Virus record (IMG/VR): IMGVR_UViG_3300035208_002115 | Origin: a virus | Lineage: Duplodnaviria; Caudoviricetes | Length of the DNA: 64,000 bases | Direction: 5' to 3' (one strand) | Shown: positions 1-64,000 of the stretch, in pieces | How the letters are laid out: the number at the start of each line of letters is the position of its first letter | How positions within the stretch are numbered: position 1 is the stretch's first letter | Translations under genes and position numbers: made by a program | The notes under the pieces: model-generated | Databases searched by the model: none | What the model saw: the letters and a program-made list of their open reading frames with translations, nothing else | Told to the model about the DNA's origin: nothing

Positions 1-731
1 AATGTTTCTTCTGAAGGAGTTTGACTACTTTTTATATCTTCCAATTCATCTTGTTTCTTCCAATATTCTATCGTGAATTCATAAAGTTCTTCATCAGTGA
101 GGTCTTTCTTCTCCCTGTGCTTATCTAACTGATATTGTAATTTATGAACTTCTCTTTCTAATTTTTCAATATCTTTTGTTAATTTCAAAGCATTTGGACT
201 TTTAATATAATCTATTATTTCAGGTAATTTATCCTGTGGTAATTCCTGTATGTAACAATAAGTAAAATCTGGTATATATGGATTCAATTCTTTTTCTTTA
301 TTAAGAAGTTTTTCAAATTCATCATCAATAGCGTCAGTCCACTGGTCATTCGGTATGTTTTTAAATTCATCCATCTTCTTTTTTATTTCTAAATATTCTT
401 CTAATCGGGGATTCTCAACTTCAAATTTTAACCAAAATGCTAATTCTTCACTCGAATTAACATCAACCCTATCCAAATAGACGTTTGAATATTTTAACAC
501 ATCACCTAAAAATATAGTTGGCCTAACATATACATCATATCCTACACCCAGTCCTTGTGGATAATTAGTTTTTATAAAAGAAACCATTTCTTTATACATA
601 GGATGTTTTGTCGATTCATCAAACCGCTTCATTGAGTCTTCAAATGACCTTTCTTTTGCCATAGAATGTTTAGCATTAAATTGCTTCCAATTTAACATAC
701 TTTCTTGATTGTTCTCTTTTATAAATCTCAT
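1..731 (-). CDS. hypothetical protein, partial (runs off window start)
   Basis: ATG at 731 on the minus strand reads MRFIKENNQESMLNWKQF... and appears open towards position 1; not in the ORF track because it is truncated. Confidence 0.6.
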   Translation of the reverse strand, partial: MRFIKENNQESMLNWKQFNAKHSMAKERSFEDSMKRFDESTKHPMYKEMVSFIKTNYPQGLGVGYDVYVRPTIFLGDVLKYSNVYLDRVDVNSSEELAFWLKFEVENPRLEEYLEIKKKMDEFKNIPNDQWTDAIDDEFEKLLNKEKELNPYIPDFTYCYIQELPQDKLPEIIDYIKSPNALKLTKDIEKLEREVHKLQYQLDKHREKKDLTDEELYEFTIEYWKKQDELEDIKSSQTPSEET

Positions 732-748
732 TATAATATAATAATTTT

Positions 749-1393
749 TTATTTTAATAAATGTCTCCAATAAACCAAAGGTGACCCGTGATAAAATATT
801 GGTTCTTCGTCTTCATCCTCATCATAATCACTACCACCAACAATTTCCTTTATCAACTCACCGTCCTCATATATTTCAACTTTAATAATATCATTAAATT
901 CAATCGACTTGACCCCTATCTCCGAATAACCCATATCATTTTCCTGTATGTAAGACCAATCATCTGGTGACATCATCGATAAATCATTCTTTTCAAATAG
1001 ATTTAAAACATATTCAATTTGACTAATATCTATGTCATTAACACCAATTCCACAAGCTTCCAATATTTCTCTCACAGAACTACTCACATCATATTCTTTA
1101 TCATTCTTTAAATTAGTAAGTTCTTCAATAACTTCATCCCGATAGCCACTTAACCAAACATCACCACCATAATGAGATGTGTTATCTTTTAAATGAACAT
1201 AAAATAAAACACCATCTTTTATTGGAAATTTATAAGCATGTGCTGACGAGGTTTGGCCATTGGCATATGCTATTGCATATGATTTATCTACACTCAAATA
1301 AACTAAAGGTGTGGATAAACCAGTACTTCTGGATTTATTAGGAAGTACCTGTAATAATGAATTATATTCTTCAAAAAGTTTTAGATGTTTCAT
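749..1393 (-). CDS. hypothetical protein with N-terminal MKHLKLFEEY motif; weak ADP-ribosyltransferase-like motifs
   Basis: 214-aa ORF; VYLSxDxxYAxxYA near the N-terminus, FYHGS at the C-terminus. Confidence 0.6.
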   Translation of the reverse strand: MKHLKLFEEYNSLLQVLPNKSRSTGLSTPLVYLSVDKSYAIAYANGQTSSAHAYKFPIKDGVLFYVHLKDNTSHYGGDVWLSGYRDEVIEELTNLKNDKEYDVSSSVREILEACGIGVNDIDISQIEYVLNLFEKNDLSMMSPDDWSYIQENDMGYSEIGVKSIEFNDIIKVEIYEDGELIKEIVGGSDYDEDEDEEPIFYHGSPLVYWRHLLK

Positions 1394-1968
1394 TTAGTTT
1401 TAATAGAATTTTTATCGAAAATAACATATGAATTTTTATCCCCCAACCCAACATCTTCTAAATCTTCTATCTCAGTAGTCGAATATTTTAATCCAACATA
1501 ACCCATTTTGTTTAAAGCCATGTTGATTACCGAACATACATTTGCATATGAATTAAAATTATTATAAATTAAATCATTCTTTTTAAGAACATCATAAAAT
1601 TCTGACCTTGAATCTAATGCCCAACTAAGACGAATATAATCAATATCAGTGTCCTTTGGTAGCTTTCCATCATTATAATCAATAACCTCTTGTAAATACT
1701 TAGAACATATGTTTGTTTTTAAAATATTATCTATATTAAAAAGAATTTTTCTGAATTCAGATGAGGTAAACGGTTTAGTCGTGTCGTATATTTTCCCTTC
1801 AATAACATATTCTCTTATCGTATCTCCGTAAAATTTAGCCACACCTAAATCATCAGTTAAATATAAACCCTTCCCAAATAAATCAACGTTACCACTATTA
1901 TTTTTACCTTCACCCCTTATAAGAGTTAATGGACTATTATATTCTTCAAAAAGTTTAATATATTTCAT
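1390..1968 (-). CDS. putative ADP-ribosyltransferase-like phage protein with MKYIKLFEEY N-terminus
   Basis: LIRGE...FGKGLYLTDD..VAKFYG...MGYVG motifs resemble ART-fold proteins of large phages. Confidence 0.5.
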   Translation of the reverse strand: MKYIKLFEEYNSPLTLIRGEGKNNSGNVDLFGKGLYLTDDLGVAKFYGDTIREYVIEGKIYDTTKPFTSSEFRKILFNIDNILKTNICSKYLQEVIDYNDGKLPKDTDIDYIRLSWALDSRSEFYDVLKKNDLIYNNFNSYANVCSVINMALNKMGYVGLKYSTTEIEDLEDVGLGDKNSYVIFDKNSIKTK

Positions 1969-2034
1969 ACCTGATATATATTAAAAATATAAAACTTTTT
2001 TAGATTTTAAAAATATATTAATAAAAGTATACCG

Positions 2035-2733
2035 ATGTCGTTTGATATAAAAAAATATATTTATAAAACTAAACCTGTGTTTAATAAACACCTTTTATTT
2101 CATCACACATATAATTACGCCTTACAAAAAATATTAAATACAGATACTTTACTGGTCAAACGTACATGTGATAAAGTCACTTCAATTTCTTTCACGAGAT
2201 GTTCATATTATTCAGATGAAAATGATGAAAGAATTGTATTAGATTATAATTTATTGAAAATAGATGGGTATAATACAACACCATATGATGAAGTCGCCAT
2301 TAATTGCAGACGATTTTTGAATAAAGATTCTTTTGAATCTAAAATGAAAGGATATTCTAAAGCTAACCCAGCAACAATCGGAAGATATATAAATAATAAA
2401 TTAAACACAAAAGTACCTAATAAAATGAAATCTGACCCATTGGAGTGGGAATACGAAGAACGCATTTTTAAAGACATAAAAAACCTTGGCAAATATATAA
2501 TCAGTATCGATATAAATATTAATGATTTAAAAGATTCCTCACATTTTATTAAAGATTACATTGATAAATATCCACACATTGAAATCACTATATTCGATGA
2601 ATCAAAACCTTACGATAGAAGATATAAAGTGGATTTTAATGAAATGTATAGTGATTATATTGAATATAGGAACTATATTAAAAAAATGGTAAGTGAAGAT
2701 TTGTTCATACGGTTAATTGTTGATGGTTCATAA
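2035..2733 (+). CDS. hypothetical protein
   Basis: 232-aa ORF followed by a hairpin terminator (about 2758-2792). Confidence 0.7.
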   Translation: MSFDIKKYIYKTKPVFNKHLLFHHTYNYALQKILNTDTLLVKRTCDKVTSISFTRCSYYSDENDERIVLDYNLLKIDGYNTTPYDEVAINCRRFLNKDSFESKMKGYSKANPATIGRYINNKLNTKVPNKMKSDPLEWEYEERIFKDIKNLGKYIISIDININDLKDSSHFIKDYIDKYPHIEITIFDESKPYDRRYKVDFNEMYSDYIEYRNYIKKMVSEDLFIRLIVDGS

Positions 2734-2852
2734 AAGGGCTATGTTATAGGTAATTGTTTGTCCAGTTTTTATTATTAAAAACTGGACATTTTTATTTTAA
2801 AAATACCAACTTTTCAATCACACCAGAATATATTGAGAAATAGAATTTTCAA

Positions 2853-3281
2853 ATGGCTATACTCAATTACACCACTTCAATAAAATGTGAAAAGACATTA
2901 ATGGAAATACAACAATGTCTGGTTAAACACGGTGCAACTAAAATTGTAACCGATTATAATAATCAAATACCAATAGCTGTCACGTTTTGTCTTACAATAA
3001 ATGATAAACTGATAGCTTATTCACTACCAGCTAATTATAAAGGTGTCCTGAATTCTATGAAAAAAGACCATAAAGTCCCTCGGAAATTAGTAACAGATGA
3101 ACAAGCTCTCCGAGTTAGCTGGAGAATTATAAAGGATTGGGTAGAAGCTCAATGTGCAATAGTAGATGCTCAACTGGCTGACGTGGCCGAAGTATTCCTA
3201 CCATACGCTGTTGCAAAAAGTGGTAAAACTCTTTATAATGAGATTAAAGATGGTGGAATGAAAATGTTGATGGAAGGGTAG
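2853..3281 (+). CDS. hypothetical phage protein
   Basis: 142-aa ORF (..RVSWRIIKDWVEAQ..EVFLPY..), directly upstream of iscB. Confidence 0.7.
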   Translation: MAILNYTTSIKCEKTLMEIQQCLVKHGATKIVTDYNNQIPIAVTFCLTINDKLIAYSLPANYKGVLNSMKKDHKVPRKLVTDEQALRVSWRIIKDWVEAQCAIVDAQLADVAEVFLPYAVAKSGKTLYNEIKDGGMKMLMEG

Positions 3282-3339
3282 ATTTTTTTATTTAATATTT
3301 TTTATTTACTTTCGTATATTATTTTTTATTTAATTTTAT

Positions 3340-4929
3340 ATGAAGAACAACCCAATTTATGTTATAGATTTCAACGGGCAACCATTAATGCCAACATTCA
3401 GATATGGTAAGGTTCGTCATATGCTTAAAAATAACCAAGCAAAAATAATAAAAAGAGACCCATTCTTTACTATTCAATTATTAACAAACACATCGTCATA
3501 TATACAGTATATTATTGGTGGTATAGATATTGGTGAAACCGTTGGAATATCGGTAATAAACCCAAAAAATAATACTGAAATATTGTCTGCCGAATTAAAA
3601 ACACGTAGTAAAGATATTCCAGATAAACTTAAAGAAAAAACTCAATATAGAAGAACCCGAAGAAATCATTTAAGATATAGAACAAAAAGATTTGAGAATA
3701 GGAAATCTTCATTAGGTAAATGTAAAGTGTGTGGTGGTAATACTAAAAGTGGAAAAGAATTTTGCTCAACATGCTTAGATACAGTTAATGGTAATCATAA
3801 TGCTTATAAAGATATTTCTAAAACTACATCACAAAAAAGACTTGCACCAAGCGTAAATCATTTAATTGATGCCAATCATAAAATTATAAATAAAATAAAT
3901 GAAATATTACCTATTAAAGAAGAAAATTGGATATACGAAAAAGTTAAATTCGATATACAGAAAATAGAAAATATTGATATATCAGGTGTTGGATATCAGC
4001 AAGGTGATATGTTTGGTTTTTCAAGTTTGAGAGAATATATATTAGAAAGAGATGAACATACATGTCAAAACCCCAACTGTAAACATAAGAATATTAAAAA
4101 CCTAAAAAAAGGTGAAAATGTTTATTTGAAAAATAATATTACATTAGTAACACATCATATAATATTCAGACATCTTGGTGGCACAGATAAACCAAGTAAT
4201 TATATTACGTTGTGTACTGATTGTCATATACCAACAAATCATCTAAAGGGTTATTTTTTATATGATTGGTGTATAAAAAAGAAAAAAGTTAAAAGTGATT
4301 ATAAAGCTGCTACTAAAATGAATGTGGTCGCTTCTTCTTTTGATGAAAAAAAGAATTTTATACCCACGTTTGGTTCTGAAACAAAAAGAAAAAGACAATT
4401 GATTGGTTTAGATAAAACCCATTCGAATGATGCCCTTTCTATTTGTATAGATAAAAATAATTTTGATTTGATTGATGATTCTGGAAAAAAGAAAGTTGTT
4501 TTAAAACGAGATTTCAATTTAAAAAAAATAGAACATCCTGATTATCTTATTCAAACAAATGGTCGTTCTAATGGTAGACGAGCATTAAGTACATTTCAGG
4601 ATTCTAAATATATTGATATCAGAGATGGAAAAGAAAAATCAGGAAAAGAGTTATCAAAAGAAATGGATAAACGAACACTTATAAATAATAATAGAATTTA
4701 TAGGGGAAAGAAAACAAGTAAAGGTTCTTTTGTTAAAAGAACTGGTATAAGTGAATTTCCAAATAATTCAATTATCGAATTTACATATAATGGTAAACAT
4801 TTTATTAAAGTGTGTGGTGGTGTAACTGGATATAATGTATATGTTAAAGATTTCGAGAAAAAAACAGTTGCAATAAAAAAATGTAATGTAAAAATAATCT
4901 GTAAAAGAAAAGGTGTTATTAAAAAATAA
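3340..4929 (+). CDS. iscB: IscB RNA-guided endonuclease (OMEGA; CRISPR-associated), 529 aa
   Basis: N-terminal GQPLMP; RuvC-I GIDIG (D63); Arg-rich bridge helix RRTRRNHLRYR; RuvC-II IYEKVKFD; HNH THHI..RHLGGTD..SNYITLCTDCH; RuvC-III KTHSNDA; extra CxxC-x10-CxxC insert after the bridge helix. Confidence 0.95.
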   Translation: MKNNPIYVIDFNGQPLMPTFRYGKVRHMLKNNQAKIIKRDPFFTIQLLTNTSSYIQYIIGGIDIGETVGISVINPKNNTEILSAELKTRSKDIPDKLKEKTQYRRTRRNHLRYRTKRFENRKSSLGKCKVCGGNTKSGKEFCSTCLDTVNGNHNAYKDISKTTSQKRLAPSVNHLIDANHKIINKINEILPIKEENWIYEKVKFDIQKIENIDISGVGYQQGDMFGFSSLREYILERDEHTCQNPNCKHKNIKNLKKGENVYLKNNITLVTHHIIFRHLGGTDKPSNYITLCTDCHIPTNHLKGYFLYDWCIKKKKVKSDYKAATKMNVVASSFDEKKNFIPTFGSETKRKRQLIGLDKTHSNDALSICIDKNNFDLIDDSGKKKVVLKRDFNLKKIEHPDYLIQTNGRSNGRRALSTFQDSKYIDIRDGKEKSGKELSKEMDKRTLINNNRIYRGKKTSKGSFVKRTGISEFPNNSIIEFTYNGKHFIKVCGGVTGYNVYVKDFEKKTVAIKKCNVKIICKRKGVIKK

Positions 4930-4967
4930 TTTTTTTATATCATTATTTTTTTTATTTTTACATTTAA

Positions 4968-4976
4968 GTTCTTTGA
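4968..4976 (+). promoter_or_regulatory. boxA-like antitermination element upstream of the CRISPR array
   Basis: GTTCTTTGA; the same 9-mer recurs at 6232 and 6585 inside the tRNA cluster. Confidence 0.5.
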
Positions 4977-5032
4977 AATTTTGTTAAATATCGATTAAGC
5001 AGTCACACCTTAAAAATGCGACTTTGTAACTT

Positions 5033-5504
5033 GTTGTGTATTGCTTTCAATTAATTAAGTAATTCAGTTATATAGTTGTGTATTGCTTTCAATTGATTGG
5101 GTAACTCAGTGGAGCAATATTTATATTAAATCAAAGCAGGGTTGTGTATTGCTTTCAATTGATTGGGTAACTCAGTATAAAATAATAGAATTAGAAAAGC
5201 GGTTAAGTTGTGTATTGCTTTCAATTGATTGGGTAACTCAGTGGTTGCTATTGATGGCATCGTGTTAGCTTTGTTGTGTATTGCTTTCAATTGATTGGGT
5301 AACTCAGTTTCTTCTTAGCAAGTTTAGTCGCATTCAGTGTTGTGTATTGCTTTCAATTGATTGGGTAACTCAGTTTATATCAGGTTTTACAAATGTGGCA
5401 ACGTTGTGTATTGCTTTCAATTGATTGGGTAACTCAGTAAGATATCTATGGTGATGAACCTTGGGATAGTTGTGTATTGCTTTCAATTGATTGGGTAACT
5501 CAGT
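5033..5504 (+). CRISPR. CRISPR array, 8 x 36-nt repeats GTTGTGTATTGCTTTCAATTGATTGGGTAACTCAGT
   Basis: Repeats start at 5033 (degenerate, 4 mismatches), 5075, 5141, 5207, 5273, 5339, 5403, 5469; spacers of 6, 30, 30, 30, 30, 28 and 30 nt. Confidence 0.98.
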
Positions 5505-5790
5505 ATAGCAATAAACAAATCGTTGTTAATCAATCATTTGAAACTAAAATCCGATGTAAAAAATCGAATTTTTTGAACACATTTAGACTAAGAGAAAGGA
5601 TTTTTCCAATCCTAATATCTACGTTATGTTAGAATGTGGATTAAACCACAAATAGGTACGTTAGTGTGATTCCCAAGCACTATCTTCTACGGTTGTTTTT
5701 TAAACATCTCTGTGCAATAGGAGAAGTGAAAACAACAATAAACCTAACAATAACTTTGTCAAAGGGAACTAACAGGATTTATTCCTGATT
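5505..5790 (+). ncRNA. omegaRNA/HEARO-like scaffold with 5' anti-repeat segments (tracr-like), contiguous with the last CRISPR repeat
   Basis: Ordered omegaRNA-type motifs AGACTAAG, CTACGTT, ATAGGTAC, CCCAAG, TCTACG, TAAACA, AGTG, AAACC, ATAACTTTGTCAAAGGG; 5507-5518 and 5525-5543 are complementary to the repeat; boundaries approximate. Confidence 0.8.
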
Positions 5791-5818
5791 TATTGATATT
5801 TAACAATTTCAAAGAAAT

Positions 5819-5857
5819 AATAAAAGCAGATGATTTATTTATCTGCTTTTATTTTTT
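5819..5857 (+). terminator. intrinsic terminator closing the CRISPR-omegaRNA transcript
   Basis: 13-bp stem AATAAAAGCAGAT/ATCTGCTTTTATT followed by a T-run. Confidence 0.75.
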
Positions 5858-5877
5858 AAAAATAATTGCAACAAAAA

Positions 5878-5908
5878 TTTGTTTATATCGTAATAAGTAT
5901 TACATTTG
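5878..5908 (+). promoter_or_regulatory. Bacteroidota sigma-A-type promoter for the tRNA operon
   Basis: TTTG (5878-5881), 19 nt, TACATTTG (5901-5908); matches the -33 TTTG / -7 TAnnTTTG consensus. Confidence 0.7.
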
Positions 5909-5984
5909 CAAAGTCAAAATGGAAAAAAGTGACCTTTTTGACTTAATATATAAGAAAACAAAAACAAATTTAAAATAACGCAAA

Positions 5985-6071
5985 ATGCTACTTTGTAATT
6001 TATATAATATGTATCTTAATAACTTAGAGAATGATAAAACTCTGGGCAGGGATATACTATGTATAAGTTAA
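5985..6071 (+). CDS. putative attenuator leader peptide MLLCNLYNMYLNNLENDKTLGRDILCIS (28 aa)
   Basis: ATG 5985 to TAA 6071 between the promoter and a terminator; overlaps GGCAGGG (6045-6051), which can pair with the terminator 5' arm. Confidence 0.7.
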   Translation: MLLCNLYNMYLNNLENDKTLGRDILCIS

Positions 6072-6100
6072 AAGCGGTAAAGCATTAAAATATACAACGG

Positions 6101-6130
6101 AAACCCTGCCAGATTTGGCAGGGTTTTTTT
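6101..6130 (+). terminator. intrinsic terminator / attenuator just before the first tRNA
   Basis: AAACCCTGCCA-GATT-TGGCAGGGTTT plus T-run; alternative pairing available with 6042-6051. Confidence 0.85.
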
Positions 6131-6139
6131 GTTTTATAC

Positions 6140-6220
6140 GGCTTCATGGTGGAATGGCAGACACGTTAGTCTTAGGAACTAATACCGAAAGGCGTGAGGG
6201 TTCAAGTCCCTCTGAAGTCA
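6140..6220 (+). tRNA. tRNA-Leu(UAG)
   Basis: GGCTTCA/TGAAGTC acceptor stem, loop CTTAGGA, long variable arm, GGTTCAAGTCC T-arm. Confidence 0.93.
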
Positions 6221-6365
6221 CTAAAAAAAGAGTTCTTTGAAGAAATAAGGTTAGTAATCTGGACGCTTAACCAGCAGAAGGGTGAAGTTTCCTTGGAAGA
6301 AATTGATACAAACAGGCTTTGGTGGTTCTTAGCAATGTGTTGATAAAGTGACCGAAAACATAAAT

Positions 6366-6438
6366 GGAGCGTGTGGCGTAATTGGTAACGTGTATCCCTG
6401 TCACGGATAAGTTCGGGGTTCGAGTCCCCCACGCTCCG
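6366..6438 (+). tRNA. tRNA-Asp(GUC)
   Basis: GGAGCGT/ACGCTCC stem, loop CTGTCAC, GTTCGAGTC. Confidence 0.9.
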
Positions 6439-6446
6439 CTTAATTT

Positions 6447-6521
6447 GGTGCATTGGGCTTCGAGAAGGAGAACATGGTTGTCACCCATGTAAAATTAACG
6501 GATTGTCACCGTTATGCACCG
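6447..6521 (+). tRNA. atypical tRNA-Asp(GUC)-like RNA
   Basis: Perfect GGTGCAT/ATGCACC acceptor stem and CATGG-TTGTCAC-CCATG anticodon arm, but non-canonical D arm and T loop. Confidence 0.55.
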
Positions 6522-6650
6522 CTTAAAATTCACAAAATGTGATTTACAAATTGTGAATTCTCGATTTGCTAATTGCGAATCGATGTTCTTTGACGTATTG
6601 GGAAAAGGTATTTAAAATACGCCAGTGTGGATAGGTTCACACTGGTAAAT

Positions 6651-6724
6651 GGGGGTGTAGCGTAGTTGGTTAGCGCAACTGACTGTTAATCAGTAGGTCG
6701 TAGGTTCAAGTCCTACCACCCCCG
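6651..6724 (+). tRNA. tRNA-Asn(GUU)
   Basis: GGGGGTG/CACCCCC stem, loop CTGTTAA. Confidence 0.93.
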
Positions 6725-6732
6725 CATAAAAT

Positions 6733-6817
6733 TTCGTTGTGGCAGAGTGGTCAATTGCAACAGGCTCATATCCTGTGGTTAGAAATAACTTCGTGGGTTC
6801 GAATCCCACTGACGAGA
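6733..6817 (+). tRNA. tRNA with CAU anticodon (Met/Ile2) and long variable arm
   Basis: ACAGG-CTCATAT-CCTGT anticodon arm, variable arm GGTTAGAAATAACTTC, GGTTCGAATCC T-arm. Confidence 0.8.
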
Positions 6818-6824
6818 CAATAAT

Positions 6825-6896
6825 GGACATGTAGCTCAGAGGCAGAGCGACACCCTGTTAAGGTGAGGGTCGGGATTTCGATATTCTCCTTGTCCG
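6825..6896 (+). tRNA. tRNA-Asn(GUU)
   Basis: GGACATG/CTTGTCC stem, loop CTGTTAA, T loop TTCGATA. Confidence 0.8.
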
Positions 6897-6910
6897 CTTT
6901 TTAAAATATA

Positions 6911-6998
6911 TGCGAGGTGGTGTAACTGTTAACACGCTTGGCTCATAACCAAGAGACATCAAATGCTTGTGTGGGTTAGAATCCCACCTTCGCTCCCA
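6911..6998 (+). tRNA. tRNA with CAU anticodon (Met/Ile2), extended variable region, encoded CCA
   Basis: CTTGG-CTCATAA-CCAAG; GTGGG-TTAGAAT-CCCAC. Confidence 0.75.
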
Positions 6999-7095
6999 TT
7001 AACAATTTTTGTCGTAGTGGACGACAACCATTCAGGTAAGCTGGGTATCAAAATTTAACCATCAAGAAAGTGAGAGGCTTTCATTAAAAATATAT

Positions 7096-7169
7096 CGCAG
7101 GGTAGAGCAGTTGGTAGCTCGTCAGACTCATAATCTGAAGGTCGTGGCGTTCAAATCCCACCCCTGCAA
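7096..7169 (+). tRNA. initiator-type tRNA-fMet(CAU)
   Basis: CGCAGGG/CCCTGCA with C1:A72 mismatch; loop CTCATAA. Confidence 0.85.
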
Positions 7170-7175
7170 CTAAAT

Positions 7176-7247
7176 GCTCGGTTCGTATAGTGGTTAGTAC
7201 ACAACACCTTCAATGTTGTTACAGGGGTTCAATTCCCCTACCGAGTA
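7176..7247 (+). tRNA. tRNA-Glu(UUC), C at position 33
   Basis: GCTCGGT/ACCGAGT stem; CAACA-CCTTCAA-TGTTG. Confidence 0.8.
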
Positions 7248-7255
7248 CAAAATTT

Positions 7256-7338
7256 GGATAGGTAGCGAAGTGGTCAAACGCAATTGACTGTAAATCAATC
7301 ACTTACGAGTTTCGCAGGTTCGAATCCTGCCCTGTCCA
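7256..7338 (+). tRNA. tRNA-Tyr(GUA)
   Basis: GGATAGG/CCTGTCC stem, loop CTGTAAA, long variable arm. Confidence 0.93.
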
Positions 7339-7349
7339 CTTACTTAAAT

Positions 7350-7424
7350 GTTCGGTTCGTCTAACGGTCAAGGACGGCAGGTTTTCATCCTGTTAATAGG
7401 GGGGTTCGATTCCCCTACCGAATA
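7350..7424 (+). tRNA. tRNA-Glu(UUC)
   Basis: GTTCGGT/ACCGAAT stem, loop TTTTCAT. Confidence 0.88.
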
Positions 7425-7427
7425 CTA

Positions 7428-7763
7428 TTATCTCTCAGTATTAATCCAATAAGATTTGATATTTTCCTTGGCATCTTCGTCATATTCGATATATACTTCG
7501 CCTAAAGTTCTACCGTATTTTGCTAACCAAATACGTTTTTCATCGGCTAAACGATACCTGTTTTTCTTATCATATTCGACCGTTTCTATTCTATCGAGTT
7601 TACTATATAATTGTTTCTCGAATTCTTCTTTGGATATATGTTTAAATTGATTGTCTTTATGTTGTTCAACATAGGTTAAATATATAGCACGGTCAAAACG
7701 TTGTTGGTGTGTTTCACCGAAATCTTCATTTAAGAATTGGGAAAAGGATTGAACATTTTTCAT
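7428..7763 (-). CDS. hypothetical protein with N-terminal FxxFLNE motif, antisense within the tRNA cluster
   Basis: 111-aa ORF MKNVQSFSQFLNE; AATATATA motif upstream. Confidence 0.7.
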   Translation of the reverse strand: MKNVQSFSQFLNEDFGETHQQRFDRAIYLTYVEQHKDNQFKHISKEEFEKQLYSKLDRIETVEYDKKNRYRLADEKRIWLAKYGRTLGEVYIEYDEDAKENIKSYWINTER

Positions 7764-7842
7764 GATAAATAAAAATATTTTTTATTATATATTAAACATC
7801 TTACCATAATTTGACTATTTATAGAAAAATATTTTAATTAAT

Positions 7843-8025
7843 ATGATGGATGTTTCAGAATATAAAAGAAGAAGAAGACGTGCTTTAAAAGCAGTAAAGG
7901 CTCATACAAAATATAACAAACAAGAAGTGAAAGAATATTATGCTACTTGTAAATCCTATAAACAAACAATGGAACATTTTGGGATGACAAGTAAAGGCAC
8001 ACTTCATTGGAATTTAAATAATTAG
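7843..8025 (+). CDS. small hypothetical protein
   Basis: 60-aa basic ORF. Confidence 0.45.
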   Translation: MMDVSEYKRRRRRALKAVKAHTKYNKQEVKEYYATCKSYKQTMEHFGMTSKGTLHWNLNN

Positions 8026-8108
8026 CCCTCATGTCGAAAGTTTGGTAGCCGAAGCAGTTTCAAACACTGTTGCTGAAAGGCGTGTAGGTTCGAGTCCTAC
8101 TGGGGGTA
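8025..8108 (+). tRNA. tRNA-Leu(CAA)
   Basis: GCCCTCA/TGGGGGT stem, loop TTCAAAC, long variable arm. Confidence 0.88.
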
Positions 8109-8140
8109 CATACTATATTGATAAAAAATAATAATTTTAT

Positions 8141-8995
8141 GTGATTAAAAAATGTGAGAATTATGATAAAGAAACATTAGATAAAATAATACAAAAATGT
8201 TTTTCAATAGCTGGAGTTTGTAGAGAATTAAATATAAAAGCAATTGGTGGTAATTATAAAACTATAAAATATTATATCAATGCTTATAATCTTGATATAT
8301 CACATTTTACTGGTAAAGGCTGGAATATAGGTGAAAGATATAATAACGTTAAAAATAAAATCCCTTTAAGTGAAATATTAGTTGAGAATTCCACATATAC
8401 AAATACACATTTATTAAAGAAAAGACTTGTTAAAGAAGGTTATTTTGAATATAAATGTAATGAATGTGGATTAACTGAATGGTGTAATAAACCAATTTCC
8501 TTGCATTTAGACCATATTAATGGCGATAATTTAGACCATAGAATAGAGAACCTAAGATTATTATGTCCGAATTGTCATAGTCAAACAGAAACTTACTGTT
8601 CTAAAAATAAAAAAAGTTCAAAAAATACATTAAGAATACATAATTTTATTGAAAATAAAGATTTCTTAATCAATAGAGAATCAAAGAAACAAAAACATTA
8701 TTGTGAATGTGGTAAAGAAATAGAAAAAAGGGCTAAAAAATGCAGAGAATGTTATAAAAAAGATAGAACTGAAAGTGTTAAACAAAAAAATCATTGTGCA
8801 TGTGGTAAAGTGATTAAAAATGAATCAGTGATGTGTTTGGATTGTTTACATAAACATAACAGAAAAGTGGAAAGACCATCATATGAACAATTAATTTTAG
8901 AAATTAATGAATCTTCTTATACCTCAGTGGGTAAAAAATATAATGTTGCAGCTAAAACCATTAAAAAATGGAAATTAGCTTATGAAAGAATTTAA
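8141..8995 (+). CDS. free-standing HNH (homing-type) endonuclease with C-terminal zinc-ribbon repeats
   Basis: CNEC...LHLDHINGDNLDHRIENLRLLCPNCHSQT; repeated CxCGK...CxxC units. Confidence 0.9.
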   Translation: MIKKCENYDKETLDKIIQKCFSIAGVCRELNIKAIGGNYKTIKYYINAYNLDISHFTGKGWNIGERYNNVKNKIPLSEILVENSTYTNTHLLKKRLVKEGYFEYKCNECGLTEWCNKPISLHLDHINGDNLDHRIENLRLLCPNCHSQTETYCSKNKKSSKNTLRIHNFIENKDFLINRESKKQKHYCECGKEIEKRAKKCRECYKKDRTESVKQKNHCACGKVIKNESVMCLDCLHKHNRKVERPSYEQLILEINESSYTSVGKKYNVAAKTIKKWKLAYERI

Positions 8996-8999
8996 AAAC

Positions 9000-9295
9000 G
9001 CTCCTATGGTGGAATGGCAGACACGATGGACTTATACAATTTGAGTGCTTATAGAGAAATCTGTAAAGTAGAACTTGTCAAATTCGATGAAACCTATAAA
9101 ATGGTAATATCGAGCCAACCCATCTTTTTTTAGATGGAAGTGTGTAGAGAGTAGACGGCAAGCACCTAAGTCGAAAGATATGGTGAAGGTGTATTCCAGA
9201 CCACAAAATCAATTTGATGCGATGAAAGTCGTAGTGGTAAGAAAATCCATTGGGCAGTAATGTTCGTATCGGTTCAAGTCCGATTAGGAGTACCA
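9000..9295 (+). tRNA. tRNA-Leu(UAA) interrupted by a group I intron; encoded CCA
   Basis: Exon 1 9000-9033 ends ATGGACTT; exon 2 9242-9295 starts AAAATCCAT; spliced loop CTTAAAA; acceptor GCTCCTA/TAGGAGT. Confidence 0.92.
9034..9241 (+). ncRNA. group I self-splicing intron (tRNA-Leu UAA type, 208 nt, no internal ORF)
   Basis: Inserted after U34 and ends in G; core CAAATTCGATGAAACC..GGTAATATCGAGCCAA..GTAGAGAGTAGACGG..AAGGTGTATTCC parallels cyanobacterial/plastid trnL introns. Confidence 0.9.
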
Positions 9296-9361
9296 AAAAA
9301 CAGGATAACAAATGGGTTATCCTGTTTTAAAACAAAACATTTTATTTTCACTATATTAATA

Positions 9362-9706
9362 ATGCAAAACATTGATGTTTTAATTTTCATAAAAAGTATA
9401 AGAGAATCCTTTAGTAGTTCAGTAACTGTTTATACATATGGTAATTGCTACCAATTTTATGAAATATTAAAAACAATATATCCAGAAGCCGAAGCTTATT
9501 ATGATGGCAGTCATGTCTGGACAAAAATAGGTGATAAATATTATGATATAACAGGTGAATTAAAGCTTGAAGGTAAGTTTGAAAACATAAATTTAAGACC
9601 AATTGTAGATAATGAACAAATTGCATCATTATCTAAGAATAAATGGTCAGATGAAAGAAGAAAAGATTATTGTCAAGAATACAAAAACAAATTATTAAAT
9701 AAATGA
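9362..9706 (+). CDS. hypothetical protein
   Basis: ATG at 9362 preferred because the track start (9260) overlaps the tRNA; GNCYQF..HVWTKI motif. Confidence 0.7.
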   Translation: MQNIDVLIFIKSIRESFSSSVTVYTYGNCYQFYEILKTIYPEAEAYYDGSHVWTKIGDKYYDITGELKLEGKFENINLRPIVDNEQIASLSKNKWSDERRKDYCQEYKNKLLNK

Positions 9707-9918
9707 AAAGAGGTACGATAGAGCAACAAGAAAGATTTTCTAAATTAGATATACAGAAAATGTATCCAAATGAATGTGAAAATTATGATATTGTAGCACT
9801 TATGGAAATGTGGCATTTATATAATAGTGAACCGAAACGTGGTGATTGGATTGATGGTAAAATAATTGAAGAAGTGACGAATGATGGGACAGCATACTTC
9901 ATCTTATTAAAGAAATAG
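9703..9918 (+). CDS. hypothetical protein
   Basis: 71-aa ORF overlapping the previous stop. Confidence 0.6.
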   Translation: MKRGTIEQQERFSKLDIQKMYPNECENYDIVALMEMWHLYNSEPKRGDWIDGKIIEEVTNDGTAYFILLKK

Positions 9919-9953
9919 ACAATATTTATAAAATATACTTGCAAGTCAAAGTG

Positions 9954-10069
9954 AAATACCCCAACCGAAAGACAAGTAGGTTACTGGTGCAGAGGTGGTT
10001 CGAGTCCCCGAACAGACCAAGGTCGTGCTTGGCTTGTGCAGGTTCGCAAAAAACAGTTTGGGGGTATTT
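9954..10069 (+). ncRNA. unassigned structured RNA with T-loop-like element
   Basis: Closing stem AAATACCCCAA/TTGGGGGTATTT; internal GGTTCGAGTCC; GC-rich relative to flanks. Confidence 0.5.
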
Positions 10070-10074
10070 TTAAT

Positions 10075-10149
10075 AGTGCGTTAGTTCAGTGGTAGAATAC
10101 AAGTTTGTCACACTTGGGGTCAGGGGTTCAAATCCCCTACGCACTGCCA
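10075..10149 (+). tRNA. tRNA-Asp(GUC), encoded CCA
   Basis: AGTGCGT/ACGCACT stem; CAAGT-TTGTCAC-ACTTG. Confidence 0.92.
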
Positions 10150-10334
10150 ATGAAAGCTGATAATAAAAACAACCCTTGAATAGGTTGTAAAGGTTGCTAA
10201 ATAATGGATGAATTGCAATCTAAAACAAGAATCGACTATTTCCATTATTATTTTCAGCTTTTATTTAAAACAAAATATTTATTTTTGTATATAAATAATA
10301 AATTTTTTTAGTTTAATTAATTAAGTAATAATTT

Positions 10335-10643
10335 ATGGCACAAATACCAAATGAAGTAATTGATGTTGTTAGAAAAAAACACAACGCTCAGATAACAACA
10401 ATTGAAAATGAATTTGATAATTATATATGGAGATTATCAGCAATAATTACAGGGAGTGCTAACAGAGCTGATAGTTCAAAAATAGCCACCGAAGTATCTA
10501 AATATTTGCAATTAGTTAAAAAAGAGTTTATTCTTAATTGGTGCAATGTTGAATTCTTAGAAGCTGTTTCTCAGCATCAAAGTGATTTTTTAGATAAAAA
10601 TGGGTTTGACTCTGAAGAAGTTGTTAAAGAATTTAAATATTAA
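10335..10643 (+). CDS. hypothetical protein
   Basis: 102-aa ORF. Confidence 0.65.
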   Translation: MAQIPNEVIDVVRKKHNAQITTIENEFDNYIWRLSAIITGSANRADSSKIATEVSKYLQLVKKEFILNWCNVEFLEAVSQHQSDFLDKNGFDSEEVVKEFKY

Positions 10644-10780
10644 AATTTATAACGGACTTTTGTTATTTCATTTTATAAATAAAAACGTTCTTTCAAATAA
10701 TCATTTCTAAAAAGTAGATTGGCCATACGAGTTAGTCGTGTCCCTTGGAGTTTCTTAGGTAAACAAAAAACACGAAACTT

Positions 10781-11170
10781 ATGGAAACAAACTATTTATT
10801 TTTAAATGATTACGCAGGGTTCACTTATGAAGCGGTTGTTGAGGACATAGTTGCCAACTATCAGGTGTCACAATCTTTTGTTGATAACTATCGTATCTTG
10901 GTGGCACATCTTTCTGGTGATGGTGGGTACGAAGAATCTTCTTATTTCTTATTGGTTGAGAAATCTACTGGTAATTTATTTGAAGTTTCTGGTGGTCACT
11001 GTTCCTGTTATGGTTTCGAAGGCCAGTTTGAGCCAGAGATTACTTCGATAGAGTATCTTATTTCAGAACAGTCCTACTTCGGTAGAGACCCTGAAGTAAA
11101 GAAACAAATCGAGATTTGTTTGGTGAAATGGATTCGTTACTTGAAATTGAAAGAAATATTCGAGTTCTAA
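10781..11170 (+). CDS. hypothetical phage protein with C-terminal RxxKL motif
   Basis: GGHCSCYG motif; ends IRYLKLKEIFEF. Confidence 0.7.
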   Translation: METNYLFLNDYAGFTYEAVVEDIVANYQVSQSFVDNYRILVAHLSGDGGYEESSYFLLVEKSTGNLFEVSGGHCSCYGFEGQFEPEITSIEYLISEQSYFGRDPEVKKQIEICLVKWIRYLKLKEIFEF

Positions 11171-11222
11171 ATGAAAGTTTAGGACTCGATTTTTTATATA
11201 TAAAAAGAAAACAACATATTAA

Positions 11223-11780
11223 ATGATTTTTAGTTATATATCATTTATCAAAGAAAACATAAAACATCAATATAAATTTTATAAAAATATTGATAATATT
11301 GTTGATGGTGAACCATTAGTTTATTATAATGTTCCATTTGAATTAGGCGAAAAAGGTATAGGTTTTAGTGATACAGAAGATTGGAAACATTATTTAGGTA
11401 ACCAATATGTTTATGATTATATTAAAGACATTGATATAAAAGAAGCTTTAAAAGAAGACTTATCTAATATAAATATATCTGTTGATTGGACTTCTATAAA
11501 AGAAGATGATATAATAAACAATATATCAGCATATCAAAATAAAAATAAACATTCTTTAAGAATTGCCAAATTAGTTAAAGAGATGTTAGATAACAAACCA
11601 ATAAGACCAGTTTCAATGTTTTTTGATGCGATGTCGTATAATTACGATATAAAGAATAACATTGAAGATGGAAATCATAGAATAAGAGCATTACAATATT
11701 TAAAATATGATGGGTTTCCAGCTTACATATATGGTGGACATTCAAAATATCTTATTGAATATTTAAATCAAAATATTTAG
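11223..11780 (+). CDS. ParB/sulfiredoxin-like domain protein
   Basis: IEDGNHRIRAL motif; N-terminal YxxFIKE motif. Confidence 0.65.
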   Translation: MIFSYISFIKENIKHQYKFYKNIDNIVDGEPLVYYNVPFELGEKGIGFSDTEDWKHYLGNQYVYDYIKDIDIKEALKEDLSNINISVDWTSIKEDDIINNISAYQNKNKHSLRIAKLVKEMLDNKPIRPVSMFFDAMSYNYDIKNNIEDGNHRIRALQYLKYDGFPAYIYGGHSKYLIEYLNQNI

Positions 11781-11891
11781 ATGGGTTTTTTATCAATCTA
11801 AGCATCTATATTTATTATAGAATTTTTTTTATAATATTTTTCATATTATTTTTGGTTCATTATTTTTACTACAAACCAAAAATTTACTACT

Positions 11892-12155
11892 ATGTTTGAG
11901 AACGTGATACTTGCAGAAATAGAAGGTGTTAAATATATACTTTCTGAAGATATAAAATATGGTGATAAAGTTGTTGGGTATTTTGAAGTTGGTAAATATT
12001 GGTTAACTGATTGTATAGCGAAGAACAACTTTGATGAAGGTGACATCAAAAACCAGTTTTTGATTTTCAAAGATGGTATTAGTTGTGGTGTAGCCAACAA
12101 TCCATTCAAACACCAAAGATGGTTCAAGGTAATAGGAACTCTTAAAGAAGTATGA
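11892..12155 (+). CDS. hypothetical protein
   Basis: 87-aa ORF. Confidence 0.55.
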   Translation: MFENVILAEIEGVKYILSEDIKYGDKVVGYFEVGKYWLTDCIAKNNFDEGDIKNQFLIFKDGISCGVANNPFKHQRWFKVIGTLKEV

Positions 12156-12210
12156 TGGTACTAATAAAATATTAGACTTCTTTTTATATATAGAAATAAA
12201 AATATTTTTT

Positions 12211-12966
12211 ATGGGGTATATTAAAAAATACGATGAAGTGGTTAATGAGCATAAATCCTCATTCAAGGTTTGTATAAAATGGGCGCATGGTGATGATGAT
12301 TTCTTCACCGATAAAATATATTATTTTTCTACTGAAGAAATGATGAGGAAGTATTTGGATTTTATTTTTGATGTTCGAAAATTTATACCAAACAGAGGTT
12401 ATAAAAATCTTGGTTATTTTGAAGATGGATACCACGAAGGAAAAGGAGAATGGGTTCGAAAAATAGCTGAAAAACACAATCCAGAATTTATTGATTATAT
12501 GGAGATTGACGGGTCTGGCCCAAGTGACCATTATGCAAATATTGAAGACATTTATGTTAAAATAGGTAATAAAAGAAAATTTATCGTCTGGTCAGAAGCA
12601 TTAAATACTAACATTATAAGTTTACCAGAAAAAGGTTCTATAATAGATACCAATTCTGGACAAATATGTGGACATGGTAAATACACATTTGGTGGTAAAA
12701 CCAGTGACTATTTATACCATTGGGATTTGAAAAAAATATATGATGAGAAAAAAGAAGGTAAATATACCCCAATGAAACTTGAAATATTAGATATTAAGAT
12801 AGCTAATTATAGCAATTATATTAAAGATTATGACGCTTTTAAATACGAGGTGTTGTGTAAGATACCAGAAGGATTAGTAACAACCGAAATTGATGGATAC
12901 GACCCAGATTTTGAGAAAAAGTATAATAAAGAAAAGTGGGATGGTATGTCACTATATTTAGTTTAG
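12211..12966 (+). CDS. hypothetical protein (N-terminal YIKKYDEVVNE motif)
   Basis: 251-aa ORF; TATATATA at 12185. Confidence 0.7.
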   Translation: MGYIKKYDEVVNEHKSSFKVCIKWAHGDDDFFTDKIYYFSTEEMMRKYLDFIFDVRKFIPNRGYKNLGYFEDGYHEGKGEWVRKIAEKHNPEFIDYMEIDGSGPSDHYANIEDIYVKIGNKRKFIVWSEALNTNIISLPEKGSIIDTNSGQICGHGKYTFGGKTSDYLYHWDLKKIYDEKKEGKYTPMKLEILDIKIANYSNYIKDYDAFKYEVLCKIPEGLVTTEIDGYDPDFEKKYNKEKWDGMSLYLV

Positions 12967-13082
12967 CGCATATTTTTGATTATATCATATTCAGCGCATA
13001 TTTTTATCATAGGATTTTTTTTACAGAACATTTCTTAATATTTTTGGTATGTTAATTTTATTACAAACCAAAAAGTTCTGAT

Positions 13083-14297
13083 ATGAAAAGGATTAGAAAA
13101 TTTAAAGTTACTTCGACCTTAAAAAGTGGTAAGACAGTAAGTCAGCCGTCTTTTGGTAGAAAAGATTTAAATGTTGTAATTTCAGCTTTAATATCAGATG
13201 TGGATGTAGAATCAGTGAACATTTCCAAGGAAGGTTTTGCCGATGCATCAGATATTAAGATTTGGAATTTATAATTTAAAAATATACTGATATGAAAACA
13301 CCGTTGAAATTCTACATTGGTGAAAGGAGTAATCCACAGTTAAAAAAGTCTTATTTTGTTACCTATGGCAGGTTAACAAAAAAGGATGCTCAGAAAAAGG
13401 AAGATTGTCTTTACGGCAGTATGTCTTTAACCCCGTATGAAACCGAGGAAGAATATAACACTGCAATATCAAAACTGGAAGAAGAAGGGTTTAATATTAA
13501 AAATAGTGTTTGAGTCATGAAAAAAGTAAGACTAATGAAACGGGTTATGAAATGTTTGATGATTTTTGTAGTATTGTCAATAGTTTCTATGATGTACATT
13601 GCTTTTAACTTCGAAGCGTATAGAGGTATTACGTTTTTACTATCGAGTTTATCGATTTTAACTACTGCTGTTATATTTTACACTTTTTATCTGGTTGTAA
13701 AATATGTCTTGAATCTTGACCAAGATACAGAAAAATCGGAAGATGTTGGTAATATATTAATGTCTTTTGTTTACAACGGGAAGAAACATATTAAAATTGT
13801 TTAACTATGAATATATTTAATTTTTTCAAAAGAAATTCATCATTTGAAATAGGTGAATATGTTCGCTTAGATAAAGGAAAAAGTAGTGACCAATTGGTTA
13901 AATTGACTGAAATATATGATGGTGGTAAGGTTTGTTATATTGAAGGACACTATTGGTCTGGTACAGTGGATATGAAACGAATAAGTAAAGAGGTATGAAA
14001 AAATTAAAAGATATCAAGTACGAAATACTTAATGATATACTTATTGTAGTATTCATTTTAAGCCAAGTAATACCCATTGTGTGGATGGGTGTATATTTGT
14101 ATAAGAATAGTGATAGGGTAGAGGAATATTACACAGTTACAGTCTCCAATATTGATGCTGACCATGTTATAATGAATAAGAGATTAGATGGTTATGAATT
14201 AATAGGTCGGGATTATTGTCAAAATGGTGAGCCAAATGAATTATATTCTGGTGATAATATGGTTACTATTTCGATGATTAAATTGAAAAACCCATAA
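13083..14297 (+). other. run of five small hypothetical CDS (13083-13274, 13292-13513, 13517-13804, 13807-13998, 13995-14297)
   Basis: Co-oriented, tightly packed ORFs; two have hydrophobic segments. Confidence 0.6.
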
Positions 14298-14304
14298 CAA
14301 AAAC

Positions 14305-14385
14305 GGTGGAATGCCTGAGTGGTTGAAGGGGGCGGTCTGCAAAACCGCTACGAAAGTCTCGTGGGTTCGAATCCCACTTCCACCT
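14305..14385 (+). tRNA. tRNA-Cys(GCA) with extended variable loop
   Basis: GGTGGAA/TTCCACC stem, U73, GCGGT-CTGCAAA-ACCGC. Confidence 0.9.
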
Positions 14386-14404
14386 CAAAACAAAAATTAT
14401 CAAT

Positions 14405-14659
14405 ATGACACCAGAAGATGTTCTAAAAAATTGCATTAAATTCGAGGTTAAAGATTTTGAACGAATCTTTATAGAATCTGGATATAAAAGTTCTGATAGT
14501 GTAATAAGTTTAGAGGATGCTATGTCAGCTATAAAAGAATATATGGAATATGCTGATAATGTTGCTCTACATTGTATCCAGTTGGCGACAAATTTAAACT
14601 ATGGTAGTAGATGCTCACTGGAATATTTGCAGAAAGCAAAAGATAAAATGAAAAAGTAA
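14405..14659 (+). CDS. hypothetical protein
   Basis: 84-aa ORF. Confidence 0.55.
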   Translation: MTPEDVLKNCIKFEVKDFERIFIESGYKSSDSVISLEDAMSAIKEYMEYADNVALHCIQLATNLNYGSRCSLEYLQKAKDKMKK

Positions 14660-14757
14660 AAAGAAAGGAGAATACAAATTATGATTGATTTTAGTTAGAT
14701 ACTCACCTACGTGGTGAGTTTTTTATTACGTATTATTAAAAAATTAAATACTAAAAA

Positions 14758-15408
14758 ATGAAACAATATCCACACATAGAGTATTGGAATCAATGTAAGT
14801 TTGGTTCTACCATCTGGGGATTTGATAAATTAGATGGCTCTAATATCCGAGCCGAGTGGAGAAAAAAAAGAGGGTTTTATAAATTCGGGACTAAACAACA
14901 AATGATTGATACCCGACACCCACAATTCGGTGAAGCTGTCACACTATTTCTAAACAAGTATAATGAAGGGTTATCTAAAATATTCACTGATGATAAGTAT
15001 TACAGAAACGTTCAAAACTTTGTAGTATTTTCAGAATATTTTGGTGAAAATTCATTTGCTGGATATCATATACCAGAAGATAAAAAAGACATTTTACTTT
15101 TCGATATCAGCCTTTATAAAAAAGGTTGGGTTAAACCAAAAGACTTTATAAACGATTTTGAGCATCTTGGGATACCAAGACTAATATATCATGGTAATTA
15201 TAATAAAAAGCTTATACGTGATGTAAAAGAAGGTATTTTTGATGTAAAAGAAGGTATAGTCGTTAAAGGTTTAAGACAAACAAAAGGTGACGAACTGGTT
15301 TGGTTAACTAAAATAAAGACCAATGAATGGTTAAAAAGATTGAAGAACAAATTCGGTGAGAAGTATCTTTTGAAAGAAGTAAATTACGATAAAGAATTGT
15401 TAGATTAA
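14758..15408 (+). CDS. RNA ligase-like nucleotidyltransferase (Rnl2-type adenylation domain)
   Basis: Motif I KLDGSN, FSEYFG, LLFDI, EGIVVK, KIK. Confidence 0.75.
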   Translation: MKQYPHIEYWNQCKFGSTIWGFDKLDGSNIRAEWRKKRGFYKFGTKQQMIDTRHPQFGEAVTLFLNKYNEGLSKIFTDDKYYRNVQNFVVFSEYFGENSFAGYHIPEDKKDILLFDISLYKKGWVKPKDFINDFEHLGIPRLIYHGNYNKKLIRDVKEGIFDVKEGIVVKGLRQTKGDELVWLTKIKTNEWLKRLKNKFGEKYLLKEVNYDKELLD

Positions 15409-15438
15409 TATGGGTGGGCTTTATGCCCACTCAAATAT

Positions 15439-15524
15439 GGATAGGTAGCAAAGTGGTTAAATGCGCTTGACTGTAAATCAAGTCCCTTCGGGGTTCGTAG
15501 GTTCGAATCCTACCCTGTCCACCA
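15439..15524 (+). tRNA. tRNA-Tyr(GUA), encoded CCA
   Basis: GGATAGG/CCTGTCC stem; CTTGA-CTGTAAA-TCAAG. Confidence 0.93.
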
Positions 15525-15528
15525 ATAT

Positions 15529-15611
15529 GAGTAGGTATGCAAATGGCGAAGCAAGCGGTCTGTAAAACCGTGACGTAAGAGACACTGGGGGTTCAAATCC
15601 CTCTCTACTCA
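15529..15611 (+). tRNA. tRNA-Tyr(GUA), divergent copy
   Basis: GAGTAGG/TCTACTC stem; GCGGT-CTGTAAA-ACCGT. Confidence 0.85.
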
Positions 15612-15708
15612 CTTTTAAATATCCTTTTACCCATACATGTCAATTATATCCCATAAAAATATTATTTCTTAATATATTTTTTCATATTTTTGTTTAATAA
15701 AACATGAT

Positions 15709-16080
15709 ATGGAATATATTACTATTACTGAGTATAGGGATGAAAAAATAGACAGGACTATCAGTAAGTCTTTGAATGATTATGTAGACTCATCAATAAA
15801 AAAATTAAAAGATGAGCTTATAGCCAATGAGTTCTCGATAAAATGTAAAAGAATAAATTCAAATTTATATCATTCTATTGGTGTTTGGGGTGTTTGGGGT
15901 GTATATGGTGATTTGAATTACAAAATAAAAAATTCAAAAATTTATTATGTTCAAATATCGTGGCGGGTATCGCATCAAATGAAATTGTATGTATTTACAC
16001 AATATAAAAAATTTGACACATATATAAATTCACTGGAAAGAGAGAGGGTTTTGAAAATAGAAGAATTAGAAATACTATGA
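15709..16080 (+). CDS. hypothetical protein, C-terminal RxxKI motif family
   Basis: ends ERVLKIEELEIL. Confidence 0.75.
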   Translation: MEYITITEYRDEKIDRTISKSLNDYVDSSIKKLKDELIANEFSIKCKRINSNLYHSIGVWGVWGVYGDLNYKIKNSKIYYVQISWRVSHQMKLYVFTQYKKFDTYINSLERERVLKIEELEIL

Positions 16081-16439
16081 CAAATATTGATTATATAGAT
16101 GATGTTGATATAAGAAATCATATAATAGTTTATATTGAGGTTACTTGTAAAATAATACAAAAATTTATCAGTGAACCGAGTTCTAAAGATGTAATAGAAA
16201 TGATGAAATTTATAGATGGTATTGAAACTTATAAATACAAAAATTATCGAGTAGTCTTGGTGTTAAATGATTATAGGGATACACCTAAAATATATAAAGT
16301 GGGATTAGAATTCAGTATAATTAAAGATGGTGATTGGAAAGATTGGAAGAATAGTGATGTAATACATATAATAAATCGTAAAGTGTATACCATATCAAAA
16401 GAAAGAATGATAAAGATTGAAAGATTGAAATTGTTATGA
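16077..16439 (+). CDS. hypothetical protein, C-terminal RxxKI motif family
   Basis: ends ERMIKIERLKLL; ATGA overlap with the previous gene. Confidence 0.75.
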   Translation: MTNIDYIDDVDIRNHIIVYIEVTCKIIQKFISEPSSKDVIEMMKFIDGIETYKYKNYRVVLVLNDYRDTPKIYKVGLEFSIIKDGDWKDWKNSDVIHIINRKVYTISKERMIKIERLKLL

Positions 16440-16801
16440 TTAAAATAGATTTATATAGTGCCACGACTAATAAGCGTATAGAGAATATTTTGAATTACAA
16501 ATTCAAAAGCTATTTATATACTTTGCATAAAAAATTATTAGATTGTAATTTTACGAGAGCTGGTATGATTACTGCGTTAGTATCAGATGATATAGATTAT
16601 CAGTATGATGGATATAATATTGTAATAAAAAAGAAATTTAATTCTTATGGTGAAAGTATTGATAGTGTTCAGGTTTTTTGTATTTTATATAAAATTGAAA
16701 ATGATAATTTAAAATATAAAAGATTACAATCTTTTAGTGTTGAAATACTCTCTCCGACCAGAGAAAGAAAGTTAAAAATTGAAAAACTTGGATTGGTATG
16801 A
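16436..16801 (+). CDS. hypothetical protein, C-terminal RxxKI motif family
   Basis: ends ERKLKIEKLGLV. Confidence 0.75.
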   Translation: MIKIDLYSATTNKRIENILNYKFKSYLYTLHKKLLDCNFTRAGMITALVSDDIDYQYDGYNIVIKKKFNSYGESIDSVQVFCILYKIENDNLKYKRLQSFSVEILSPTRERKLKIEKLGLV

Positions 16802-17160
16802 TTAAAATAACTGAATACAGTAAAAAGGTAAATTCTTTTATTGAAAACGAGTTCAATAATGCTATTGAAAAACAAGTAGATATTTTAGAACAATATTTCA
16901 AGAAAAATAATTATTCAAGTAAGGTTATATCAGCAAGGGCTAATTATATTGTAAATTTTTCATTATATGATTATCATCTTAGGGAAAGTATGCTTATAAA
17001 TTCAACAGAAGAATATCTGGAAGTAATCCATGTATCTTTTTCTTTGTATAGAAATAATTTTGATGGTATGGGTGAGACTATGGTGGATAGAATTACGTAT
17101 GATTTTTTATCTACAACCAAGAAACGGAAATTAAAAATTGAAAAATTAGGATTGGTATGA
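16798..17160 (+). CDS. hypothetical protein, C-terminal RxxKI motif family
   Basis: ends KRKLKIEKLGLV. Confidence 0.75.
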   Translation: MIKITEYSKKVNSFIENEFNNAIEKQVDILEQYFKKNNYSSKVISARANYIVNFSLYDYHLRESMLINSTEEYLEVIHVSFSLYRNNFDGMGETMVDRITYDFLSTTKKRKLKIEKLGLV

Positions 17161-17549
17161 CAGTTCACGATTACGATAAAGAGATTAAAATTCATATTTG
17201 TGGTTATGAATATGAAAAAAATAAAATAATAGAAAATGCTTTTGTTTATCATATTAAAAAAGAAATTTATAATTTCAGGCTTCGTCTTATAAAAACAAAT
17301 TACGCTGTTAAAACAGTTACAGATTATAATAAAAATCGATTTAATTATGATGAATATTATTTAGATATGTTTGCAACGGCCATTTGTGGTTATGAATTAT
17401 CACTGGAATATGTGTTATTTAGCTTTGAACTGCATAAAAGGACTCGAATCCATATACCAGTTGATATACGTGTGACTGATTTCTCCATTAAAATATATCC
17501 ACCGAATATGGAGCGAAAATTGAAGATAAAACAATTAGGGTTGATATGA
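17157..17549 (+). CDS. hypothetical protein, C-terminal RxxKI motif family
   Basis: ends ERKLKIKQLGLI. Confidence 0.75.
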   Translation: MTVHDYDKEIKIHICGYEYEKNKIIENAFVYHIKKEIYNFRLRLIKTNYAVKTVTDYNKNRFNYDEYYLDMFATAICGYELSLEYVLFSFELHKRTRIHIPVDIRVTDFSIKIYPPNMERKLKIKQLGLI

Positions 17550-17911
17550 TTACAATTTATAATCGGGTACGAATTTCGGTTGAGGACGAGTCAAAAATAA
17601 ACAATAAAATAAAAAATATTGTTGAAGAATTAAAATCATTTCTCATCAGAAACAAATTTTACACAGAATCGTTAAAAGATGTTATAATAAATAGTGTGAT
17701 TGATAATGATGATTTACAATTAAAAGTCGATATATATTACAAAAATGAAGATTTTGTAGATGAAGTGGGGTTGATTTTTAGTTTATTTTGGATGAAAAAT
17801 TTTTGGTTAAATGATGATGGTGTTAAACAATTGATAGGTAAAGAAGAAGTAATTATTTACACCAAAAAGAAAGAAAGAATGGTTAAGATTGAGAAACTTG
17901 GTTTGGTTTAA
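17546..17911 (+). CDS. hypothetical protein, C-terminal RxxKI motif family
   Basis: ends ERMVKIEKLGLV. Confidence 0.75.
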   Translation: MITIYNRVRISVEDESKINNKIKNIVEELKSFLIRNKFYTESLKDVIINSVIDNDDLQLKVDIYYKNEDFVDEVGLIFSLFWMKNFWLNDDGVKQLIGKEEVIIYTKKKERMVKIEKLGLV

Positions 17912-17912
17912 T

Positions 17913-18290
17913 ATGGAATATATTACAGCAAATATTCACAGAAAAGATTTGGAACTTATTAACAATCAAATTGATGGTTGGATTAAAGAAATATCAAAAA
18001 TGCTTGTTGAAGGTAAAATTGACAAAATAAATAATAAATATTGTACTTTTCAATATGGGAGATATGTTTTAGAGGGTTGGTCTCGTGGTTTTTTATTTTC
18101 TATACAAGAAAGATTTGAAAGAAAAAGAATAACCTCACGGTTTGGTTACTGCTTCAAATTAAAACATTATCCAGAATATATGAAAAGTAGGTATGAAGGT
18201 GTGTATGTTATTATTGCTGAATATAAACATGTATTTAATCTGATACACGAAGAACGAAAATATAAATTGGAACATCTCGGTATTATATAA
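17913..18290 (+). CDS. hypothetical protein, C-terminal RxxKL motif family
   Basis: ATG 17913 (MEYITA, like MEYITI at 15709); ends ERKYKLEHLGII. Confidence 0.75.
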   Translation: MEYITANIHRKDLELINNQIDGWIKEISKMLVEGKIDKINNKYCTFQYGRYVLEGWSRGFLFSIQERFERKRITSRFGYCFKLKHYPEYMKSRYEGVYVIIAEYKHVFNLIHEERKYKLEHLGII

Positions 18291-18493
18291 TGATTTTATT
18301 ATAATATATTTTTTTATATTTTTATTTTGTTTATTTTTGAAAAAACTAAAGACATGGAAAAGAAAGAAACTGAAAGTAATTTATTAGCTTTAGCAGTTTT
18401 TATATTTGGGTATATTGGTGTGATTTTTTCTTTATGTCTCGGTTACGAGGTTGATATTAAAGTTGTTAAAAAGAATATGAATACAACTTCCAA

Positions 18494-18814
18494 ATGATAT
18501 ATTTCGAATACAATATTGAACCAACGAGTGCAATAACCATAAACCAATGGATTGAAGATTATATCGAAAAAACCATTATTAATATCATTGGTGATAAGAA
18601 GCATGTGTTTATGCCTGTTCAGGAAATCTTTGAATTATTAGATTTTTATAAAGTAAACGCACATCGTATGTTTGATATAAATAGTGAATATTTGTTTATA
18701 TATTTTGATTTGTTCATCATGGAAGGAAAAACTGCTATATATGTAGATAGGTATATTCATGAATTAAATGTTCTTCATGAGCGCAGAAAATTGAAAATTA
18801 GAGATTTAGAATAG
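18494..18814 (+). CDS. hypothetical protein, C-terminal RxxKI motif family
   Basis: ends RRKLKIRDLE. Confidence 0.7.
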   Translation: MIYFEYNIEPTSAITINQWIEDYIEKTIINIIGDKKHVFMPVQEIFELLDFYKVNAHRMFDINSEYLFIYFDLFIMEGKTAIYVDRYIHELNVLHERRKLKIRDLE

Positions 18815-18819
18815 AATTA

Positions 18820-19170
18820 ATGATGGAAAATGATTATAGGATAAAGTTATATTTGTTGCCACATTTAATGGATAAGGTTTCGTACATTAAAAAAGTATTG
18901 AAACAATCAAAATGTACTTCTAAATTTATTGAAAACATTGAACTACCAAATTATGATGAATTAAATATTTTTAGGATACGATATGATTTAATATATTCTT
19001 CAACAAATGAAAAATTAACAGAAGCTAATTTAATTTGTCATGTTGAAGTTCGAACAAATTGTCATATATGTGAATCGGTTACATATAAACATTTAGAAAA
19101 TTTCAAATACAACATATATTCTATTCGTGAAGAAAGAAAACAAAAAATTAAGAAATTGAATTTAATATAA
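18820..19170 (+). CDS. hypothetical protein, C-terminal RxxKI motif family
   Basis: ends ERKQKIKKLNLI. Confidence 0.7.
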   Translation: MMENDYRIKLYLLPHLMDKVSYIKKVLKQSKCTSKFIENIELPNYDELNIFRIRYDLIYSSTNEKLTEANLICHVEVRTNCHICESVTYKHLENFKYNIYSIREERKQKIKKLNLI

Positions 19171-19174
19171 ATAT

Positions 19175-19522
19175 ATGAGCTGGTTTGCATACGGTAAAGA
19201 TTTGAATAATTCTTCATCTTTTCACAGAAAACGAAAAGGTGTTTGGTTAAGATATCATAGTAATCCAGATATTGTAAAGGCGGTCAAGAAAAATGGTAAC
19301 AAACGACTGTTTGAAACTGTTGTCAGAGTTGTTGTGGATGAGTATGATAAGAAAGAAGATAAAATCTGGTTAGAGGTCTGGTGTCAAAATATATTTGACC
19401 CGATTCGAAGGAAACACAGATATAATGTTTTTTATATCTTTGTATCTCCAGATGAAAGCTGGGTATGTGAAGGTGACTTGGGAAAAGGTTTAGAAAATTA
19501 TAAAGATAATAAAGTGTTATGA
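19175..19522 (+). CDS. hypothetical protein
   Basis: 115-aa ORF. Confidence 0.65.
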   Translation: MSWFAYGKDLNNSSSFHRKRKGVWLRYHSNPDIVKAVKKNGNKRLFETVVRVVVDEYDKKEDKIWLEVWCQNIFDPIRRKHRYNVFYIFVSPDESWVCEGDLGKGLENYKDNKVL

Positions 19523-19881
19523 AATATTTCGATGAGAAATTCACAAGAGCTGAGTATCGAGAGATTCATCAAATATTACAGCAAAATTTCAAATACATTG
19601 AAAATAAAATTATCAAGGGGTATAATTTTAACAATTATCAAAAAAGTATTAGATTCTCAAATAAGAAATATATCATTTTGATTCTTAATGCTTTTGATGA
19701 ATACAATATTGATAATGATAATTATTTTACTCTTGAATTACAATTGTTTACTATTAACTATGAAAGTAAAAGAATAGAAGATTTTTGGAAATTTATAGAA
19801 AATGATTACTATGATATACCTTTAATACCAATACGTAGAAGAATGAAAATTAAGAAATTGGGTTTATTAAAAGATAATTGA
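19519..19881 (+). CDS. hypothetical protein, C-terminal RxxKI motif family
   Basis: ends RRRMKIKKLGLLKDN. Confidence 0.7.
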   Translation: MKYFDEKFTRAEYREIHQILQQNFKYIENKIIKGYNFNNYQKSIRFSNKKYIILILNAFDEYNIDNDNYFTLELQLFTINYESKRIEDFWKFIENDYYDIPLIPIRRRMKIKKLGLLKDN

Positions 19882-19887
19882 TATAAT

Positions 19888-20616
19888 ATGAAAGTTTTAG
19901 ATGTCATCGATTTGTCGGTGTACAGAGGCAACAATAAAATTTTAAAATATGTTTCACTTGAAGTATATTCAAATGAAATAGTTGCTATTGTTGGTGCTAA
20001 TGGTTGTGGGAAAACTACATTATTTAATTCGATATCTGGTTTTTTAAGACCTGCCACTGGTAAAATTTTCATCAATGGAGTTGATACAACTTATTTAAAA
20101 CCTCATCAAATAGCAAAACTCGGTGTTAGTAGAACTTTCCAAGATAGGGGCATATTTGAAAATATGTCTATTATGGACGCAACTGAAATAACAGAAACAA
20201 GAAATAATAATTTATTAAAAGATATTTTTAATTTTAAATTAAGAAAAATAGTTAAAAGTAAAGCACTACATAAGTTGAACAAGTTTCTCCCCAATGTTGA
20301 TTATTCAAAAAATTGTGATGAGTTATCGACTGGGCAACAGGCCAAATTAAAATTAGCATCTTTATACACAGAATCCAAACTATTGTTATTAGATGAACCA
20401 ACGGCTGGTGTTGATAAAAATAGTAAGAAAGTTTTATTACAACACATTCAAGATATTTCAAAAAATTGTGCTGTATTGTTGATAGAACATGATATGAATT
20501 TTGTTAAAAAATGTGCTGACAGAATTCTTTATATGGACGATGGTAAATTTATTAGAGAAGTAAAACAGGTGAATAATATAAGAAAAAGGAAAATCGAGAA
20601 TATGGGGGTTTTATGA
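19888..20616 (+). CDS. ABC-type ATP-binding protein (LivG-like)
   Basis: Walker A GANGCGKT, Q-loop RTFQ, signature LSTGQ, Walker B LLLLDEPTAG, H-loop IEHD. Confidence 0.9.
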   Translation: MKVLDVIDLSVYRGNNKILKYVSLEVYSNEIVAIVGANGCGKTTLFNSISGFLRPATGKIFINGVDTTYLKPHQIAKLGVSRTFQDRGIFENMSIMDATEITETRNNNLLKDIFNFKLRKIVKSKALHKLNKFLPNVDYSKNCDELSTGQQAKLKLASLYTESKLLLLDEPTAGVDKNSKKVLLQHIQDISKNCAVLLIEHDMNFVKKCADRILYMDDGKFIREVKQVNNIRKRKIENMGVL

Positions 20617-20945
20617 ATTTTTTTAATATTGATATTGACAAAAATGTTTTAGATTGGGTAAATAATATTGTCAGACATTATATTGTTGAAATAACAAATG
20701 ATGTTCGGGAAAATAATTTTGAGGCTATGTCAATACAATCTTGTGGTTATAATGATAAATTTCTTGGTTATGAAATAATGGTTGACTTTTATATACCAGA
20801 GGCAATAAGCCCAGATGGTACGTATTTTATAACATTCATTTTATATAAGATTAATGAATTTAATGAAACTTATGTTCATCCAATTATACCATTAAGCGAA
20901 GAAAGAAAACAAAAAATTGAAAAATTAGGAATAGATGTTAGTTAA
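20613..20945 (+). CDS. hypothetical protein, C-terminal RxxKI motif family
   Basis: ends ERKQKIEKLGIDVS. Confidence 0.7.
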   Translation: MNFFNIDIDKNVLDWVNNIVRHYIVEITNDVRENNFEAMSIQSCGYNDKFLGYEIMVDFYIPEAISPDGTYFITFILYKINEFNETYVHPIIPLSEERKQKIEKLGIDVS

Positions 20946-21093
20946 AATTGTAAAAACCTCAATAATATTAAATGATGAAAAAGAGGGTAAAAAGTATTTA
21001 TGGGCTTTTGTTGATGAATATGATAGGACTATGGTTCAAATCTATTCCGAGAAATATCCAAAGGAATTGGAAGAATTTTTAAAACGTTAATTT

Positions 21094-21333
21094 ATGAAAA
21101 CATTTTATTCAAGAATAGAAGTCAAAAAAAGAAAAGGTAAAACATATTACCAACCACAACTAAAGAGAAAGGGTTTCTGGTTTATTCTTAATCAATGGGG
21201 TGGTTTAAGTATGTTAATTGTTAAACAAAATTCGTATGATTTAAAGATTTGGACTCTTAAAAAAGAGGAAGCTGAAGAAGAATTGAAACGTTTTGAATAC
21301 TTACATAAAGTCACTCTTATACCAATCGAATAA
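21094..21333 (+). CDS. hypothetical protein
   Basis: 79-aa ORF. Confidence 0.55.
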   Translation: MKTFYSRIEVKKRKGKTYYQPQLKRKGFWFILNQWGGLSMLIVKQNSYDLKIWTLKKEEAEEELKRFEYLHKVTLIPIE

Positions 21334-21660
21334 ATGAATGTAAAGGATAGACAGGTTATTTTAAGAGAATATGCTAAATATTTATGTGAAAAAATACTCA
21401 TTATTAACTCTGAGTATGAGAACGGGTCAATATATTTAGAATTAAAACATTTTTATGAAACTGGTGAAATGTCTTGTTTATTAAGCATACACCAATTCAT
21501 TTCAGCTCATATATCGAATATTCATGTTTTTTATAACGATATTAAAAAACTTCAGAAAGATTTTAACAAAGATTTGTACATTCAGTCTTATGATATATTC
21601 GAAAAAAATTACATTCGAATACTAAAACTAAAACAATTAGAAATAAATAAACTATTATGA
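21334..21660 (+). CDS. hypothetical protein, C-terminal RxxKL motif family
   Basis: ends IRILKLKQLEINKLL. Confidence 0.65.
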   Translation: MNVKDRQVILREYAKYLCEKILIINSEYENGSIYLELKHFYETGEMSCLLSIHQFISAHISNIHVFYNDIKKLQKDFNKDLYIQSYDIFEKNYIRILKLKQLEINKLL

Positions 21661-22052
21661 CAATACAAGAACAAATTCGTGGTGATATGATATCAGCCAT
21701 GAAAAGCAAAGAAACAGAAAAATTAACTCTATTAAGAGTTATAATTGGAGAATTCAGTAGAATCGGTAAGGATTTAAGTGATACCGAAGCCAGTAAGATT
21801 ATTCGAAAAATGTATGATAATGCCAAGGAACTTTCCAATACGTATGAAATGGGCGTACTTGATACGTATTTACCCAAAATGTTGAATACGGAACAGACAC
21901 GGAAAATTGTTTCTGATTTGATACAGACTGGTGGTTATAGTGGTATGAAAGATATGGGTAAAGTAATGGGGGATATTAAAAATAATCCACAATTTTCTCA
22001 AATAGATGGCAAAATATCCAGTCAGATAGTAAAAGAATTACTAAGTGTGTAA
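21657..22052 (+). CDS. GatB/YqeY domain protein
   Basis: DMISAMKSKE..LTLLR...E..VLDTYLPKML...MKDMGKVMG...DGKISSQIVKELL. Confidence 0.85.
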   Translation: MTIQEQIRGDMISAMKSKETEKLTLLRVIIGEFSRIGKDLSDTEASKIIRKMYDNAKELSNTYEMGVLDTYLPKMLNTEQTRKIVSDLIQTGGYSGMKDMGKVMGDIKNNPQFSQIDGKISSQIVKELLSV

Positions 22053-22098
22053 AAATATATTTTTATTTTTTATATATAATAAAAAATAAATTATTGTT

Positions 22099-22515
22099 AT
22101 GAATCACTTAAAAGATTATGATAGTTTTCACCTAAATGAAAATGCTGGCGGTAATGTTGAACATTACAGATATTTAGATATAGAAAAAGTTGAGGACGGG
22201 TTGAAGATTTCCTTAAATGAAGCTGGTAAACAGAACGTTGAGGATGAAGGTGGAATAGAAGAAAGTAAATTCTATGACTATTTCGAAGATGTTCGTGGTA
22301 ATTCTGAATATATTTACTTCGAAGATATGGGTGATGCTGGTTTTGGTTTGACTTCAGCACCAGGTATTACGGATGGCTACGAATATAATGATGATGGTGA
22401 ATTAACAGATGAAGGTCATACTGATAGTGAAGTATATTGGTTTCCAAATTATATGATTAGAGACTTCACCCAAGATATGTTGGAAGATGGATATGTGATT
22501 TTCACAAAAGCATAA
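22099..22515 (+). CDS. acidic hypothetical protein (N-terminal HLKDYDSFHLNE motif)
   Basis: 138-aa ORF; TATATATA at 22071. Confidence 0.7.
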   Translation: MNHLKDYDSFHLNENAGGNVEHYRYLDIEKVEDGLKISLNEAGKQNVEDEGGIEESKFYDYFEDVRGNSEYIYFEDMGDAGFGLTSAPGITDGYEYNDDGELTDEGHTDSEVYWFPNYMIRDFTQDMLEDGYVIFTKA

Positions 22516-22532
22516 AAAATAAAACACATGAT

Positions 22533-22772
22533 ATGGATTTTATAAAAACATTTGAGGATTTCGATAACATAATAAACGAAAAGAAAGAAACCATGAGTCT
22601 TGAAGATATAAAAAAACTGGATGGTGAAGAAGTGTCTGCAAAGCAATGGGAAGAAATAAGACATCATAAGAATACTAAAAAAGTTAGTATGTTGGGAAAA
22701 TCTAATAAAAACAAAAAAACAGAACATAGTGTTATCTTTGATGACAAAAGTTCAATCACGGTTTATGTGTAA
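22533..22772 (+). CDS. hypothetical protein (N-terminal FIKTFEDF motif)
   Basis: 79-aa ORF. Confidence 0.65.
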   Translation: MDFIKTFEDFDNIINEKKETMSLEDIKKLDGEEVSAKQWEEIRHHKNTKKVSMLGKSNKNKKTEHSVIFDDKSSITVYV

Positions 22773-22853
22773 TAACTTTTGATTAATAAAATAATGAATC
22801 CGATGAAATATTTTATCGGATTTTTTATTTATATTTGTTCTAAATATTTTATT

Positions 22854-23657
22854 ATGAAATTAGATAATCTTGGAGACTGGTGTAAGTGGCTGGAACGAAA
22901 TTTTTCCCCTGAAATTATGATACCAACTTTACCTGTTATTATTCGTCTGGATGGTCAGAATTTTAGCACTTGGACTAATGGTTTGGTTAAACCCTTTGAT
23001 GAGAATCTGACTGATTTAATGGTGGAATTAACAAAATTTTTGGTTAAAGAAACAAATGCTATTATCGGATACACTCAAAGTGATGAAATTACATTGATTC
23101 TATACACTGACGATAGAGATATACCATTATACAATGATGGTAAGAAACATAAGATATTATCAAAGTTAACTGGTAAATGTGTTACTTTTTTTAATACTAA
23201 GCGTGAGAAATACTTACCAAATCACAATAAATTTGCAAATTTTGATTGTAGGGTTTTTCAGACACCCACTTTAAATGACGCATGTCTCCAGTTATTATGG
23301 AGAGAAAATGATGCAGCTCGAAACAGTATTTCAATGCTTAGTTATAGTTTATTTTCTCACAATTCATTGCAAAATATGAACAGTGATGAGAAACAAGAAA
23401 AGATGATGACTGAAAGAGGTATCAACTGGAATGATTTACCAATTAAATTTAAACGGGGTACATATGTAAGACGTATTAAAACGTCAAAACCATTTACTCC
23501 AGAAGAATTGAGTAAACTCCCACCAAAACACAATGCTCACAAAAACCCAAACTTAATCATAGAAAGAAATGATATTTCGGTTCTGGAATTACCCATATTT
23601 AATAAAATAAAAAATAAAGTGGGTGTTGTATTTAACGGGGAAGATGTGATTATTTAA
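22854..23657 (+). CDS. Thg1-like tRNA(His) guanylyltransferase / 3'-5' polymerase
   Basis: IIRLDGQNFSTWT..KPFD, YTQSDEITL, FDCRV, WRENDAARNS, GINWNDLP..KRG; ATG at 22854 preferred. Confidence 0.9.
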   Translation: MKLDNLGDWCKWLERNFSPEIMIPTLPVIIRLDGQNFSTWTNGLVKPFDENLTDLMVELTKFLVKETNAIIGYTQSDEITLILYTDDRDIPLYNDGKKHKILSKLTGKCVTFFNTKREKYLPNHNKFANFDCRVFQTPTLNDACLQLLWRENDAARNSISMLSYSLFSHNSLQNMNSDEKQEKMMTERGINWNDLPIKFKRGTYVRRIKTSKPFTPEELSKLPPKHNAHKNPNLIIERNDISVLELPIFNKIKNKVGVVFNGEDVII

Positions 23658-24930
23658 AAAATAGGATGATTATCGGATTATTATCAAAAGAAATATAAAA
23701 CTTTCGGTAGATTATCGGATAAATAATAAAAAAGAAAATGTTATGACAGGGATTTTAATTTCATCAATAATAGTTTCAGTTTTGGTAGTATTAATAAAAA
23801 CACCCATTCTTATTAAATATATCAAAGAGAGTACACCAGACCCTAATGGATGGGAAAAACCAACTATAACTGGCATATTATTAATAATAGGGTTTTCGAT
23901 ATTATTAGGTGCTTCCACTACTATGCTCTTACTTTTATGATAACTGGCATTGATAGAGCCGAACTATTAAGAGGTTGTATATTAAGCATGACTAATATGG
24001 GTGCTGAGTATGTGAAGTGTGACGGATTTGATATATGTTTTAATATCCCCATACACAGGGAGATAAATGACATTGAAAAGTTAAGACGGTTAAGAGATTT
24101 ATTCTTCAAGGAATTTGGCCTCACATTAAAAGTAAAAAGAATTAAAATAACTTCATTTTAGAATTATAAATTAAATATGAAAAAAGAGAATATACCAGAT
24201 GATAGATTTAGCAATAAAATACGATTGAAATTCAAAGCTATTATTGATATTATTAAAAGTAAAAAATTTTATCTAATTACATTTACAGATAATGATGAAG
24301 TAAACTGGCGAACTCAATATAATATTAATGCTGATGATATTCATGATAAAATTTAATATTAAAATAGCATGAATTACTCATCACCTGAAATACAATATAA
24401 AAGATATATTGCCGAGGTCAATAGACAACTAAAACTTGCTAAACGTCAAGTTGAAAGAATACCAGAACTGAAAAAAATGAGTCAAATGTCATTTGATGAT
24501 TGGTTAACACAAAACAACAAAAAATAATATACAATGGAAGTACAGAAGTCAGACCTTAAATGGTTAATGGATAAAGTAGATTCATGTTCTCAGAGATATG
24601 TTGAATCTGAAAATTTCTTATTGGATATACTCGAAATGAATTTTTTCCAACGATTGTTCGTAAGAAGAAAAGCTTTAAGGTTTTTGAGGGAAAGAAAAAA
24701 ATATAATTTCTAAAATGATAGTAATAGTTGAGTTTAATCCGTTTGAATTTAGTATAGAACCAGATAAAAAACTCTGGGATGAAGCAAATTCTGAATCAAG
24801 AGAAATTTACATTAAAAACCAATTAACTGAATATTTAGAAAATAATATTGATGAATTGGTTAATTATTCGATTAAACGAATTACTATATAAATCATGAAA
24901 TTATATTACGAAAAGCACTAAAAATATAAA

Positions 24931-25161
24931 ATGAAAAAATTCGGAATAAAAATTCTAAATGAAAATATAGATAATTTTCATTCAGTTATTGTTGGTTTAA
25001 AAAAATTGGAGATTCGATTTCATGTTGATGGAGAATTTATATGGGTTTTTGAAAACGAATTAGATAAATTATCTACCGATAAAACTAATTATTTTTTATC
25101 TATGGATGATGGCTCAGTGTTCAGTTTCCATCAAATAGAAAATGATGATTTGAAATTATAA
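24931..25161 (+). CDS. hypothetical protein
   Basis: 76-aa ORF. Confidence 0.55.
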   Translation: MKKFGIKILNENIDNFHSVIVGLKKLEIRFHVDGEFIWVFENELDKLSTDKTNYFLSMDDGSVFSFHQIENDDLKL

Positions 25162-25208
25162 CCAGTTATTCATTAAATGATAATGGTTTAAAAAATTATT
25201 CACATAAT

Positions 25209-25712
25209 ATGACAGAGCATGAAAAGTATTTATACTGTTTAGATTATATTAAAAAATACGAAGAAAAACATATTAGAAAACTTATACGAAATGAAAATCA
25301 CACAAAGCAACTTATATCATTTGAAGGTTTAAATGTTGGTGATATGTACCCAACTGATATAGACGGGGCTTTAGAGTATGATGATATATATTTAATCCTT
25401 TTTGAAGTTAAACATAATAATAAAGAAATACCAACTGGGCAAAAAAAATTATTAAAAAGAATTGCTGATAGTTGGGTTGAATCTGGTTTATATACTGGTA
25501 TTGAAAAAAAATCGATTATTTTTAAAGTTTCACACAATACACCACTTGGTGAGTCAATAAAGTTAGCCGAAGGAATGGTGATTGATTATTATTATGATGG
25601 AAATTGGTTAAAAAAAGACAAACCAATAACTGCATTACAGGCTATCTATGATATAGCCAAAGAATGGAAAATTAACAAATTAAAATCTTGGTATTTACTT
25701 AATACCATTTGA
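25209..25712 (+). CDS. hypothetical protein, possible PD-(D/E)XK fold
   Basis: PTDIDG...LFEVKH....TGQ. Confidence 0.5.
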   Translation: MTEHEKYLYCLDYIKKYEEKHIRKLIRNENHTKQLISFEGLNVGDMYPTDIDGALEYDDIYLILFEVKHNNKEIPTGQKKLLKRIADSWVESGLYTGIEKKSIIFKVSHNTPLGESIKLAEGMVIDYYYDGNWLKKDKPITALQAIYDIAKEWKINKLKSWYLLNTI

Positions 25713-25757
25713 CTTATTATAAAAACGTATTAAATTAATATTAATATTGTAATAGAG

Positions 25758-26072
25758 ATGGATACAGGAGAATACATGGCTGGTCAAATGGATAGATTAA
25801 TTGAAGCAAGCCAATATCAAATGGAACAAGAATATGATGAAATGTGTGAATGCATCGAATCGTATATAAAGGAATGTAATTATACTTGGACGGTTGAAAA
25901 AATAATTGAACAATATCATAAACGTATGCATGGTGAATATATAAGTCACACAGCTAAAGATGTGGTAATCAAGTTTGAAAATGAGCTTAATAAATTTTAT
26001 AATAGAAAATATTATATATCATCCAATGAACAAACAACAACCACACCTGTTATAATAAAAAATAAAGTATAA
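25758..26072 (+). CDS. hypothetical protein
   Basis: 104-aa ORF. Confidence 0.6.
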   Translation: MDTGEYMAGQMDRLIEASQYQMEQEYDEMCECIESYIKECNYTWTVEKIIEQYHKRMHGEYISHTAKDVVIKFENELNKFYNRKYYISSNEQTTTTPVIIKNKV

Positions 26073-26082
26073 AGAATATTAT

Positions 26083-26915
26083 ATGAGAAATCTCCGTGAA
26101 ATGATTATTATGCAGATTGATGTCACTAATCATTGCAATAAAGAATGTTCTAATTGTACAAGACTTATAGGACATTATAGGAAAGACCAGTTGTATTTCA
26201 TGGATGTTGATTATTTCGAAAAAGCTGTTATTTCATTAAAATCTTTTAATGGTGTAATTGGTGTAATGGGTGGACAGCCTACTTTACATCCACAATTTCC
26301 AGAATTATGTAGAATTATAAAAAAACACATAACCCCTCAATCTCGTAGAGGATTGTGGTCAAATTATTTTAAACATGAAGAATATGCTGATATTATCAGG
26401 GAAACCTTTGGATATTTTTGTCTAAATGACCACATTTCAAGTATTTATCATACTCCTATGTTAGTGTCCAGTAAGTCAATTATTGAAGACGAGGATAAAC
26501 GTCAAAAATATATTGATAATTGTTGGGTTCAAAATACATGGTCTGGTACAATTAATCCCAAAGGTGGGTTCTTTTGCGAGGTAGCTGGGCATTATCAATG
26601 TTATTAGATGGTATAAAAGGATTTGATATAGAAAATGAACCACACTGGTGGAAAAGGCCGATTGGTGATTTTTCCGACCAGAGAAAATGGGCTTGCGATA
26701 AATGTGGTGCTGCAATACCTTTAAAACCAAGACGTTCAAATCTTGAAATAGATGACATCTCACTTGATAATTATGAATTACTGAAAGAGCAGTCTGGTAA
26801 AATAAAGAGAGAAAAATATAAAATATTCACAGGGGATATCGACACCAAACAAGAAAGAAATGCATGTTGGTATAGATATTATGGTCAGAATGCAGTTGTT
26901 AAAGTTAAGCCTTAA
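26083..26915 (+). pseudogene. radical SAM protein split by a single-base frameshift (or a sequence error)
   Basis: CNKECSNC and MGGQPTLHP in the first frame; FFCEVAG continues as ALSMLLDG..CDKCG in another frame if one G is added at 26587-26589. Confidence 0.7.
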
Positions 26916-27783
26916 CCACTAATGGTTTTTTAAGTGTTATACCTTCATCACTACCATATTTTACAATCTTATATATAAGAACTGGCGCACTATGTTCGAC
27001 TTCAATCTCTTTTTCATAGTTTAAATTCCAAGCTGATTTATAAACAGTTGCATTCCAATTTATATCTTCGGGTTTAACTTTTCCGTATAATATATAACAA
27101 TCTTCTCTTGAACCGCTATGTGGTTCTGCACCTTCTTCTTCATAAGACCAAAATAACCCTACACCGTTGAAAGTTTTAAACTGTGTATATGCGTCTACGA
27201 AACTACCTTTACTATATGATACAGCTCTGTAAATAGGTATTAATCCATTTTCATCCTGTTCATCAATTAGAATATCCAAGACGTTGTTTTCATGTAATTT
27301 TTCATAAAAAATATCATTCTTTATATCATTATCAATTTTTTCTAAATCTGGATTATCTTTAATAAGAAAATCTTGTAAGTCGTATAATAATTTAAATTCT
27401 TCTGTAATGTCACGAAGTGAACAATTCGGATTTTCTTTTATATAATTTTTTATTTCGTCATTATAATATTCTGGTTTATTTAGTGGACTATATCTATCTA
27501 AGAATACTGAATTAAATTGATATTGGATTGATTCACTGTCTATATCGCCATCTTTAAAAGATGTGAAAGCGTTATTTTCTTCATTTTCCCAAGCTTTTAT
27601 TATATCCTGTCTATCCCAATCAGAGGTGAAAGTTTCTGATTTAATTTTCAACTCATTAGATAATTCTTCCAATCTGTCTATAATGTGTACATGAGTTGGT
27701 TTATCATGTATAGGATGTTGACCTTTTAAAAAAGGTATTTCAAGTTGATTTCTAAATTCATTTAATGACAAAATATGTCTCAT
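26905..27783 (-). CDS. hypothetical protein (N-terminal HILSLNEF motif)
   Basis: 292-aa ORF; C-terminal IYRAV..GLFWS..EKEIEV resembles an ART-like R-S-E arrangement. Confidence 0.65.
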   Translation of the reverse strand: MRHILSLNEFRNQLEIPFLKGQHPIHDKPTHVHIIDRLEELSNELKIKSETFTSDWDRQDIIKAWENEENNAFTSFKDGDIDSESIQYQFNSVFLDRYSPLNKPEYYNDEIKNYIKENPNCSLRDITEEFKLLYDLQDFLIKDNPDLEKIDNDIKNDIFYEKLHENNVLDILIDEQDENGLIPIYRAVSYSKGSFVDAYTQFKTFNGVGLFWSYEEEGAEPHSGSREDCYILYGKVKPEDINWNATVYKSAWNLNYEKEIEVEHSAPVLIYKIVKYGSDEGITLKKPLVVKA

Positions 27784-27865
27784 TAGTCTTATAAATATAT
27801 TTTAATGTATATATAATTTTTTTCTGTGGAAAACCTTTTATATTTTTGTTAATTAAATTTATTAT

Positions 27866-28642
27866 ATGAACCCTGACATTATTGGCACATTGGTGGAATT
27901 TAAAATGGGTAATATCTCAATAGAAGAAGCCCATGATAGAATAAATAATAATAATTCTCTAAAATTAACAATTGATAAATTTTTAAATACTGATATAAGT
28001 TCAATATACTTACTGGGAAAAAGGTCGATTCGTGATTATAAAAAACTTTTTTCTATAATACTAAGATTGGAAGATGACATGCCTGAATTGAGAATAGAAC
28101 CAATAGAATACCAAATTTTTGCATACGAATTTCAACGAATGTTAATACCAAACCCAGCTTATCGGGAAATGATTAACAATGGTGACTCTTTTTTTAAATT
28201 AGGGTTTAAGGATTACGATGATGATACAATTATAAAAATATGTGAAAATTATGTTAAACTGACATTAAAAGAATATGAGAAGGTTGATACTAATGAAATC
28301 TCGCATATGTCAGTATTAATGAATATACTCGGATTCATTTTTGATGACGGTGATGGGTTTGAAAATGCTTTCCTTTATTTAATTAAAAAAATAAATTCTT
28401 TTCAATTTGGAACACAGTTTAATATATCTGATATTCTTTCATTTGATTTAAATTGGAAACACTTATTTCACAACTATATGGTAGATTTCACTAAGATTGG
28501 GTTTATGGTTAATAACCCGATTGGTATTTATACAAAACAGTATAATATACCAGAAAATTTATATTTTACAGATTTAGATACAGATGAAAAAATAATAAAA
28601 TTACGGAGAAAACTTAAACTTGAAGAAATATTAGAATACTAA
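27866..28642 (+). CDS. hypothetical protein, C-terminal RxxKL motif family
   Basis: ends RRKLKLEEILEY. Confidence 0.7.
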   Translation: MNPDIIGTLVEFKMGNISIEEAHDRINNNNSLKLTIDKFLNTDISSIYLLGKRSIRDYKKLFSIILRLEDDMPELRIEPIEYQIFAYEFQRMLIPNPAYREMINNGDSFFKLGFKDYDDDTIIKICENYVKLTLKEYEKVDTNEISHMSVLMNILGFIFDDGDGFENAFLYLIKKINSFQFGTQFNISDILSFDLNWKHLFHNYMVDFTKIGFMVNNPIGIYTKQYNIPENLYFTDLDTDEKIIKLRRKLKLEEILEY

Positions 28643-28652
28643 TAACTTTTTT

Positions 28653-29105
28653 ATGAACTTATTACACAACATAGATGAAGATTTAAACAAACTTTTGAGT
28701 AAATTATATGAATACATAATTTGTAGTAGTAGATATACATCTGGTCAATTTACAGTTTCATATGAAGCTAATGTCAAAAAAAAGATGAACCTGTATTTTT
28801 TTGGAAAAGGTTATAATACTAAACAATTAGTATTTGATATGTTTAATGATTGTAGAATAGGTGGTAAAATAATACCACAAAAAATAATACCATCAATTGT
28901 TTATGATATAAATAAGACATCCATAACTGGTTATCTTTCTTTTTTAGTTCGCTGTGGTTATATAACAAAATGTGACAATAAAACAGGAGAATATAAATTA
29001 AATTGTCGCATACCTGCCAATTTGAAATTAACAGATATTAAAGATAAAGACAATTTGAAAAAAATACAAAGGTCTGTAAAAATTAAAACACTTGGTATAA
29101 AATAA
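28653..29105 (+). CDS. hypothetical protein, C-terminal RxxKI motif family
   Basis: ends QRSVKIKTLGIK. Confidence 0.7.
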   Translation: MNLLHNIDEDLNKLLSKLYEYIICSSRYTSGQFTVSYEANVKKKMNLYFFGKGYNTKQLVFDMFNDCRIGGKIIPQKIIPSIVYDINKTSITGYLSFLVRCGYITKCDNKTGEYKLNCRIPANLKLTDIKDKDNLKKIQRSVKIKTLGIK

Positions 29106-29112
29106 TATTAAA

Positions 29113-29445
29113 ATGAATCATGATTTTGAAATGCCATTAAATTATTCTTTAAGATTCGAACAGAATTTAAAAGAATACAAATCGTTGAATGAATTTATAA
29201 CTTCAATGGAAAATTCTATGATGTCTATCGGTTCACTGATAGAATCTATACGGGTGGTGTGTGGTGGTTTTAAAACTGATGAAAGAATATATGTTATTAT
29301 AAGGAATTTAAAAGAAGGAAAAGTTATAGATTTTGAAGGGAATGTAGAAGATGTTGATAGGAATCAATCAGTGCTTATTTACCCATCAACCAGTTTGAAA
29401 CGCTTGGTTAAACTTGATGAAATATTTGGAGATGGACTTAAATGA
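29113..29445 (+). CDS. hypothetical protein, C-terminal RxxKL motif family
   Basis: ends KRLVKLDEIFGDGLK. Confidence 0.65.
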   Translation: MNHDFEMPLNYSLRFEQNLKEYKSLNEFITSMENSMMSIGSLIESIRVVCGGFKTDERIYVIIRNLKEGKVIDFEGNVEDVDRNQSVLIYPSTSLKRLVKLDEIFGDGLK

Positions 29446-29723
29446 AAAATAGTTCCAGAAATATTAATACATTGGCTAATATTTTAGCCATCTATTCAGA
29501 TGATAATGGAATCATTAGCTTCTCTAAACTACATGAGGTTATATCCAATACCATTAAAATATCCGAATCTGAAATACAATCATTCATACAACTATTAGAA
29601 GAAAAGAACATAATAACTCTTATAACTAATAATATGGTTGTTGGTGATATAAATTTTAAAGTCAAAACAATAAAAGAAATAAGACAACTAAAGATAAACG
29701 AAATTTTTGATATTAATGAGTGA
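29442..29723 (+). CDS. hypothetical protein, C-terminal RxxKI motif family
   Basis: ends IRQLKINEIFDINE. Confidence 0.65.
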   Translation: MKNSSRNINTLANILAIYSDDNGIISFSKLHEVISNTIKISESEIQSFIQLLEEKNIITLITNNMVVGDINFKVKTIKEIRQLKINEIFDINE

Positions 29724-30750
29724 TATTCAATATATAACCAGAGATGAATTTAGAGAAAGTGTCTTAAAAAGAGATTCATATAAATGTGTTGTCTGTGGAC
29801 AACCAGCAAAAGACGCACATCACATTTTAGAACGAAAGCTTTTCGGTGAATCGGGTGGATATTTTCTTGATAACGGAGCATCACTTTGTGGAAAACATCA
29901 TATTGAAGCCGAACAAACTATTATCACTTGTGATTTTTTGAGGGAAAAATGTCAAATTAAAAATATTATTTTACCAGAACATTTCGAAAACGAATATAAA
30001 TATGATAAGTGGGGTAATGTCTTACTACCTAATGGTAATAGATTAAAAGGTGAATTATTTTTTGATGAATCTGTTCAAAAGATACTTGGAGAAGCTGGTA
30101 TTCTTAACACTTTTCAGAAGTATATAAAATATCCTCGGACATATCATGTTCACTGGAGTAATTTATCATCAGACGACAAAATGCTTAAAGATGATAGTAT
30201 TTTTATTGATAAAAATGTAGTATGCAGTCTTAAAATGGATGGGGAGAACACTACATGTTATAACGATTATATTCATGCTCGTTCTTTAGATTCAAATAAT
30301 CATGAAAGCCGTAATTGGGTGAAAGGAATGTTGGCTAAAGTGTCTTATCTACTGGATGATAATATGCGAATATGTGGAGAAAACTTATATGCAGTTCATA
30401 CAGTTCGATATAATATTCTTAAAAGCTATTTCTACATGTTTTCTTTCTGGATTGATAATAAGTGCTTGTCATGGGAAGAAACTGTTCAATACGCTTCTAT
30501 TTTAGATTTAGAAACAGTTCCTGTGTTTTATGATGGTATATATGATAAAGAAAAGATTATAGCTGCCTTTTCTCCATATGAAAAAGAAAATGAGGGATAT
30601 GTTATAAGACTTTCGGATGAATTTGATTATATCAATTTCCGAAAATCTGTCGCCAAATATGTTCGGCCAGAATTCCGAAACACATTGAATGAAAAGGATG
30701 AACATTGGATAACCAAAAAAGTAGAAAAGAATAATTTAATTATAATATGA
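29716..30750 (+). CDS. HNH-domain / RNA ligase fusion protein
   Basis: N-terminal RDSYKCVVC..DAHHI..NGASLCGKHH; C-terminal KYPRTYH, KMDGENTT, CGENL, EGYVIR, AKYVR. Confidence 0.85.
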   Translation: MSDIQYITRDEFRESVLKRDSYKCVVCGQPAKDAHHILERKLFGESGGYFLDNGASLCGKHHIEAEQTIITCDFLREKCQIKNIILPEHFENEYKYDKWGNVLLPNGNRLKGELFFDESVQKILGEAGILNTFQKYIKYPRTYHVHWSNLSSDDKMLKDDSIFIDKNVVCSLKMDGENTTCYNDYIHARSLDSNNHESRNWVKGMLAKVSYLLDDNMRICGENLYAVHTVRYNILKSYFYMFSFWIDNKCLSWEETVQYASILDLETVPVFYDGIYDKEKIIAAFSPYEKENEGYVIRLSDEFDYINFRKSVAKYVRPEFRNTLNEKDEHWITKKVEKNNLIII

Positions 30751-30962
30751 GACCGAATTGGAAAGATGGTGATAAATGTTTAGTTTTCGATTATAAAACT
30801 TGGCAAAAAACTGGTGATATAGGAAACAACGAACAGTTCTTTAAAGAGGCCACTATTGAAAAGGTATATTTTTTAAAAGGTGAATATGTAGCAGATATAT
30901 TCTGGACTCATGCCAATGAGATGAGCAAAGGACATTTTTTAAAATGTATAAAACCTTTCTAA
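30747..30962 (+). CDS. hypothetical protein
   Basis: 71-aa ORF. Confidence 0.55.
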   Translation: MRPNWKDGDKCLVFDYKTWQKTGDIGNNEQFFKEATIEKVYFLKGEYVADIFWTHANEMSKGHFLKCIKPF

Positions 30963-31391
30963 ATAATTAAAACTTTTTTATTTTTTCATTCTATAAGAAT
31001 AAAAATAATGGAGTTTTTATGAAAACATTAAAGAAAAACGATGAAATTATCAGAGTTACAGAAGAAAAAGTTAAGAATTATTTAAACATGGGTTACAACT
31101 ACTGCCCGAAAGACGAATGGAAAAAGAACGTTCGTGATGTGGATAGAAAACCCAAAAATGACAACCCTAAAACGGGAAATAAAAAATAATAATCATAAAG
31201 TGAAAAGAAAGCATATATTTTTTGGATTATTAATTTTAGTATTTAGCATTGCATTAATATTAATAAATAGTTTTCTCCCTGCTTATACTGAAGCCTGTGC
31301 ATATGTTTTTTCATTTACAGCCTTATTTTTAGGATTTATTAAATGGCTTCCAAGATTGAACACTTGGTTTGAACATATGGTATTATAAATT

Positions 31392-31754
31392 ATGAAATTA
31401 ATATTATTTGGATTTTTATTTGGCTTATTTTCAGCACTATACTTCAGTTATCTGACGTATAGTGCTATTTTTTTTACTATTAAAAAATTTTTCATAATGT
31501 TATTTAGTATTAGATATCTTTTTAAAATATTTAAAAAGAAAAATAATAAAAAAATCGCAAAGGTCGGTGATTGTATACAATGGACGATGCCTGATAATTG
31601 TGGCAGACTATCAAATAAGGTATATGAAAGTGAAGTTGTGATGGTTGATTTAAAAGAACAACATTATGGGGTATACGCAGAATATGGTCAGGATTTAATA
31701 CCATTTGAGTCTGCGGTGAATATTGATGTTATTCACCGCAAATTTTGCGGTTAA
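31392..31754 (+). CDS. membrane-anchored hypothetical protein
   Basis: Hydrophobic N-terminus, 120 aa. Confidence 0.6.
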   Translation: MKLILFGFLFGLFSALYFSYLTYSAIFFTIKKFFIMLFSIRYLFKIFKKKNNKKIAKVGDCIQWTMPDNCGRLSNKVYESEVVMVDLKEQHYGVYAEYGQDLIPFESAVNIDVIHRKFCG

Positions 31755-31806
31755 TAAGTGAAGAAGTTGGGTTTAAAATAAAAATATATATAATAAAAAT
31801 ATTATT

Positions 31807-32766
31807 ATGAGATATAAAACCCCACTTCAAAAAGAATATAATACTAAGGATTATCATTTTATCCGAAATAATATGATGTTAGGTCATAGTTATATATGGG
31901 ATAACTCTGGTGGTTGTGGTGAAGGTGATGCATTGTGGAGAACTGGTTGGGCATACATTACATATGGTGATAAGTGTTTTAAAGACGGTATACTTTCTTG
32001 TTTTACTGATGAGGTTGATAATAAAGGAAAGAAATACATTCAAGCCCATAGATATCCAAATTATGGTGAAGAAGATGTCAGTCGAGACCAAATAACTGGA
32101 GCATTATGTGGATTAAAAGTTAATGGAGATATTGATGATTTGAAACGAATCATAAAGGGATTAAAATGGAGAATATCCAAAAAATTCCAACTCACACCAG
32201 ATACATGGATGTGGATGCAAGCTTTAAAAGGTAGTTTATTCTGGTCAATCATGTTTTGTTTCATCGATATGATATTTGTAGCACCTTGGTCAGTATTATA
32301 TGATAAATTTTTATATAAATGGGCTGGTTTAATACAAGTGTCACCTGAAGAAAAGGTTGGTGAGATAAACGTAGAAACTAATAAAAAAAAGAAATTTGCT
32401 ACGGATGTTCATTATCCAATGTATGCACGACATCTATTCGCATGGCAATTACACACTGTAAGAAATAATCCCTTTAAATGGGTATGTCAAAAATGTTTGT
32501 TGATTGGATTACACGATTCTAACATTTTAATGAAACTATTAGCAGGGAAAAAGGTTAAATTATCAGACGTTTATCATTATAAAGCAATGACTGGTTTTCC
32601 TTGGCAAAATATTTTTTTTAAATATAATTATAGTGCATGTGAAATAATTGAATTACATAAAGGGTATAAAGAACTTTATAATAATTCAGCTAATGTTTTG
32701 GATAATGATGTTCTTTGGTATATGTATGAAAAATATCCAGAATTATTTATAAATGATATTGATTAA
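31807..32766 (+). CDS. hypothetical protein
   Basis: 319-aa ORF; GEGDALW, SRDQ motifs. Confidence 0.7.
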   Translation: MRYKTPLQKEYNTKDYHFIRNNMMLGHSYIWDNSGGCGEGDALWRTGWAYITYGDKCFKDGILSCFTDEVDNKGKKYIQAHRYPNYGEEDVSRDQITGALCGLKVNGDIDDLKRIIKGLKWRISKKFQLTPDTWMWMQALKGSLFWSIMFCFIDMIFVAPWSVLYDKFLYKWAGLIQVSPEEKVGEINVETNKKKKFATDVHYPMYARHLFAWQLHTVRNNPFKWVCQKCLLIGLHDSNILMKLLAGKKVKLSDVYHYKAMTGFPWQNIFFKYNYSACEIIELHKGYKELYNNSANVLDNDVLWYMYEKYPELFINDID

Positions 32767-32768
32767 AA

Positions 32769-33194
32769 ATGAAAATAAAATTTTTTAATAATTTTATTAA
32801 TGAGAATAACCAGAGTCCAATTATATCTGATGCTGTTAAGCTGATGACAAAAAAATATAACGATGAATACGGTGTTTCATGTGATATAATAAATCAGGGT
32901 GATTGTTCAAATTTTGCTGAAGAACTATATGATTATTTAAAAGAAACAGGTATTAATGGTGAGATATTAAGTGATGGTTTATTTTATGACCCATTTAATG
33001 ATGTAGAACCAGAGATGTTATTAGACGTGAATGAGTATGGGAATAAACCAATTGATTTTGAAAAAATTGGTCTACCTTCGCATTATTGGTATTATTACGA
33101 TAGAAAACATTATGACAGTGATACACCTGAAGGTGTAACAGATATGTTTGAATTACCAATTATTAAAAAATTCTATTTAAAATATAGAAAATAA
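32769..33194 (+). CDS. hypothetical protein (N-terminal FNNFINE motif)
   Basis: INQGDCSNFA...HYWYY..KHYD. Confidence 0.7.
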   Translation: MKIKFFNNFINENNQSPIISDAVKLMTKKYNDEYGVSCDIINQGDCSNFAEELYDYLKETGINGEILSDGLFYDPFNDVEPEMLLDVNEYGNKPIDFEKIGLPSHYWYYYDRKHYDSDTPEGVTDMFELPIIKKFYLKYRK

Positions 33195-33198
33195 TAAA

Positions 33199-33396
33199 AT
33201 GTCTAAAAAGTCTAAAAATAAAAAAACTTTTAGCTTCGAAGATTATATAAAAGCTAATAGACGTGGTTCAAGAGAAGCAGAGCTTGAAGATTCTACGGGG
33301 TGGAATAGTGTACATAAAGCACACGCCACGCCAAAGGATTATAAAAGAAAGGGTAAACATAATAAACCGCTTCTGGATGAAGAAGATGAAGATTAA
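33199..33396 (+). CDS. small basic hypothetical protein
   Basis: 65-aa ORF, YIKANRRGSREAE. Confidence 0.65.
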   Translation: MSKKSKNKKTFSFEDYIKANRRGSREAELEDSTGWNSVHKAHATPKDYKRKGKHNKPLLDEEDED

Positions 33397-33427
33397 TTTT
33401 ATATTTATATTTTTTAAATTTTATATT

Positions 33428-33841
33428 ATGAAAAAGTTAGGTTATATTATTTTTACGTTGATATCATTATCATTTATGGTATCATGTGGGTTTTTTCAAC
33501 AAAATATCCATGAAATTTCAACTATTGATTCTAATAATTTTTATCAGGTTTTTGATAGTGCAAAATATCGTACACCAAAACCAGTGGCGTGTTCCGATTC
33601 TATTTATATATCTAAAGGGTCATTATACACAATTACCAAATTAAAAGCTGCTAATTTGGATTCTAACAATATGTCAGAATTATCTTTTAAATTATTTGTT
33701 ACTTATTCAAATTTAATAGAATCTATTATGATGAACAGTAAAGATTCAACTATTATTTTAGTTCACCATAAATATTGCTTAACTAACTATGAAATAATGG
33801 AGAATCTTGTTATGAACGGTGCAATTTTAGTAAGAAAATAA
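33428..33841 (+). CDS. putative lipoprotein
   Basis: MKK plus hydrophobic stretch and lipobox-like MVSC; ATG at 33428. Confidence 0.6.
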   Translation: MKKLGYIIFTLISLSFMVSCGFFQQNIHEISTIDSNNFYQVFDSAKYRTPKPVACSDSIYISKGSLYTITKLKAANLDSNNMSELSFKLFVTYSNLIESIMMNSKDSTIILVHHKYCLTNYEIMENLVMNGAILVRK

Positions 33842-33963
33842 ATTTTTACTGAATGTGTATTTAATATAGAATAAATAATTATATTTGTTGAGTGATATTT
33901 TAAATATCCGCATATTGTATATTTTTGGTTTGTAAACCAGCTTTCGAAATGGAGCTGGTTTAT

Positions 33964-34497
33964 TTAATTAAAGTTGCGATGCTTCTTAAAAACTTCGTAG
34001 GCAGCATTTAACTTCTGAAAATTTCTTTTGGATATTTCTTGATTTTCTACTGTATCGATTGACCATTTATCTGGATGCCAAATGGTAGCAAATTTTCTAT
34101 AAGTTTTTTTAATATCTTCAATAGTACATTCAGGTTTTAATTTAAATAATTGATATGCTTCGGCTAAGTTATCTCTTGTACGAGGTGTTAATATTTGTTG
34201 TTGATAATGATATTTATATTTATTCTCCATATCATTAAACATATCTTTAATAAACTTCTGGTAATACTCTTTATTGTATTGATACTGTTTATTATTTCTA
34301 AGTTCTTGTAATCTTTTATTGGAGTAATATTCGACAATATTGCCAATTAAAGAAGCCAACTGTATGAAAAAAAATACAAATAAACATATTGTAGTAAAAT
34401 GATTACTACTATAATAAAAAGATATTAAAAATATAACAGACCATATAGAATTTTTAATTATTTTCCTTCTTATTGTAAGTAGTGTGTTTTTATCCAT
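33964..34497 (-). CDS. membrane-anchored DnaJ (J-domain) protein
   Basis: Two N-terminal TM segments; IKKTYRKFATIWHPDK...FQKLNAAYE. Confidence 0.85.
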   Translation of the reverse strand: MDKNTLLTIRRKIIKNSIWSVIFLISFYYSSNHFTTICLFVFFFIQLASLIGNIVEYYSNKRLQELRNNKQYQYNKEYYQKFIKDMFNDMENKYKYHYQQQILTPRTRDNLAEAYQLFKLKPECTIEDIKKTYRKFATIWHPDKWSIDTVENQEISKRNFQKLNAAYEVFKKHRNFN

Positions 34498-34560
34498 AGT
34501 ATTTTTAATTATTAGACAAATATATCTAAAAAATAAAAATATAAAAAATTAAATATAATA

Positions 34561-35196
34561 TTAACTTAAAATATCGTTAATTTTAAGGTCTCTTATTAAG
34601 ATAGATAATTCTTTCTGTATTTCTTTATCATGTATTGACCTTATTATTTCATATAATTTATTTACTTCATATGAATGACCATGTTTTGAATACAAATATT
34701 CAGATACTTTCTTAACGAGTAAACCTCGTTCGGTATAATTGTTTTTTGATTCGATAGTTTTTATAACATGACAAGTCCTATCTTCATCATCATTCACATA
34801 CAATGAAATAGTAGCATTAATCAAAACATTTGTACTTAATTTGTAATCATCGTGTACAATAACCTTATCAATAAATTTATAATCAACAAGTGTTGCTGGT
34901 ATTGCTAAGACTGATGTAGTATTATAAAAAGTTGACGGCTTATGTGAGAAGTTAGATGATACAAATGGATAATATACACCTTTTAAGAATGATGAATTTA
35001 TGCGTTTTTTATAATATATAATATCACAACCAAAATGATAACTTTTAACCATTTGTAAATCGTTATCTTCGTCTGAATTTTTAACGTACAAATATTTATA
35101 ATCATTATTAAAAATTATTTCACCAGTAACTGGGTCAAATATTATAATGGTATAAAATCGGTATTTATCGTTTAGTTTATTGAATTTGATAATCAC
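34561..35196 (-). CDS. hypothetical protein, C-terminal RxxKI motif family
   Basis: ends IRDLKINDILS. Confidence 0.65.
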   Translation of the reverse strand: MIIKFNKLNDKYRFYTIIIFDPVTGEIIFNNDYKYLYVKNSDEDNDLQMVKSYHFGCDIIYYKKRINSSFLKGVYYPFVSSNFSHKPSTFYNTTSVLAIPATLVDYKFIDKVIVHDDYKLSTNVLINATISLYVNDDEDRTCHVIKTIESKNNYTERGLLVKKVSEYLYSKHGHSYEVNKLYEIIRSIHDKEIQKELSILIRDLKINDILS

Positions 35197-35427
35197 ATTT
35201 AATCATGAGGGGGCATTACATTTAGCATTGGGGTCTTTTCGACCATGACCATATTTACATTCTTCACAGGTTAAAATAGATTCGTATTCACAATCGAATT
35301 CGTATCCCCATGATGTCCAATATTTATATCCTTTACAATTTGGATTTGTACTGGTAAATTCTGGTGAAAATATACTCATATCAAAAGCTTTGTGATATGT
35401 ATAGTTTAAAAAAGTGAAAAGGTCGAA

Positions 35428-35721
35428 TTATTTTTCGTCTTTTTCTTTAATATTTTGAATAGTTTTTAATGCTGAGTCTAATACATTGTCAGACTTATCT
35501 ATATTGGCTGCAAACGCTAACATACTTGTAGCTTCTTTTCTATCCCCCACCTTTTTTAATAAATCGGATGCTAATTTTTTACCAGACGTATAAACATCAG
35601 TTATCTTTTTATCTTCTGGGATACCAAGAATTTTATGCATTTTACCTTTTTTAGGTTCAACATCTGCTGTCCATTTTTCTTCATTAATAAATAAATCAAA
35701 TGTTTTAACAATTCTGTTCAT
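35428..35721 (-). CDS. hypothetical protein (N-terminal VKTFDLFINE motif)
   Basis: 97-aa ORF; AATATATA upstream. Confidence 0.7.
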   Translation of the reverse strand: MNRIVKTFDLFINEEKWTADVEPKKGKMHKILGIPEDKKITDVYTSGKKLASDLLKKVGDRKEATSMLAFAANIDKSDNVLDSALKTIQNIKEKDEK

Positions 35722-35767
35722 TTTATATTTTTATTTTAGGTATATATTAAATATCAATTTTTCTATA

Positions 35768-36742
35768 TTATTTAAACCATTTTTTCCTTATATCATATTT
35801 ACCAGTATCATTCTTCTTTAAATTATATTTGATAACAGCATTTTCACTATTCAATTCAGAAAGAGATTTTTTACTACCGTCTTCTTTCAAATCAAAATTA
35901 TAACCCATTTCCCACCATTTTTTCATCATAACTGGGTCAAAAACAACTGTACCAGCACCCACATTAAAATTATCTGGAAGATAATAATAATTTATATTTA
36001 TATTTTTAAGTTCTCCTTCTATTTTTCCTAAGTGTACATCATCTCGTGTAACACCCAATGATAATATATCTAAAATTCTAAACATAACATTAAAAATATT
36101 TTTAGATTTCCATTTAGACATATCCTTATTTTTTTCAGATAAAATAACAACATCTATTTCTTCAGCTCCCAAATCTATGGCTCTTTGTATGGGGACATTA
36201 TCAAAAATTCCACCGTCTAAATATTCAAAACCATTTTTTTTAAATACTTCAAATGCAATAGGTACAGAACAAGAAGCTAACATCCAATCGCAGAAATCTT
36301 CATAATTACATTCTTTTTGAGATTTATATTCTGAATTAGCGGTGGTCACGTTACCAACTGTAATATTGATTAGTTTATTCATTTCAATAGATTTATTATA
36401 ATCTTCTTTGGTGAAAATATTTTCAATATTTTTTCTTAAATTTTTTCCTTGCCCTATTGAGGTTTTCCCTGTAATTACACGCATTAAAAGATTAAATATT
36501 CTAACTTTTCCATTTTGTTTAAATGGCCTGATATTAAAAATATCTTTATTTGAAACATTTGTATATTTTTCTTTTAATTTGTCAATTGATTTAATAGAGA
36601 TAAGTGGGACTAATAAACTACCAGTAGATGTTCCAATAAAAATTTCCCATTCTTTGTTTTTTAGTTTCATTAAATTTTCGACCAAACCACCACCAAATGC
36701 TCCACGACTACCGCCCCCCGACACTACTAATGCCTTTTTCAT
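35768..36742 (-). CDS. patatin-like phospholipase
   Basis: SGGGSRG, GTSTG nucleophile elbow, YLDGG. Confidence 0.92.
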   Translation of the reverse strand: MKKALVVSGGGSRGAFGGGLVENLMKLKNKEWEIFIGTSTGSLLVPLISIKSIDKLKEKYTNVSNKDIFNIRPFKQNGKVRIFNLLMRVITGKTSIGQGKNLRKNIENIFTKEDYNKSIEMNKLINITVGNVTTANSEYKSQKECNYEDFCDWMLASCSVPIAFEVFKKNGFEYLDGGIFDNVPIQRAIDLGAEEIDVVILSEKNKDMSKWKSKNIFNVMFRILDILSLGVTRDDVHLGKIEGELKNININYYYLPDNFNVGAGTVVFDPVMMKKWWEMGYNFDLKEDGSKKSLSELNSENAVIKYNLKKNDTGKYDIRKKWFK

Positions 36743-36950
36743 AAATAAGAATTAATTTTTATTTGTGTTAATTATAACAGTATTACAAACATTACATATC
36801 ATACAGTCACAAGTATCTGGCATATATAATACTTCACCGCAAGAACAAACAACCGTGTTTTTCATAATAAATTTTTAATTTTATATATAAATAAACATAA
36901 AATGAAAAAGAGGCTTTTGGCCTCTTTTTTCAATAAAATTATTTTTATTT

Positions 36951-37526
36951 TTATTCCACAGCTAATCGAGTAGTCCAACAAAGTTTTTGATTATCCAAAA
37001 TCATAATGTTTTGTACCACTATATATAAAAATATTTTTTTATTTTCATTTTCTTCAACAAGTTTATTTATATATTCAGCAGTAATCGAGCAGATATATTT
37101 TTCTATTCCATCTAAATCCTCTAAAGAAAAATTAGTATTTTTGTCTTTAAACGATTCGTCTGGGTCTCTTAATATTTCTGATAATTGTCGGGTAAAGTAA
37201 ATATTACCAGCTCTAATATTCTTATCATAGTATGAGTATAATGGAGCATTGACTATAATTATATTTTTAAAATTATTTATTTCTTTAAGAATTTTCAATG
37301 ACACTGGAAGTGTTGTTGAATTTAGTCTACTCTCATCTGATAGTTGGTCAAACGTGGTCATACCACCACCTACACTTTCTGATATATCATGATAGTGTGC
37401 GTATAAACACATTTTTTCTTTTTTTGTTAATTTTTCAACATCTATCTCTGGGTCACTATTCAATTCATCGATTATAGGTGACCATTTTTTAAAAACATTT
37501 AGTAATTCAGATATTTTCATTTTCAT
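36951..37526 (-). CDS. hypothetical protein
   Basis: 191-aa ORF, KKWSPIID. Confidence 0.65.
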   Translation of the reverse strand: MKMKISELLNVFKKWSPIIDELNSDPEIDVEKLTKKEKMCLYAHYHDISESVGGGMTTFDQLSDESRLNSTTLPVSLKILKEINNFKNIIIVNAPLYSYYDKNIRAGNIYFTRQLSEILRDPDESFKDKNTNFSLEDLDGIEKYICSITAEYINKLVEENENKKIFLYIVVQNIMILDNQKLCWTTRLAVE

Positions 37527-38647
37527 TATTTTATTTTATAATACGCCCTTAACATTTTTTTAGCTGTATCAAGATTCATTGCCAGTAAACGTTTATTACC
37601 TCTACGCTCAATAATTTTTAAGTAAGTAGTCATTTTAAAGAAACGTTCCAAATCATAATTAGAAGATTTTAAATCACTCAATTTTGCAATTTCTTGAATC
37701 GCTGCTGCTGTTGGAAGTTCATCGTTAATATCCATCCCCTCAAAAAATATATCCATCATTTTATCATACATCATCCATTTCTTAAATGTTGGTGTATCCA
37801 TCACTTCAGTTCGATATTCTGCCAGTATCTTACAATTAAAGAACTGTGTGAAATATATACCAAATAATATAAACGATTCAATAATAAATGATAACAATAT
37901 AAAAATTAAAACATTATATTTATTTTCCGATTTAAAAGAGTCTAATTTTGTTTGTTCAGCTTGTGTTATACCAGCAATTTTAACATCTCGCTGGTCTTCA
38001 TAATACCTTATATTTTCTAAATTTTTATCAATTTTTATATTATTTTGTTTAATAAGGTCACCATACATTCGAGCATACTTTTCTTTTGAAATTTCAGCAT
38101 ACTGATTATTTTGGTCAGTCAACTTTTTATTTTCTTCCTGAAGTGCATTAATATAAGTTGTCATATAATAAGCATTAATAGAGTCAGCCTTATTGTTGAC
38201 AACGACTTCGGTTTGTGTTGTCACGGTTTTTTCTCTATTTATAAATTCTTGCGCCCCATTTAGTGATAAATAAAAAGAAATAATAATTACAGCAAATACT
38301 CCAACTACTAATATAGAACTTGTTTTTTTCTCATCATCAGTTCGTGATTGAATTAAATCGATTGAAAACTGTCTGAATATATATCTTTTTAATAATTCAA
38401 AAAATGATAGAAATACAACAACTAAAAAACTCATTAATAACATTCCACTTCCAGCCGTAACAATACCCATGAATAACTCACGTACAAAAAAGTAAGCTAA
38501 AAACACGGATATACTATTACCAAACCATGAAAAATAATACAACAATTTTTGAGCAGCACCAAATCTCTCACCATAACTTTGGCGCAGTGTATTTTTTTCA
38601 AGTCTTAAAAACTCATCATGTGATAAAAATCCCCTTTTTGTTGACAT
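37526..38647 (-). CDS. multi-pass membrane protein with coiled-coil region
   Basis: Four hydrophobic segments flanking a helical soluble region. Confidence 0.7.
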   Translation of the reverse strand: MSTKRGFLSHDEFLRLEKNTLRQSYGERFGAAQKLLYYFSWFGNSISVFLAYFFVRELFMGIVTAGSGMLLMSFLVVVFLSFFELLKRYIFRQFSIDLIQSRTDDEKKTSSILVVGVFAVIIISFYLSLNGAQEFINREKTVTTQTEVVVNNKADSINAYYMTTYINALQEENKKLTDQNNQYAEISKEKYARMYGDLIKQNNIKIDKNLENIRYYEDQRDVKIAGITQAEQTKLDSFKSENKYNVLIFILLSFIIESFILFGIYFTQFFNCKILAEYRTEVMDTPTFKKWMMYDKMMDIFFEGMDINDELPTAAAIQEIAKLSDLKSSNYDLERFFKMTTYLKIIERRGNKRLLAMNLDTAKKMLRAYYKIK

Positions 38648-38663
38648 TTTATATTTTTATTTT

Positions 38664-39542
38664 TTACAGTATGTTTTTAATTTTAGCCATTCGAGACAAA
38701 TTCTTTATACTCTTTTCATCTGAAATATTTATTCGTCTAAACCCTTTATAAGAAACACTCCCATTGTCTATTATCATATATCTATTTTCATCCACAAACA
38801 AAGCATCAATATCCATATCAATATTAAATTTGAAGAAACTGCCTATATTTGTTTCGAAATATTTTTCGATACTAATTGATTCAAATTCTCTTTTTTTAAC
38901 ATTTGCGAATATCAGACAATCAGTTTTATAAAAAACCAAAAAATCGCCAAAATATTCTATTAAAGCTTTATAAATGTATTGGTTATAAAGATTTAACACA
39001 TTTAAACCATTAAAGTCACACTGGTATATATTAATTTTCTTATTATAATAAAGAACAAATAGATAGTTTATAAAATCTTTGATTAATTTGAAATTATCCG
39101 ACTTTTGTAAATAATCAATATGTTCTAATATATTGTGTATTATAATACCAAAACATTCATCATCAAAAATTATTTTATCATTTAACCAAAATGTATTTAA
39201 TATGTTTGGATATAATAAATCAATATCCATTTTATTAGAATTAACTATTCTATTCTCATAAACCTTATTTAAGTAAACAATATTTTTTTTATCATTCACA
39301 ACTTCCATATTGGATATAGTCTGTAAAAATTTATCATAAATGAAATCAAAATATTTTGTTTTTCGAGTTTCTTTATAATCAGAAATCTGATATGATGACA
39401 CCGACACATGGGCTAATAATTCCTTACGAATATTATACCATGTATCGTAATCTATTTTTATATCATCTTCCAAGTGTTCAAAAACCGATAATATAACATC
39501 TATTATGTGCTTTTTACTGTCCATTACTCTTTTTAAATCCAA
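38664..39542 (-). CDS. hypothetical protein with degenerate family-B polymerase palm-like motifs; C-terminal RxxKI motif
   Basis: DIDLLYPNIL, KDFINYLF, YKTDCLIF; ends SRMAKIKNIL. Confidence 0.45.
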   Translation of the reverse strand: MDLKRVMDSKKHIIDVILSVFEHLEDDIKIDYDTWYNIRKELLAHVSVSSYQISDYKETRKTKYFDFIYDKFLQTISNMEVVNDKKNIVYLNKVYENRIVNSNKMDIDLLYPNILNTFWLNDKIIFDDECFGIIIHNILEHIDYLQKSDNFKLIKDFINYLFVLYYNKKINIYQCDFNGLNVLNLYNQYIYKALIEYFGDFLVFYKTDCLIFANVKKREFESISIEKYFETNIGSFFKFNIDMDIDALFVDENRYMIIDNGSVSYKGFRRINISDEKSIKNLSRMAKIKNIL

Positions 39543-40698
39543 TAGGTTCGATGCTACTTTTGTTTAATTCGTTGGCTTCAACTAAATCAGTTGATTCCGA
39601 ATTGAATATTTCAGCAAGAGAAACATCTTTTTTAAATTCCATAATTATATTATTTTTTTCAGCTACTAAACTGGCTTCCTTGGGTGTTAATTTTCTAAAC
39701 ATATGATTTACTCTTAATCTTCCTTTTCTTGTTAAAGCCTCATCTATAATTTTTTTAGCCACATTGAAGGTTGCTATTATTTGAATATCTATGGCATCAT
39801 TAAGTAAACCATCACTCATATTAAGTATATTAGAAACGGCCTGATTTCTATCCTGTTGACTTAATCCAAGAACATTTTCAGCATCTTCCAGAATTAATAT
39901 AGAATCTTTAAATTGAGATATAAATGAAATTAAATCTGGGTTTGCTAATTCGTACATAAGATATGAAGGTATATAAATGAATGTTTTATCTTCACTTAAT
40001 TCTGATATTATTCTACGAATATATGTAGTCTTACCAACACCTGAATCACCATGAAATAAATAAAGACCTTTAGAAGATTTTCTCATATCATCAACTATCT
40101 TCTTGTGTTTCTTAGAAAATCCTTCACCATAATTTAAATCCAAATCAACATCTATTTTTCTAATATATGAACCTCTCAGTTCATATCCACCCATACTGTT
40201 TATTGATATAATAAAAAATTGATTCTTAATACTTGGGAAGTGAATCAATTTTTTAATTTCGGGTATTAAAGTTTCAGTTACAAATTTTGTATTTGTATTA
40301 GTATAATAAATTTTTAATGAATTTATTTTATTACTTTTTTCCGATTCTGCTACTAATTCTAAGAAATCGTTATCATCTAAATTTTTTTCTTCATCAAAGA
40401 ATGATAAATACACACCTTCAGTTTCCAGATATATTAAATATCTGTGTGTCTTCTGTTCTCTGTTTTTTAAATCGACTGTGAAATCTGTTGATATATGAAC
40501 ATTTTCATTTGTTATTTTATATGTCTCATTTAAATACGCCCAGAAATTTGCTGAATAAATTTCGTGAAGTATATTATAACAATTTGGTAGACGATTGAAA
40601 TCCATAGCAATTAATGTATATTCATTATCTACACTGGTTTGTGATACATTAAAAATGTTAATCTTAGTACGTAAATCGAAATTTTTTAATAAACCCAT
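39514..40698 (-). CDS. AAA+ ATPase
   Basis: GDSGVGKT, LILEDAE, LNMSDG, ATFN, ALTRKGR. Confidence 0.88.
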   Translation of the reverse strand: MGLLKNFDLRTKINIFNVSQTSVDNEYTLIAMDFNRLPNCYNILHEIYSANFWAYLNETYKITNENVHISTDFTVDLKNREQKTHRYLIYLETEGVYLSFFDEEKNLDDNDFLELVAESEKSNKINSLKIYYTNTNTKFVTETLIPEIKKLIHFPSIKNQFFIISINSMGGYELRGSYIRKIDVDLDLNYGEGFSKKHKKIVDDMRKSSKGLYLFHGDSGVGKTTYIRRIISELSEDKTFIYIPSYLMYELANPDLISFISQFKDSILILEDAENVLGLSQQDRNQAVSNILNMSDGLLNDAIDIQIIATFNVAKKIIDEALTRKGRLRVNHMFRKLTPKEASLVAEKNNIIMEFKKDVSLAEIFNSESTDLVEANELNKSSIEPIGFKKSNGQ

Positions 40699-40729
40699 AA
40701 AATTATTCTTTGTTTTTATTTATATATTT

Positions 40730-41398
40730 TTAGTATCGGGTTCTAAGTAAAGAAATAATATCCCATGCATCAGAAAGTGCATTATGTTTTACTTCACCTT
40801 CAATTTTAGCTCTTTCTTTACATCTCGATAAAGATGGGACTTCCATATCATTCTTCCAATCAATAAAATATAACGCTGGGTCTATTGCTCTATGTGAAAT
40901 ATTCATAAATTTATTCCACTGTGGTAATTTCTTTAATAATGGAATATCTTTTGAGAATAAATTCTTACCAGCCAATATTAAATTGAAAGGTGGTATTCCT
41001 TTTTGGTTTATATCGGGAATCATTTTATCCTCAACTCTTTTAATATACTGTAAATTAAGCAATTCCATATTTTTAGATAATGGGTAATTGTTTAAAAACA
41101 AAAATTCCCACATTTTCCCTGCTATTTCATAATCGTTTAAGATATCGTGTTCTTTACGATAATCATTTACATTTTCTGCTCGTTCTAAACCAGCTAAAAC
41201 TTTTAGTATATTAGCATTCATACTTAATGCTGCTGGTGACCCAATAATTGTTTTGTAGTTAATTAAACAATGAAACTTTGGACATTCTTCATAAGATAAT
41301 TTTTTAGTTGTATCTTCTAAGATGATTCCAATTTCTAATAATTGAGCTTCCTCTAATTCCAAAGAAGTAAACTCAGTGTCTATTGATAAATATTTCAT
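40730..41398 (-). CDS. DEDDh 3'-5' exonuclease
   Basis: SIDTEFT, AGKN..SKD, HNALSDA. Confidence 0.82.
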   Translation of the reverse strand: MKYLSIDTEFTSLELEEAQLLEIGIILEDTTKKLSYEECPKFHCLINYKTIIGSPAALSMNANILKVLAGLERAENVNDYRKEHDILNDYEIAGKMWEFLFLNNYPLSKNMELLNLQYIKRVEDKMIPDINQKGIPPFNLILAGKNLFSKDIPLLKKLPQWNKFMNISHRAIDPALYFIDWKNDMEVPSLSRCKERAKIEGEVKHNALSDAWDIISLLRTRY

Positions 41399-41455
41399 AT
41401 AAAATGTTTTCTTTTTATATTAAAAATAAATGTCTTTGTTTTAATATATAGATAC

Positions 41456-42106
41456 ATGAAATACCTAAATAATTATATAGATTTTGTGTCTGAATCAGTT
41501 GAAGAATTTGTAGAATTGGCTGCTGATGTGAATATATTAGAATCAATTGTAACTGATTCAGAATCGTTATTAAAATCTATTCAAGCTAAAGAAGAAGATT
41601 TATATAGTACATTTGAGTTGAATCCAGAAAAATTCCCTCGTAATATGATAATTGAAAAATTATATAATTCACCGACATTCAATAAAAAGTTAGTTTCTAA
41701 GAAATTGAAAAAGTCAACAATGGAAGAAACTGAGGATATGGAAACTTTTTTGGAAAACATTTTAGATGTCAAATTTTTTTTGATACACGAACAAGATAAA
41801 AGTAATTTGGATAAACCAGAATTTATTGTTTTCCAATCTAAAAAAAGAGAAAGTTCAACATGGACTGAAATAAAATTATATTCAGTTCATGATGACATTA
41901 GAAATTTTTATGATAGATTAACTAATAAAACAGTGGAGTTGAAAAAGGGTGATAAGACCTATATTTATTTTACCAGTAATTCAGGTAACAACTGGCAGCT
42001 TCAGAATCTTGAAGTTGCTGATAATATATTTAAAGATTTACTGGATAATGAAGAAATAAAAATGATTTTAAGAGATAAAGATATTACTATTACAATTATA
42101 TCATAA
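41456..42106 (+). CDS. hypothetical protein (N-terminal YLNNYIDFVSE motif)
   Basis: 216-aa ORF; AATATATA at 41443. Confidence 0.7.
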   Translation: MKYLNNYIDFVSESVEEFVELAADVNILESIVTDSESLLKSIQAKEEDLYSTFELNPEKFPRNMIIEKLYNSPTFNKKLVSKKLKKSTMEETEDMETFLENILDVKFFLIHEQDKSNLDKPEFIVFQSKKRESSTWTEIKLYSVHDDIRNFYDRLTNKTVELKKGDKTYIYFTSNSGNNWQLQNLEVADNIFKDLLDNEEIKMILRDKDITITIIS

Positions 42107-42123
42107 AAAATAAATAAATAAAC

Positions 42124-42336
42124 ATGAAACATTTAAAAACATTTGAATCCTATCAAGATACGAACGAAAGTACGGACTTAGAAGTTTGGTTCGCACAATT
42201 ACCATTAAAACAACAATTAGAAATAACTGGGATTAAAAATACAGGTAAAACAGAAGCACTCTGGCATGAAGCTGAATCAGAATGGTATGCAATGCCAGAA
42301 GATAAAAAGAAAGAATGGTACGATAAATTAAATTAA
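42124..42336 (+). CDS. hypothetical protein (MKHLKTFESY)
   Basis: 70-aa ORF. Confidence 0.7.
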   Translation: MKHLKTFESYQDTNESTDLEVWFAQLPLKQQLEITGIKNTGKTEALWHEAESEWYAMPEDKKKEWYDKLN

Positions 42337-43444
42337 TCATTTATTCCTACATAACCCTTTACAATCACATCTGGTTACAGTATCAGAATAACACCAATCA
42401 AGGCCATCTTTTTCATCGAAGACGGCCTGAATTTTTTTAATAGGTATTTGTACTCGTTGACCTTTTTTATATCGTTCGAAATCCCATTCACAACGTTCCA
42501 GTTCACCAATGAATAGGTTTTTATTAAAATCTATTGATTTAATTCTGAACCACACATTTCGTTTACCATCACTGTGAGACAATCTAACAGACACCAATTG
42601 GTCACATAGAAACTCCACCACCATGTCCACCAGTCCCCATTTTTTCTTTGGTTTTTTGTTTATCTTTTGGATATTTACTATTAAAATAATACTTGAATAT
42701 TCTTTCTATTCCAGAAACAATTATACCAACTAATACTAATATAAACACCCCATACCAAAAAAGAGTAGAACTATCTTGGCTTTTTAAAAATTCGTATAAA
42801 TTATTCATATATTTATTTTTATTAATTACCAAATTCACCAGATACAGCATTATACAGACTTTGAAATATTTCTTTTATCTCGTCAGCCGATAACCCTTTA
42901 GATAATAATGTCTCAGATGCTTCATGAAATGCATCAGCATTTGAATCATCCCACCATTGACCATCATTTGGAAGGTCACTGTTTATAAACTCTTTTAATT
43001 TTTTGTTTGTCATAATTCAATTATTTTATTACAATTCATTTATTTCACCAAGGTCATTTGGTTCTTCAGTAACTTTTCTAAATGATTCAATCCAACCACC
43101 ATTACAACATGCCATAATATGGATAGCTCCAGTACTATGACAAGAACAATTACAAGGGTAATAATCAACAATATATTCAACCCCATTTATCACCCTGCGT
43201 TCTGGGTCTGGCTTTAATATTGGATAGAAATTTTTCATTTTCTTGATTTCTTTTTATAATTATTAATATCAATCGGATGTTTATCTAAAAACAATGATTT
43301 AAATGCTCGTTTAATATTTTTAAATCCACTTTCCAGTGGTAATTTTCTGGATACCTTGGCACACTGACGTTTATCTTTCAGATTTCCCTTTCTTCCAGCG
43401 AAATGGGACACACTTACTTCATTTGTATACCTGCTCCGTGACAT
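42337..43444 (-). other. run of small hypothetical CDS (42337-42630, 42602-42850, 42822-43013, 43029-43238, 43235-43444)
   Basis: Co-oriented packed ORFs. Confidence 0.55.
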
Positions 43445-43935
43445 TATAAATCATCAAAAATAGATTCCAAAATATTTTTCCTATATAATTTAGTAAAATC
43501 TTTTATTGGTAAACTAACGATATCTGCGTTATTAAAATAATTTTTCTTAAATCTTGAAAAATAATATTTATCATTAATTTTTAAAATAAAGAAAAAAAGT
43601 ATTGAATTTAATGCCGTATTATATATGTTGAAATATTCTCTCGTTTCAGCATCTAAAGCATTAACATCATATTTAATTTTTAAATCATCAACTTTAACAA
43701 GATGGTATTCTATTTTTTCTTCAAATTCAACAAGTGATATACCTTTTATTTCGATAATGGGTAAATCCAATAAAGAATTTAAAATATTATCATTAATACC
43801 AACAAAAGAAAATAAATCGATTTCTTGGTCTGAATATTCATACATTTTATATATGGATAAAAAAAACATTTCTTTATCAATCTTCGAATGAATATTAGTA
43901 AACACCTTTTTAATCAAAATATCCATACTATTCAT
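43444..43935 (-). CDS. hypothetical protein
   Basis: 163 aa; ends YRKNILESIFDDL (variant of the C-terminal motif). Confidence 0.6.
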   Translation of the reverse strand: MNSMDILIKKVFTNIHSKIDKEMFFLSIYKMYEYSDQEIDLFSFVGINDNILNSLLDLPIIEIKGISLVEFEEKIEYHLVKVDDLKIKYDVNALDAETREYFNIYNTALNSILFFFILKINDKYYFSRFKKNYFNNADIVSLPIKDFTKLYRKNILESIFDDL

Positions 43936-44854
43936 TTGATAAATATAGATAATTATTATTTATTTTATAAGTAAGAACAGACATTTCATTCATACCAGAA
44001 AAAACAATAACATCATAATTATAATTATTTATATTTGAATAAATTTTATCAGATGATTCATATTTTTTAGCTGAATCATCTTCATATTTATTTCTACTAT
44101 CCATATAATGAACCAAGGGTTTAATACTATTTTCCCATGTAGATAATGATAGATTTAAAGCTTCTTTTTCTGATAAATGTCCTGAAAGATTATCATGATA
44201 TAATTTATTAAAAACAATAGGGGTTCTTATTCTAAGATATAACAAATTATAAAGTTCTTGAACTGTATAACCACCCGTTTTATAATCATTCGTTAAAGCC
44301 AATCGTTTACGAGCATTCTCTGATAACGTAAAGTATAATTCACAGAATCTATCACACGCAATATATTTATTATTATAAGAACCACCCACAAATGTGATTA
44401 TAGTATAGTAATCAATTGCTGGTAATCCCATATAATCAAAAAAAGATGATATTTTATCTATTTCTGATTTAGATGATAACGCAACATTAGAAACATTCGA
44501 AGATAATTTACATGATTTAGATGTTTGTATAGAAACTCTAAGTTTATTAATTTTAATAAAACTCCCCAACCCCCTAAGTTTTCTTTTAATAATAAAAGAT
44601 TTTGGTAAGTCATTTATATTAAAATCAATATTAACTGGGAAAAAATCGAATGGTAACGAATAGTTATATATACCATGATACATATTCCATTCGAACACTT
44701 TAAGCAGAACATTTATATTATTATTTATAACACTGTAAACTAAATCTAAACCGTGTTTTTCGAATTGTTTATTGGTAATTTTTTTAAATTTGAAATCCTT
44801 GCGAAATAAAGTCAGGTTTTCACCCTCATAACCAATAAAAAAGTGTTGTTCCAT
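43928..44854 (-). CDS. hypothetical protein
   Basis: 308-aa ORF. Confidence 0.65.
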   Translation of the reverse strand: MEQHFFIGYEGENLTLFRKDFKFKKITNKQFEKHGLDLVYSVINNNINVLLKVFEWNMYHGIYNYSLPFDFFPVNIDFNINDLPKSFIIKRKLRGLGSFIKINKLRVSIQTSKSCKLSSNVSNVALSSKSEIDKISSFFDYMGLPAIDYYTIITFVGGSYNNKYIACDRFCELYFTLSENARKRLALTNDYKTGGYTVQELYNLLYLRIRTPIVFNKLYHDNLSGHLSEKEALNLSLSTWENSIKPLVHYMDSRNKYEDDSAKKYESSDKIYSNINNYNYDVIVFSGMNEMSVLTYKINNNYLYLSNE

Positions 44855-45157
44855 TTTGAACTATTTATTTTTGAAGAATACATCTAAATCGAAGGACACC
44901 ATTTATTCTATTATATTACCTGCTTTTTTTGAACATCTTCAATCACTCTTTTTTATCTATATCTATATCTATATTTGTGACTGAATAATGTTCGCAGAAT
45001 AATATATATTCTCCTAAATCGTAACGAATTTTTTGTCTGATTTCGCACAGCAAATATCTAATATCTTCGGTTTTACGATTTAAATGTATTCATTAATCAT
45101 ATATACAAAATTACTAAAAAGTTTTAATTAAATATATGTTCAAATATACTAAAAGTT

Positions 45158-45490
45158 TTAATAATCAAATATTTCTTTTAATTTTTTCTTTCGTTCTTCA
45201 ACTAAATAATATCGTTTCAATTTATTTTTCAAAACACCATCTTTGGTGTATTCTAATATATTTGTAGTGTTAATAAATGGTGGTATATCATGAATCTTCC
45301 TGTATTCACCTCGTATTACATCTTCCAGAACACCCAATAATGTTAAGCTCCGTCTATACACATCTAAACTTGGTGAAGGAAAATAATTTACCAAATCTTT
45401 TCTCAAAATTAATACACCAACTTCTAATTTATTGATGTATTCTACAATTTCAGAAAAATAACTATAATCACTTAATTTATTCTTTGCCAT
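45158..45490 (-). CDS. hypothetical protein, C-terminal RxxKL motif family
   Basis: ends ERKKKLKEIFDY. Confidence 0.65.
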   Translation of the reverse strand: MAKNKLSDYSYFSEIVEYINKLEVGVLILRKDLVNYFPSPSLDVYRRSLTLLGVLEDVIRGEYRKIHDIPPFINTTNILEYTKDGVLKNKLKRYYLVEERKKKLKEIFDY

Positions 45491-45948
45491 GTTTGAATAG
45501 TAAAGGGTATTTCATCAAGAATAATTTCTGAATTAATAAGCTCGAATTCTTTTTCATTTATCTCTGGGAAAAAAACATCACCATCTAATATATCTATATC
45601 GATTAAACTACGATAAATTCTTGTCACGTATGGCATGGCTTGTTTATATATCTCACCCCCACCAATTACAAAAATATCACGGGTAGCCTTTTCAAAAGCC
45701 TTTTCTAACGAATTGACTACAATAACATCACCATGTATGCTATCTGAGTTTCTTGTTATAACTATGTTTTCTCTATTTTTAAGAGGTTTTCCTAACGTAT
45801 CCCAAGTTTTTCTACCCATAAGAATACTATTTTCAGTTGTCATTCGTCTGAAAAACTTCATATCTTCTGAACAATGCCAAGGAATCGTTCCATTTTTAGC
45901 AATCACGTTATTCTTCGATGTTGCTACTATTAGTGAAATTGTTTTCAT
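45472..45948 (-). CDS. folA: dihydrofolate reductase
   Basis: IVA..NNVI...IPW..SEDMKFFR..T...ILMGRKTW...PL.NRENIVITR, VIGGGEIY. Confidence 0.95.
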   Translation of the reverse strand: MKTISLIVATSKNNVIAKNGTIPWHCSEDMKFFRRMTTENSILMGRKTWDTLGKPLKNRENIVITRNSDSIHGDVIVVNSLEKAFEKATRDIFVIGGGEIYKQAMPYVTRIYRSLIDIDILDGDVFFPEINEKEFELINSEIILDEIPFTIQTWQRIN

Positions 45949-46558
45949 GTCTATAATGATAATTATGTGTTTTTGTTTTTATTACATTGTAATTATATCG
46001 GGATAATAATTCCTCAATTGCCTTAACTTCTTCATCCAAGCTTCTAATATTTTCGAAAATTATAATTTTTGGGATTGGGTTACAACGAACGACCTGAGAT
46101 AAAATTATTCTATTATAACCCTCGGTGTTTAAATATAAAATATCATATTTATTAATAAAATATTTTTTTATAATATGTTCATATGGTACACATTCAACTG
46201 GTGTCGATACAATATTATCTTCAGATATTCTATGTCTTATTAAATTAATCTTATCTAATGATGAAATGTGTTTGGTTATTTCTTTAGTGACAGTTGAAAC
46301 TTTAAACAATTCCTGTGTACCATAATTCTTAGAAATGGCAACATTCTCAAAATATAATTTATAATAACCAGTATAGTTGTCAATAAGCTTTAAAAACATA
46401 TCCTGATTTGGTTCTATTAATACACCTTCCCAATCATGTTTTGTTATGTATGGGTATAAAATATCATTATATATACCATCACTTGCACCTATTTCAACAA
46501 AAAATACACTATGGTACAAGATATTCATCTTGCTTAATATCAATTCTATCGTCTTCAT
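45908..46558 (-). CDS. FkbM-family methyltransferase
   Basis: FVEIGASDG, WEGVLIEP, ENVAIS, LNTEGY. Confidence 0.8.
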   Translation of the reverse strand: MKTIELILSKMNILYHSVFFVEIGASDGIYNDILYPYITKHDWEGVLIEPNQDMFLKLIDNYTGYYKLYFENVAISKNYGTQELFKVSTVTKEITKHISSLDKINLIRHRISEDNIVSTPVECVPYEHIIKKYFINKYDILYLNTEGYNRIILSQVVRCNPIPKIIIFENIRSLDEEVKAIEELLSRYNYNVIKTKTHNYHYRHENNFTNSSNIEE

Positions 46559-48275
46559 TTGTTTTAATATCGGAAAATTGTGTGTTTATTACTTTAATAA
46601 CTCGGTCAAAATTGTTAGTATCAACATCTAAAATACCGTGATGCATAGTTATGACATTCGTATTAAGGTCTATCGATAACTTTTTCAGTAATTTAATAAG
46701 CATTGATATGTATTCAGTGTCAATAGATACAAATATTTCGTCTAAGAACAAAATGTTAATAGATTTCATACTTCTTATCATCTTAATATAAGAAAATGCT
46801 ATTATAATATTTATAATTTTCATTTCACCATTCGATAATACTTCTGGATTGATTTTAGTGATGCCAAACTCATAAACAGTGGCGTTGAAATCGTCATTCA
46901 ATACTGCCCTGTATTTAAAATCAATTTCATTTAAAAATTCATCAATATATTGATTTATAGGTTTGACCAAACTTCTAATAATACTTTTCCTTATTCCAGT
47001 ATCATCGAATAGATTTATTAATTTTTCATAATCATCTTTTTTCTTATTGGACTTGTCCAATTCAGTAGTTAAAATAATATTTTTATTTTTTAGTTCTGTG
47101 ATTTTATTCTGTAAACTGTCGGCTGTGATATTATTAGTATCAGATTTTTCTGCTGACAGATATTCTTTTTTTATATTTTCAAGTTCCAACTTTAATTTAT
47201 TATTCAATTCCGCATAATTATTACGTTTTCTGATAACAACATTATAAGAAACCTCAGTTTCTCTACCTTCACGGTTAACCTTATTTATTTCTTCGTTGAG
47301 GTATTCAACTCTTTTATTGTTTGATTCTTTAGTTTTATAATAAACAGTTAATTGTTCTATGTGTGAATGGTCTTTTAACTTAGTATTACATAAAGGACAA
47401 TTTCCAGATTCAAATACTTTTATTTTTTCATCAAGAAGTGAATTATCATTTGTTAAGGCCGATATTTCTTCTTTTAATATTTTTATTTTATTTTTTAGTT
47501 CTTGTAATTTTTCACTTATCGTGGAATATTCGATATCAATTTTTCTAACTTCTTCTTTTATATGTTTACGTTTTTCCGATTTTTCCTGACCATCTTTAAT
47601 CAATGCAACCATTTTTTCCTGTTTAGAAGTGGACACTTGTGCATAAATTATTTCAATAGTGGATGAATATTCTTCTATTAGATTATTATTGTTTAATATT
47701 TCATCTGTTAGAGCTTCAATTTTTTTCAATAAATTTTTAAGTAAATCCTTTGTAATAGATAAATATGAATCTAATTTTTCAAGATTGAATATTTTATTCA
47801 ATAGATTTTTCTTATCAACTGATTGTAATTGAATAAAATTTAAGAAATCATTTATACTCATCGATATAAATGATTTAAACGTATCGTAGTTGAACCCTAT
47901 AAGTTTATCTCTATCATCATCAGTTAGGGTCTTAAATCGTTCTGTATATGGCTTGTCGTTTAATTTAACATCAAATGCATTGGGGTTGACATTTCGTTGG
48001 ATATTTATTTTCTGTTCGTTGTTGTTAATAAAATCAACAATAACTTCAAGATTCTTATTTCTTCTGTTTGGTAAATCGATAAGAGGAATTGACTTTTTAT
48101 TTTTCCCTCTTACTTTGGAATAAATAGCCAAATCTATCGATTCTAAAATAGACGACTTACCAGCACCAGTTCTACCTTGTAATAGAATTAGTTCTGGCTT
48201 CTCAGAAAACTTAACAACCTGTTGTTTATTTCCGTAAGACTTAAAATTTTTGAATCTTATTTCTTTTATAATCAT
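46509..48275 (-). CDS. SbcC/Rad50-like (T4 gp46-type) recombination ATPase
   Basis: FKNFKSYGN, GRTGAGKS, coiled coil with CPLC zinc hook, LSNGE, LFLDE. Confidence 0.92.
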   Translation of the reverse strand: MIIKEIRFKNFKSYGNKQQVVKFSEKPELILLQGRTGAGKSSILESIDLAIYSKVRGKNKKSIPLIDLPNRRNKNLEVIVDFINNNEQKINIQRNVNPNAFDVKLNDKPYTERFKTLTDDDRDKLIGFNYDTFKSFISMSINDFLNFIQLQSVDKKNLLNKIFNLEKLDSYLSITKDLLKNLLKKIEALTDEILNNNNLIEEYSSTIEIIYAQVSTSKQEKMVALIKDGQEKSEKRKHIKEEVRKIDIEYSTISEKLQELKNKIKILKEEISALTNDNSLLDEKIKVFESGNCPLCNTKLKDHSHIEQLTVYYKTKESNNKRVEYLNEEINKVNREGRETEVSYNVVIRKRNNYAELNNKLKLELENIKKEYLSAEKSDTNNITADSLQNKITELKNKNIILTTELDKSNKKKDDYEKLINLFDDTGIRKSIIRSLVKPINQYIDEFLNEIDFKYRAVLNDDFNATVYEFGITKINPEVLSNGEMKIINIIIAFSYIKMIRSMKSINILFLDEIFVSIDTEYISMLIKLLKKLSIDLNTNVITMHHGILDVDTNNFDRVIKVINTQFSDIKTNEDDRIDIKQDEYLVP

Positions 48276-48411
48276 TGTATGTTATAGTCTAATATGAGAA
48301 AAATGTTTATAAAAAAGGGGCTTCCTGAGAAGCCCCCGTTCGAAATGGAAATGTATAACATGCGTGGGGAAATGTCATACTTAACTATATATTAATTTTT
48401 TCAAAAAATAA

Positions 48412-48678
48412 TTACATTATTCGACCATTGGAAATTAATTTCCCCTTTTCATTAGTATATTTATATCTAATATCGTCCTCGGTTTTTAAAATAACAAATG
48501 AGTTACCTTTCCATATCTTTTTTTGGTCTGGTTTATTTAAGTATTTTTCAGCATCGGTGGAGTTTTTAATTTCTTCACCCGTTACTGTAATAGTAATAGT
48601 TTTCTCACCTGTCCAACCAGATTTTGTCTTTTCTATTTTATTTTTTTCATTCAAAAAATTTCCAAATTTAGTTTCCAT
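48412..48678 (-). CDS. hypothetical protein (N-terminal FGNFLNE motif)
   Basis: 88-aa ORF. Confidence 0.65.
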   Translation of the reverse strand: METKFGNFLNEKNKIEKTKSGWTGEKTITITVTGEEIKNSTDAEKYLNKPDQKKIWKGNSFVILKTEDDIRYKYTNEKGKLISNGRIM

Positions 48679-48694
48679 CTTTATTATTTTTTTT

Positions 48695-48928
48695 TTAATT
48701 TCTTAATTTAAATCCAAGTTGTTCTCTTTCCTTGGGTGAAAGTACAATTTCATTCTGGTCTAATTCTACATATTGACCATCATTTCCTTCCCACACATCA
48801 AAAACAGTGTCTAAAGACTTCACACCATCATCACCCATAAAAGTGACTTTATCACCAACTTTATATTTGTATTCACTTTCTGAGTTGGTTTCATTGATAA
48901 AATTAATAAAATTCAATAATTGTTTCAT
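48695..48928 (-). CDS. hypothetical protein (N-terminal FINFINE motif)
   Basis: 77-aa ORF. Confidence 0.65.
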   Translation of the reverse strand: MKQLLNFINFINETNSESEYKYKVGDKVTFMGDDGVKSLDTVFDVWEGNDGQYVELDQNEIVLSPKEREQLGFKLRN

Positions 48929-48939
48929 ATTTATTTCTT

Positions 48940-49383
48940 TTATTTTGTTATTTCAGTTTCTTTAAAATAATCGTCAGGACTATTTTCATTTACTTTCCAT
49001 TCATCGTGAGACATCAATTTAGTAGTGAAAAAATCTAATTCTTCTATTTTAATAATTTTGAACTTCTGTGGATGTAAATAATAAATATTTAATAGTCTGT
49101 CAAATGCGAATTGCAATCTCTTATAAGTTCTTGGGGATATCATACCACTTGGATATGGTAGTACTACTATATTATTAATTTCATCAATATTATCGAAAAA
49201 ATTTGTATGCTGTTCCTGTATATTATATACAACTGGATTATCAAAATAAATATTAATGAGTTCTATTGATTGTTCTTCAGTCCTACTACCATATGTTAAT
49301 TTAGGATGGAAAAAATAAATATGTATTTTTTCGGTAATATCTTCTTTTAAAAAATTTATAAAATTATTAACCTTTTTCATCAT
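48940..49383 (-). CDS. hypothetical protein (N-terminal FINFLKE motif)
   Basis: 147-aa ORF. Confidence 0.65.
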   Translation of the reverse strand: MMKKVNNFINFLKEDITEKIHIYFFHPKLTYGSRTEEQSIELINIYFDNPVVYNIQEQHTNFFDNIDEINNIVVLPYPSGMISPRTYKRLQFAFDRLLNIYYLHPQKFKIIKIEELDFFTTKLMSHDEWKVNENSPDDYFKETEITK

Positions 49384-49391
49384 GTAGTATT

Positions 49392-50243
49392 TTATTTTAA
49401 AATCGTACTGGTAGCAATTAAATCTACATAATCATAAAATTCTTCAACTTGGGATATGTTTCTTATACCACCACTTACAACAATTTTAATATGTTCTGGA
49501 AGAATTTCTCTCATATATTTCACTTTAGTTAAATCAGCACCTTTCATATTACCAGTAGATGTCATTACGCATTCTGCACCACCTACATCACATAATTCAC
49601 AAGCCTTTTTTAACTCATCTGTTGTTAATTCACCAGCCTCAACAATAACTCTTAAAACTACACCGTTTTTAGTACAAATTTCAGCGACATCTTTTATCTT
49701 AATTTCAATCTTATCATACATACTTTGAATAGTTTCCTGTTCATCTTTTATTTCTTCTTTTGTCAATTCGTTTTTCTTGATATTTGAACTTAAAATATTT
49801 TCCAGAACTTTTGCTTCTTTTAAAACTTTATAATCTATCACAAAATTAACTATATCAGCACCTTCGGATATAGTATCCAAAGCCTCTTTTATATTTTTTT
49901 CTGAATTATTTTCACCAGTTGGATAATTAACCACCGTTGATATTTTAACATCATCTTCTTCAAGAAAAGCATAAGCTTCTGGTACATAGTATGGTAGAAT
50001 ACAAATAGAATAATAACCTTTATCTTGGGCTATCTGACATAATTCTTTTATCTTATCCAAATTGATATCTTCTTTAAGATAAGTATATTCTATCATATCA
50101 TTATATTTATTCAATTTTTCTTCTTCTTTTTCGGAAACTTTTTTTGCAGGTGTTTCTACTTCTGGTTCTTCTGATTGAGTTTGACCAGTTACACCGCTTG
50201 TCTGAATGTTTTCTACTAAAAATTGTAAATAATTCTTAATCAT
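49392..50243 (-). CDS. deoxyribose-phosphate aldolase (DeoC)-like protein, catalytic residues substituted
   Basis: LC..A..KGYYSICILP, STVVNYPTG, GAD, VIVE.GEL, TSTG, SGGIR retained; Lys before TSTG is Met. Confidence 0.8.
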   Translation of the reverse strand: MIKNYLQFLVENIQTSGVTGQTQSEEPEVETPAKKVSEKEEEKLNKYNDMIEYTYLKEDINLDKIKELCQIAQDKGYYSICILPYYVPEAYAFLEEDDVKISTVVNYPTGENNSEKNIKEALDTISEGADIVNFVIDYKVLKEAKVLENILSSNIKKNELTKEEIKDEQETIQSMYDKIEIKIKDVAEICTKNGVVLRVIVEAGELTTDELKKACELCDVGGAECVMTSTGNMKGADLTKVKYMREILPEHIKIVVSGGIRNISQVEEFYDYVDLIATSTILK

Positions 50244-50336
50244 AATAAAAAATTATGTTTTTCTCTATATATAAAATATAGACTATGAAAAAAATATTTT
50301 TATATATAACAATAAATTATTAATAGATATATTTTT

Positions 50337-51377
50337 ATGAAATATTTATTCGAATTTAAAGAATATTTAAATAAGAATTTCTGGGTGTGGTTTGAGAATT
50401 CAAAAGTAGTTGATAAAAAAGGTAACCCCCTAATTGTTTATCATGGAAGTTCTGTAAATAAACTTTTTAATAAATTTAATGAAAATAGTCCCATATGGTT
50501 TTCTACATATAAAGGATACGCAGATGCATTCACTGACTATAAAGGTAAACTGTTTAGCGTATATTTAAAATTAGAAAATCCAATATATGTTGGTTTTATA
50601 GATGGTATTGCAAATGACAATAGTATAAAGCACTTATCTGAATTAACAAATATAGATTTCGACACCTTAAAAGAAATATTAAAAAAATCAAATGGTGTTA
50701 ATTTATTTAAAATTACAAACAGTTTAGAATTTAAAGAGCTGGTACAAGAAATGGGTTATGATGGCATTGAAGCAAAAGAAGGTGGTGGTCTAACCTCATT
50801 TGCTGTTTTTTCTTCAAAGCAAATAAAATCTGCAACAAATAACAATGGTAATTTTGATTTAAAAAGTCAGAACATTAATGAAAACACCAATAAAAAATTA
50901 CAAAATATAAATCAGAATATGAAACATTTAAAAATATTTGAAGGATTTAATTATGATAAATCACGGTATGTTGAAATTCTTAACAAAATAAATAGTGCTA
51001 AAGTCGGTGATATTTTACCAGAAGATATAGTGTATCAATATGTTGAATATTTAGTTGTTTCTGGGTCTTTGACACAAGATTATGGAAGCTCTTTTGTAGA
51101 TGGTGATTTAGGTGAAAGAATAGAAAAATATCCAAGTTATAAATTAATGGAATTACCGATTGGTGAGATAGATTTAGATGAATTTGAATTAGATGAAGAA
51201 ATTGCTGATGAATATGCTGAAAAATTTGAAAAGACAAAATACTATCCACCTCTTGTAGTTGGAGCAAAAAACCCAAAATTTGGAACATACAGAATAATAG
51301 ATGGTAACCATAGAGGAAATGGTTTAAAAATAGCTGGTGAAGAATTTGTACTTGCATTTGTTGGAATTAAAAATTAA
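50337..51377 (+). CDS. two-domain protein: ART-like (polyvalent-protein type) domain plus ParB/Srx-like domain
   Basis: SKVVDKKGNPLIVYHGS, WFST, GYDGI, QIKSATNNNGNFD; internal MKHLKIFEGF; IIDGNHR. Confidence 0.65.
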   Translation: MKYLFEFKEYLNKNFWVWFENSKVVDKKGNPLIVYHGSSVNKLFNKFNENSPIWFSTYKGYADAFTDYKGKLFSVYLKLENPIYVGFIDGIANDNSIKHLSELTNIDFDTLKEILKKSNGVNLFKITNSLEFKELVQEMGYDGIEAKEGGGLTSFAVFSSKQIKSATNNNGNFDLKSQNINENTNKKLQNINQNMKHLKIFEGFNYDKSRYVEILNKINSAKVGDILPEDIVYQYVEYLVVSGSLTQDYGSSFVDGDLGERIEKYPSYKLMELPIGEIDLDEFELDEEIADEYAEKFEKTKYYPPLVVGAKNPKFGTYRIIDGNHRGNGLKIAGEEFVLAFVGIKN

Positions 51378-51404
51378 TATATAAATAAAAAACAATTTCT
51401 GATA

Positions 51405-52208
51405 ATGGAATATCTAAAGACATTTGAATCTTTTTTATCTAAAGACATTAGAAAAGAGTTGGATAAATTGATAAAGAAAAGAAAAAATTTATTAAAATCA
51501 GATAAATCTGATAAAAGTATTAATAAATTGAATTCTGAAATTAAAGAATTAAAAGAAGATTTATTTTATCAGAATGATGATAAATACTATAAAAAATTTA
51601 TATCTCTTTCAAAAGAAAAAATTGAAGATTTGAAAAAGGAATACCGAGAATTAAAAAAAGAAGGTATCAAAAAGCTAAATGATGAATTGAAAGAAGAAGG
51701 TCATGAAGGTAGTATAACTGCAATAGACCTATCCGATAGTGAAATATTTTATTATTTAGATAAAGCGGAATCAGAAAAGTTTAATGAATATGCCAGAATA
51801 CTTGATTTTGTAGATGGTTATAAACCTAAAAAATCTAAAAAGGTGAATGAAAATGTTGAAACTTCTGACAAATTAATCAAAACAACATATCAAACAGTAA
51901 CACCAGAAAGTGCAGCTAAAGGTGGTTTTGAAGACCAAGGTTGGGAAGATGAAGAAGGTAAATCTATGTCACCTGATGAATATGATATAGAAGAAGGTGT
52001 AACTGCTATTGATAAAGCAGTTGAATTTTTAAAAGATAATGGTGCTAATGAACCATCATCATCACAGTTTAATACTGGTGTATGGTATTCAACTCCTGAT
52101 GGTGAAAAAAATTATACAACGGGAGAAGAAAAATTTCATAGTTTTCATTTAAAAGGTTTTACACCAGAGGAAGAAGAAGAAATTTACAATAGAATGAAAC
52201 TAAGATAA
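51405..52208 (+). CDS. hypothetical protein (MEYLKTFESF)
   Basis: 267-aa ORF; AATATATA at 51376. Confidence 0.7.
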   Translation: MEYLKTFESFLSKDIRKELDKLIKKRKNLLKSDKSDKSINKLNSEIKELKEDLFYQNDDKYYKKFISLSKEKIEDLKKEYRELKKEGIKKLNDELKEEGHEGSITAIDLSDSEIFYYLDKAESEKFNEYARILDFVDGYKPKKSKKVNENVETSDKLIKTTYQTVTPESAAKGGFEDQGWEDEEGKSMSPDEYDIEEGVTAIDKAVEFLKDNGANEPSSSQFNTGVWYSTPDGEKNYTTGEEKFHSFHLKGFTPEEEEEIYNRMKLR

Positions 52209-52335
52209 AATACCAAAACAAATTTTTTTATAAATATATTTTAAAAATCCATCAAATTTTGGTGGATTTTTTATTTTAATTAAAAACAAAGCATCAATAA
52301 CTAAATATAATATGAAATTAAAATAATAAATCCGT

Positions 52336-53163
52336 ATGACAGAATTTAAAAGTTTCTATAAAAAAGTTGGTGGTAATGAAGGAAGTAAGTGTGTGTATAA
52401 CGAACGTCTTGATACTTATGGTTGTGGGTGTCAGCATGATTGTTCTTATTGTTACGCAAAAAGTTTATTAGAATTTCGCAATTTATGGAATGCTGAAACA
52501 CCTAAAGTTGCAGATATAAATAAAATAAAGAAAATTATACCAAAGTTGACAAAAACTATTCGGTTGGGTGGTATGACTGATTGTTTTCAGCCTTTAGAAC
52601 AAAAAGAAAAGGTAACATACAATACAATAAAATTATTAAATGCTGCTGATAAAAGTTATCTTATTGTAACCAAATCAGACTTAGTGGCGACTGATGAATA
52701 TGTTGAAATTTTAGATAAAAAATTGGCACACATACAAATATCAGTCACTTCTACTGGTGCAGAATTGTCCAGAAAAATGGAAAAGGCTGTGTTACCAGAA
52801 CGAAGATTAAAAGCTGTCGAAAAATTATCCGAGTTGGGATTTGATGTGACTATGAGATTGTCTCCATTTATACCAGAAATACAGGATGTGGATATTCTTA
52901 ATAATGTTAAATGTGATAAAGTCTTAGTTGAATTTTTACGAGTTAATCACTGGATTAAAAAATGGTTTGATATTAATTATGATTTATACACACTCAAAGA
53001 AGGTGGGTATAATCATTTACCACTGAATATAAAATTAGAATATTTGAAAATGTTAACTCATAAAAACATCTCAATATGTGAAGATGTTACTGAACATTAC
53101 GAATATTTTAAGAATAATATTAATCCAAATAAAACCGATTGTTGTAATTTAAATCAATATTAA
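52336..53163 (+). CDS. radical SAM protein (SPL-like family)
   Basis: LDTYGCGCQHDCSYCYA, RLGGMTDCFQP, LIVTKS. Confidence 0.85.
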   Translation: MTEFKSFYKKVGGNEGSKCVYNERLDTYGCGCQHDCSYCYAKSLLEFRNLWNAETPKVADINKIKKIIPKLTKTIRLGGMTDCFQPLEQKEKVTYNTIKLLNAADKSYLIVTKSDLVATDEYVEILDKKLAHIQISVTSTGAELSRKMEKAVLPERRLKAVEKLSELGFDVTMRLSPFIPEIQDVDILNNVKCDKVLVEFLRVNHWIKKWFDINYDLYTLKEGGYNHLPLNIKLEYLKMLTHKNISICEDVTEHYEYFKNNINPNKTDCCNLNQY

Positions 53164-53164
53164 T

Positions 53165-53530
53165 ATGTTTGTAAATTGTTTCGATTGTAACTGGAGTCAA
53201 GATGATTTCTGGGATTATCATATAAAATGGAAAAAGATTTTAAAATGGAGAAGTAGGCCGTTTGGTTATAATCCATTATCTATCTTATTGGAAGATATAG
53301 CCACTTATTGGTTTCCAAGAAAAATAAATATGGATTCATATTGGGCAAGAGAAAAAGGATTTAAAACAAATCGTGTCCATTCTTGGTGGTTTTTTAGAGA
53401 GGGGTTTAGACGATATAAAAAGGTTAAAAAAAGTATGGTATATAAAACATATGATGAATATGAAAAAGCAAGGAAATTGGGTAAAACTAAATGCCCAAAA
53501 TGTGGAAGTTACCATTTAGATGTTGATTAA
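53165..53530 (+). CDS. zinc-ribbon hypothetical protein
   Basis: CFDC ... CPKC. Confidence 0.65.
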   Translation: MFVNCFDCNWSQDDFWDYHIKWKKILKWRSRPFGYNPLSILLEDIATYWFPRKINMDSYWAREKGFKTNRVHSWWFFREGFRRYKKVKKSMVYKTYDEYEKARKLGKTKCPKCGSYHLDVD

Positions 53531-53573
53531 AAAATATTTTTATTTTAATATATAATAGAAAATATTTTTTCTT

Positions 53574-53948
53574 ATGAAACATCTCGAAACTAACATAAAT
53601 GAGTATTTGAATCTTTTTCAAAATAAACCACAAACTATTTCTGAATTATCTAAGGAAATAGAGATAAAGGTTTATAAGAATAATATTTCCAAATTATTTT
53701 CATTTGTTGGGGATGGTATTTGGGATGTTAAATTTATATCCCATAAAGATAAACATGATAAATATAAGAATGAAATAACTGTCAAATTTCACTCAGATTC
53801 TGGTATATCAAGTTCGGTGTGGGATAAAGTAAGAATGATATTAGATAAACTTAAAGGTGAAGGTGGTTTTGAAGATTATAATATTAATCAGGGTATTGAT
53901 AGTATAGTATTAATATTTAATTCTGACTTCCCAATGATAGAACATTAA
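53574..53948 (+). CDS. hypothetical protein (MKHLETNINEY)
   Basis: 124-aa ORF; AATATATA at 53547. Confidence 0.65.
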   Translation: MKHLETNINEYLNLFQNKPQTISELSKEIEIKVYKNNISKLFSFVGDGIWDVKFISHKDKHDKYKNEITVKFHSDSGISSSVWDKVRMILDKLKGEGGFEDYNINQGIDSIVLIFNSDFPMIEH

Positions 53949-53961
53949 ATGTTTTAATTTT

Positions 53962-54324
53962 ATGATTATAAATAATAAATTAACTTACCAAGAAGCAACC
54001 GACTTAATCAATATTTATATTACAAAAACTTTAAATGAAAAGGAACAAATTGATGATAAAGTTTTTAATCAATATATAGCTGACAAGTTCAAAAACATTT
54101 TAAAGTATTTAGAACTCGAATTGAACCATCCAGAAGAATTTGAAAAATACGGCTTTAAAATATTACCAATTATTCATGAATATTTTAATATTACATGGTT
54201 AGAAAAAAATGAATATTACGAAATATATCGTTTATATCATTTGTTGATAAACAATCATGATGATTATTTAAATTGTACATTAAAACTTATAAATATTAAA
54301 CTTAAATATTTAATTCAAAAATAA
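53962..54324 (+). CDS. hypothetical protein
   Basis: 120-aa ORF. Confidence 0.6.
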   Translation: MIINNKLTYQEATDLINIYITKTLNEKEQIDDKVFNQYIADKFKNILKYLELELNHPEEFEKYGFKILPIIHEYFNITWLEKNEYYEIYRLYHLLINNHDDYLNCTLKLINIKLKYLIQK

Positions 54325-54334
54325 AAATATAGTT

Positions 54335-54541
54335 ATGGATATATACGGAGATTATGAACAGACAAAAAAGATTAAATATAAATGTCCAGTTTGTCTAAGT
54401 GAAGATATAAAAGACATTAGCACATATAAAAGTAATGGTATTATAGGTTCGGGTTCTTCATCGTGGAAAACATCTGATTTAAGGGGTTGTAATAATTGTG
54501 GGGTTATATTTATGCCAACCAAAGGAAACACAATCGAATAA
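54335..54541 (+). CDS. small zinc-ribbon protein
   Basis: CPVC...CNNC. Confidence 0.6.
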   Translation: MDIYGDYEQTKKIKYKCPVCLSEDIKDISTYKSNGIIGSGSSSWKTSDLRGCNNCGVIFMPTKGNTIE

Positions 54542-55251
54542 AATAATATATAATATCAAAATAAAAATCATAACATGAATTTTTTAAGTTGGATACCAAA
54601 TGAATATTTCAATCAAAATAACAATTCAAGTCTTGAATATTTTTATTACTATGAATTAATTGAAGAATATACACCTGAACATCCAGATTTTAATACGTGT
54701 CCTCTTAAATTAAGAAAAATATTAAAATGGGCGAAAATTTCAAACGGTGAACACACAGTAATTGTGGCTTGTAATGAACGGACTGATAGTACTATAATAA
54801 TTATGAAAAAAATATTAATATAATAGTTTAGCCTTTTATGGTCTCGGAATTTTTTGTAAAGCCTCTTGCATGATGCAACGTAACAAATGCCAAGGTGAAG
54901 ACGTTCACTATACTATTTTTAACTCATACTATCAAGTATGAGTTTTTTATTTTAAACAAAAAATATATTTTTATCTATAATAAATATTCAAATTAATAAA
55001 TATCTTTGATTAATTTTTTATAAACTAAATCTATGAAATCAATTAAAAATTATTTTCATGAAGTAATATTCAATACATCTTGGGTATTCGTTGGATTAAT
55101 TGTATTCTGGGTTAATATTATTTCATTATTTTCCCACTCATTTTTTAATTATAAATTAAACTTGGGGATTTTATTATTGGTTTTATTATTTCATCTTTAC
55201 AAAAAGATTTAATTATTCTAAAATCATTTATTATAAAATGAAAAATTTTTA

Positions 55252-56124
55252 ATGATAAGTAAGTTTACGCCATATGAATTTGAGTGTGAATTATATAAAC
55301 ATAATAATAAGTTAACTATTATAGGTGACTATAAATCGACTCATAAAAAATTATTTGTAAAAGATGAAGATGATATTATCTATTATATATCTCCTAAAGA
55401 ATTATTAAAGATAAAACACCCAACTATACGAACAGCTATAAATAAAACTAAAGCTTTTAATATTAAATTAAGTAAAATTTTACACGGTTATAAATTAATT
55501 GAATATACAGTTGGGAGTGTTAAATCTTTAGTAGTAGACGAGTTAGGAATAAAATATCTTGTAAAACCAGAAAGTTTATTAACAGGTTCTAAACCAACTT
55601 TAATCACCGCAATAGATAAAAATGACGCATTTAAAAAATTAGCTAAATGTATACACGGTGAAAAATATAATTATGATTTAGTTAATTATATAGGCAATAA
55701 AGTTGATGTTTTTATAATCTGTAAAAAATGTAACACAACATTTAAACAAAGACCTAATAATCATTTATGTGGACAGGGGTGTCCGAATTGCGTAAAATCA
55801 AGAGGTTGGTCTAAGAAAGAATGGTGTAAACACTCAAAAGATAAACAATGTACGTTTTATATAATAAAATGCTACAATAATGAAGAAGAATTTATAAAAT
55901 TTGGAATAACAACAAAAACAATTAAACATCGTTTCTTTTATAAGAAATATATGCCATATAATTATGATATAATATATAATGTTAATGGTTCACCCGAAGA
56001 TGTTTGGGATATGGAAAAGAAATTTGACAAGGAATTTAAGAAGTATAAATATACACCAAAATTTTATTTTAAAGGTTACACTGAATGTTATAATATAAAT
56101 GTTCAAAAATTTTTTGAAACATGA
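55252..56124 (+). CDS. putative homing endonuclease-like protein (zinc ribbon plus GIY-YIG-like C-terminus)
   Basis: HGEKYNY, CKKC..F.Q.PNNHL.GQGCPNC, FYIIK..FIKFGIT...RF...E...GYTECY. Confidence 0.65.
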   Translation: MISKFTPYEFECELYKHNNKLTIIGDYKSTHKKLFVKDEDDIIYYISPKELLKIKHPTIRTAINKTKAFNIKLSKILHGYKLIEYTVGSVKSLVVDELGIKYLVKPESLLTGSKPTLITAIDKNDAFKKLAKCIHGEKYNYDLVNYIGNKVDVFIICKKCNTTFKQRPNNHLCGQGCPNCVKSRGWSKKEWCKHSKDKQCTFYIIKCYNNEEEFIKFGITTKTIKHRFFYKKYMPYNYDIIYNVNGSPEDVWDMEKKFDKEFKKYKYTPKFYFKGYTECYNINVQKFFET

Positions 56125-56375
56125 CACCTACACAATTGAGAGAGATAGGTACTATCGAATTACTGGAAATATTAAAAGTCAAAGGTAGGTGTATACATAG
56201 TGAGATTATTGCTAAGAAAGTTTTAAAAGAACTTAAAAGAAGATTGGGTGGTGAGATAGTATGGCATATTGAACTCGAAATGAATCATGTGTTATTAGGT
56301 GAAAGAGATGCTGAATTCAATGATAGTTGTGATGAATTAATTAATGCAATAAAAAATTTAAAACATGGAAACTAA
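56121..56375 (+). CDS. hypothetical protein
   Basis: 84-aa ORF. Confidence 0.55.
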   Translation: MTPTQLREIGTIELLEILKVKGRCIHSEIIAKKVLKELKRRLGGEIVWHIELEMNHVLLGERDAEFNDSCDELINAIKNLKHGN

Positions 56376-56589
56376 TAATATAGAATTTTATATTATTCTT
56401 CAGGAATTTAACAGTCCATTACTTAGTGATAACAGAAAAGTTATATCATCTGTTAAAAAGGATAAAGTTGTTATCATTAACAATGATGTTTGGATTGAAG
56501 ACAAAAGTCAGGGTGACGATGTATTTGTAAAACCCATATATAGTGTTGCTTTTGTTAGAATCAATAAAAAAATTTTCAAAAAACAGTAA
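56365..56589 (+). CDS. hypothetical protein
   Basis: 74-aa ORF. Confidence 0.55.
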   Translation: METNNIEFYIILQEFNSPLLSDNRKVISSVKKDKVVIINNDVWIEDKSQGDDVFVKPIYSVAFVRINKKIFKKQ

Positions 56590-56613
56590 TGTAATTCAAA
56601 AAAAAATTATTTT

Positions 56614-57474
56614 ATGTTCAGGGAAATAAACAATATTTATCTTTTAAATTTAGAAAAACGAGCTGACCGTTTAAATGATTGTATAATGCAATCATTAAAA
56701 TACGATTTCACACTTGATATAGTAAAGGGTGTGGACGGGGATGAACTGAATTTAAAAGAACTGTTGAAAAATAAAACTATTAATGATGAATTTTTTTCAC
56801 CAGATGGTCACCATCTTTCTATGGGTGTATACGGATGTGCGCTGTCACACTATAATGCATATTTGAAGATGATTCAAGATGATGTTGAAATGGCTTTAAT
56901 ATTCGAAGACGATTTTGTAATAAATACAATATTCAATGCCCAAAGGTATTATGAGAATATAAAGGAAGAAATATTTGCATCAGATTGGGATATATTATTC
57001 TTAGGTAAAAATAAAACCCACGTTGTAGGTGAACATATAACTGAGCATTTAATAAAGACCGATGAAAGTTGGGTTCATAAACCAGTCGATGAACGGGAAA
57101 TGGCAACAGCACCATTTCAACTTTGGGGCGCACATGCTTATATTGTAAGACGAAAAGCTGCTGAATATTTAATGGAAAACACATTACCCATCAGAATGCC
57201 AGCCGATGTGTGGTTACAATATCTTTCATACAAAAGTGACCTTAAAATATATTGCACTGACCATTCTATTGTTATGCAGAATTCTGAACACGAAGTAGAA
57301 AAAAGGGAATTGGAAGGATATGAATTTTCTTATCAGGAAGAAAAATTGATGATTGATTCAGATACCATCTGGAACAGAAATAAACGTGGTGATTTATATT
57401 GGTTACAAATGCCAGACTTTACTGAGTCAATAAGAAAAGATAAAGAATTTTTTGTATTTAAATTAAAGAAATAA
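56614..57474 (+). CDS. glycosyltransferase family 25
   Basis: YLLNLEKRADR, GVDG, GCALSH, LIFEDD, GAHAYIV, PADVW. Confidence 0.88.
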   Translation: MFREINNIYLLNLEKRADRLNDCIMQSLKYDFTLDIVKGVDGDELNLKELLKNKTINDEFFSPDGHHLSMGVYGCALSHYNAYLKMIQDDVEMALIFEDDFVINTIFNAQRYYENIKEEIFASDWDILFLGKNKTHVVGEHITEHLIKTDESWVHKPVDEREMATAPFQLWGAHAYIVRRKAAEYLMENTLPIRMPADVWLQYLSYKSDLKIYCTDHSIVMQNSEHEVEKRELEGYEFSYQEEKLMIDSDTIWNRNKRGDLYWLQMPDFTESIRKDKEFFVFKLKK

Positions 57475-57834
57475 TTATGGATATTGCAGGTAAATATGGT
57501 GAAAATGGTATTATAATTAACAAATTAGTACAACGAATTTTGTCTATTGTAGTAGTGCGTTATTTAATCAGCAAATTCACAATGAAAAATACAGGTAAAT
57601 GCTTATTTGTGGATAAAGTGAACGGTAGAGAAGTTTGGTTATACATCGACTGTTTCAAAAAAGAATATATGGCTCAATCAAAATGGGAAATGCGTTGTGA
57701 ACGTGCTTAATACCCCATAAATACTCATAAAAATGGAGAACTATATATTGTGAATACTTAAATATTGTATATCCAACTAAATAATTTTTTTAGTATTTTT
57801 TTTTCTATTATATTTGTAAAAAAAAATTATCTAT

Positions 57835-58347
57835 ATGTCTGAAAACGTACAAAAAATAAAAGAAGAAAATGCTGAGATAATGGAAATGCCTCTATTTAAA
57901 GATATGTATAGTAGATTGGTAGATGGTTATAAATACAAATCTCGGACAGATGATGAGTTAAAAGAAATAGCAAAATGTTTATATCATGGTAGTATCTTTA
58001 GTGATAGACATTTAGGTACACATAATCAACATATGCTTCCAAGCATCTTTATGCCCTTGGCTTTAGGTGCATTTCCAGATATAACATGGGACATGGAAAG
58101 CCGAGAAGGTAAAATTATTAATTTAATTTTATGTGATTTAGAACCAGAATATAATAAACGCAGGGATAAATATAAAAAGGATATAGGATTTATTTACGAA
58201 TACGTTAAAAACGCTGGCCCGATGGCTATCAACGGGTTTCCCATCTTCACATCCTTTAATATGTTATCAAAAAAAGATACAGATAGAATGTTCTTATATT
58301 ACGATAAATATAAAGAACTTCAAGAAAAAATAAATGACCAACTATGA
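57835..58347 (+). CDS. hypothetical protein
   Basis: 170-aa ORF, IFMPLALG..AGPMAINGFPIF. Confidence 0.7.
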   Translation: MSENVQKIKEENAEIMEMPLFKDMYSRLVDGYKYKSRTDDELKEIAKCLYHGSIFSDRHLGTHNQHMLPSIFMPLALGAFPDITWDMESREGKIINLILCDLEPEYNKRRDKYKKDIGFIYEYVKNAGPMAINGFPIFTSFNMLSKKDTDRMFLYYDKYKELQEKINDQL

Positions 58348-58913
58348 GTAATACCGACAATGAACTCATATTTAAAAGTATTCAAAAAAGTCATTTAAGT
58401 GGTTGGTATTACGAATCACCCTATAAAACATTAGGTTGTATATTACACTGGTTGTGTGTATTTGGTTTAATTGAATTAAAAGAACAGACCATTATTACAA
58501 ATGATGAAATAATTTGTGACGGTGATATCATTCTTAAATATACATGGGACGACCAATTTCTCATGCCTGTTTTTCAAACAATAAATGCAGAATATTTTTT
58601 TATTGAAGAAAAGCAAATGATATTTATAGAACAAGCCAAATTAAAAGCTAATGTCGTATTGGAGCATTTGACGTTACCAGACAGGGGATTTAGGTTTTGG
58701 TCTCAGAATACTGATAATAATACAAAATTATATACAGGTGAAATAGTATATAGTCCAATATTATATACAGATGATAATGATGAAGCTATTCAATTTTCCA
58801 GATATACCAACTCTAAAGAAGTAGCATCATTTAGTGAAATGATGAAGTATTACAAAAATCTATATAAAAATTATTACGATGAAGAAGAAACAACGGATGA
58901 TATACTCGATTAA
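58344..58913 (+). CDS. hypothetical protein
   Basis: 189-aa ORF. Confidence 0.65.
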   Translation: MSNTDNELIFKSIQKSHLSGWYYESPYKTLGCILHWLCVFGLIELKEQTIITNDEIICDGDIILKYTWDDQFLMPVFQTINAEYFFIEEKQMIFIEQAKLKANVVLEHLTLPDRGFRFWSQNTDNNTKLYTGEIVYSPILYTDDNDEAIQFSRYTNSKEVASFSEMMKYYKNLYKNYYDEEETTDDILD

Positions 58914-59373
58914 TAATATATCTGAGGAACAAATAATGGTCATTGCAAAAGCATTGGATACTTATTGTAGACTTGGCCTGTTACAATTAGACCATGCAAT
59001 CATTGATGATATACGTTTTGGTGAAAATTTTGATTTTACAAAAAATCTAACAGCTATTGATAATCATATAACTGAAATAAAAAGATTAATTATACAAAAC
59101 AATTCCAAGGAATCAATAAAAGAAGCATCGTTGTTAGGTGATTTGAGAGGCTGGAGTTTGGGTATAACCAGTGATGGTGTACCTGAAAATGCTCTTAGAG
59201 CATATGAAATGAGTAAAGCTATTTATCATAAACGGTGGAAAGAAAATCCACCAAAACATTATTCTGTTGATGGTAATGAAGGTTTAAAGTTGACATCTGA
59301 TATGAGTATAGTTGTTGAAAGTGAGTCTGAAAGACAAGTTAAAATAAAAAATATATTAAATGATGCTGTTTAA
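58879..59373 (+). CDS. hypothetical protein, C-terminal RxxKI motif family
   Basis: ends ERQVKIKNILNDAV. Confidence 0.65.
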   Translation: MKKKQRMIYSINNISEEQIMVIAKALDTYCRLGLLQLDHAIIDDIRFGENFDFTKNLTAIDNHITEIKRLIIQNNSKESIKEASLLGDLRGWSLGITSDGVPENALRAYEMSKAIYHKRWKENPPKHYSVDGNEGLKLTSDMSIVVESESERQVKIKNILNDAV

Positions 59374-59447
59374 TTTTTTTTTATAATAAATTATGAATAT
59401 TTTTGGTGAATTAATTGAAAGATTAAAACAATTGAAAAAAGATAAAA

Positions 59448-61151
59448 ATGGCTGAAGAACTTAACAATACGGGAGAACATCTATCACCAATAGAGATAGA
59501 AGATATATCATCTAAGGCACAAGTAGCTAAAGTGGTATCTGATATCATTCTTACTATTACAGGTCAACAAAAAGTTATTAAACGTAACATAATTCACCCA
59601 AAATTTGAGGCTGCAAATATTGAAATGCTTTCAACTGGTAATTTACCTTATTATGGTGAATTTAATTTGTTTGTTAATTTTCATGAAGCTAATATTGGCA
59701 CATGTGGTGTAAATGTTACCAGTACTGGTATGCACTTTTATTGGGATAGAGGGTTTGTAGATTCGTTAGAACCTAAAGAAGCCAACTTTTTACTTATTCA
59801 CGAAGATTGTCATTTACTATTTGACCACATTAAAAGAACTGTTGGTTATGACCAAAAATTAGCAAACATAGCCCAAGATATGATTATCAATCAAATCATA
59901 CATGATGATATCATGCAGTCATCTTCTCTGAAAGGTTTCATAACAATACCAGTAAGCCATGATGAATTCATTAAACGACCAGATGGAACATTTGTATTTG
60001 ATAAAAAAGGAAACACAATAAAGAATCCAAATTTTGGTCGTAATACTGCAATGTTTGTACCTAAGAAATATAAAGGTGTATTAATATTTGAAGAATTATA
60101 TGAGTGGTTAGTTGAAGAACTTCAAAAATATAAAGACCGTCAAAGGGGCGGTCAAAATAAAAAACAAAACCAGAATCAACAAAGTAACGGTAACCAAAAT
60201 GGTGACAAAAAAGGTAACCAAGATGGTCAAGGGGGTCAACAACAAGACCCCAATGGTAAAGGTAAACCTAACGGTGATGGTCAAGGTGGCAGTGACCAGC
60301 AAGATGACCAAAGTAATGACGGTAATGGAAACGATGGTCAACAAGATAAGCAAAATGGTAAAGGTAATAAACCTAATAATTGTGGTGAAGGTGGTAATGA
60401 ACCAGATTATGGCAATTACGGACAGAACGACCTTGATATGTGTCATCTTGACAAGATTTTTGAAGACCTCGACACATCTAAAGGTGAAACCTTAGATAGA
60501 CATTTAACTGATGAAGTTCCAGAAGAACTTAGAAAGGAAATCATTCGGGATATAATGGAAAACCTAAAGAGTCGTGGTTTGGAATCTGGTGAAATGGAAT
60601 CTATTCTTCAAAAATTGAGAAAATCAAGAAAAGATTATCTCAAAAAAATTAAGAGAGTTATCACCAACGAAATTTTTGGTTCGATTAAAGAAAAAACCAT
60701 AACTCGACCAAACAGACGTACTATTCAAGGATTAAAAGGTAAGAAAAAATATCAGAACTGTATTAATGCAATTCTTGATACATCTGGTTCTATGAGTGGT
60801 GAGTTTGAAAAGGTTTTGGCGTACATATTCCAGAATGATGTCAATATTAATTTGATTCAAATTGATACCCGTATTCAAGATGTTGTAAAAATAAAGAATA
60901 AAAAAGAACTTGAAAAAATGAGAATTAAAGGTCATGGGGGTACGACTATTCAACCATCTATTGACTATATTGTTGATAAAAAGAATGGACTTAATAAATA
61001 CAATACTATCATTCTGACTGATGGTTGCACTGATAGTTTGAATTTTAAGGGTGTAAAAGGTAAATCTTTAATATTATCAACATCCACAGAATGCCCCATT
61101 GATTATAATAATGGTCGTTTGAAACAAATTATAATTGAAAAGAATAGTTGA
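59448..61151 (+). CDS. metallopeptidase-like plus vWA domain protein (DUF2201-type)
   Basis: HEDCH (HExxH), NIAQDMIIN, Q/N/G/D-rich linker, MIDAS DTSGSM, GGT, LTDG. Confidence 0.85.
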   Translation: MAEELNNTGEHLSPIEIEDISSKAQVAKVVSDIILTITGQQKVIKRNIIHPKFEAANIEMLSTGNLPYYGEFNLFVNFHEANIGTCGVNVTSTGMHFYWDRGFVDSLEPKEANFLLIHEDCHLLFDHIKRTVGYDQKLANIAQDMIINQIIHDDIMQSSSLKGFITIPVSHDEFIKRPDGTFVFDKKGNTIKNPNFGRNTAMFVPKKYKGVLIFEELYEWLVEELQKYKDRQRGGQNKKQNQNQQSNGNQNGDKKGNQDGQGGQQQDPNGKGKPNGDGQGGSDQQDDQSNDGNGNDGQQDKQNGKGNKPNNCGEGGNEPDYGNYGQNDLDMCHLDKIFEDLDTSKGETLDRHLTDEVPEELRKEIIRDIMENLKSRGLESGEMESILQKLRKSRKDYLKKIKRVITNEIFGSIKEKTITRPNRRTIQGLKGKKKYQNCINAILDTSGSMSGEFEKVLAYIFQNDVNINLIQIDTRIQDVVKIKNKKELEKMRIKGHGGTTIQPSIDYIVDKKNGLNKYNTIILTDGCTDSLNFKGVKGKSLILSTSTECPIDYNNGRLKQIIIEKNS

Positions 61152-61176
61152 TATTTAAAAATCTAATTTATTCAAT

Positions 61177-61692
61177 ATGAAAGCATTATATCTTTTAATT
61201 AAATTTTATTTTCGGACACATTTTCCGAGTATGTTTTCACCATATGTTAGTTTAAAACTAATATTAAGAGAAAATATAAATAACACAATCAATGTTATTA
61301 TTGATACATCTGGTTCTTGTATTATGCCAGAGTATAAAATTAGAAATGATTTTTTTAATATTTTATTTTATATTTTAAATAAAAAATATTCAATCAATCT
61401 TATTCAAATAGATACCCAGATAAATTCTATATCGACCTTAAAAGGATTTGAAGATTTATTAAATCTTAAATTAAGTGGTGGTTGTGGTACAAAATTACAA
61501 CCTGCCATAGATTATATTGTTGATTCACGAAACAGATTGAATACAAATTCGACTGTATTATTAACTGATTCATTATTCGATACTTTAAATTTCAAACATT
61601 ATCACAATAATGTCTTGATTGTCGTGGATGAAATAATCGAGAACCGTATAATTGGTAACTCAAAATTTGTTAAACAGGTTTTAAGTAAATAA
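61177..61692 (+). CDS. stand-alone vWA domain protein (paralogue of the previous gene's C-terminus)
   Basis: IIDTSGS, INLIQIDT, QPAIDYIVD, LLTD shared with the 59448 ORF. Confidence 0.8.
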   Translation: MKALYLLIKFYFRTHFPSMFSPYVSLKLILRENINNTINVIIDTSGSCIMPEYKIRNDFFNILFYILNKKYSINLIQIDTQINSISTLKGFEDLLNLKLSGGCGTKLQPAIDYIVDSRNRLNTNSTVLLTDSLFDTLNFKHYHNNVLIVVDEIIENRIIGNSKFVKQVLSK

Positions 61693-61793
61693 ACCTCATT
61701 AATAAAAAATATTAAAATCCGAATTTTTATAAGCTCGGATTTTTTTTATTCATGTATACCTTGTATTTTTGATATGAATTAAAAATATGTGAT

Positions 61794-62192
61794 ATGGAAA
61801 ATATAGAAAATATTTTAAGAAAGATAATCTTTACTGTAATGATTATAGTTGCATCGATATTGATATTTAATCAGTATGATATATCCCACAATCAGAAAAA
61901 AGGAACTACTACCAGTATGTTCAGCCAGATAATATTTAAAGGTGTTCCTAAAATATTCAAAGAAATTTTTAATAGTGGTATTAAGCAAGAAATAAAAGAA
62001 GGATATCAAATAATAAAAACTGATATTAAAGAGGGGAATAATGGTATCTACAATGATGTTGATTCCACTAAAATTAATTTGAAAAAAATAAATAATGAAA
62101 AAAATATTGAAAGTGAAGACGGTCTTGTAAGTGTTGAACCTGCTACTGAAAAAGAATTGAGAGAATATAATATATACATTGAAAAAAATTAA
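61794..62192 (+). CDS. membrane-anchored hypothetical protein
   Basis: N-terminal TM segment. Confidence 0.6.
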   Translation: MENIENILRKIIFTVMIIVASILIFNQYDISHNQKKGTTTSMFSQIIFKGVPKIFKEIFNSGIKQEIKEGYQIIKTDIKEGNNGIYNDVDSTKINLKKINNEKNIESEDGLVSVEPATEKELREYNIYIEKN

Positions 62193-62348
62193 AAACTTTC
62201 TTTAATTTTTACGGTAATAAAATATTATTTACTTTATATTTGTATAGATGAAACACTTTTTAATTATACAATTTTTTTTCCTTAATTATAATACTTAATT
62301 TTATTGCTAATTAAAATAATTAAAATATAACTTCAAATATTAATACTT

Positions 62349-63641
62349 ATGGTTATTAAAGATGCACTAACAATGTTCACGGGGGTCACGAAACCCGAAC
62401 TTTTGAAAAAGATGAACACTCTTAATAAAAAAGAGTTGACTTATTTCAAAATAATGCTTGCTAAGTCTGGTGTGCTGGAAATCCGTTCGAAACCCGGTAT
62501 TGCTAAATCTGCTATCATGAAAGAGGTTGCAGATAAAATGGGATTCAGATTTTTTGATATACGTTTGTCAATGGTCGATGAAACTGATGTTGGTTTATAT
62601 CCCATTGTCACTACAAAAACGGAAAATGATGTAGAAATGAAATTCATTGAACACGTACCACCATTGTGGGCTTATGAAGCAAATCAAAACCCATCTATAA
62701 TTTTCTTCGAGGAAATGAATAGGGCTAATTTAGCTGTTCGTAACGCTGCCCTTCAAATCCTTCTGGAACGTACCATAGGTTATAATTTCAAGTTTAACAA
62801 TAATGTTTTGATGTGTGCCTCTGGTAATCTTGGTGAAGAAGATGGTACAGATGTTGAAGAATATGACTCAGCATTGAACAACCGTCTTATTCATATGAGA
62901 CACGACCTTAATATTAAGGAATGGAAAAGTGGTTTTGCTGATGATTTTGTTCTACCAACCATCGTAAGTTTCTTAACAAGTCACGGTGAACATTATTACA
63001 AAACAAAAGGTGATAAAGAAAATGATGCTATGGCTGCTTATGCAACCCCACGTTCATGGACATTCTTGTCAGATTATATTTTGACTAATTATCCACCAAC
63101 TATTGATACTGATGCACACGGTAATTCATTATTTATCAATGATAAAGAAGAAATCGTTGAAGGTGGAACTAAAGGTGCAATGCCAAAATTGGTTTATCCA
63201 CCTATTAGAGATTGGTTACCTGATATCAAAGAAATTTCGATTAGTTACGTAGGTGCTTCTGCACACAGATTTATTCGCTATTGCGAAGAATCACTCAGGA
63301 TTGGTGTTGATGATGTTATAAATCGTTACCCTGAAATCGCAGAAGACCTTAAACGATTCAACAGGGATAAAAATAGCGAACTTTTGAACGGTCTTAAAAA
63401 GTACAAAATTCCTGATTGGGATAAAAAACAGAGTGAGAATGTTAAAAACTTCCTACTCACCGTTTCTAAGGACGAATTAACTGGTTACCTGATATATGTA
63501 TTGGATGACCATTACCGTCTAAATGATGATAGCAATGACAAGAACACTAAGATTGTCAAAGAATTCATCAAAGACCCAAGGTTCAAAGAGGAATTCAGGA
63601 CTATTTACAAACATTGCGACCATAACAATGAGACTAAATAG
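62349..63641 (+). CDS. MoxR-like AAA+ ATPase
   Basis: SKPGIAKS, DIRLS, FFEEMNRA, ASGN, ALNNR, TPRSW. Confidence 0.85.
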   Translation: MVIKDALTMFTGVTKPELLKKMNTLNKKELTYFKIMLAKSGVLEIRSKPGIAKSAIMKEVADKMGFRFFDIRLSMVDETDVGLYPIVTTKTENDVEMKFIEHVPPLWAYEANQNPSIIFFEEMNRANLAVRNAALQILLERTIGYNFKFNNNVLMCASGNLGEEDGTDVEEYDSALNNRLIHMRHDLNIKEWKSGFADDFVLPTIVSFLTSHGEHYYKTKGDKENDAMAAYATPRSWTFLSDYILTNYPPTIDTDAHGNSLFINDKEEIVEGGTKGAMPKLVYPPIRDWLPDIKEISISYVGASAHRFIRYCEESLRIGVDDVINRYPEIAEDLKRFNRDKNSELLNGLKKYKIPDWDKKQSENVKNFLLTVSKDELTGYLIYVLDDHYRLNDDSNDKNTKIVKEFIKDPRFKEEFRTIYKHCDHNNETK

Positions 63642-63732
63642 ATAGATATTCATACATTCATTATAAAAAAATCTGAATTATTTTTAGTTCGGATTTTTTT
63701 ATTTTATACATTTGGAGAATAAAAATTTATTT

Positions 63733-64000
63733 ATGGAAAATAATTTATTAAAAAATGTTAATGATGTAATTCTAAAACAAATCATTTTCATATCAGAAAA
63801 TTATAAACCTGCTTATTTTTGTGGTAGTATAGCACTTAACACTTTTGGAATAATAAATAGACCAGTCAAGGATATTGATGTGTGTGTTCACCATTCGGAA
63901 GCCGAATCAGCTAAGAGTTATTTTAAATCACTTGAAGATAATAAATGGGATATAATGAAAATTAGGAAACCTCGTAGAAACAATTCTCATATAAGATTTG
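63733..64000 (+). CDS. nucleotidyltransferase-like protein, partial
   Basis: MENNLL...FCGSIAL...RPVKDIDV (GS..DxD); runs off the window end. Confidence 0.55.
   Translation, partial: MENNLLKNVNDVILKQIIFISENYKPAYFCGSIALNTFGIINRPVKDIDVCVHHSEAESAKSYFKSLEDNKWDIMKIRKPRRNNSHIRF

Follow-up and report, generated by a model that had tools for sequence, protein, structure and literature searches.

The window, by which we mean the whole 64,000-nucleotide stretch of DNA analysed, is part of the 676-kb genome of a bacterial virus, a huge phage with 1136 genes. An earlier sequence-only reading had picked out 22 of its ORFs as sharing a C-terminal tag, and all 22 end in R-x-x-K-[IL]-x-x-[ILM]. On the + strand, the first is ORF 10781-11170 (129 residues), which closes with RYLKLKEIFEF (11135-11170). 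A tandem array of proteins of ~120 residues occupies 15709-19881 on the same strand; it begins with ORF 15709-16080 (123 residues; RVLKIEELEIL, 16045-16080) and continues with ORFs 16077-16439 (RMIKIERLKLL, 16404-16439), 16436-16801 (RKLKIEKLGLV, 16766-16801), 16798-17160 (again RKLKIEKLGLV, 17125-17160), 17157-17549 (RKLKIKQLGLI, 17514-17549), 17546-17911 (RMVKIEKLGLV, 17876-17911), 17913-18290 (RKYKLEHLGII, 18255-18290), 18494-18814 (RKLKIRDLE, 18785-18814), 18820-19170 (RKQKIKKLNLI, 19135-19170) and 19519-19881 (RRMKIKKLGLLKDN, 19837-19881). The bodies of the array proteins are ~20% identical and look, from their sequences, like one very divergent paralogue family. Further tags on the + strand end an ABC ATPase of 242 residues (ORF 19888-20616; RKRKIENMGVL, 20581-20616) and ORFs 20613-20945 (RKQKIEKLGIDVS, 20904-20945), 21334-21660 (RILKLKQLEINKLL, 21616-21660), 27866-28642 (258 residues; RKLKLEEILEY, 28607-28642), 28653-29105 (RSVKIKTLGIK, 29070-29105), 29113-29445 (RLVKLDEIFGDGLK, 29401-29445) and 29442-29723 (RQLKINEIFDINE, 29682-29723). 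Three tagged ORFs lie on the - strand: one ending at 34561 (RDLKINDILS, 34561-34593), 38664-39524/39542 (RMAKIKNIL, 38664-38693), the start of which overlaps the end of an AAA+ gene at 39514-40698, and 45158-45490 (RKKKLKEIFDY, 45158-45193). The last, ORF 58879-59373 (RQVKIKNILNDAV, 59332-59373; + strand), is directly upstream of a gene for a peptidase-vWA protein. Many of the tagged genes run into the start codon of the following gene (ATGA), and endings of the form GL[VI] contain GGA.

Genes were called greedily, and the tag was defined by the regular expression R..[KR][ILVM]..[LIMV], starting at most 20 residues from the C-terminus. In the window this definition retrieves 22 of 125 genes, exactly the ORFs given above, compared with a mean of 0.61 C-terminal matches (maximum of 4 in 300) when the residues of these proteins are shuffled. 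Over the whole genome it gives 167 C-terminal matches versus 4.08 expected (maximum of 9 in 100 shuffles), and ~165 of the 1136 genes (~14%), about one in seven phage proteins, carry the tag; the shared ending is thus more extensive than the >20 ORFs originally proposed. Internal matches are not enriched (57 versus 47.5 expected genome-wide). The proposition that C-termini are no richer in the motif than internal sequence fails because they hold ~37-fold more matches per position. As controls, the expression occurs in only seven N-terminal 21-mers and the reversed motif in only 11 C-terminal 21-mers. No published description of the tag was found in a literature search.

The carriers are otherwise unrelated, as had been claimed: the bodies of 161 tagged proteins fall into 156 components in BLASTP comparisons at an E value of 1e-4. 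The invariant arginine is encoded by all six of its codons (AGA 72, CGA 36, AGG 27, CGT 12, CGG 8 and CGC 6), and the Ile/Leu positions by ATA, ATT, TTA, CTT and TTG. Orthologues of tagged proteins have a median identity of 58%, compared with 77% for untagged proteins, and in 96 orthologue pairs the tag is better conserved than the body (identity of 0.78 versus 0.54). Judged from these sequence comparisons, selection acts on the tag as a peptide, because all six arginine codons are used, the bodies are unrelated and the identity of the tag exceeds that of the body. Were the conservation at the level of DNA or RNA, the sequence could be a linker for recombination, a promoter, a terminator or a signal that couples translation to the following gene. 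This reading could draw on the ATGA overlaps and on the GGA of the GL[VI] endings, but is contradicted by this codon usage, by a distance from motif to stop that varies from 0 to 12 codons, and by a motif that is always in frame, on both strands and in varied contexts; we give it practically no credence.

The ABC ATPase (PF00005, E value of 6.5e-27) is as recognizable as the sequence-only reading had held, and its orthologue in the closest relative, a phage of 640 kb, is 80% identical over a protein of 222 residues that lacks the 20-residue tagged extension. Gains and losses of the tag between orthologues number nine in one direction and five in the other. By these comparisons the tag is portable, as had been suggested.

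The conserved positions of the tag (1, 4, 5, 8 and 9, i.e. i, i+3, i+4, i+7 and i+8) lie on one face of a helix, and in the AlphaFold2 model of ORF 15709-16080 residues 109-119 form a helix with the highest confidence in the model (pLDDT of 85-90). A profile of 164 tags shows conservation of R1, K4, [IL]5, [IL]8 and a hydrophobic residue at position 9. The first Asp, Glu or chain-terminal carboxylate falls at positions 9-12 in 154 of the 164 tags (94%); among long tails, 54 of 64 have Asp or Glu at positions 10-12, compared with an expectation of 35% (p of 1e-15). This carboxylate rule is new here and is kept in all five tag-bearing genomes that were compared. The tag is indeed amphipathic, as the one-sided conservation and the modelled helix show, but it is not a generic anchor: counted up to the chain end, its net charge is no more than +0.4 to +0.8, and Arg and Lys are invariant, so that it is a specific recognition motif. 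A generic membrane- or nucleic acid-binding helix, like the targeting sequences of MinD and FtsA, would share the C-terminal location and the Lys/Arg-containing amphipathic character. It is nevertheless hardly tenable, given the near-neutral charge, the D/E/N at position 2 in two relatives (which also commonly have N or D at position 6), the acidic group required after the helix, and the invariance of R1 and K4, whereas membrane anchors conserve a pattern and not residues. A membrane-targeting helix of the MinD/FtsA type was rejected on the same grounds of charge, acidic position 2 in relatives, invariant Arg/Lys and required acid.

Tag carriers form a distinct class of small, fast-evolving, mostly soluble and non-core proteins. 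A WATATATA motif, probably a late promoter, lies upstream of only eight of the 164 tagged genes, compared with 24 of 61 genes that carry a separate N-terminal leader and 180 of the remaining 914. Leader-like and tagged genes overlap in three cases among the 61 and 164, respectively (odds ratio of 0.29, p of 0.025, with a loose regular expression for the leader). The two signals, which had been described as mutually exclusive, thus avoid each other weakly, as a statistical tendency and not absolutely; a two-address code remains plausible, in that leader genes lie behind the WATATATA motif and tagged genes do not, with the same reservation that the exclusivity is only statistical. The leader resembles the capsid-targeting sequence (CTS) of phage T4, an N-terminal peptide of late proteins that the prohead protease removes. 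Like the CTS, the tag is short and portable and serves as an address on phage proteins that are not related to one another, but its C-terminal position and the depletion of the upstream motif led us to reject it as a CTS of the T4 type, and it is on other proteins that this phage has its CTS-like leader. That the tag might be a packaging address, loading proteins into the capsid for injection, we regard as very unlikely. Tiny tagged proteins do match the N-terminal part of a Gp23-like capsid protein and adjoin its gene, and an assembly role has been proposed for the MoxR/vWA-peptidase pair (Iyer et al., PMC7824862); against this, tagged genes lack the late-type motif, the leader is available for the capsid role, and a cargo of ~160 different proteins would have no known precedent.

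Six genomes were compared: the phage studied here, the 640-kb relative, LR756504, LR756502 and LR745206, all of which bear the tag, and LR756501, which does not. The tags of the four related huge phages differ genome-wide, as dialects. Position 2 is K in the present genome, the 640-kb relative and LR756504, and D/E/N in LR756502 and LR745206. The tags of orthologues take on the dialect of their own genome, as in the change from RREKLLEIFGD to RDYKLSKLGI. LR756501, for most core genes the closest of the distant relatives, matches the expression in only six of 1052 genes and uses DPYGEExW instead; it is a natural negative, and the single tag-less genome in the comparison. The genome-wide shifts and the switching of orthologous tags therefore point to a single reader, common to all carriers and co-evolving with the tag, in agreement with the single hub first proposed. 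Charge-swap columns do not add independent evidence, because the dialect groups follow the phylogeny.

A reader supplied by the host (DnaK via phage J-domain proteins, RNA polymerase, the ribosome or the sliding clamp), with dialects that reflect hosts, would also account for differences between phages whose hosts are probably not the same. Nine genes occur in each of the five tag-bearing genomes but not in LR756501, among them two for J-domain proteins, which thus share the phyletic pattern of the tag, and one for a ClpS homologue. Hsp70 prefers hydrophobic residues flanked by basic ones, an arrangement that the tag resembles. The strict combination of R1, K4 and carboxylate is, however, more specific than the peptide preferences of Hsp70, and the motif does not fit the sliding-clamp consensus sequences QL[SD]LF and Qxx[ILM]xx[FY][FY]. 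A clamp-binding motif (QL[SD]LF, a PIP box or the tail of T4 gp43) was rejected, as the 164-tag profile has no Gln and no paired aromatics. We consider a host reader decidedly unlikely.

Two genes near the end of the window encode the leading candidate reader, although on sequence grounds this assignment is tentative. The first (59448-61151, + strand; 567 residues; PF13203, E value of 1e-15, and PF09967) has an N-terminal HExxH zincin metallopeptidase fused through a low-complexity linker to a vWA domain with a complete MIDAS. At least 90% of 94 homologues keep the zincin residues His118, Glu119 and His122, and the MIDAS residues Asp444, Ser446, Ser448, Thr499 and Asp525 are invariant in all 94 and visible in the six-genome alignment. 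The second (62349-63641, + strand; 430 residues) is a MoxR-like AAA+ ATPase with a C-terminal eight-helix domain, which scores above the cut-off for PF00004 (26.2 bits) and below it for bpMoxR (22.4 bits). Its AlphaFold2 model (pLDDT of 80) matches NorQ (E value of 2e-5), RavA, CHU_0153 and MCM in Foldseek; the predicted membership of the MoxR (helix-2-insert) clade is of moderate strength, because the TM-scores are low (0.25-0.4).

The comparative signals that link the tag to this pair are suggestive at the sequence level. In tag-less LR756501 the two members of the pair take ranks two and four among 92 core genes for anomalous divergence by bit score. A sharper measure, the number of changes found in LR756501 alone in columns that do not vary among the five tag-bearing genomes, places vWA 14th of 92 and MoxR outside the top 15. 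The tag recurs in many of 80 IMG/VR loci, a co-occurrence that is partly circular because the loci were found through MoxR, and ~20 of them are free of the tag over 21 kb. The pair is not sufficient for the tag, because it is far more widespread, with N4 gp24-like matches in hundreds of phages, and is intact in LR756501. The nine genes that share the phyletic pattern of the tag also count against the pair as reader, as does the virion-assembly role proposed for it in print. A Bcs1-type AAA translocase (E value of 1e-37 to 6sh3) was rejected as reader, as it is not conserved in all tag-bearing genomes: the 640-kb relative has a broken remnant, and the others show no clear counterpart, with only a weak AAA-core match in LR745206 (E value of 3.9e-5, 25% identity).

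Short C-terminal helices read by AAA+ N-domains are known from the MIM1 motif of ESCRT-III, read by the MIT domain of Vps4, and from the VBM and VIM motifs, read by p97. These are likewise amphipathic, with conserved basic and hydrophobic residues and several clients per ATPase, but the carriers of the phage tag are an order of magnitude more numerous, and neither an MIT nor a p97-N domain was found in this phage. The vWA-MoxR conflict systems (Kaur, Burroughs, Iyer & Aravind, 2020, PMC7159879) combine a zincin peptidase and a vWA-MoxR pair with small, rapidly diverging proteins that keep a conserved C-terminal peptide, a description that the tagged proteins fit. There, an operon encodes only one or a few precursors, the bacteria are multicellular and the motifs are FxSxx, RxD or acidic runs, in contrast to the ~160 dispersed carriers, the helical R-x-x-K-[IL]-x-x-[IL] and the peptidase fused to vWA found here. 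By analogy, cleavage is a candidate fate of the carriers; in the tag profile, the residues before R1 show no conspicuous conserved cleavage motif. Group 2.2 jumbo phages have the same two-gene module, for which a role in virion assembly was proposed (Iyer et al., 2021, PMC7824862). Its domain architecture and intact motifs, like those of N4 gp24-like ATPases, recur here, namely a MoxR-clade AAA+, a vWA with MIDAS (DxSxS...T...D) and an N-terminal HExxH zincin fused to vWA; the published pair differs in having no described client tag and in occurring in phages without the tag. In NorQ-NorD and other MoxR-vWA remodellers, the MIDAS takes its sixth, acidic ligand from the target and the C-terminus of the partner, NorD, docks hydrophobically on the AAA+ ring of NorQ (PMC13036017), although there the client is a single dedicated one (cNOR) and not a proteome-wide tag.

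We consider it probable that the tag is a portable docking helix plus carboxylate, borne by ~14% of the proteins and recognized by one co-evolving reader. It has the form (hydrophobic)-R1-K2-x-K4-[IL]5-x-x-[IL]8-[FLG]9, followed within 1-3 residues by an Asp/Glu side chain or the free chain end, and would dock small, soluble, fast-evolving accessory proteins, apparently not transcribed from WATATATA-type promoters, onto that single reader. The identity of the reader and the outcome for the client are speculative. If the zinc-peptidase/vWA protein works with the MoxR ATPase, the hydrophobic face with R1 and K4 could be seated in a groove while the Mg2+ of the MIDAS receives its last ligand from the carboxylate; alternatively, the tail may bind the MoxR ring, as the C-terminus of NorD does. 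ATP hydrolysis would then remodel, release, trim or destroy the client. It is conceivable, though we would not call it likely, that huge phages thus run an address system of their own, in which a tag read at the peptidase-vWA/MoxR MIDAS causes a seventh of the proteome to be remodelled, trimmed or destroyed on cue; each lineage would have a private dialect because tag and reader drift together, and one relative would have replaced the tag by DPYGEExW. One peptide on ~160 unrelated proteins offers a handle on most of the 'dark' accessory proteome of huge phages, and a hub identified through it could sort hundreds of ORFans into one pathway. The reader, be it the widespread MoxR/vWA-peptidase pair or another protein, would gain a defined set of clients, the tag might then serve as a transferable peptide handle, and the dialect shifts constitute a natural experiment in the co-evolution of motif and reader.

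Destruction could also be the whole purpose of the tag, as a candidate degron that marks ~160 early takeover proteins for timed removal, when their work is done, by a protease of the host or the phage. A C-terminal position like that of ssrA and other degrons, carriers that are non-core, fast-evolving and without the late-type upstream motif, the zincin peptidase fused to vWA, and a ClpS homologue with the phyletic distribution of the tag all point this way. No ClpP was found in the phage genome, however, ClpS reads N-termini and not C-terminal helices, and a helix with invariant Arg and Lys at a measured distance from a carboxylate is unlike known bacterial C-degrons; we therefore hold a degron to be rather unlikely. 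The degron and docking readings would overlap if the peptidase-vWA/MoxR machine is itself the protease.

The window spans positions 125370-189369 of one 675,678-bp contig, whose G+C content is 27% (coordinates prefixed G000 refer to this contig). The standard genetic code fits the long-ORF statistics of the genome, and a greedy gene call gave 1136 genes with 92% coding sequence, 125 of them in the window. In the phage collection this phage is most closely related to uncultured huge phages of 634-735 kb, and in IMG/VR to a 640-kb genome that has direct terminal repeats. Five related genomes were compared whole: this 640-kb relative, LR756502, LR745206, LR756504 and LR756501. The listed DNA sequencing runs that contain the window are metagenomes from landfill and groundwater; no RNA run is listed. 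A T4 gp46/SbcC-like recombination endonuclease subunit (46509-48275, minus strand) places the phage among T4-like replication/recombination lineages. Among the core genes, divergence in LR756501 is greatest for G000:397781-400267, which encodes an 828-aa fusion protein combining a GNAT acetyltransferase with a CCA-adding/poly(A) polymerase head domain and a region weakly matching ART-PolyVal.

The C-terminal motif R-x-x-K-[IL]-x-x-[ILM] (the tag; positions numbered from Arg1) was seen in the translations of all 22 ORFs named in the sequence-only reading, and a search of the 125 window genes with the regular expression R..[KR][ILVM]..[LIMV] near the protein end returned exactly the same 22. Shuffling the residues of each window protein gave a mean of 0.61 C-terminal matches (maximum 4). 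Genome-wide, 167 C-terminal matches were observed versus 4.08 expected, and internal matches were at expectation (57 versus 47.5); the same expression at N-termini gave seven matches and the reversed motif 11. The C-terminal excess, the lack of an internal excess and the low controls together answer the objection, raised with the original proposal, that the motif might be no commoner at C-termini than internally. For eight of the ten in-window tagged proteins scanned, Pfam and PHROGs gave no match, and a ninth matched only PHROG families whose function is unknown or doubtful.

The tag has the consensus (I/L/E)0-R1-K2-x-K4-[IL]5-[KE]6-E7-[IL]8-[FLG]9-x-[DE], as in the peptide ...EERKKKLKEIFDY-COOH. 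It is amphipathic, as had been proposed, with the conserved positions 1, 4, 5, 8 and 9 on a single helix face. In an AlphaFold2 model built on the paralogue alignment, a helix (residues 109-119) covers the tag and has the highest confidence in the model. A fold search with a tagged 123-aa paralogue gave no Foldseek match below E 0.1, and VIA Z was below 5. The motif as first described is extended by a carboxylate rule: in 154 of 164 tags, positions 9-12 contain the first Asp/Glu side chain or the free C-terminus. Where the tail runs on for at least four residues, Asp or Glu occupies positions 10-12 in 54/64 cases (35% expected, p = 1e-15), and the rule is kept in all five tag-bearing genomes. 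Counted to the end of the chain, the tag carries a net charge of only +0.4 to +0.8. The array at 15709-20945 uses a sub-dialect, ...KLGL[VI]-COOH, in which position 9 is Gly and acidic residues are absent; this is closer to the LR756502 spelling than to the ...EIFxD commoner in this genome.

Judged from its coding sequences, the tag is a peptide element and not a nucleic-acid element. All six Arg codons are used for the invariant Arg (AGA 72, CGA 36, AGG 27, CGT 12, CGG 8, CGC 6), and ATA, ATT, TTA, CTT and TTG for the Ile/Leu positions; the motif lies 0-12 codons from the stop, on both strands. The carriers are otherwise unrelated, as claimed: with tails removed, 161 tagged proteins fall into 156 BLASTP components. 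In the tandem array of 120-aa proteins (15709-19881), the bodies are about 20% identical and the near-invariant columns are the tag Arg, Lys and Leu. Between this genome and the 640-kb relative, 96 orthologue pairs are 78% identical in the tag and 54% in the body, a gap partly built in by requiring the expression in both orthologues; positions 2, 3, 6 and 9, which the expression leaves free, are also 66-78% identical. Median orthologue identity is lower for tagged proteins than for the others (58% versus 77%), so they evolve faster. The tagged ABC ATPase was confirmed as a PF00005 protein and illustrates the portability proposed for the tag; it has 242 residues here versus 222 in the 640-kb relative (80% identity), and the 20 extra residues are the tag.

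Carriers of the tag are small proteins, with a median length of 115 aa and none above 527 aa; they seldom contain a hydrophobic 19-mer (8/164 versus 111/972 untagged) and are almost absent from the six-genome core (1/164 versus 91/972, p = 8e-6). A second set of about 60 (58-61) proteins bears a T4-CTS-like N-terminal leader of the form MK..(F/L)..F(L/I).E, which is four-fold enriched in the first ten residues; its carriers occur genome-wide and, in the window, at 749-1968, 7428-7763, 32769-33194, 41456-42106 and 48695-49383. Tag and leader had been thought mutually exclusive; their overlap is indeed rarer than chance (three versus about nine expected, p = 0.025), but the three proteins with both show that exclusion is not strict. 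The motif WATATATA ([AT]ATATATA; commonest fuller form TTAATATATA) occurs within 60 nt upstream of 39% of leader-bearing genes (24/61) versus 5% of tagged genes (8/164), and precedes 180/914 others (tagged versus others, p = 5e-7).

The spelling of the tag varies by genome. This genome (164/1136 proteins tagged) and the 640-kb relative (112/988) share the dialect RKxK[IL]..[IL][FL]; LR756502 (136/985) and LR745206 (141/967) use R[DEN]xK[IL]..[IL][LG], a spelling in which the end usually comes one residue further on; and LR756504 (103/945) uses RKx[KR]I..L. LR756501 (735 kb) has six matches in 1052 proteins, which is chance level, and no dialect. For most of the 92 six-way core genes, none of the other three distant genomes is as close to this one as LR756501, so the tag was most likely lost there. 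Orthologous tagged families switch dialect with the genome (RREKLLEIFGD versus RDYKLSKLGI, RAYKIYTIFGDDDD versus RDYKIQKIME, RKLKMEKL versus RDSKLNKL). Such concerted genome-wide respelling is expected of one co-evolving reader, in agreement with the proposed common hub, and argues against unspecific membrane or DNA binding. In LR756501, 41 proteins instead end in DPYGEExW, an ending absent from the other five genomes and written ...DPYGEE[DEN]W..., with 64 further internal copies (for example LR756501.1 499642-505983 and 552409-560466). The proteins that carry it include several truncated versions of core proteins, among them the Gp23-like capsid protein.

That clients of one hub share a short linear motif is a known principle; new here are the scale (a seventh of the viral proteome), the lineage dialects and the combination of helix and carboxylate. 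Literature searches on C-terminal motifs in huge phages or megaphages and on vWA-MoxR peptidases brought up no account of the tag. Iyer et al. (PMC7824862) described the MoxR/vWA-peptidase pair of jumbo phages with no client tag, and vWA-MoxR systems have been associated with a zincin peptidase and variable proteins having a conserved C-terminal peptide (PMC7159879).

In the window, the peptidase-vWA protein (59448-61151, plus strand; 567 aa) consists of a zincin domain, a low-complexity linker and a vWA domain. Its MIDAS residues (Asp444, Ser446, Ser448, Thr499 and Asp525) are invariant in 94 homologues, and zincin His118, Glu119 and His122 occur in at least 90% of them. The gene for a 430-aa MoxR-like AAA+ ATPase (62349-63641, plus strand) lies 1.2 kb downstream; the protein has a C-terminal eight-helix domain, and NorQ and RavA are among its closest folds. 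From these sequences the pair is a tentative candidate for the reader of the tag. At MIDAS sites the acidic sixth ligand comes from the target, and NorD docks on NorQ through its C-terminus (PMC13036017); the carboxylate rule fits such a MIDAS reader. The tag is present in many of 80 IMG/VR loci, all recovered through MoxR, and in a bit-score ranking of unusual divergence in tag-less LR756501 the two genes of the pair hold the second and fourth places among 92 core genes. Against this assignment, the pair is far more widespread than the tag and intact in LR756501, where specific changes at invariant columns single out neither protein. When the peptidase-vWA protein was modelled in complex with Mg, Zn and the C-terminal 45 residues of ORF 45158-45490 (94 sequences supplied, 68 rows used), the ipSAE was 0.00, which speaks neither for nor against binding. 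Charge-swap columns in both candidates (MoxR Glu329 and Asp292; vWA 230 and 487) are leads only, because they are confounded by phylogeny.

Nine other genes occur in all five tag-bearing genomes and are absent from LR756501. A phage protein other than MoxR/vWA is an equally tentative candidate for the reader; a host protein is a less likely one. The nine include an Acb1-like 2H phosphoesterase, a NUDIX protein, a ClpS homologue (G000:573782-574078, within a run of tagged genes), two J-domain proteins (G000:487287-487862 and G000:286921-287571) and the ORF at 37526-38647 (minus strand). The ClpS homologue and the J-domain proteins are present in five genomes and absent or barely detectable in LR756501. 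No ClpP was found in this phage, with AAA_3 scoring only below the cut-off. The ORF at 37526-38647 (373 aa) is confined to the five tag-bearing genomes; several long hydrophobic stretches in its alignment point to a possible membrane protein, and it has no obvious reader features. It belongs to an operon-like run (37526-40698, minus strand) with a tagged 286-aa protein and an AAA+ ATPase (39514-40698, minus strand) that has a 200-aa N-domain of unknown type and is conserved in 6/6 genomes. Bcs1, the mitochondrial translocase of folded proteins, has a homologue over its full length in this phage, an AAA protein at G000:632267-633565 (BCS1_N plus AAA; E 1e-37 to 6sh3). This Bcs1-like protein was ruled out as reader because it is not conserved, being degraded in the closest relative and elsewhere without a clear counterpart, with only a weak AAA-core match in LR745206.

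Two arrays (G000:223218-224383 and G000:540998-543260) encode tiny tagged proteins of 45-95 aa. One 95-aa protein of the first array BLAST-clusters with the Gp23-like major capsid protein, whose gene (G000:543309-545015) adjoins the second array. Weak Gp23 matches lie in one frame of the first array (G000:223568-223783) and in another beside the second (G000:542195-542308), one of them corresponding to the N-terminal part of the family. The relatives also have tagged capsid-fragment proteins.
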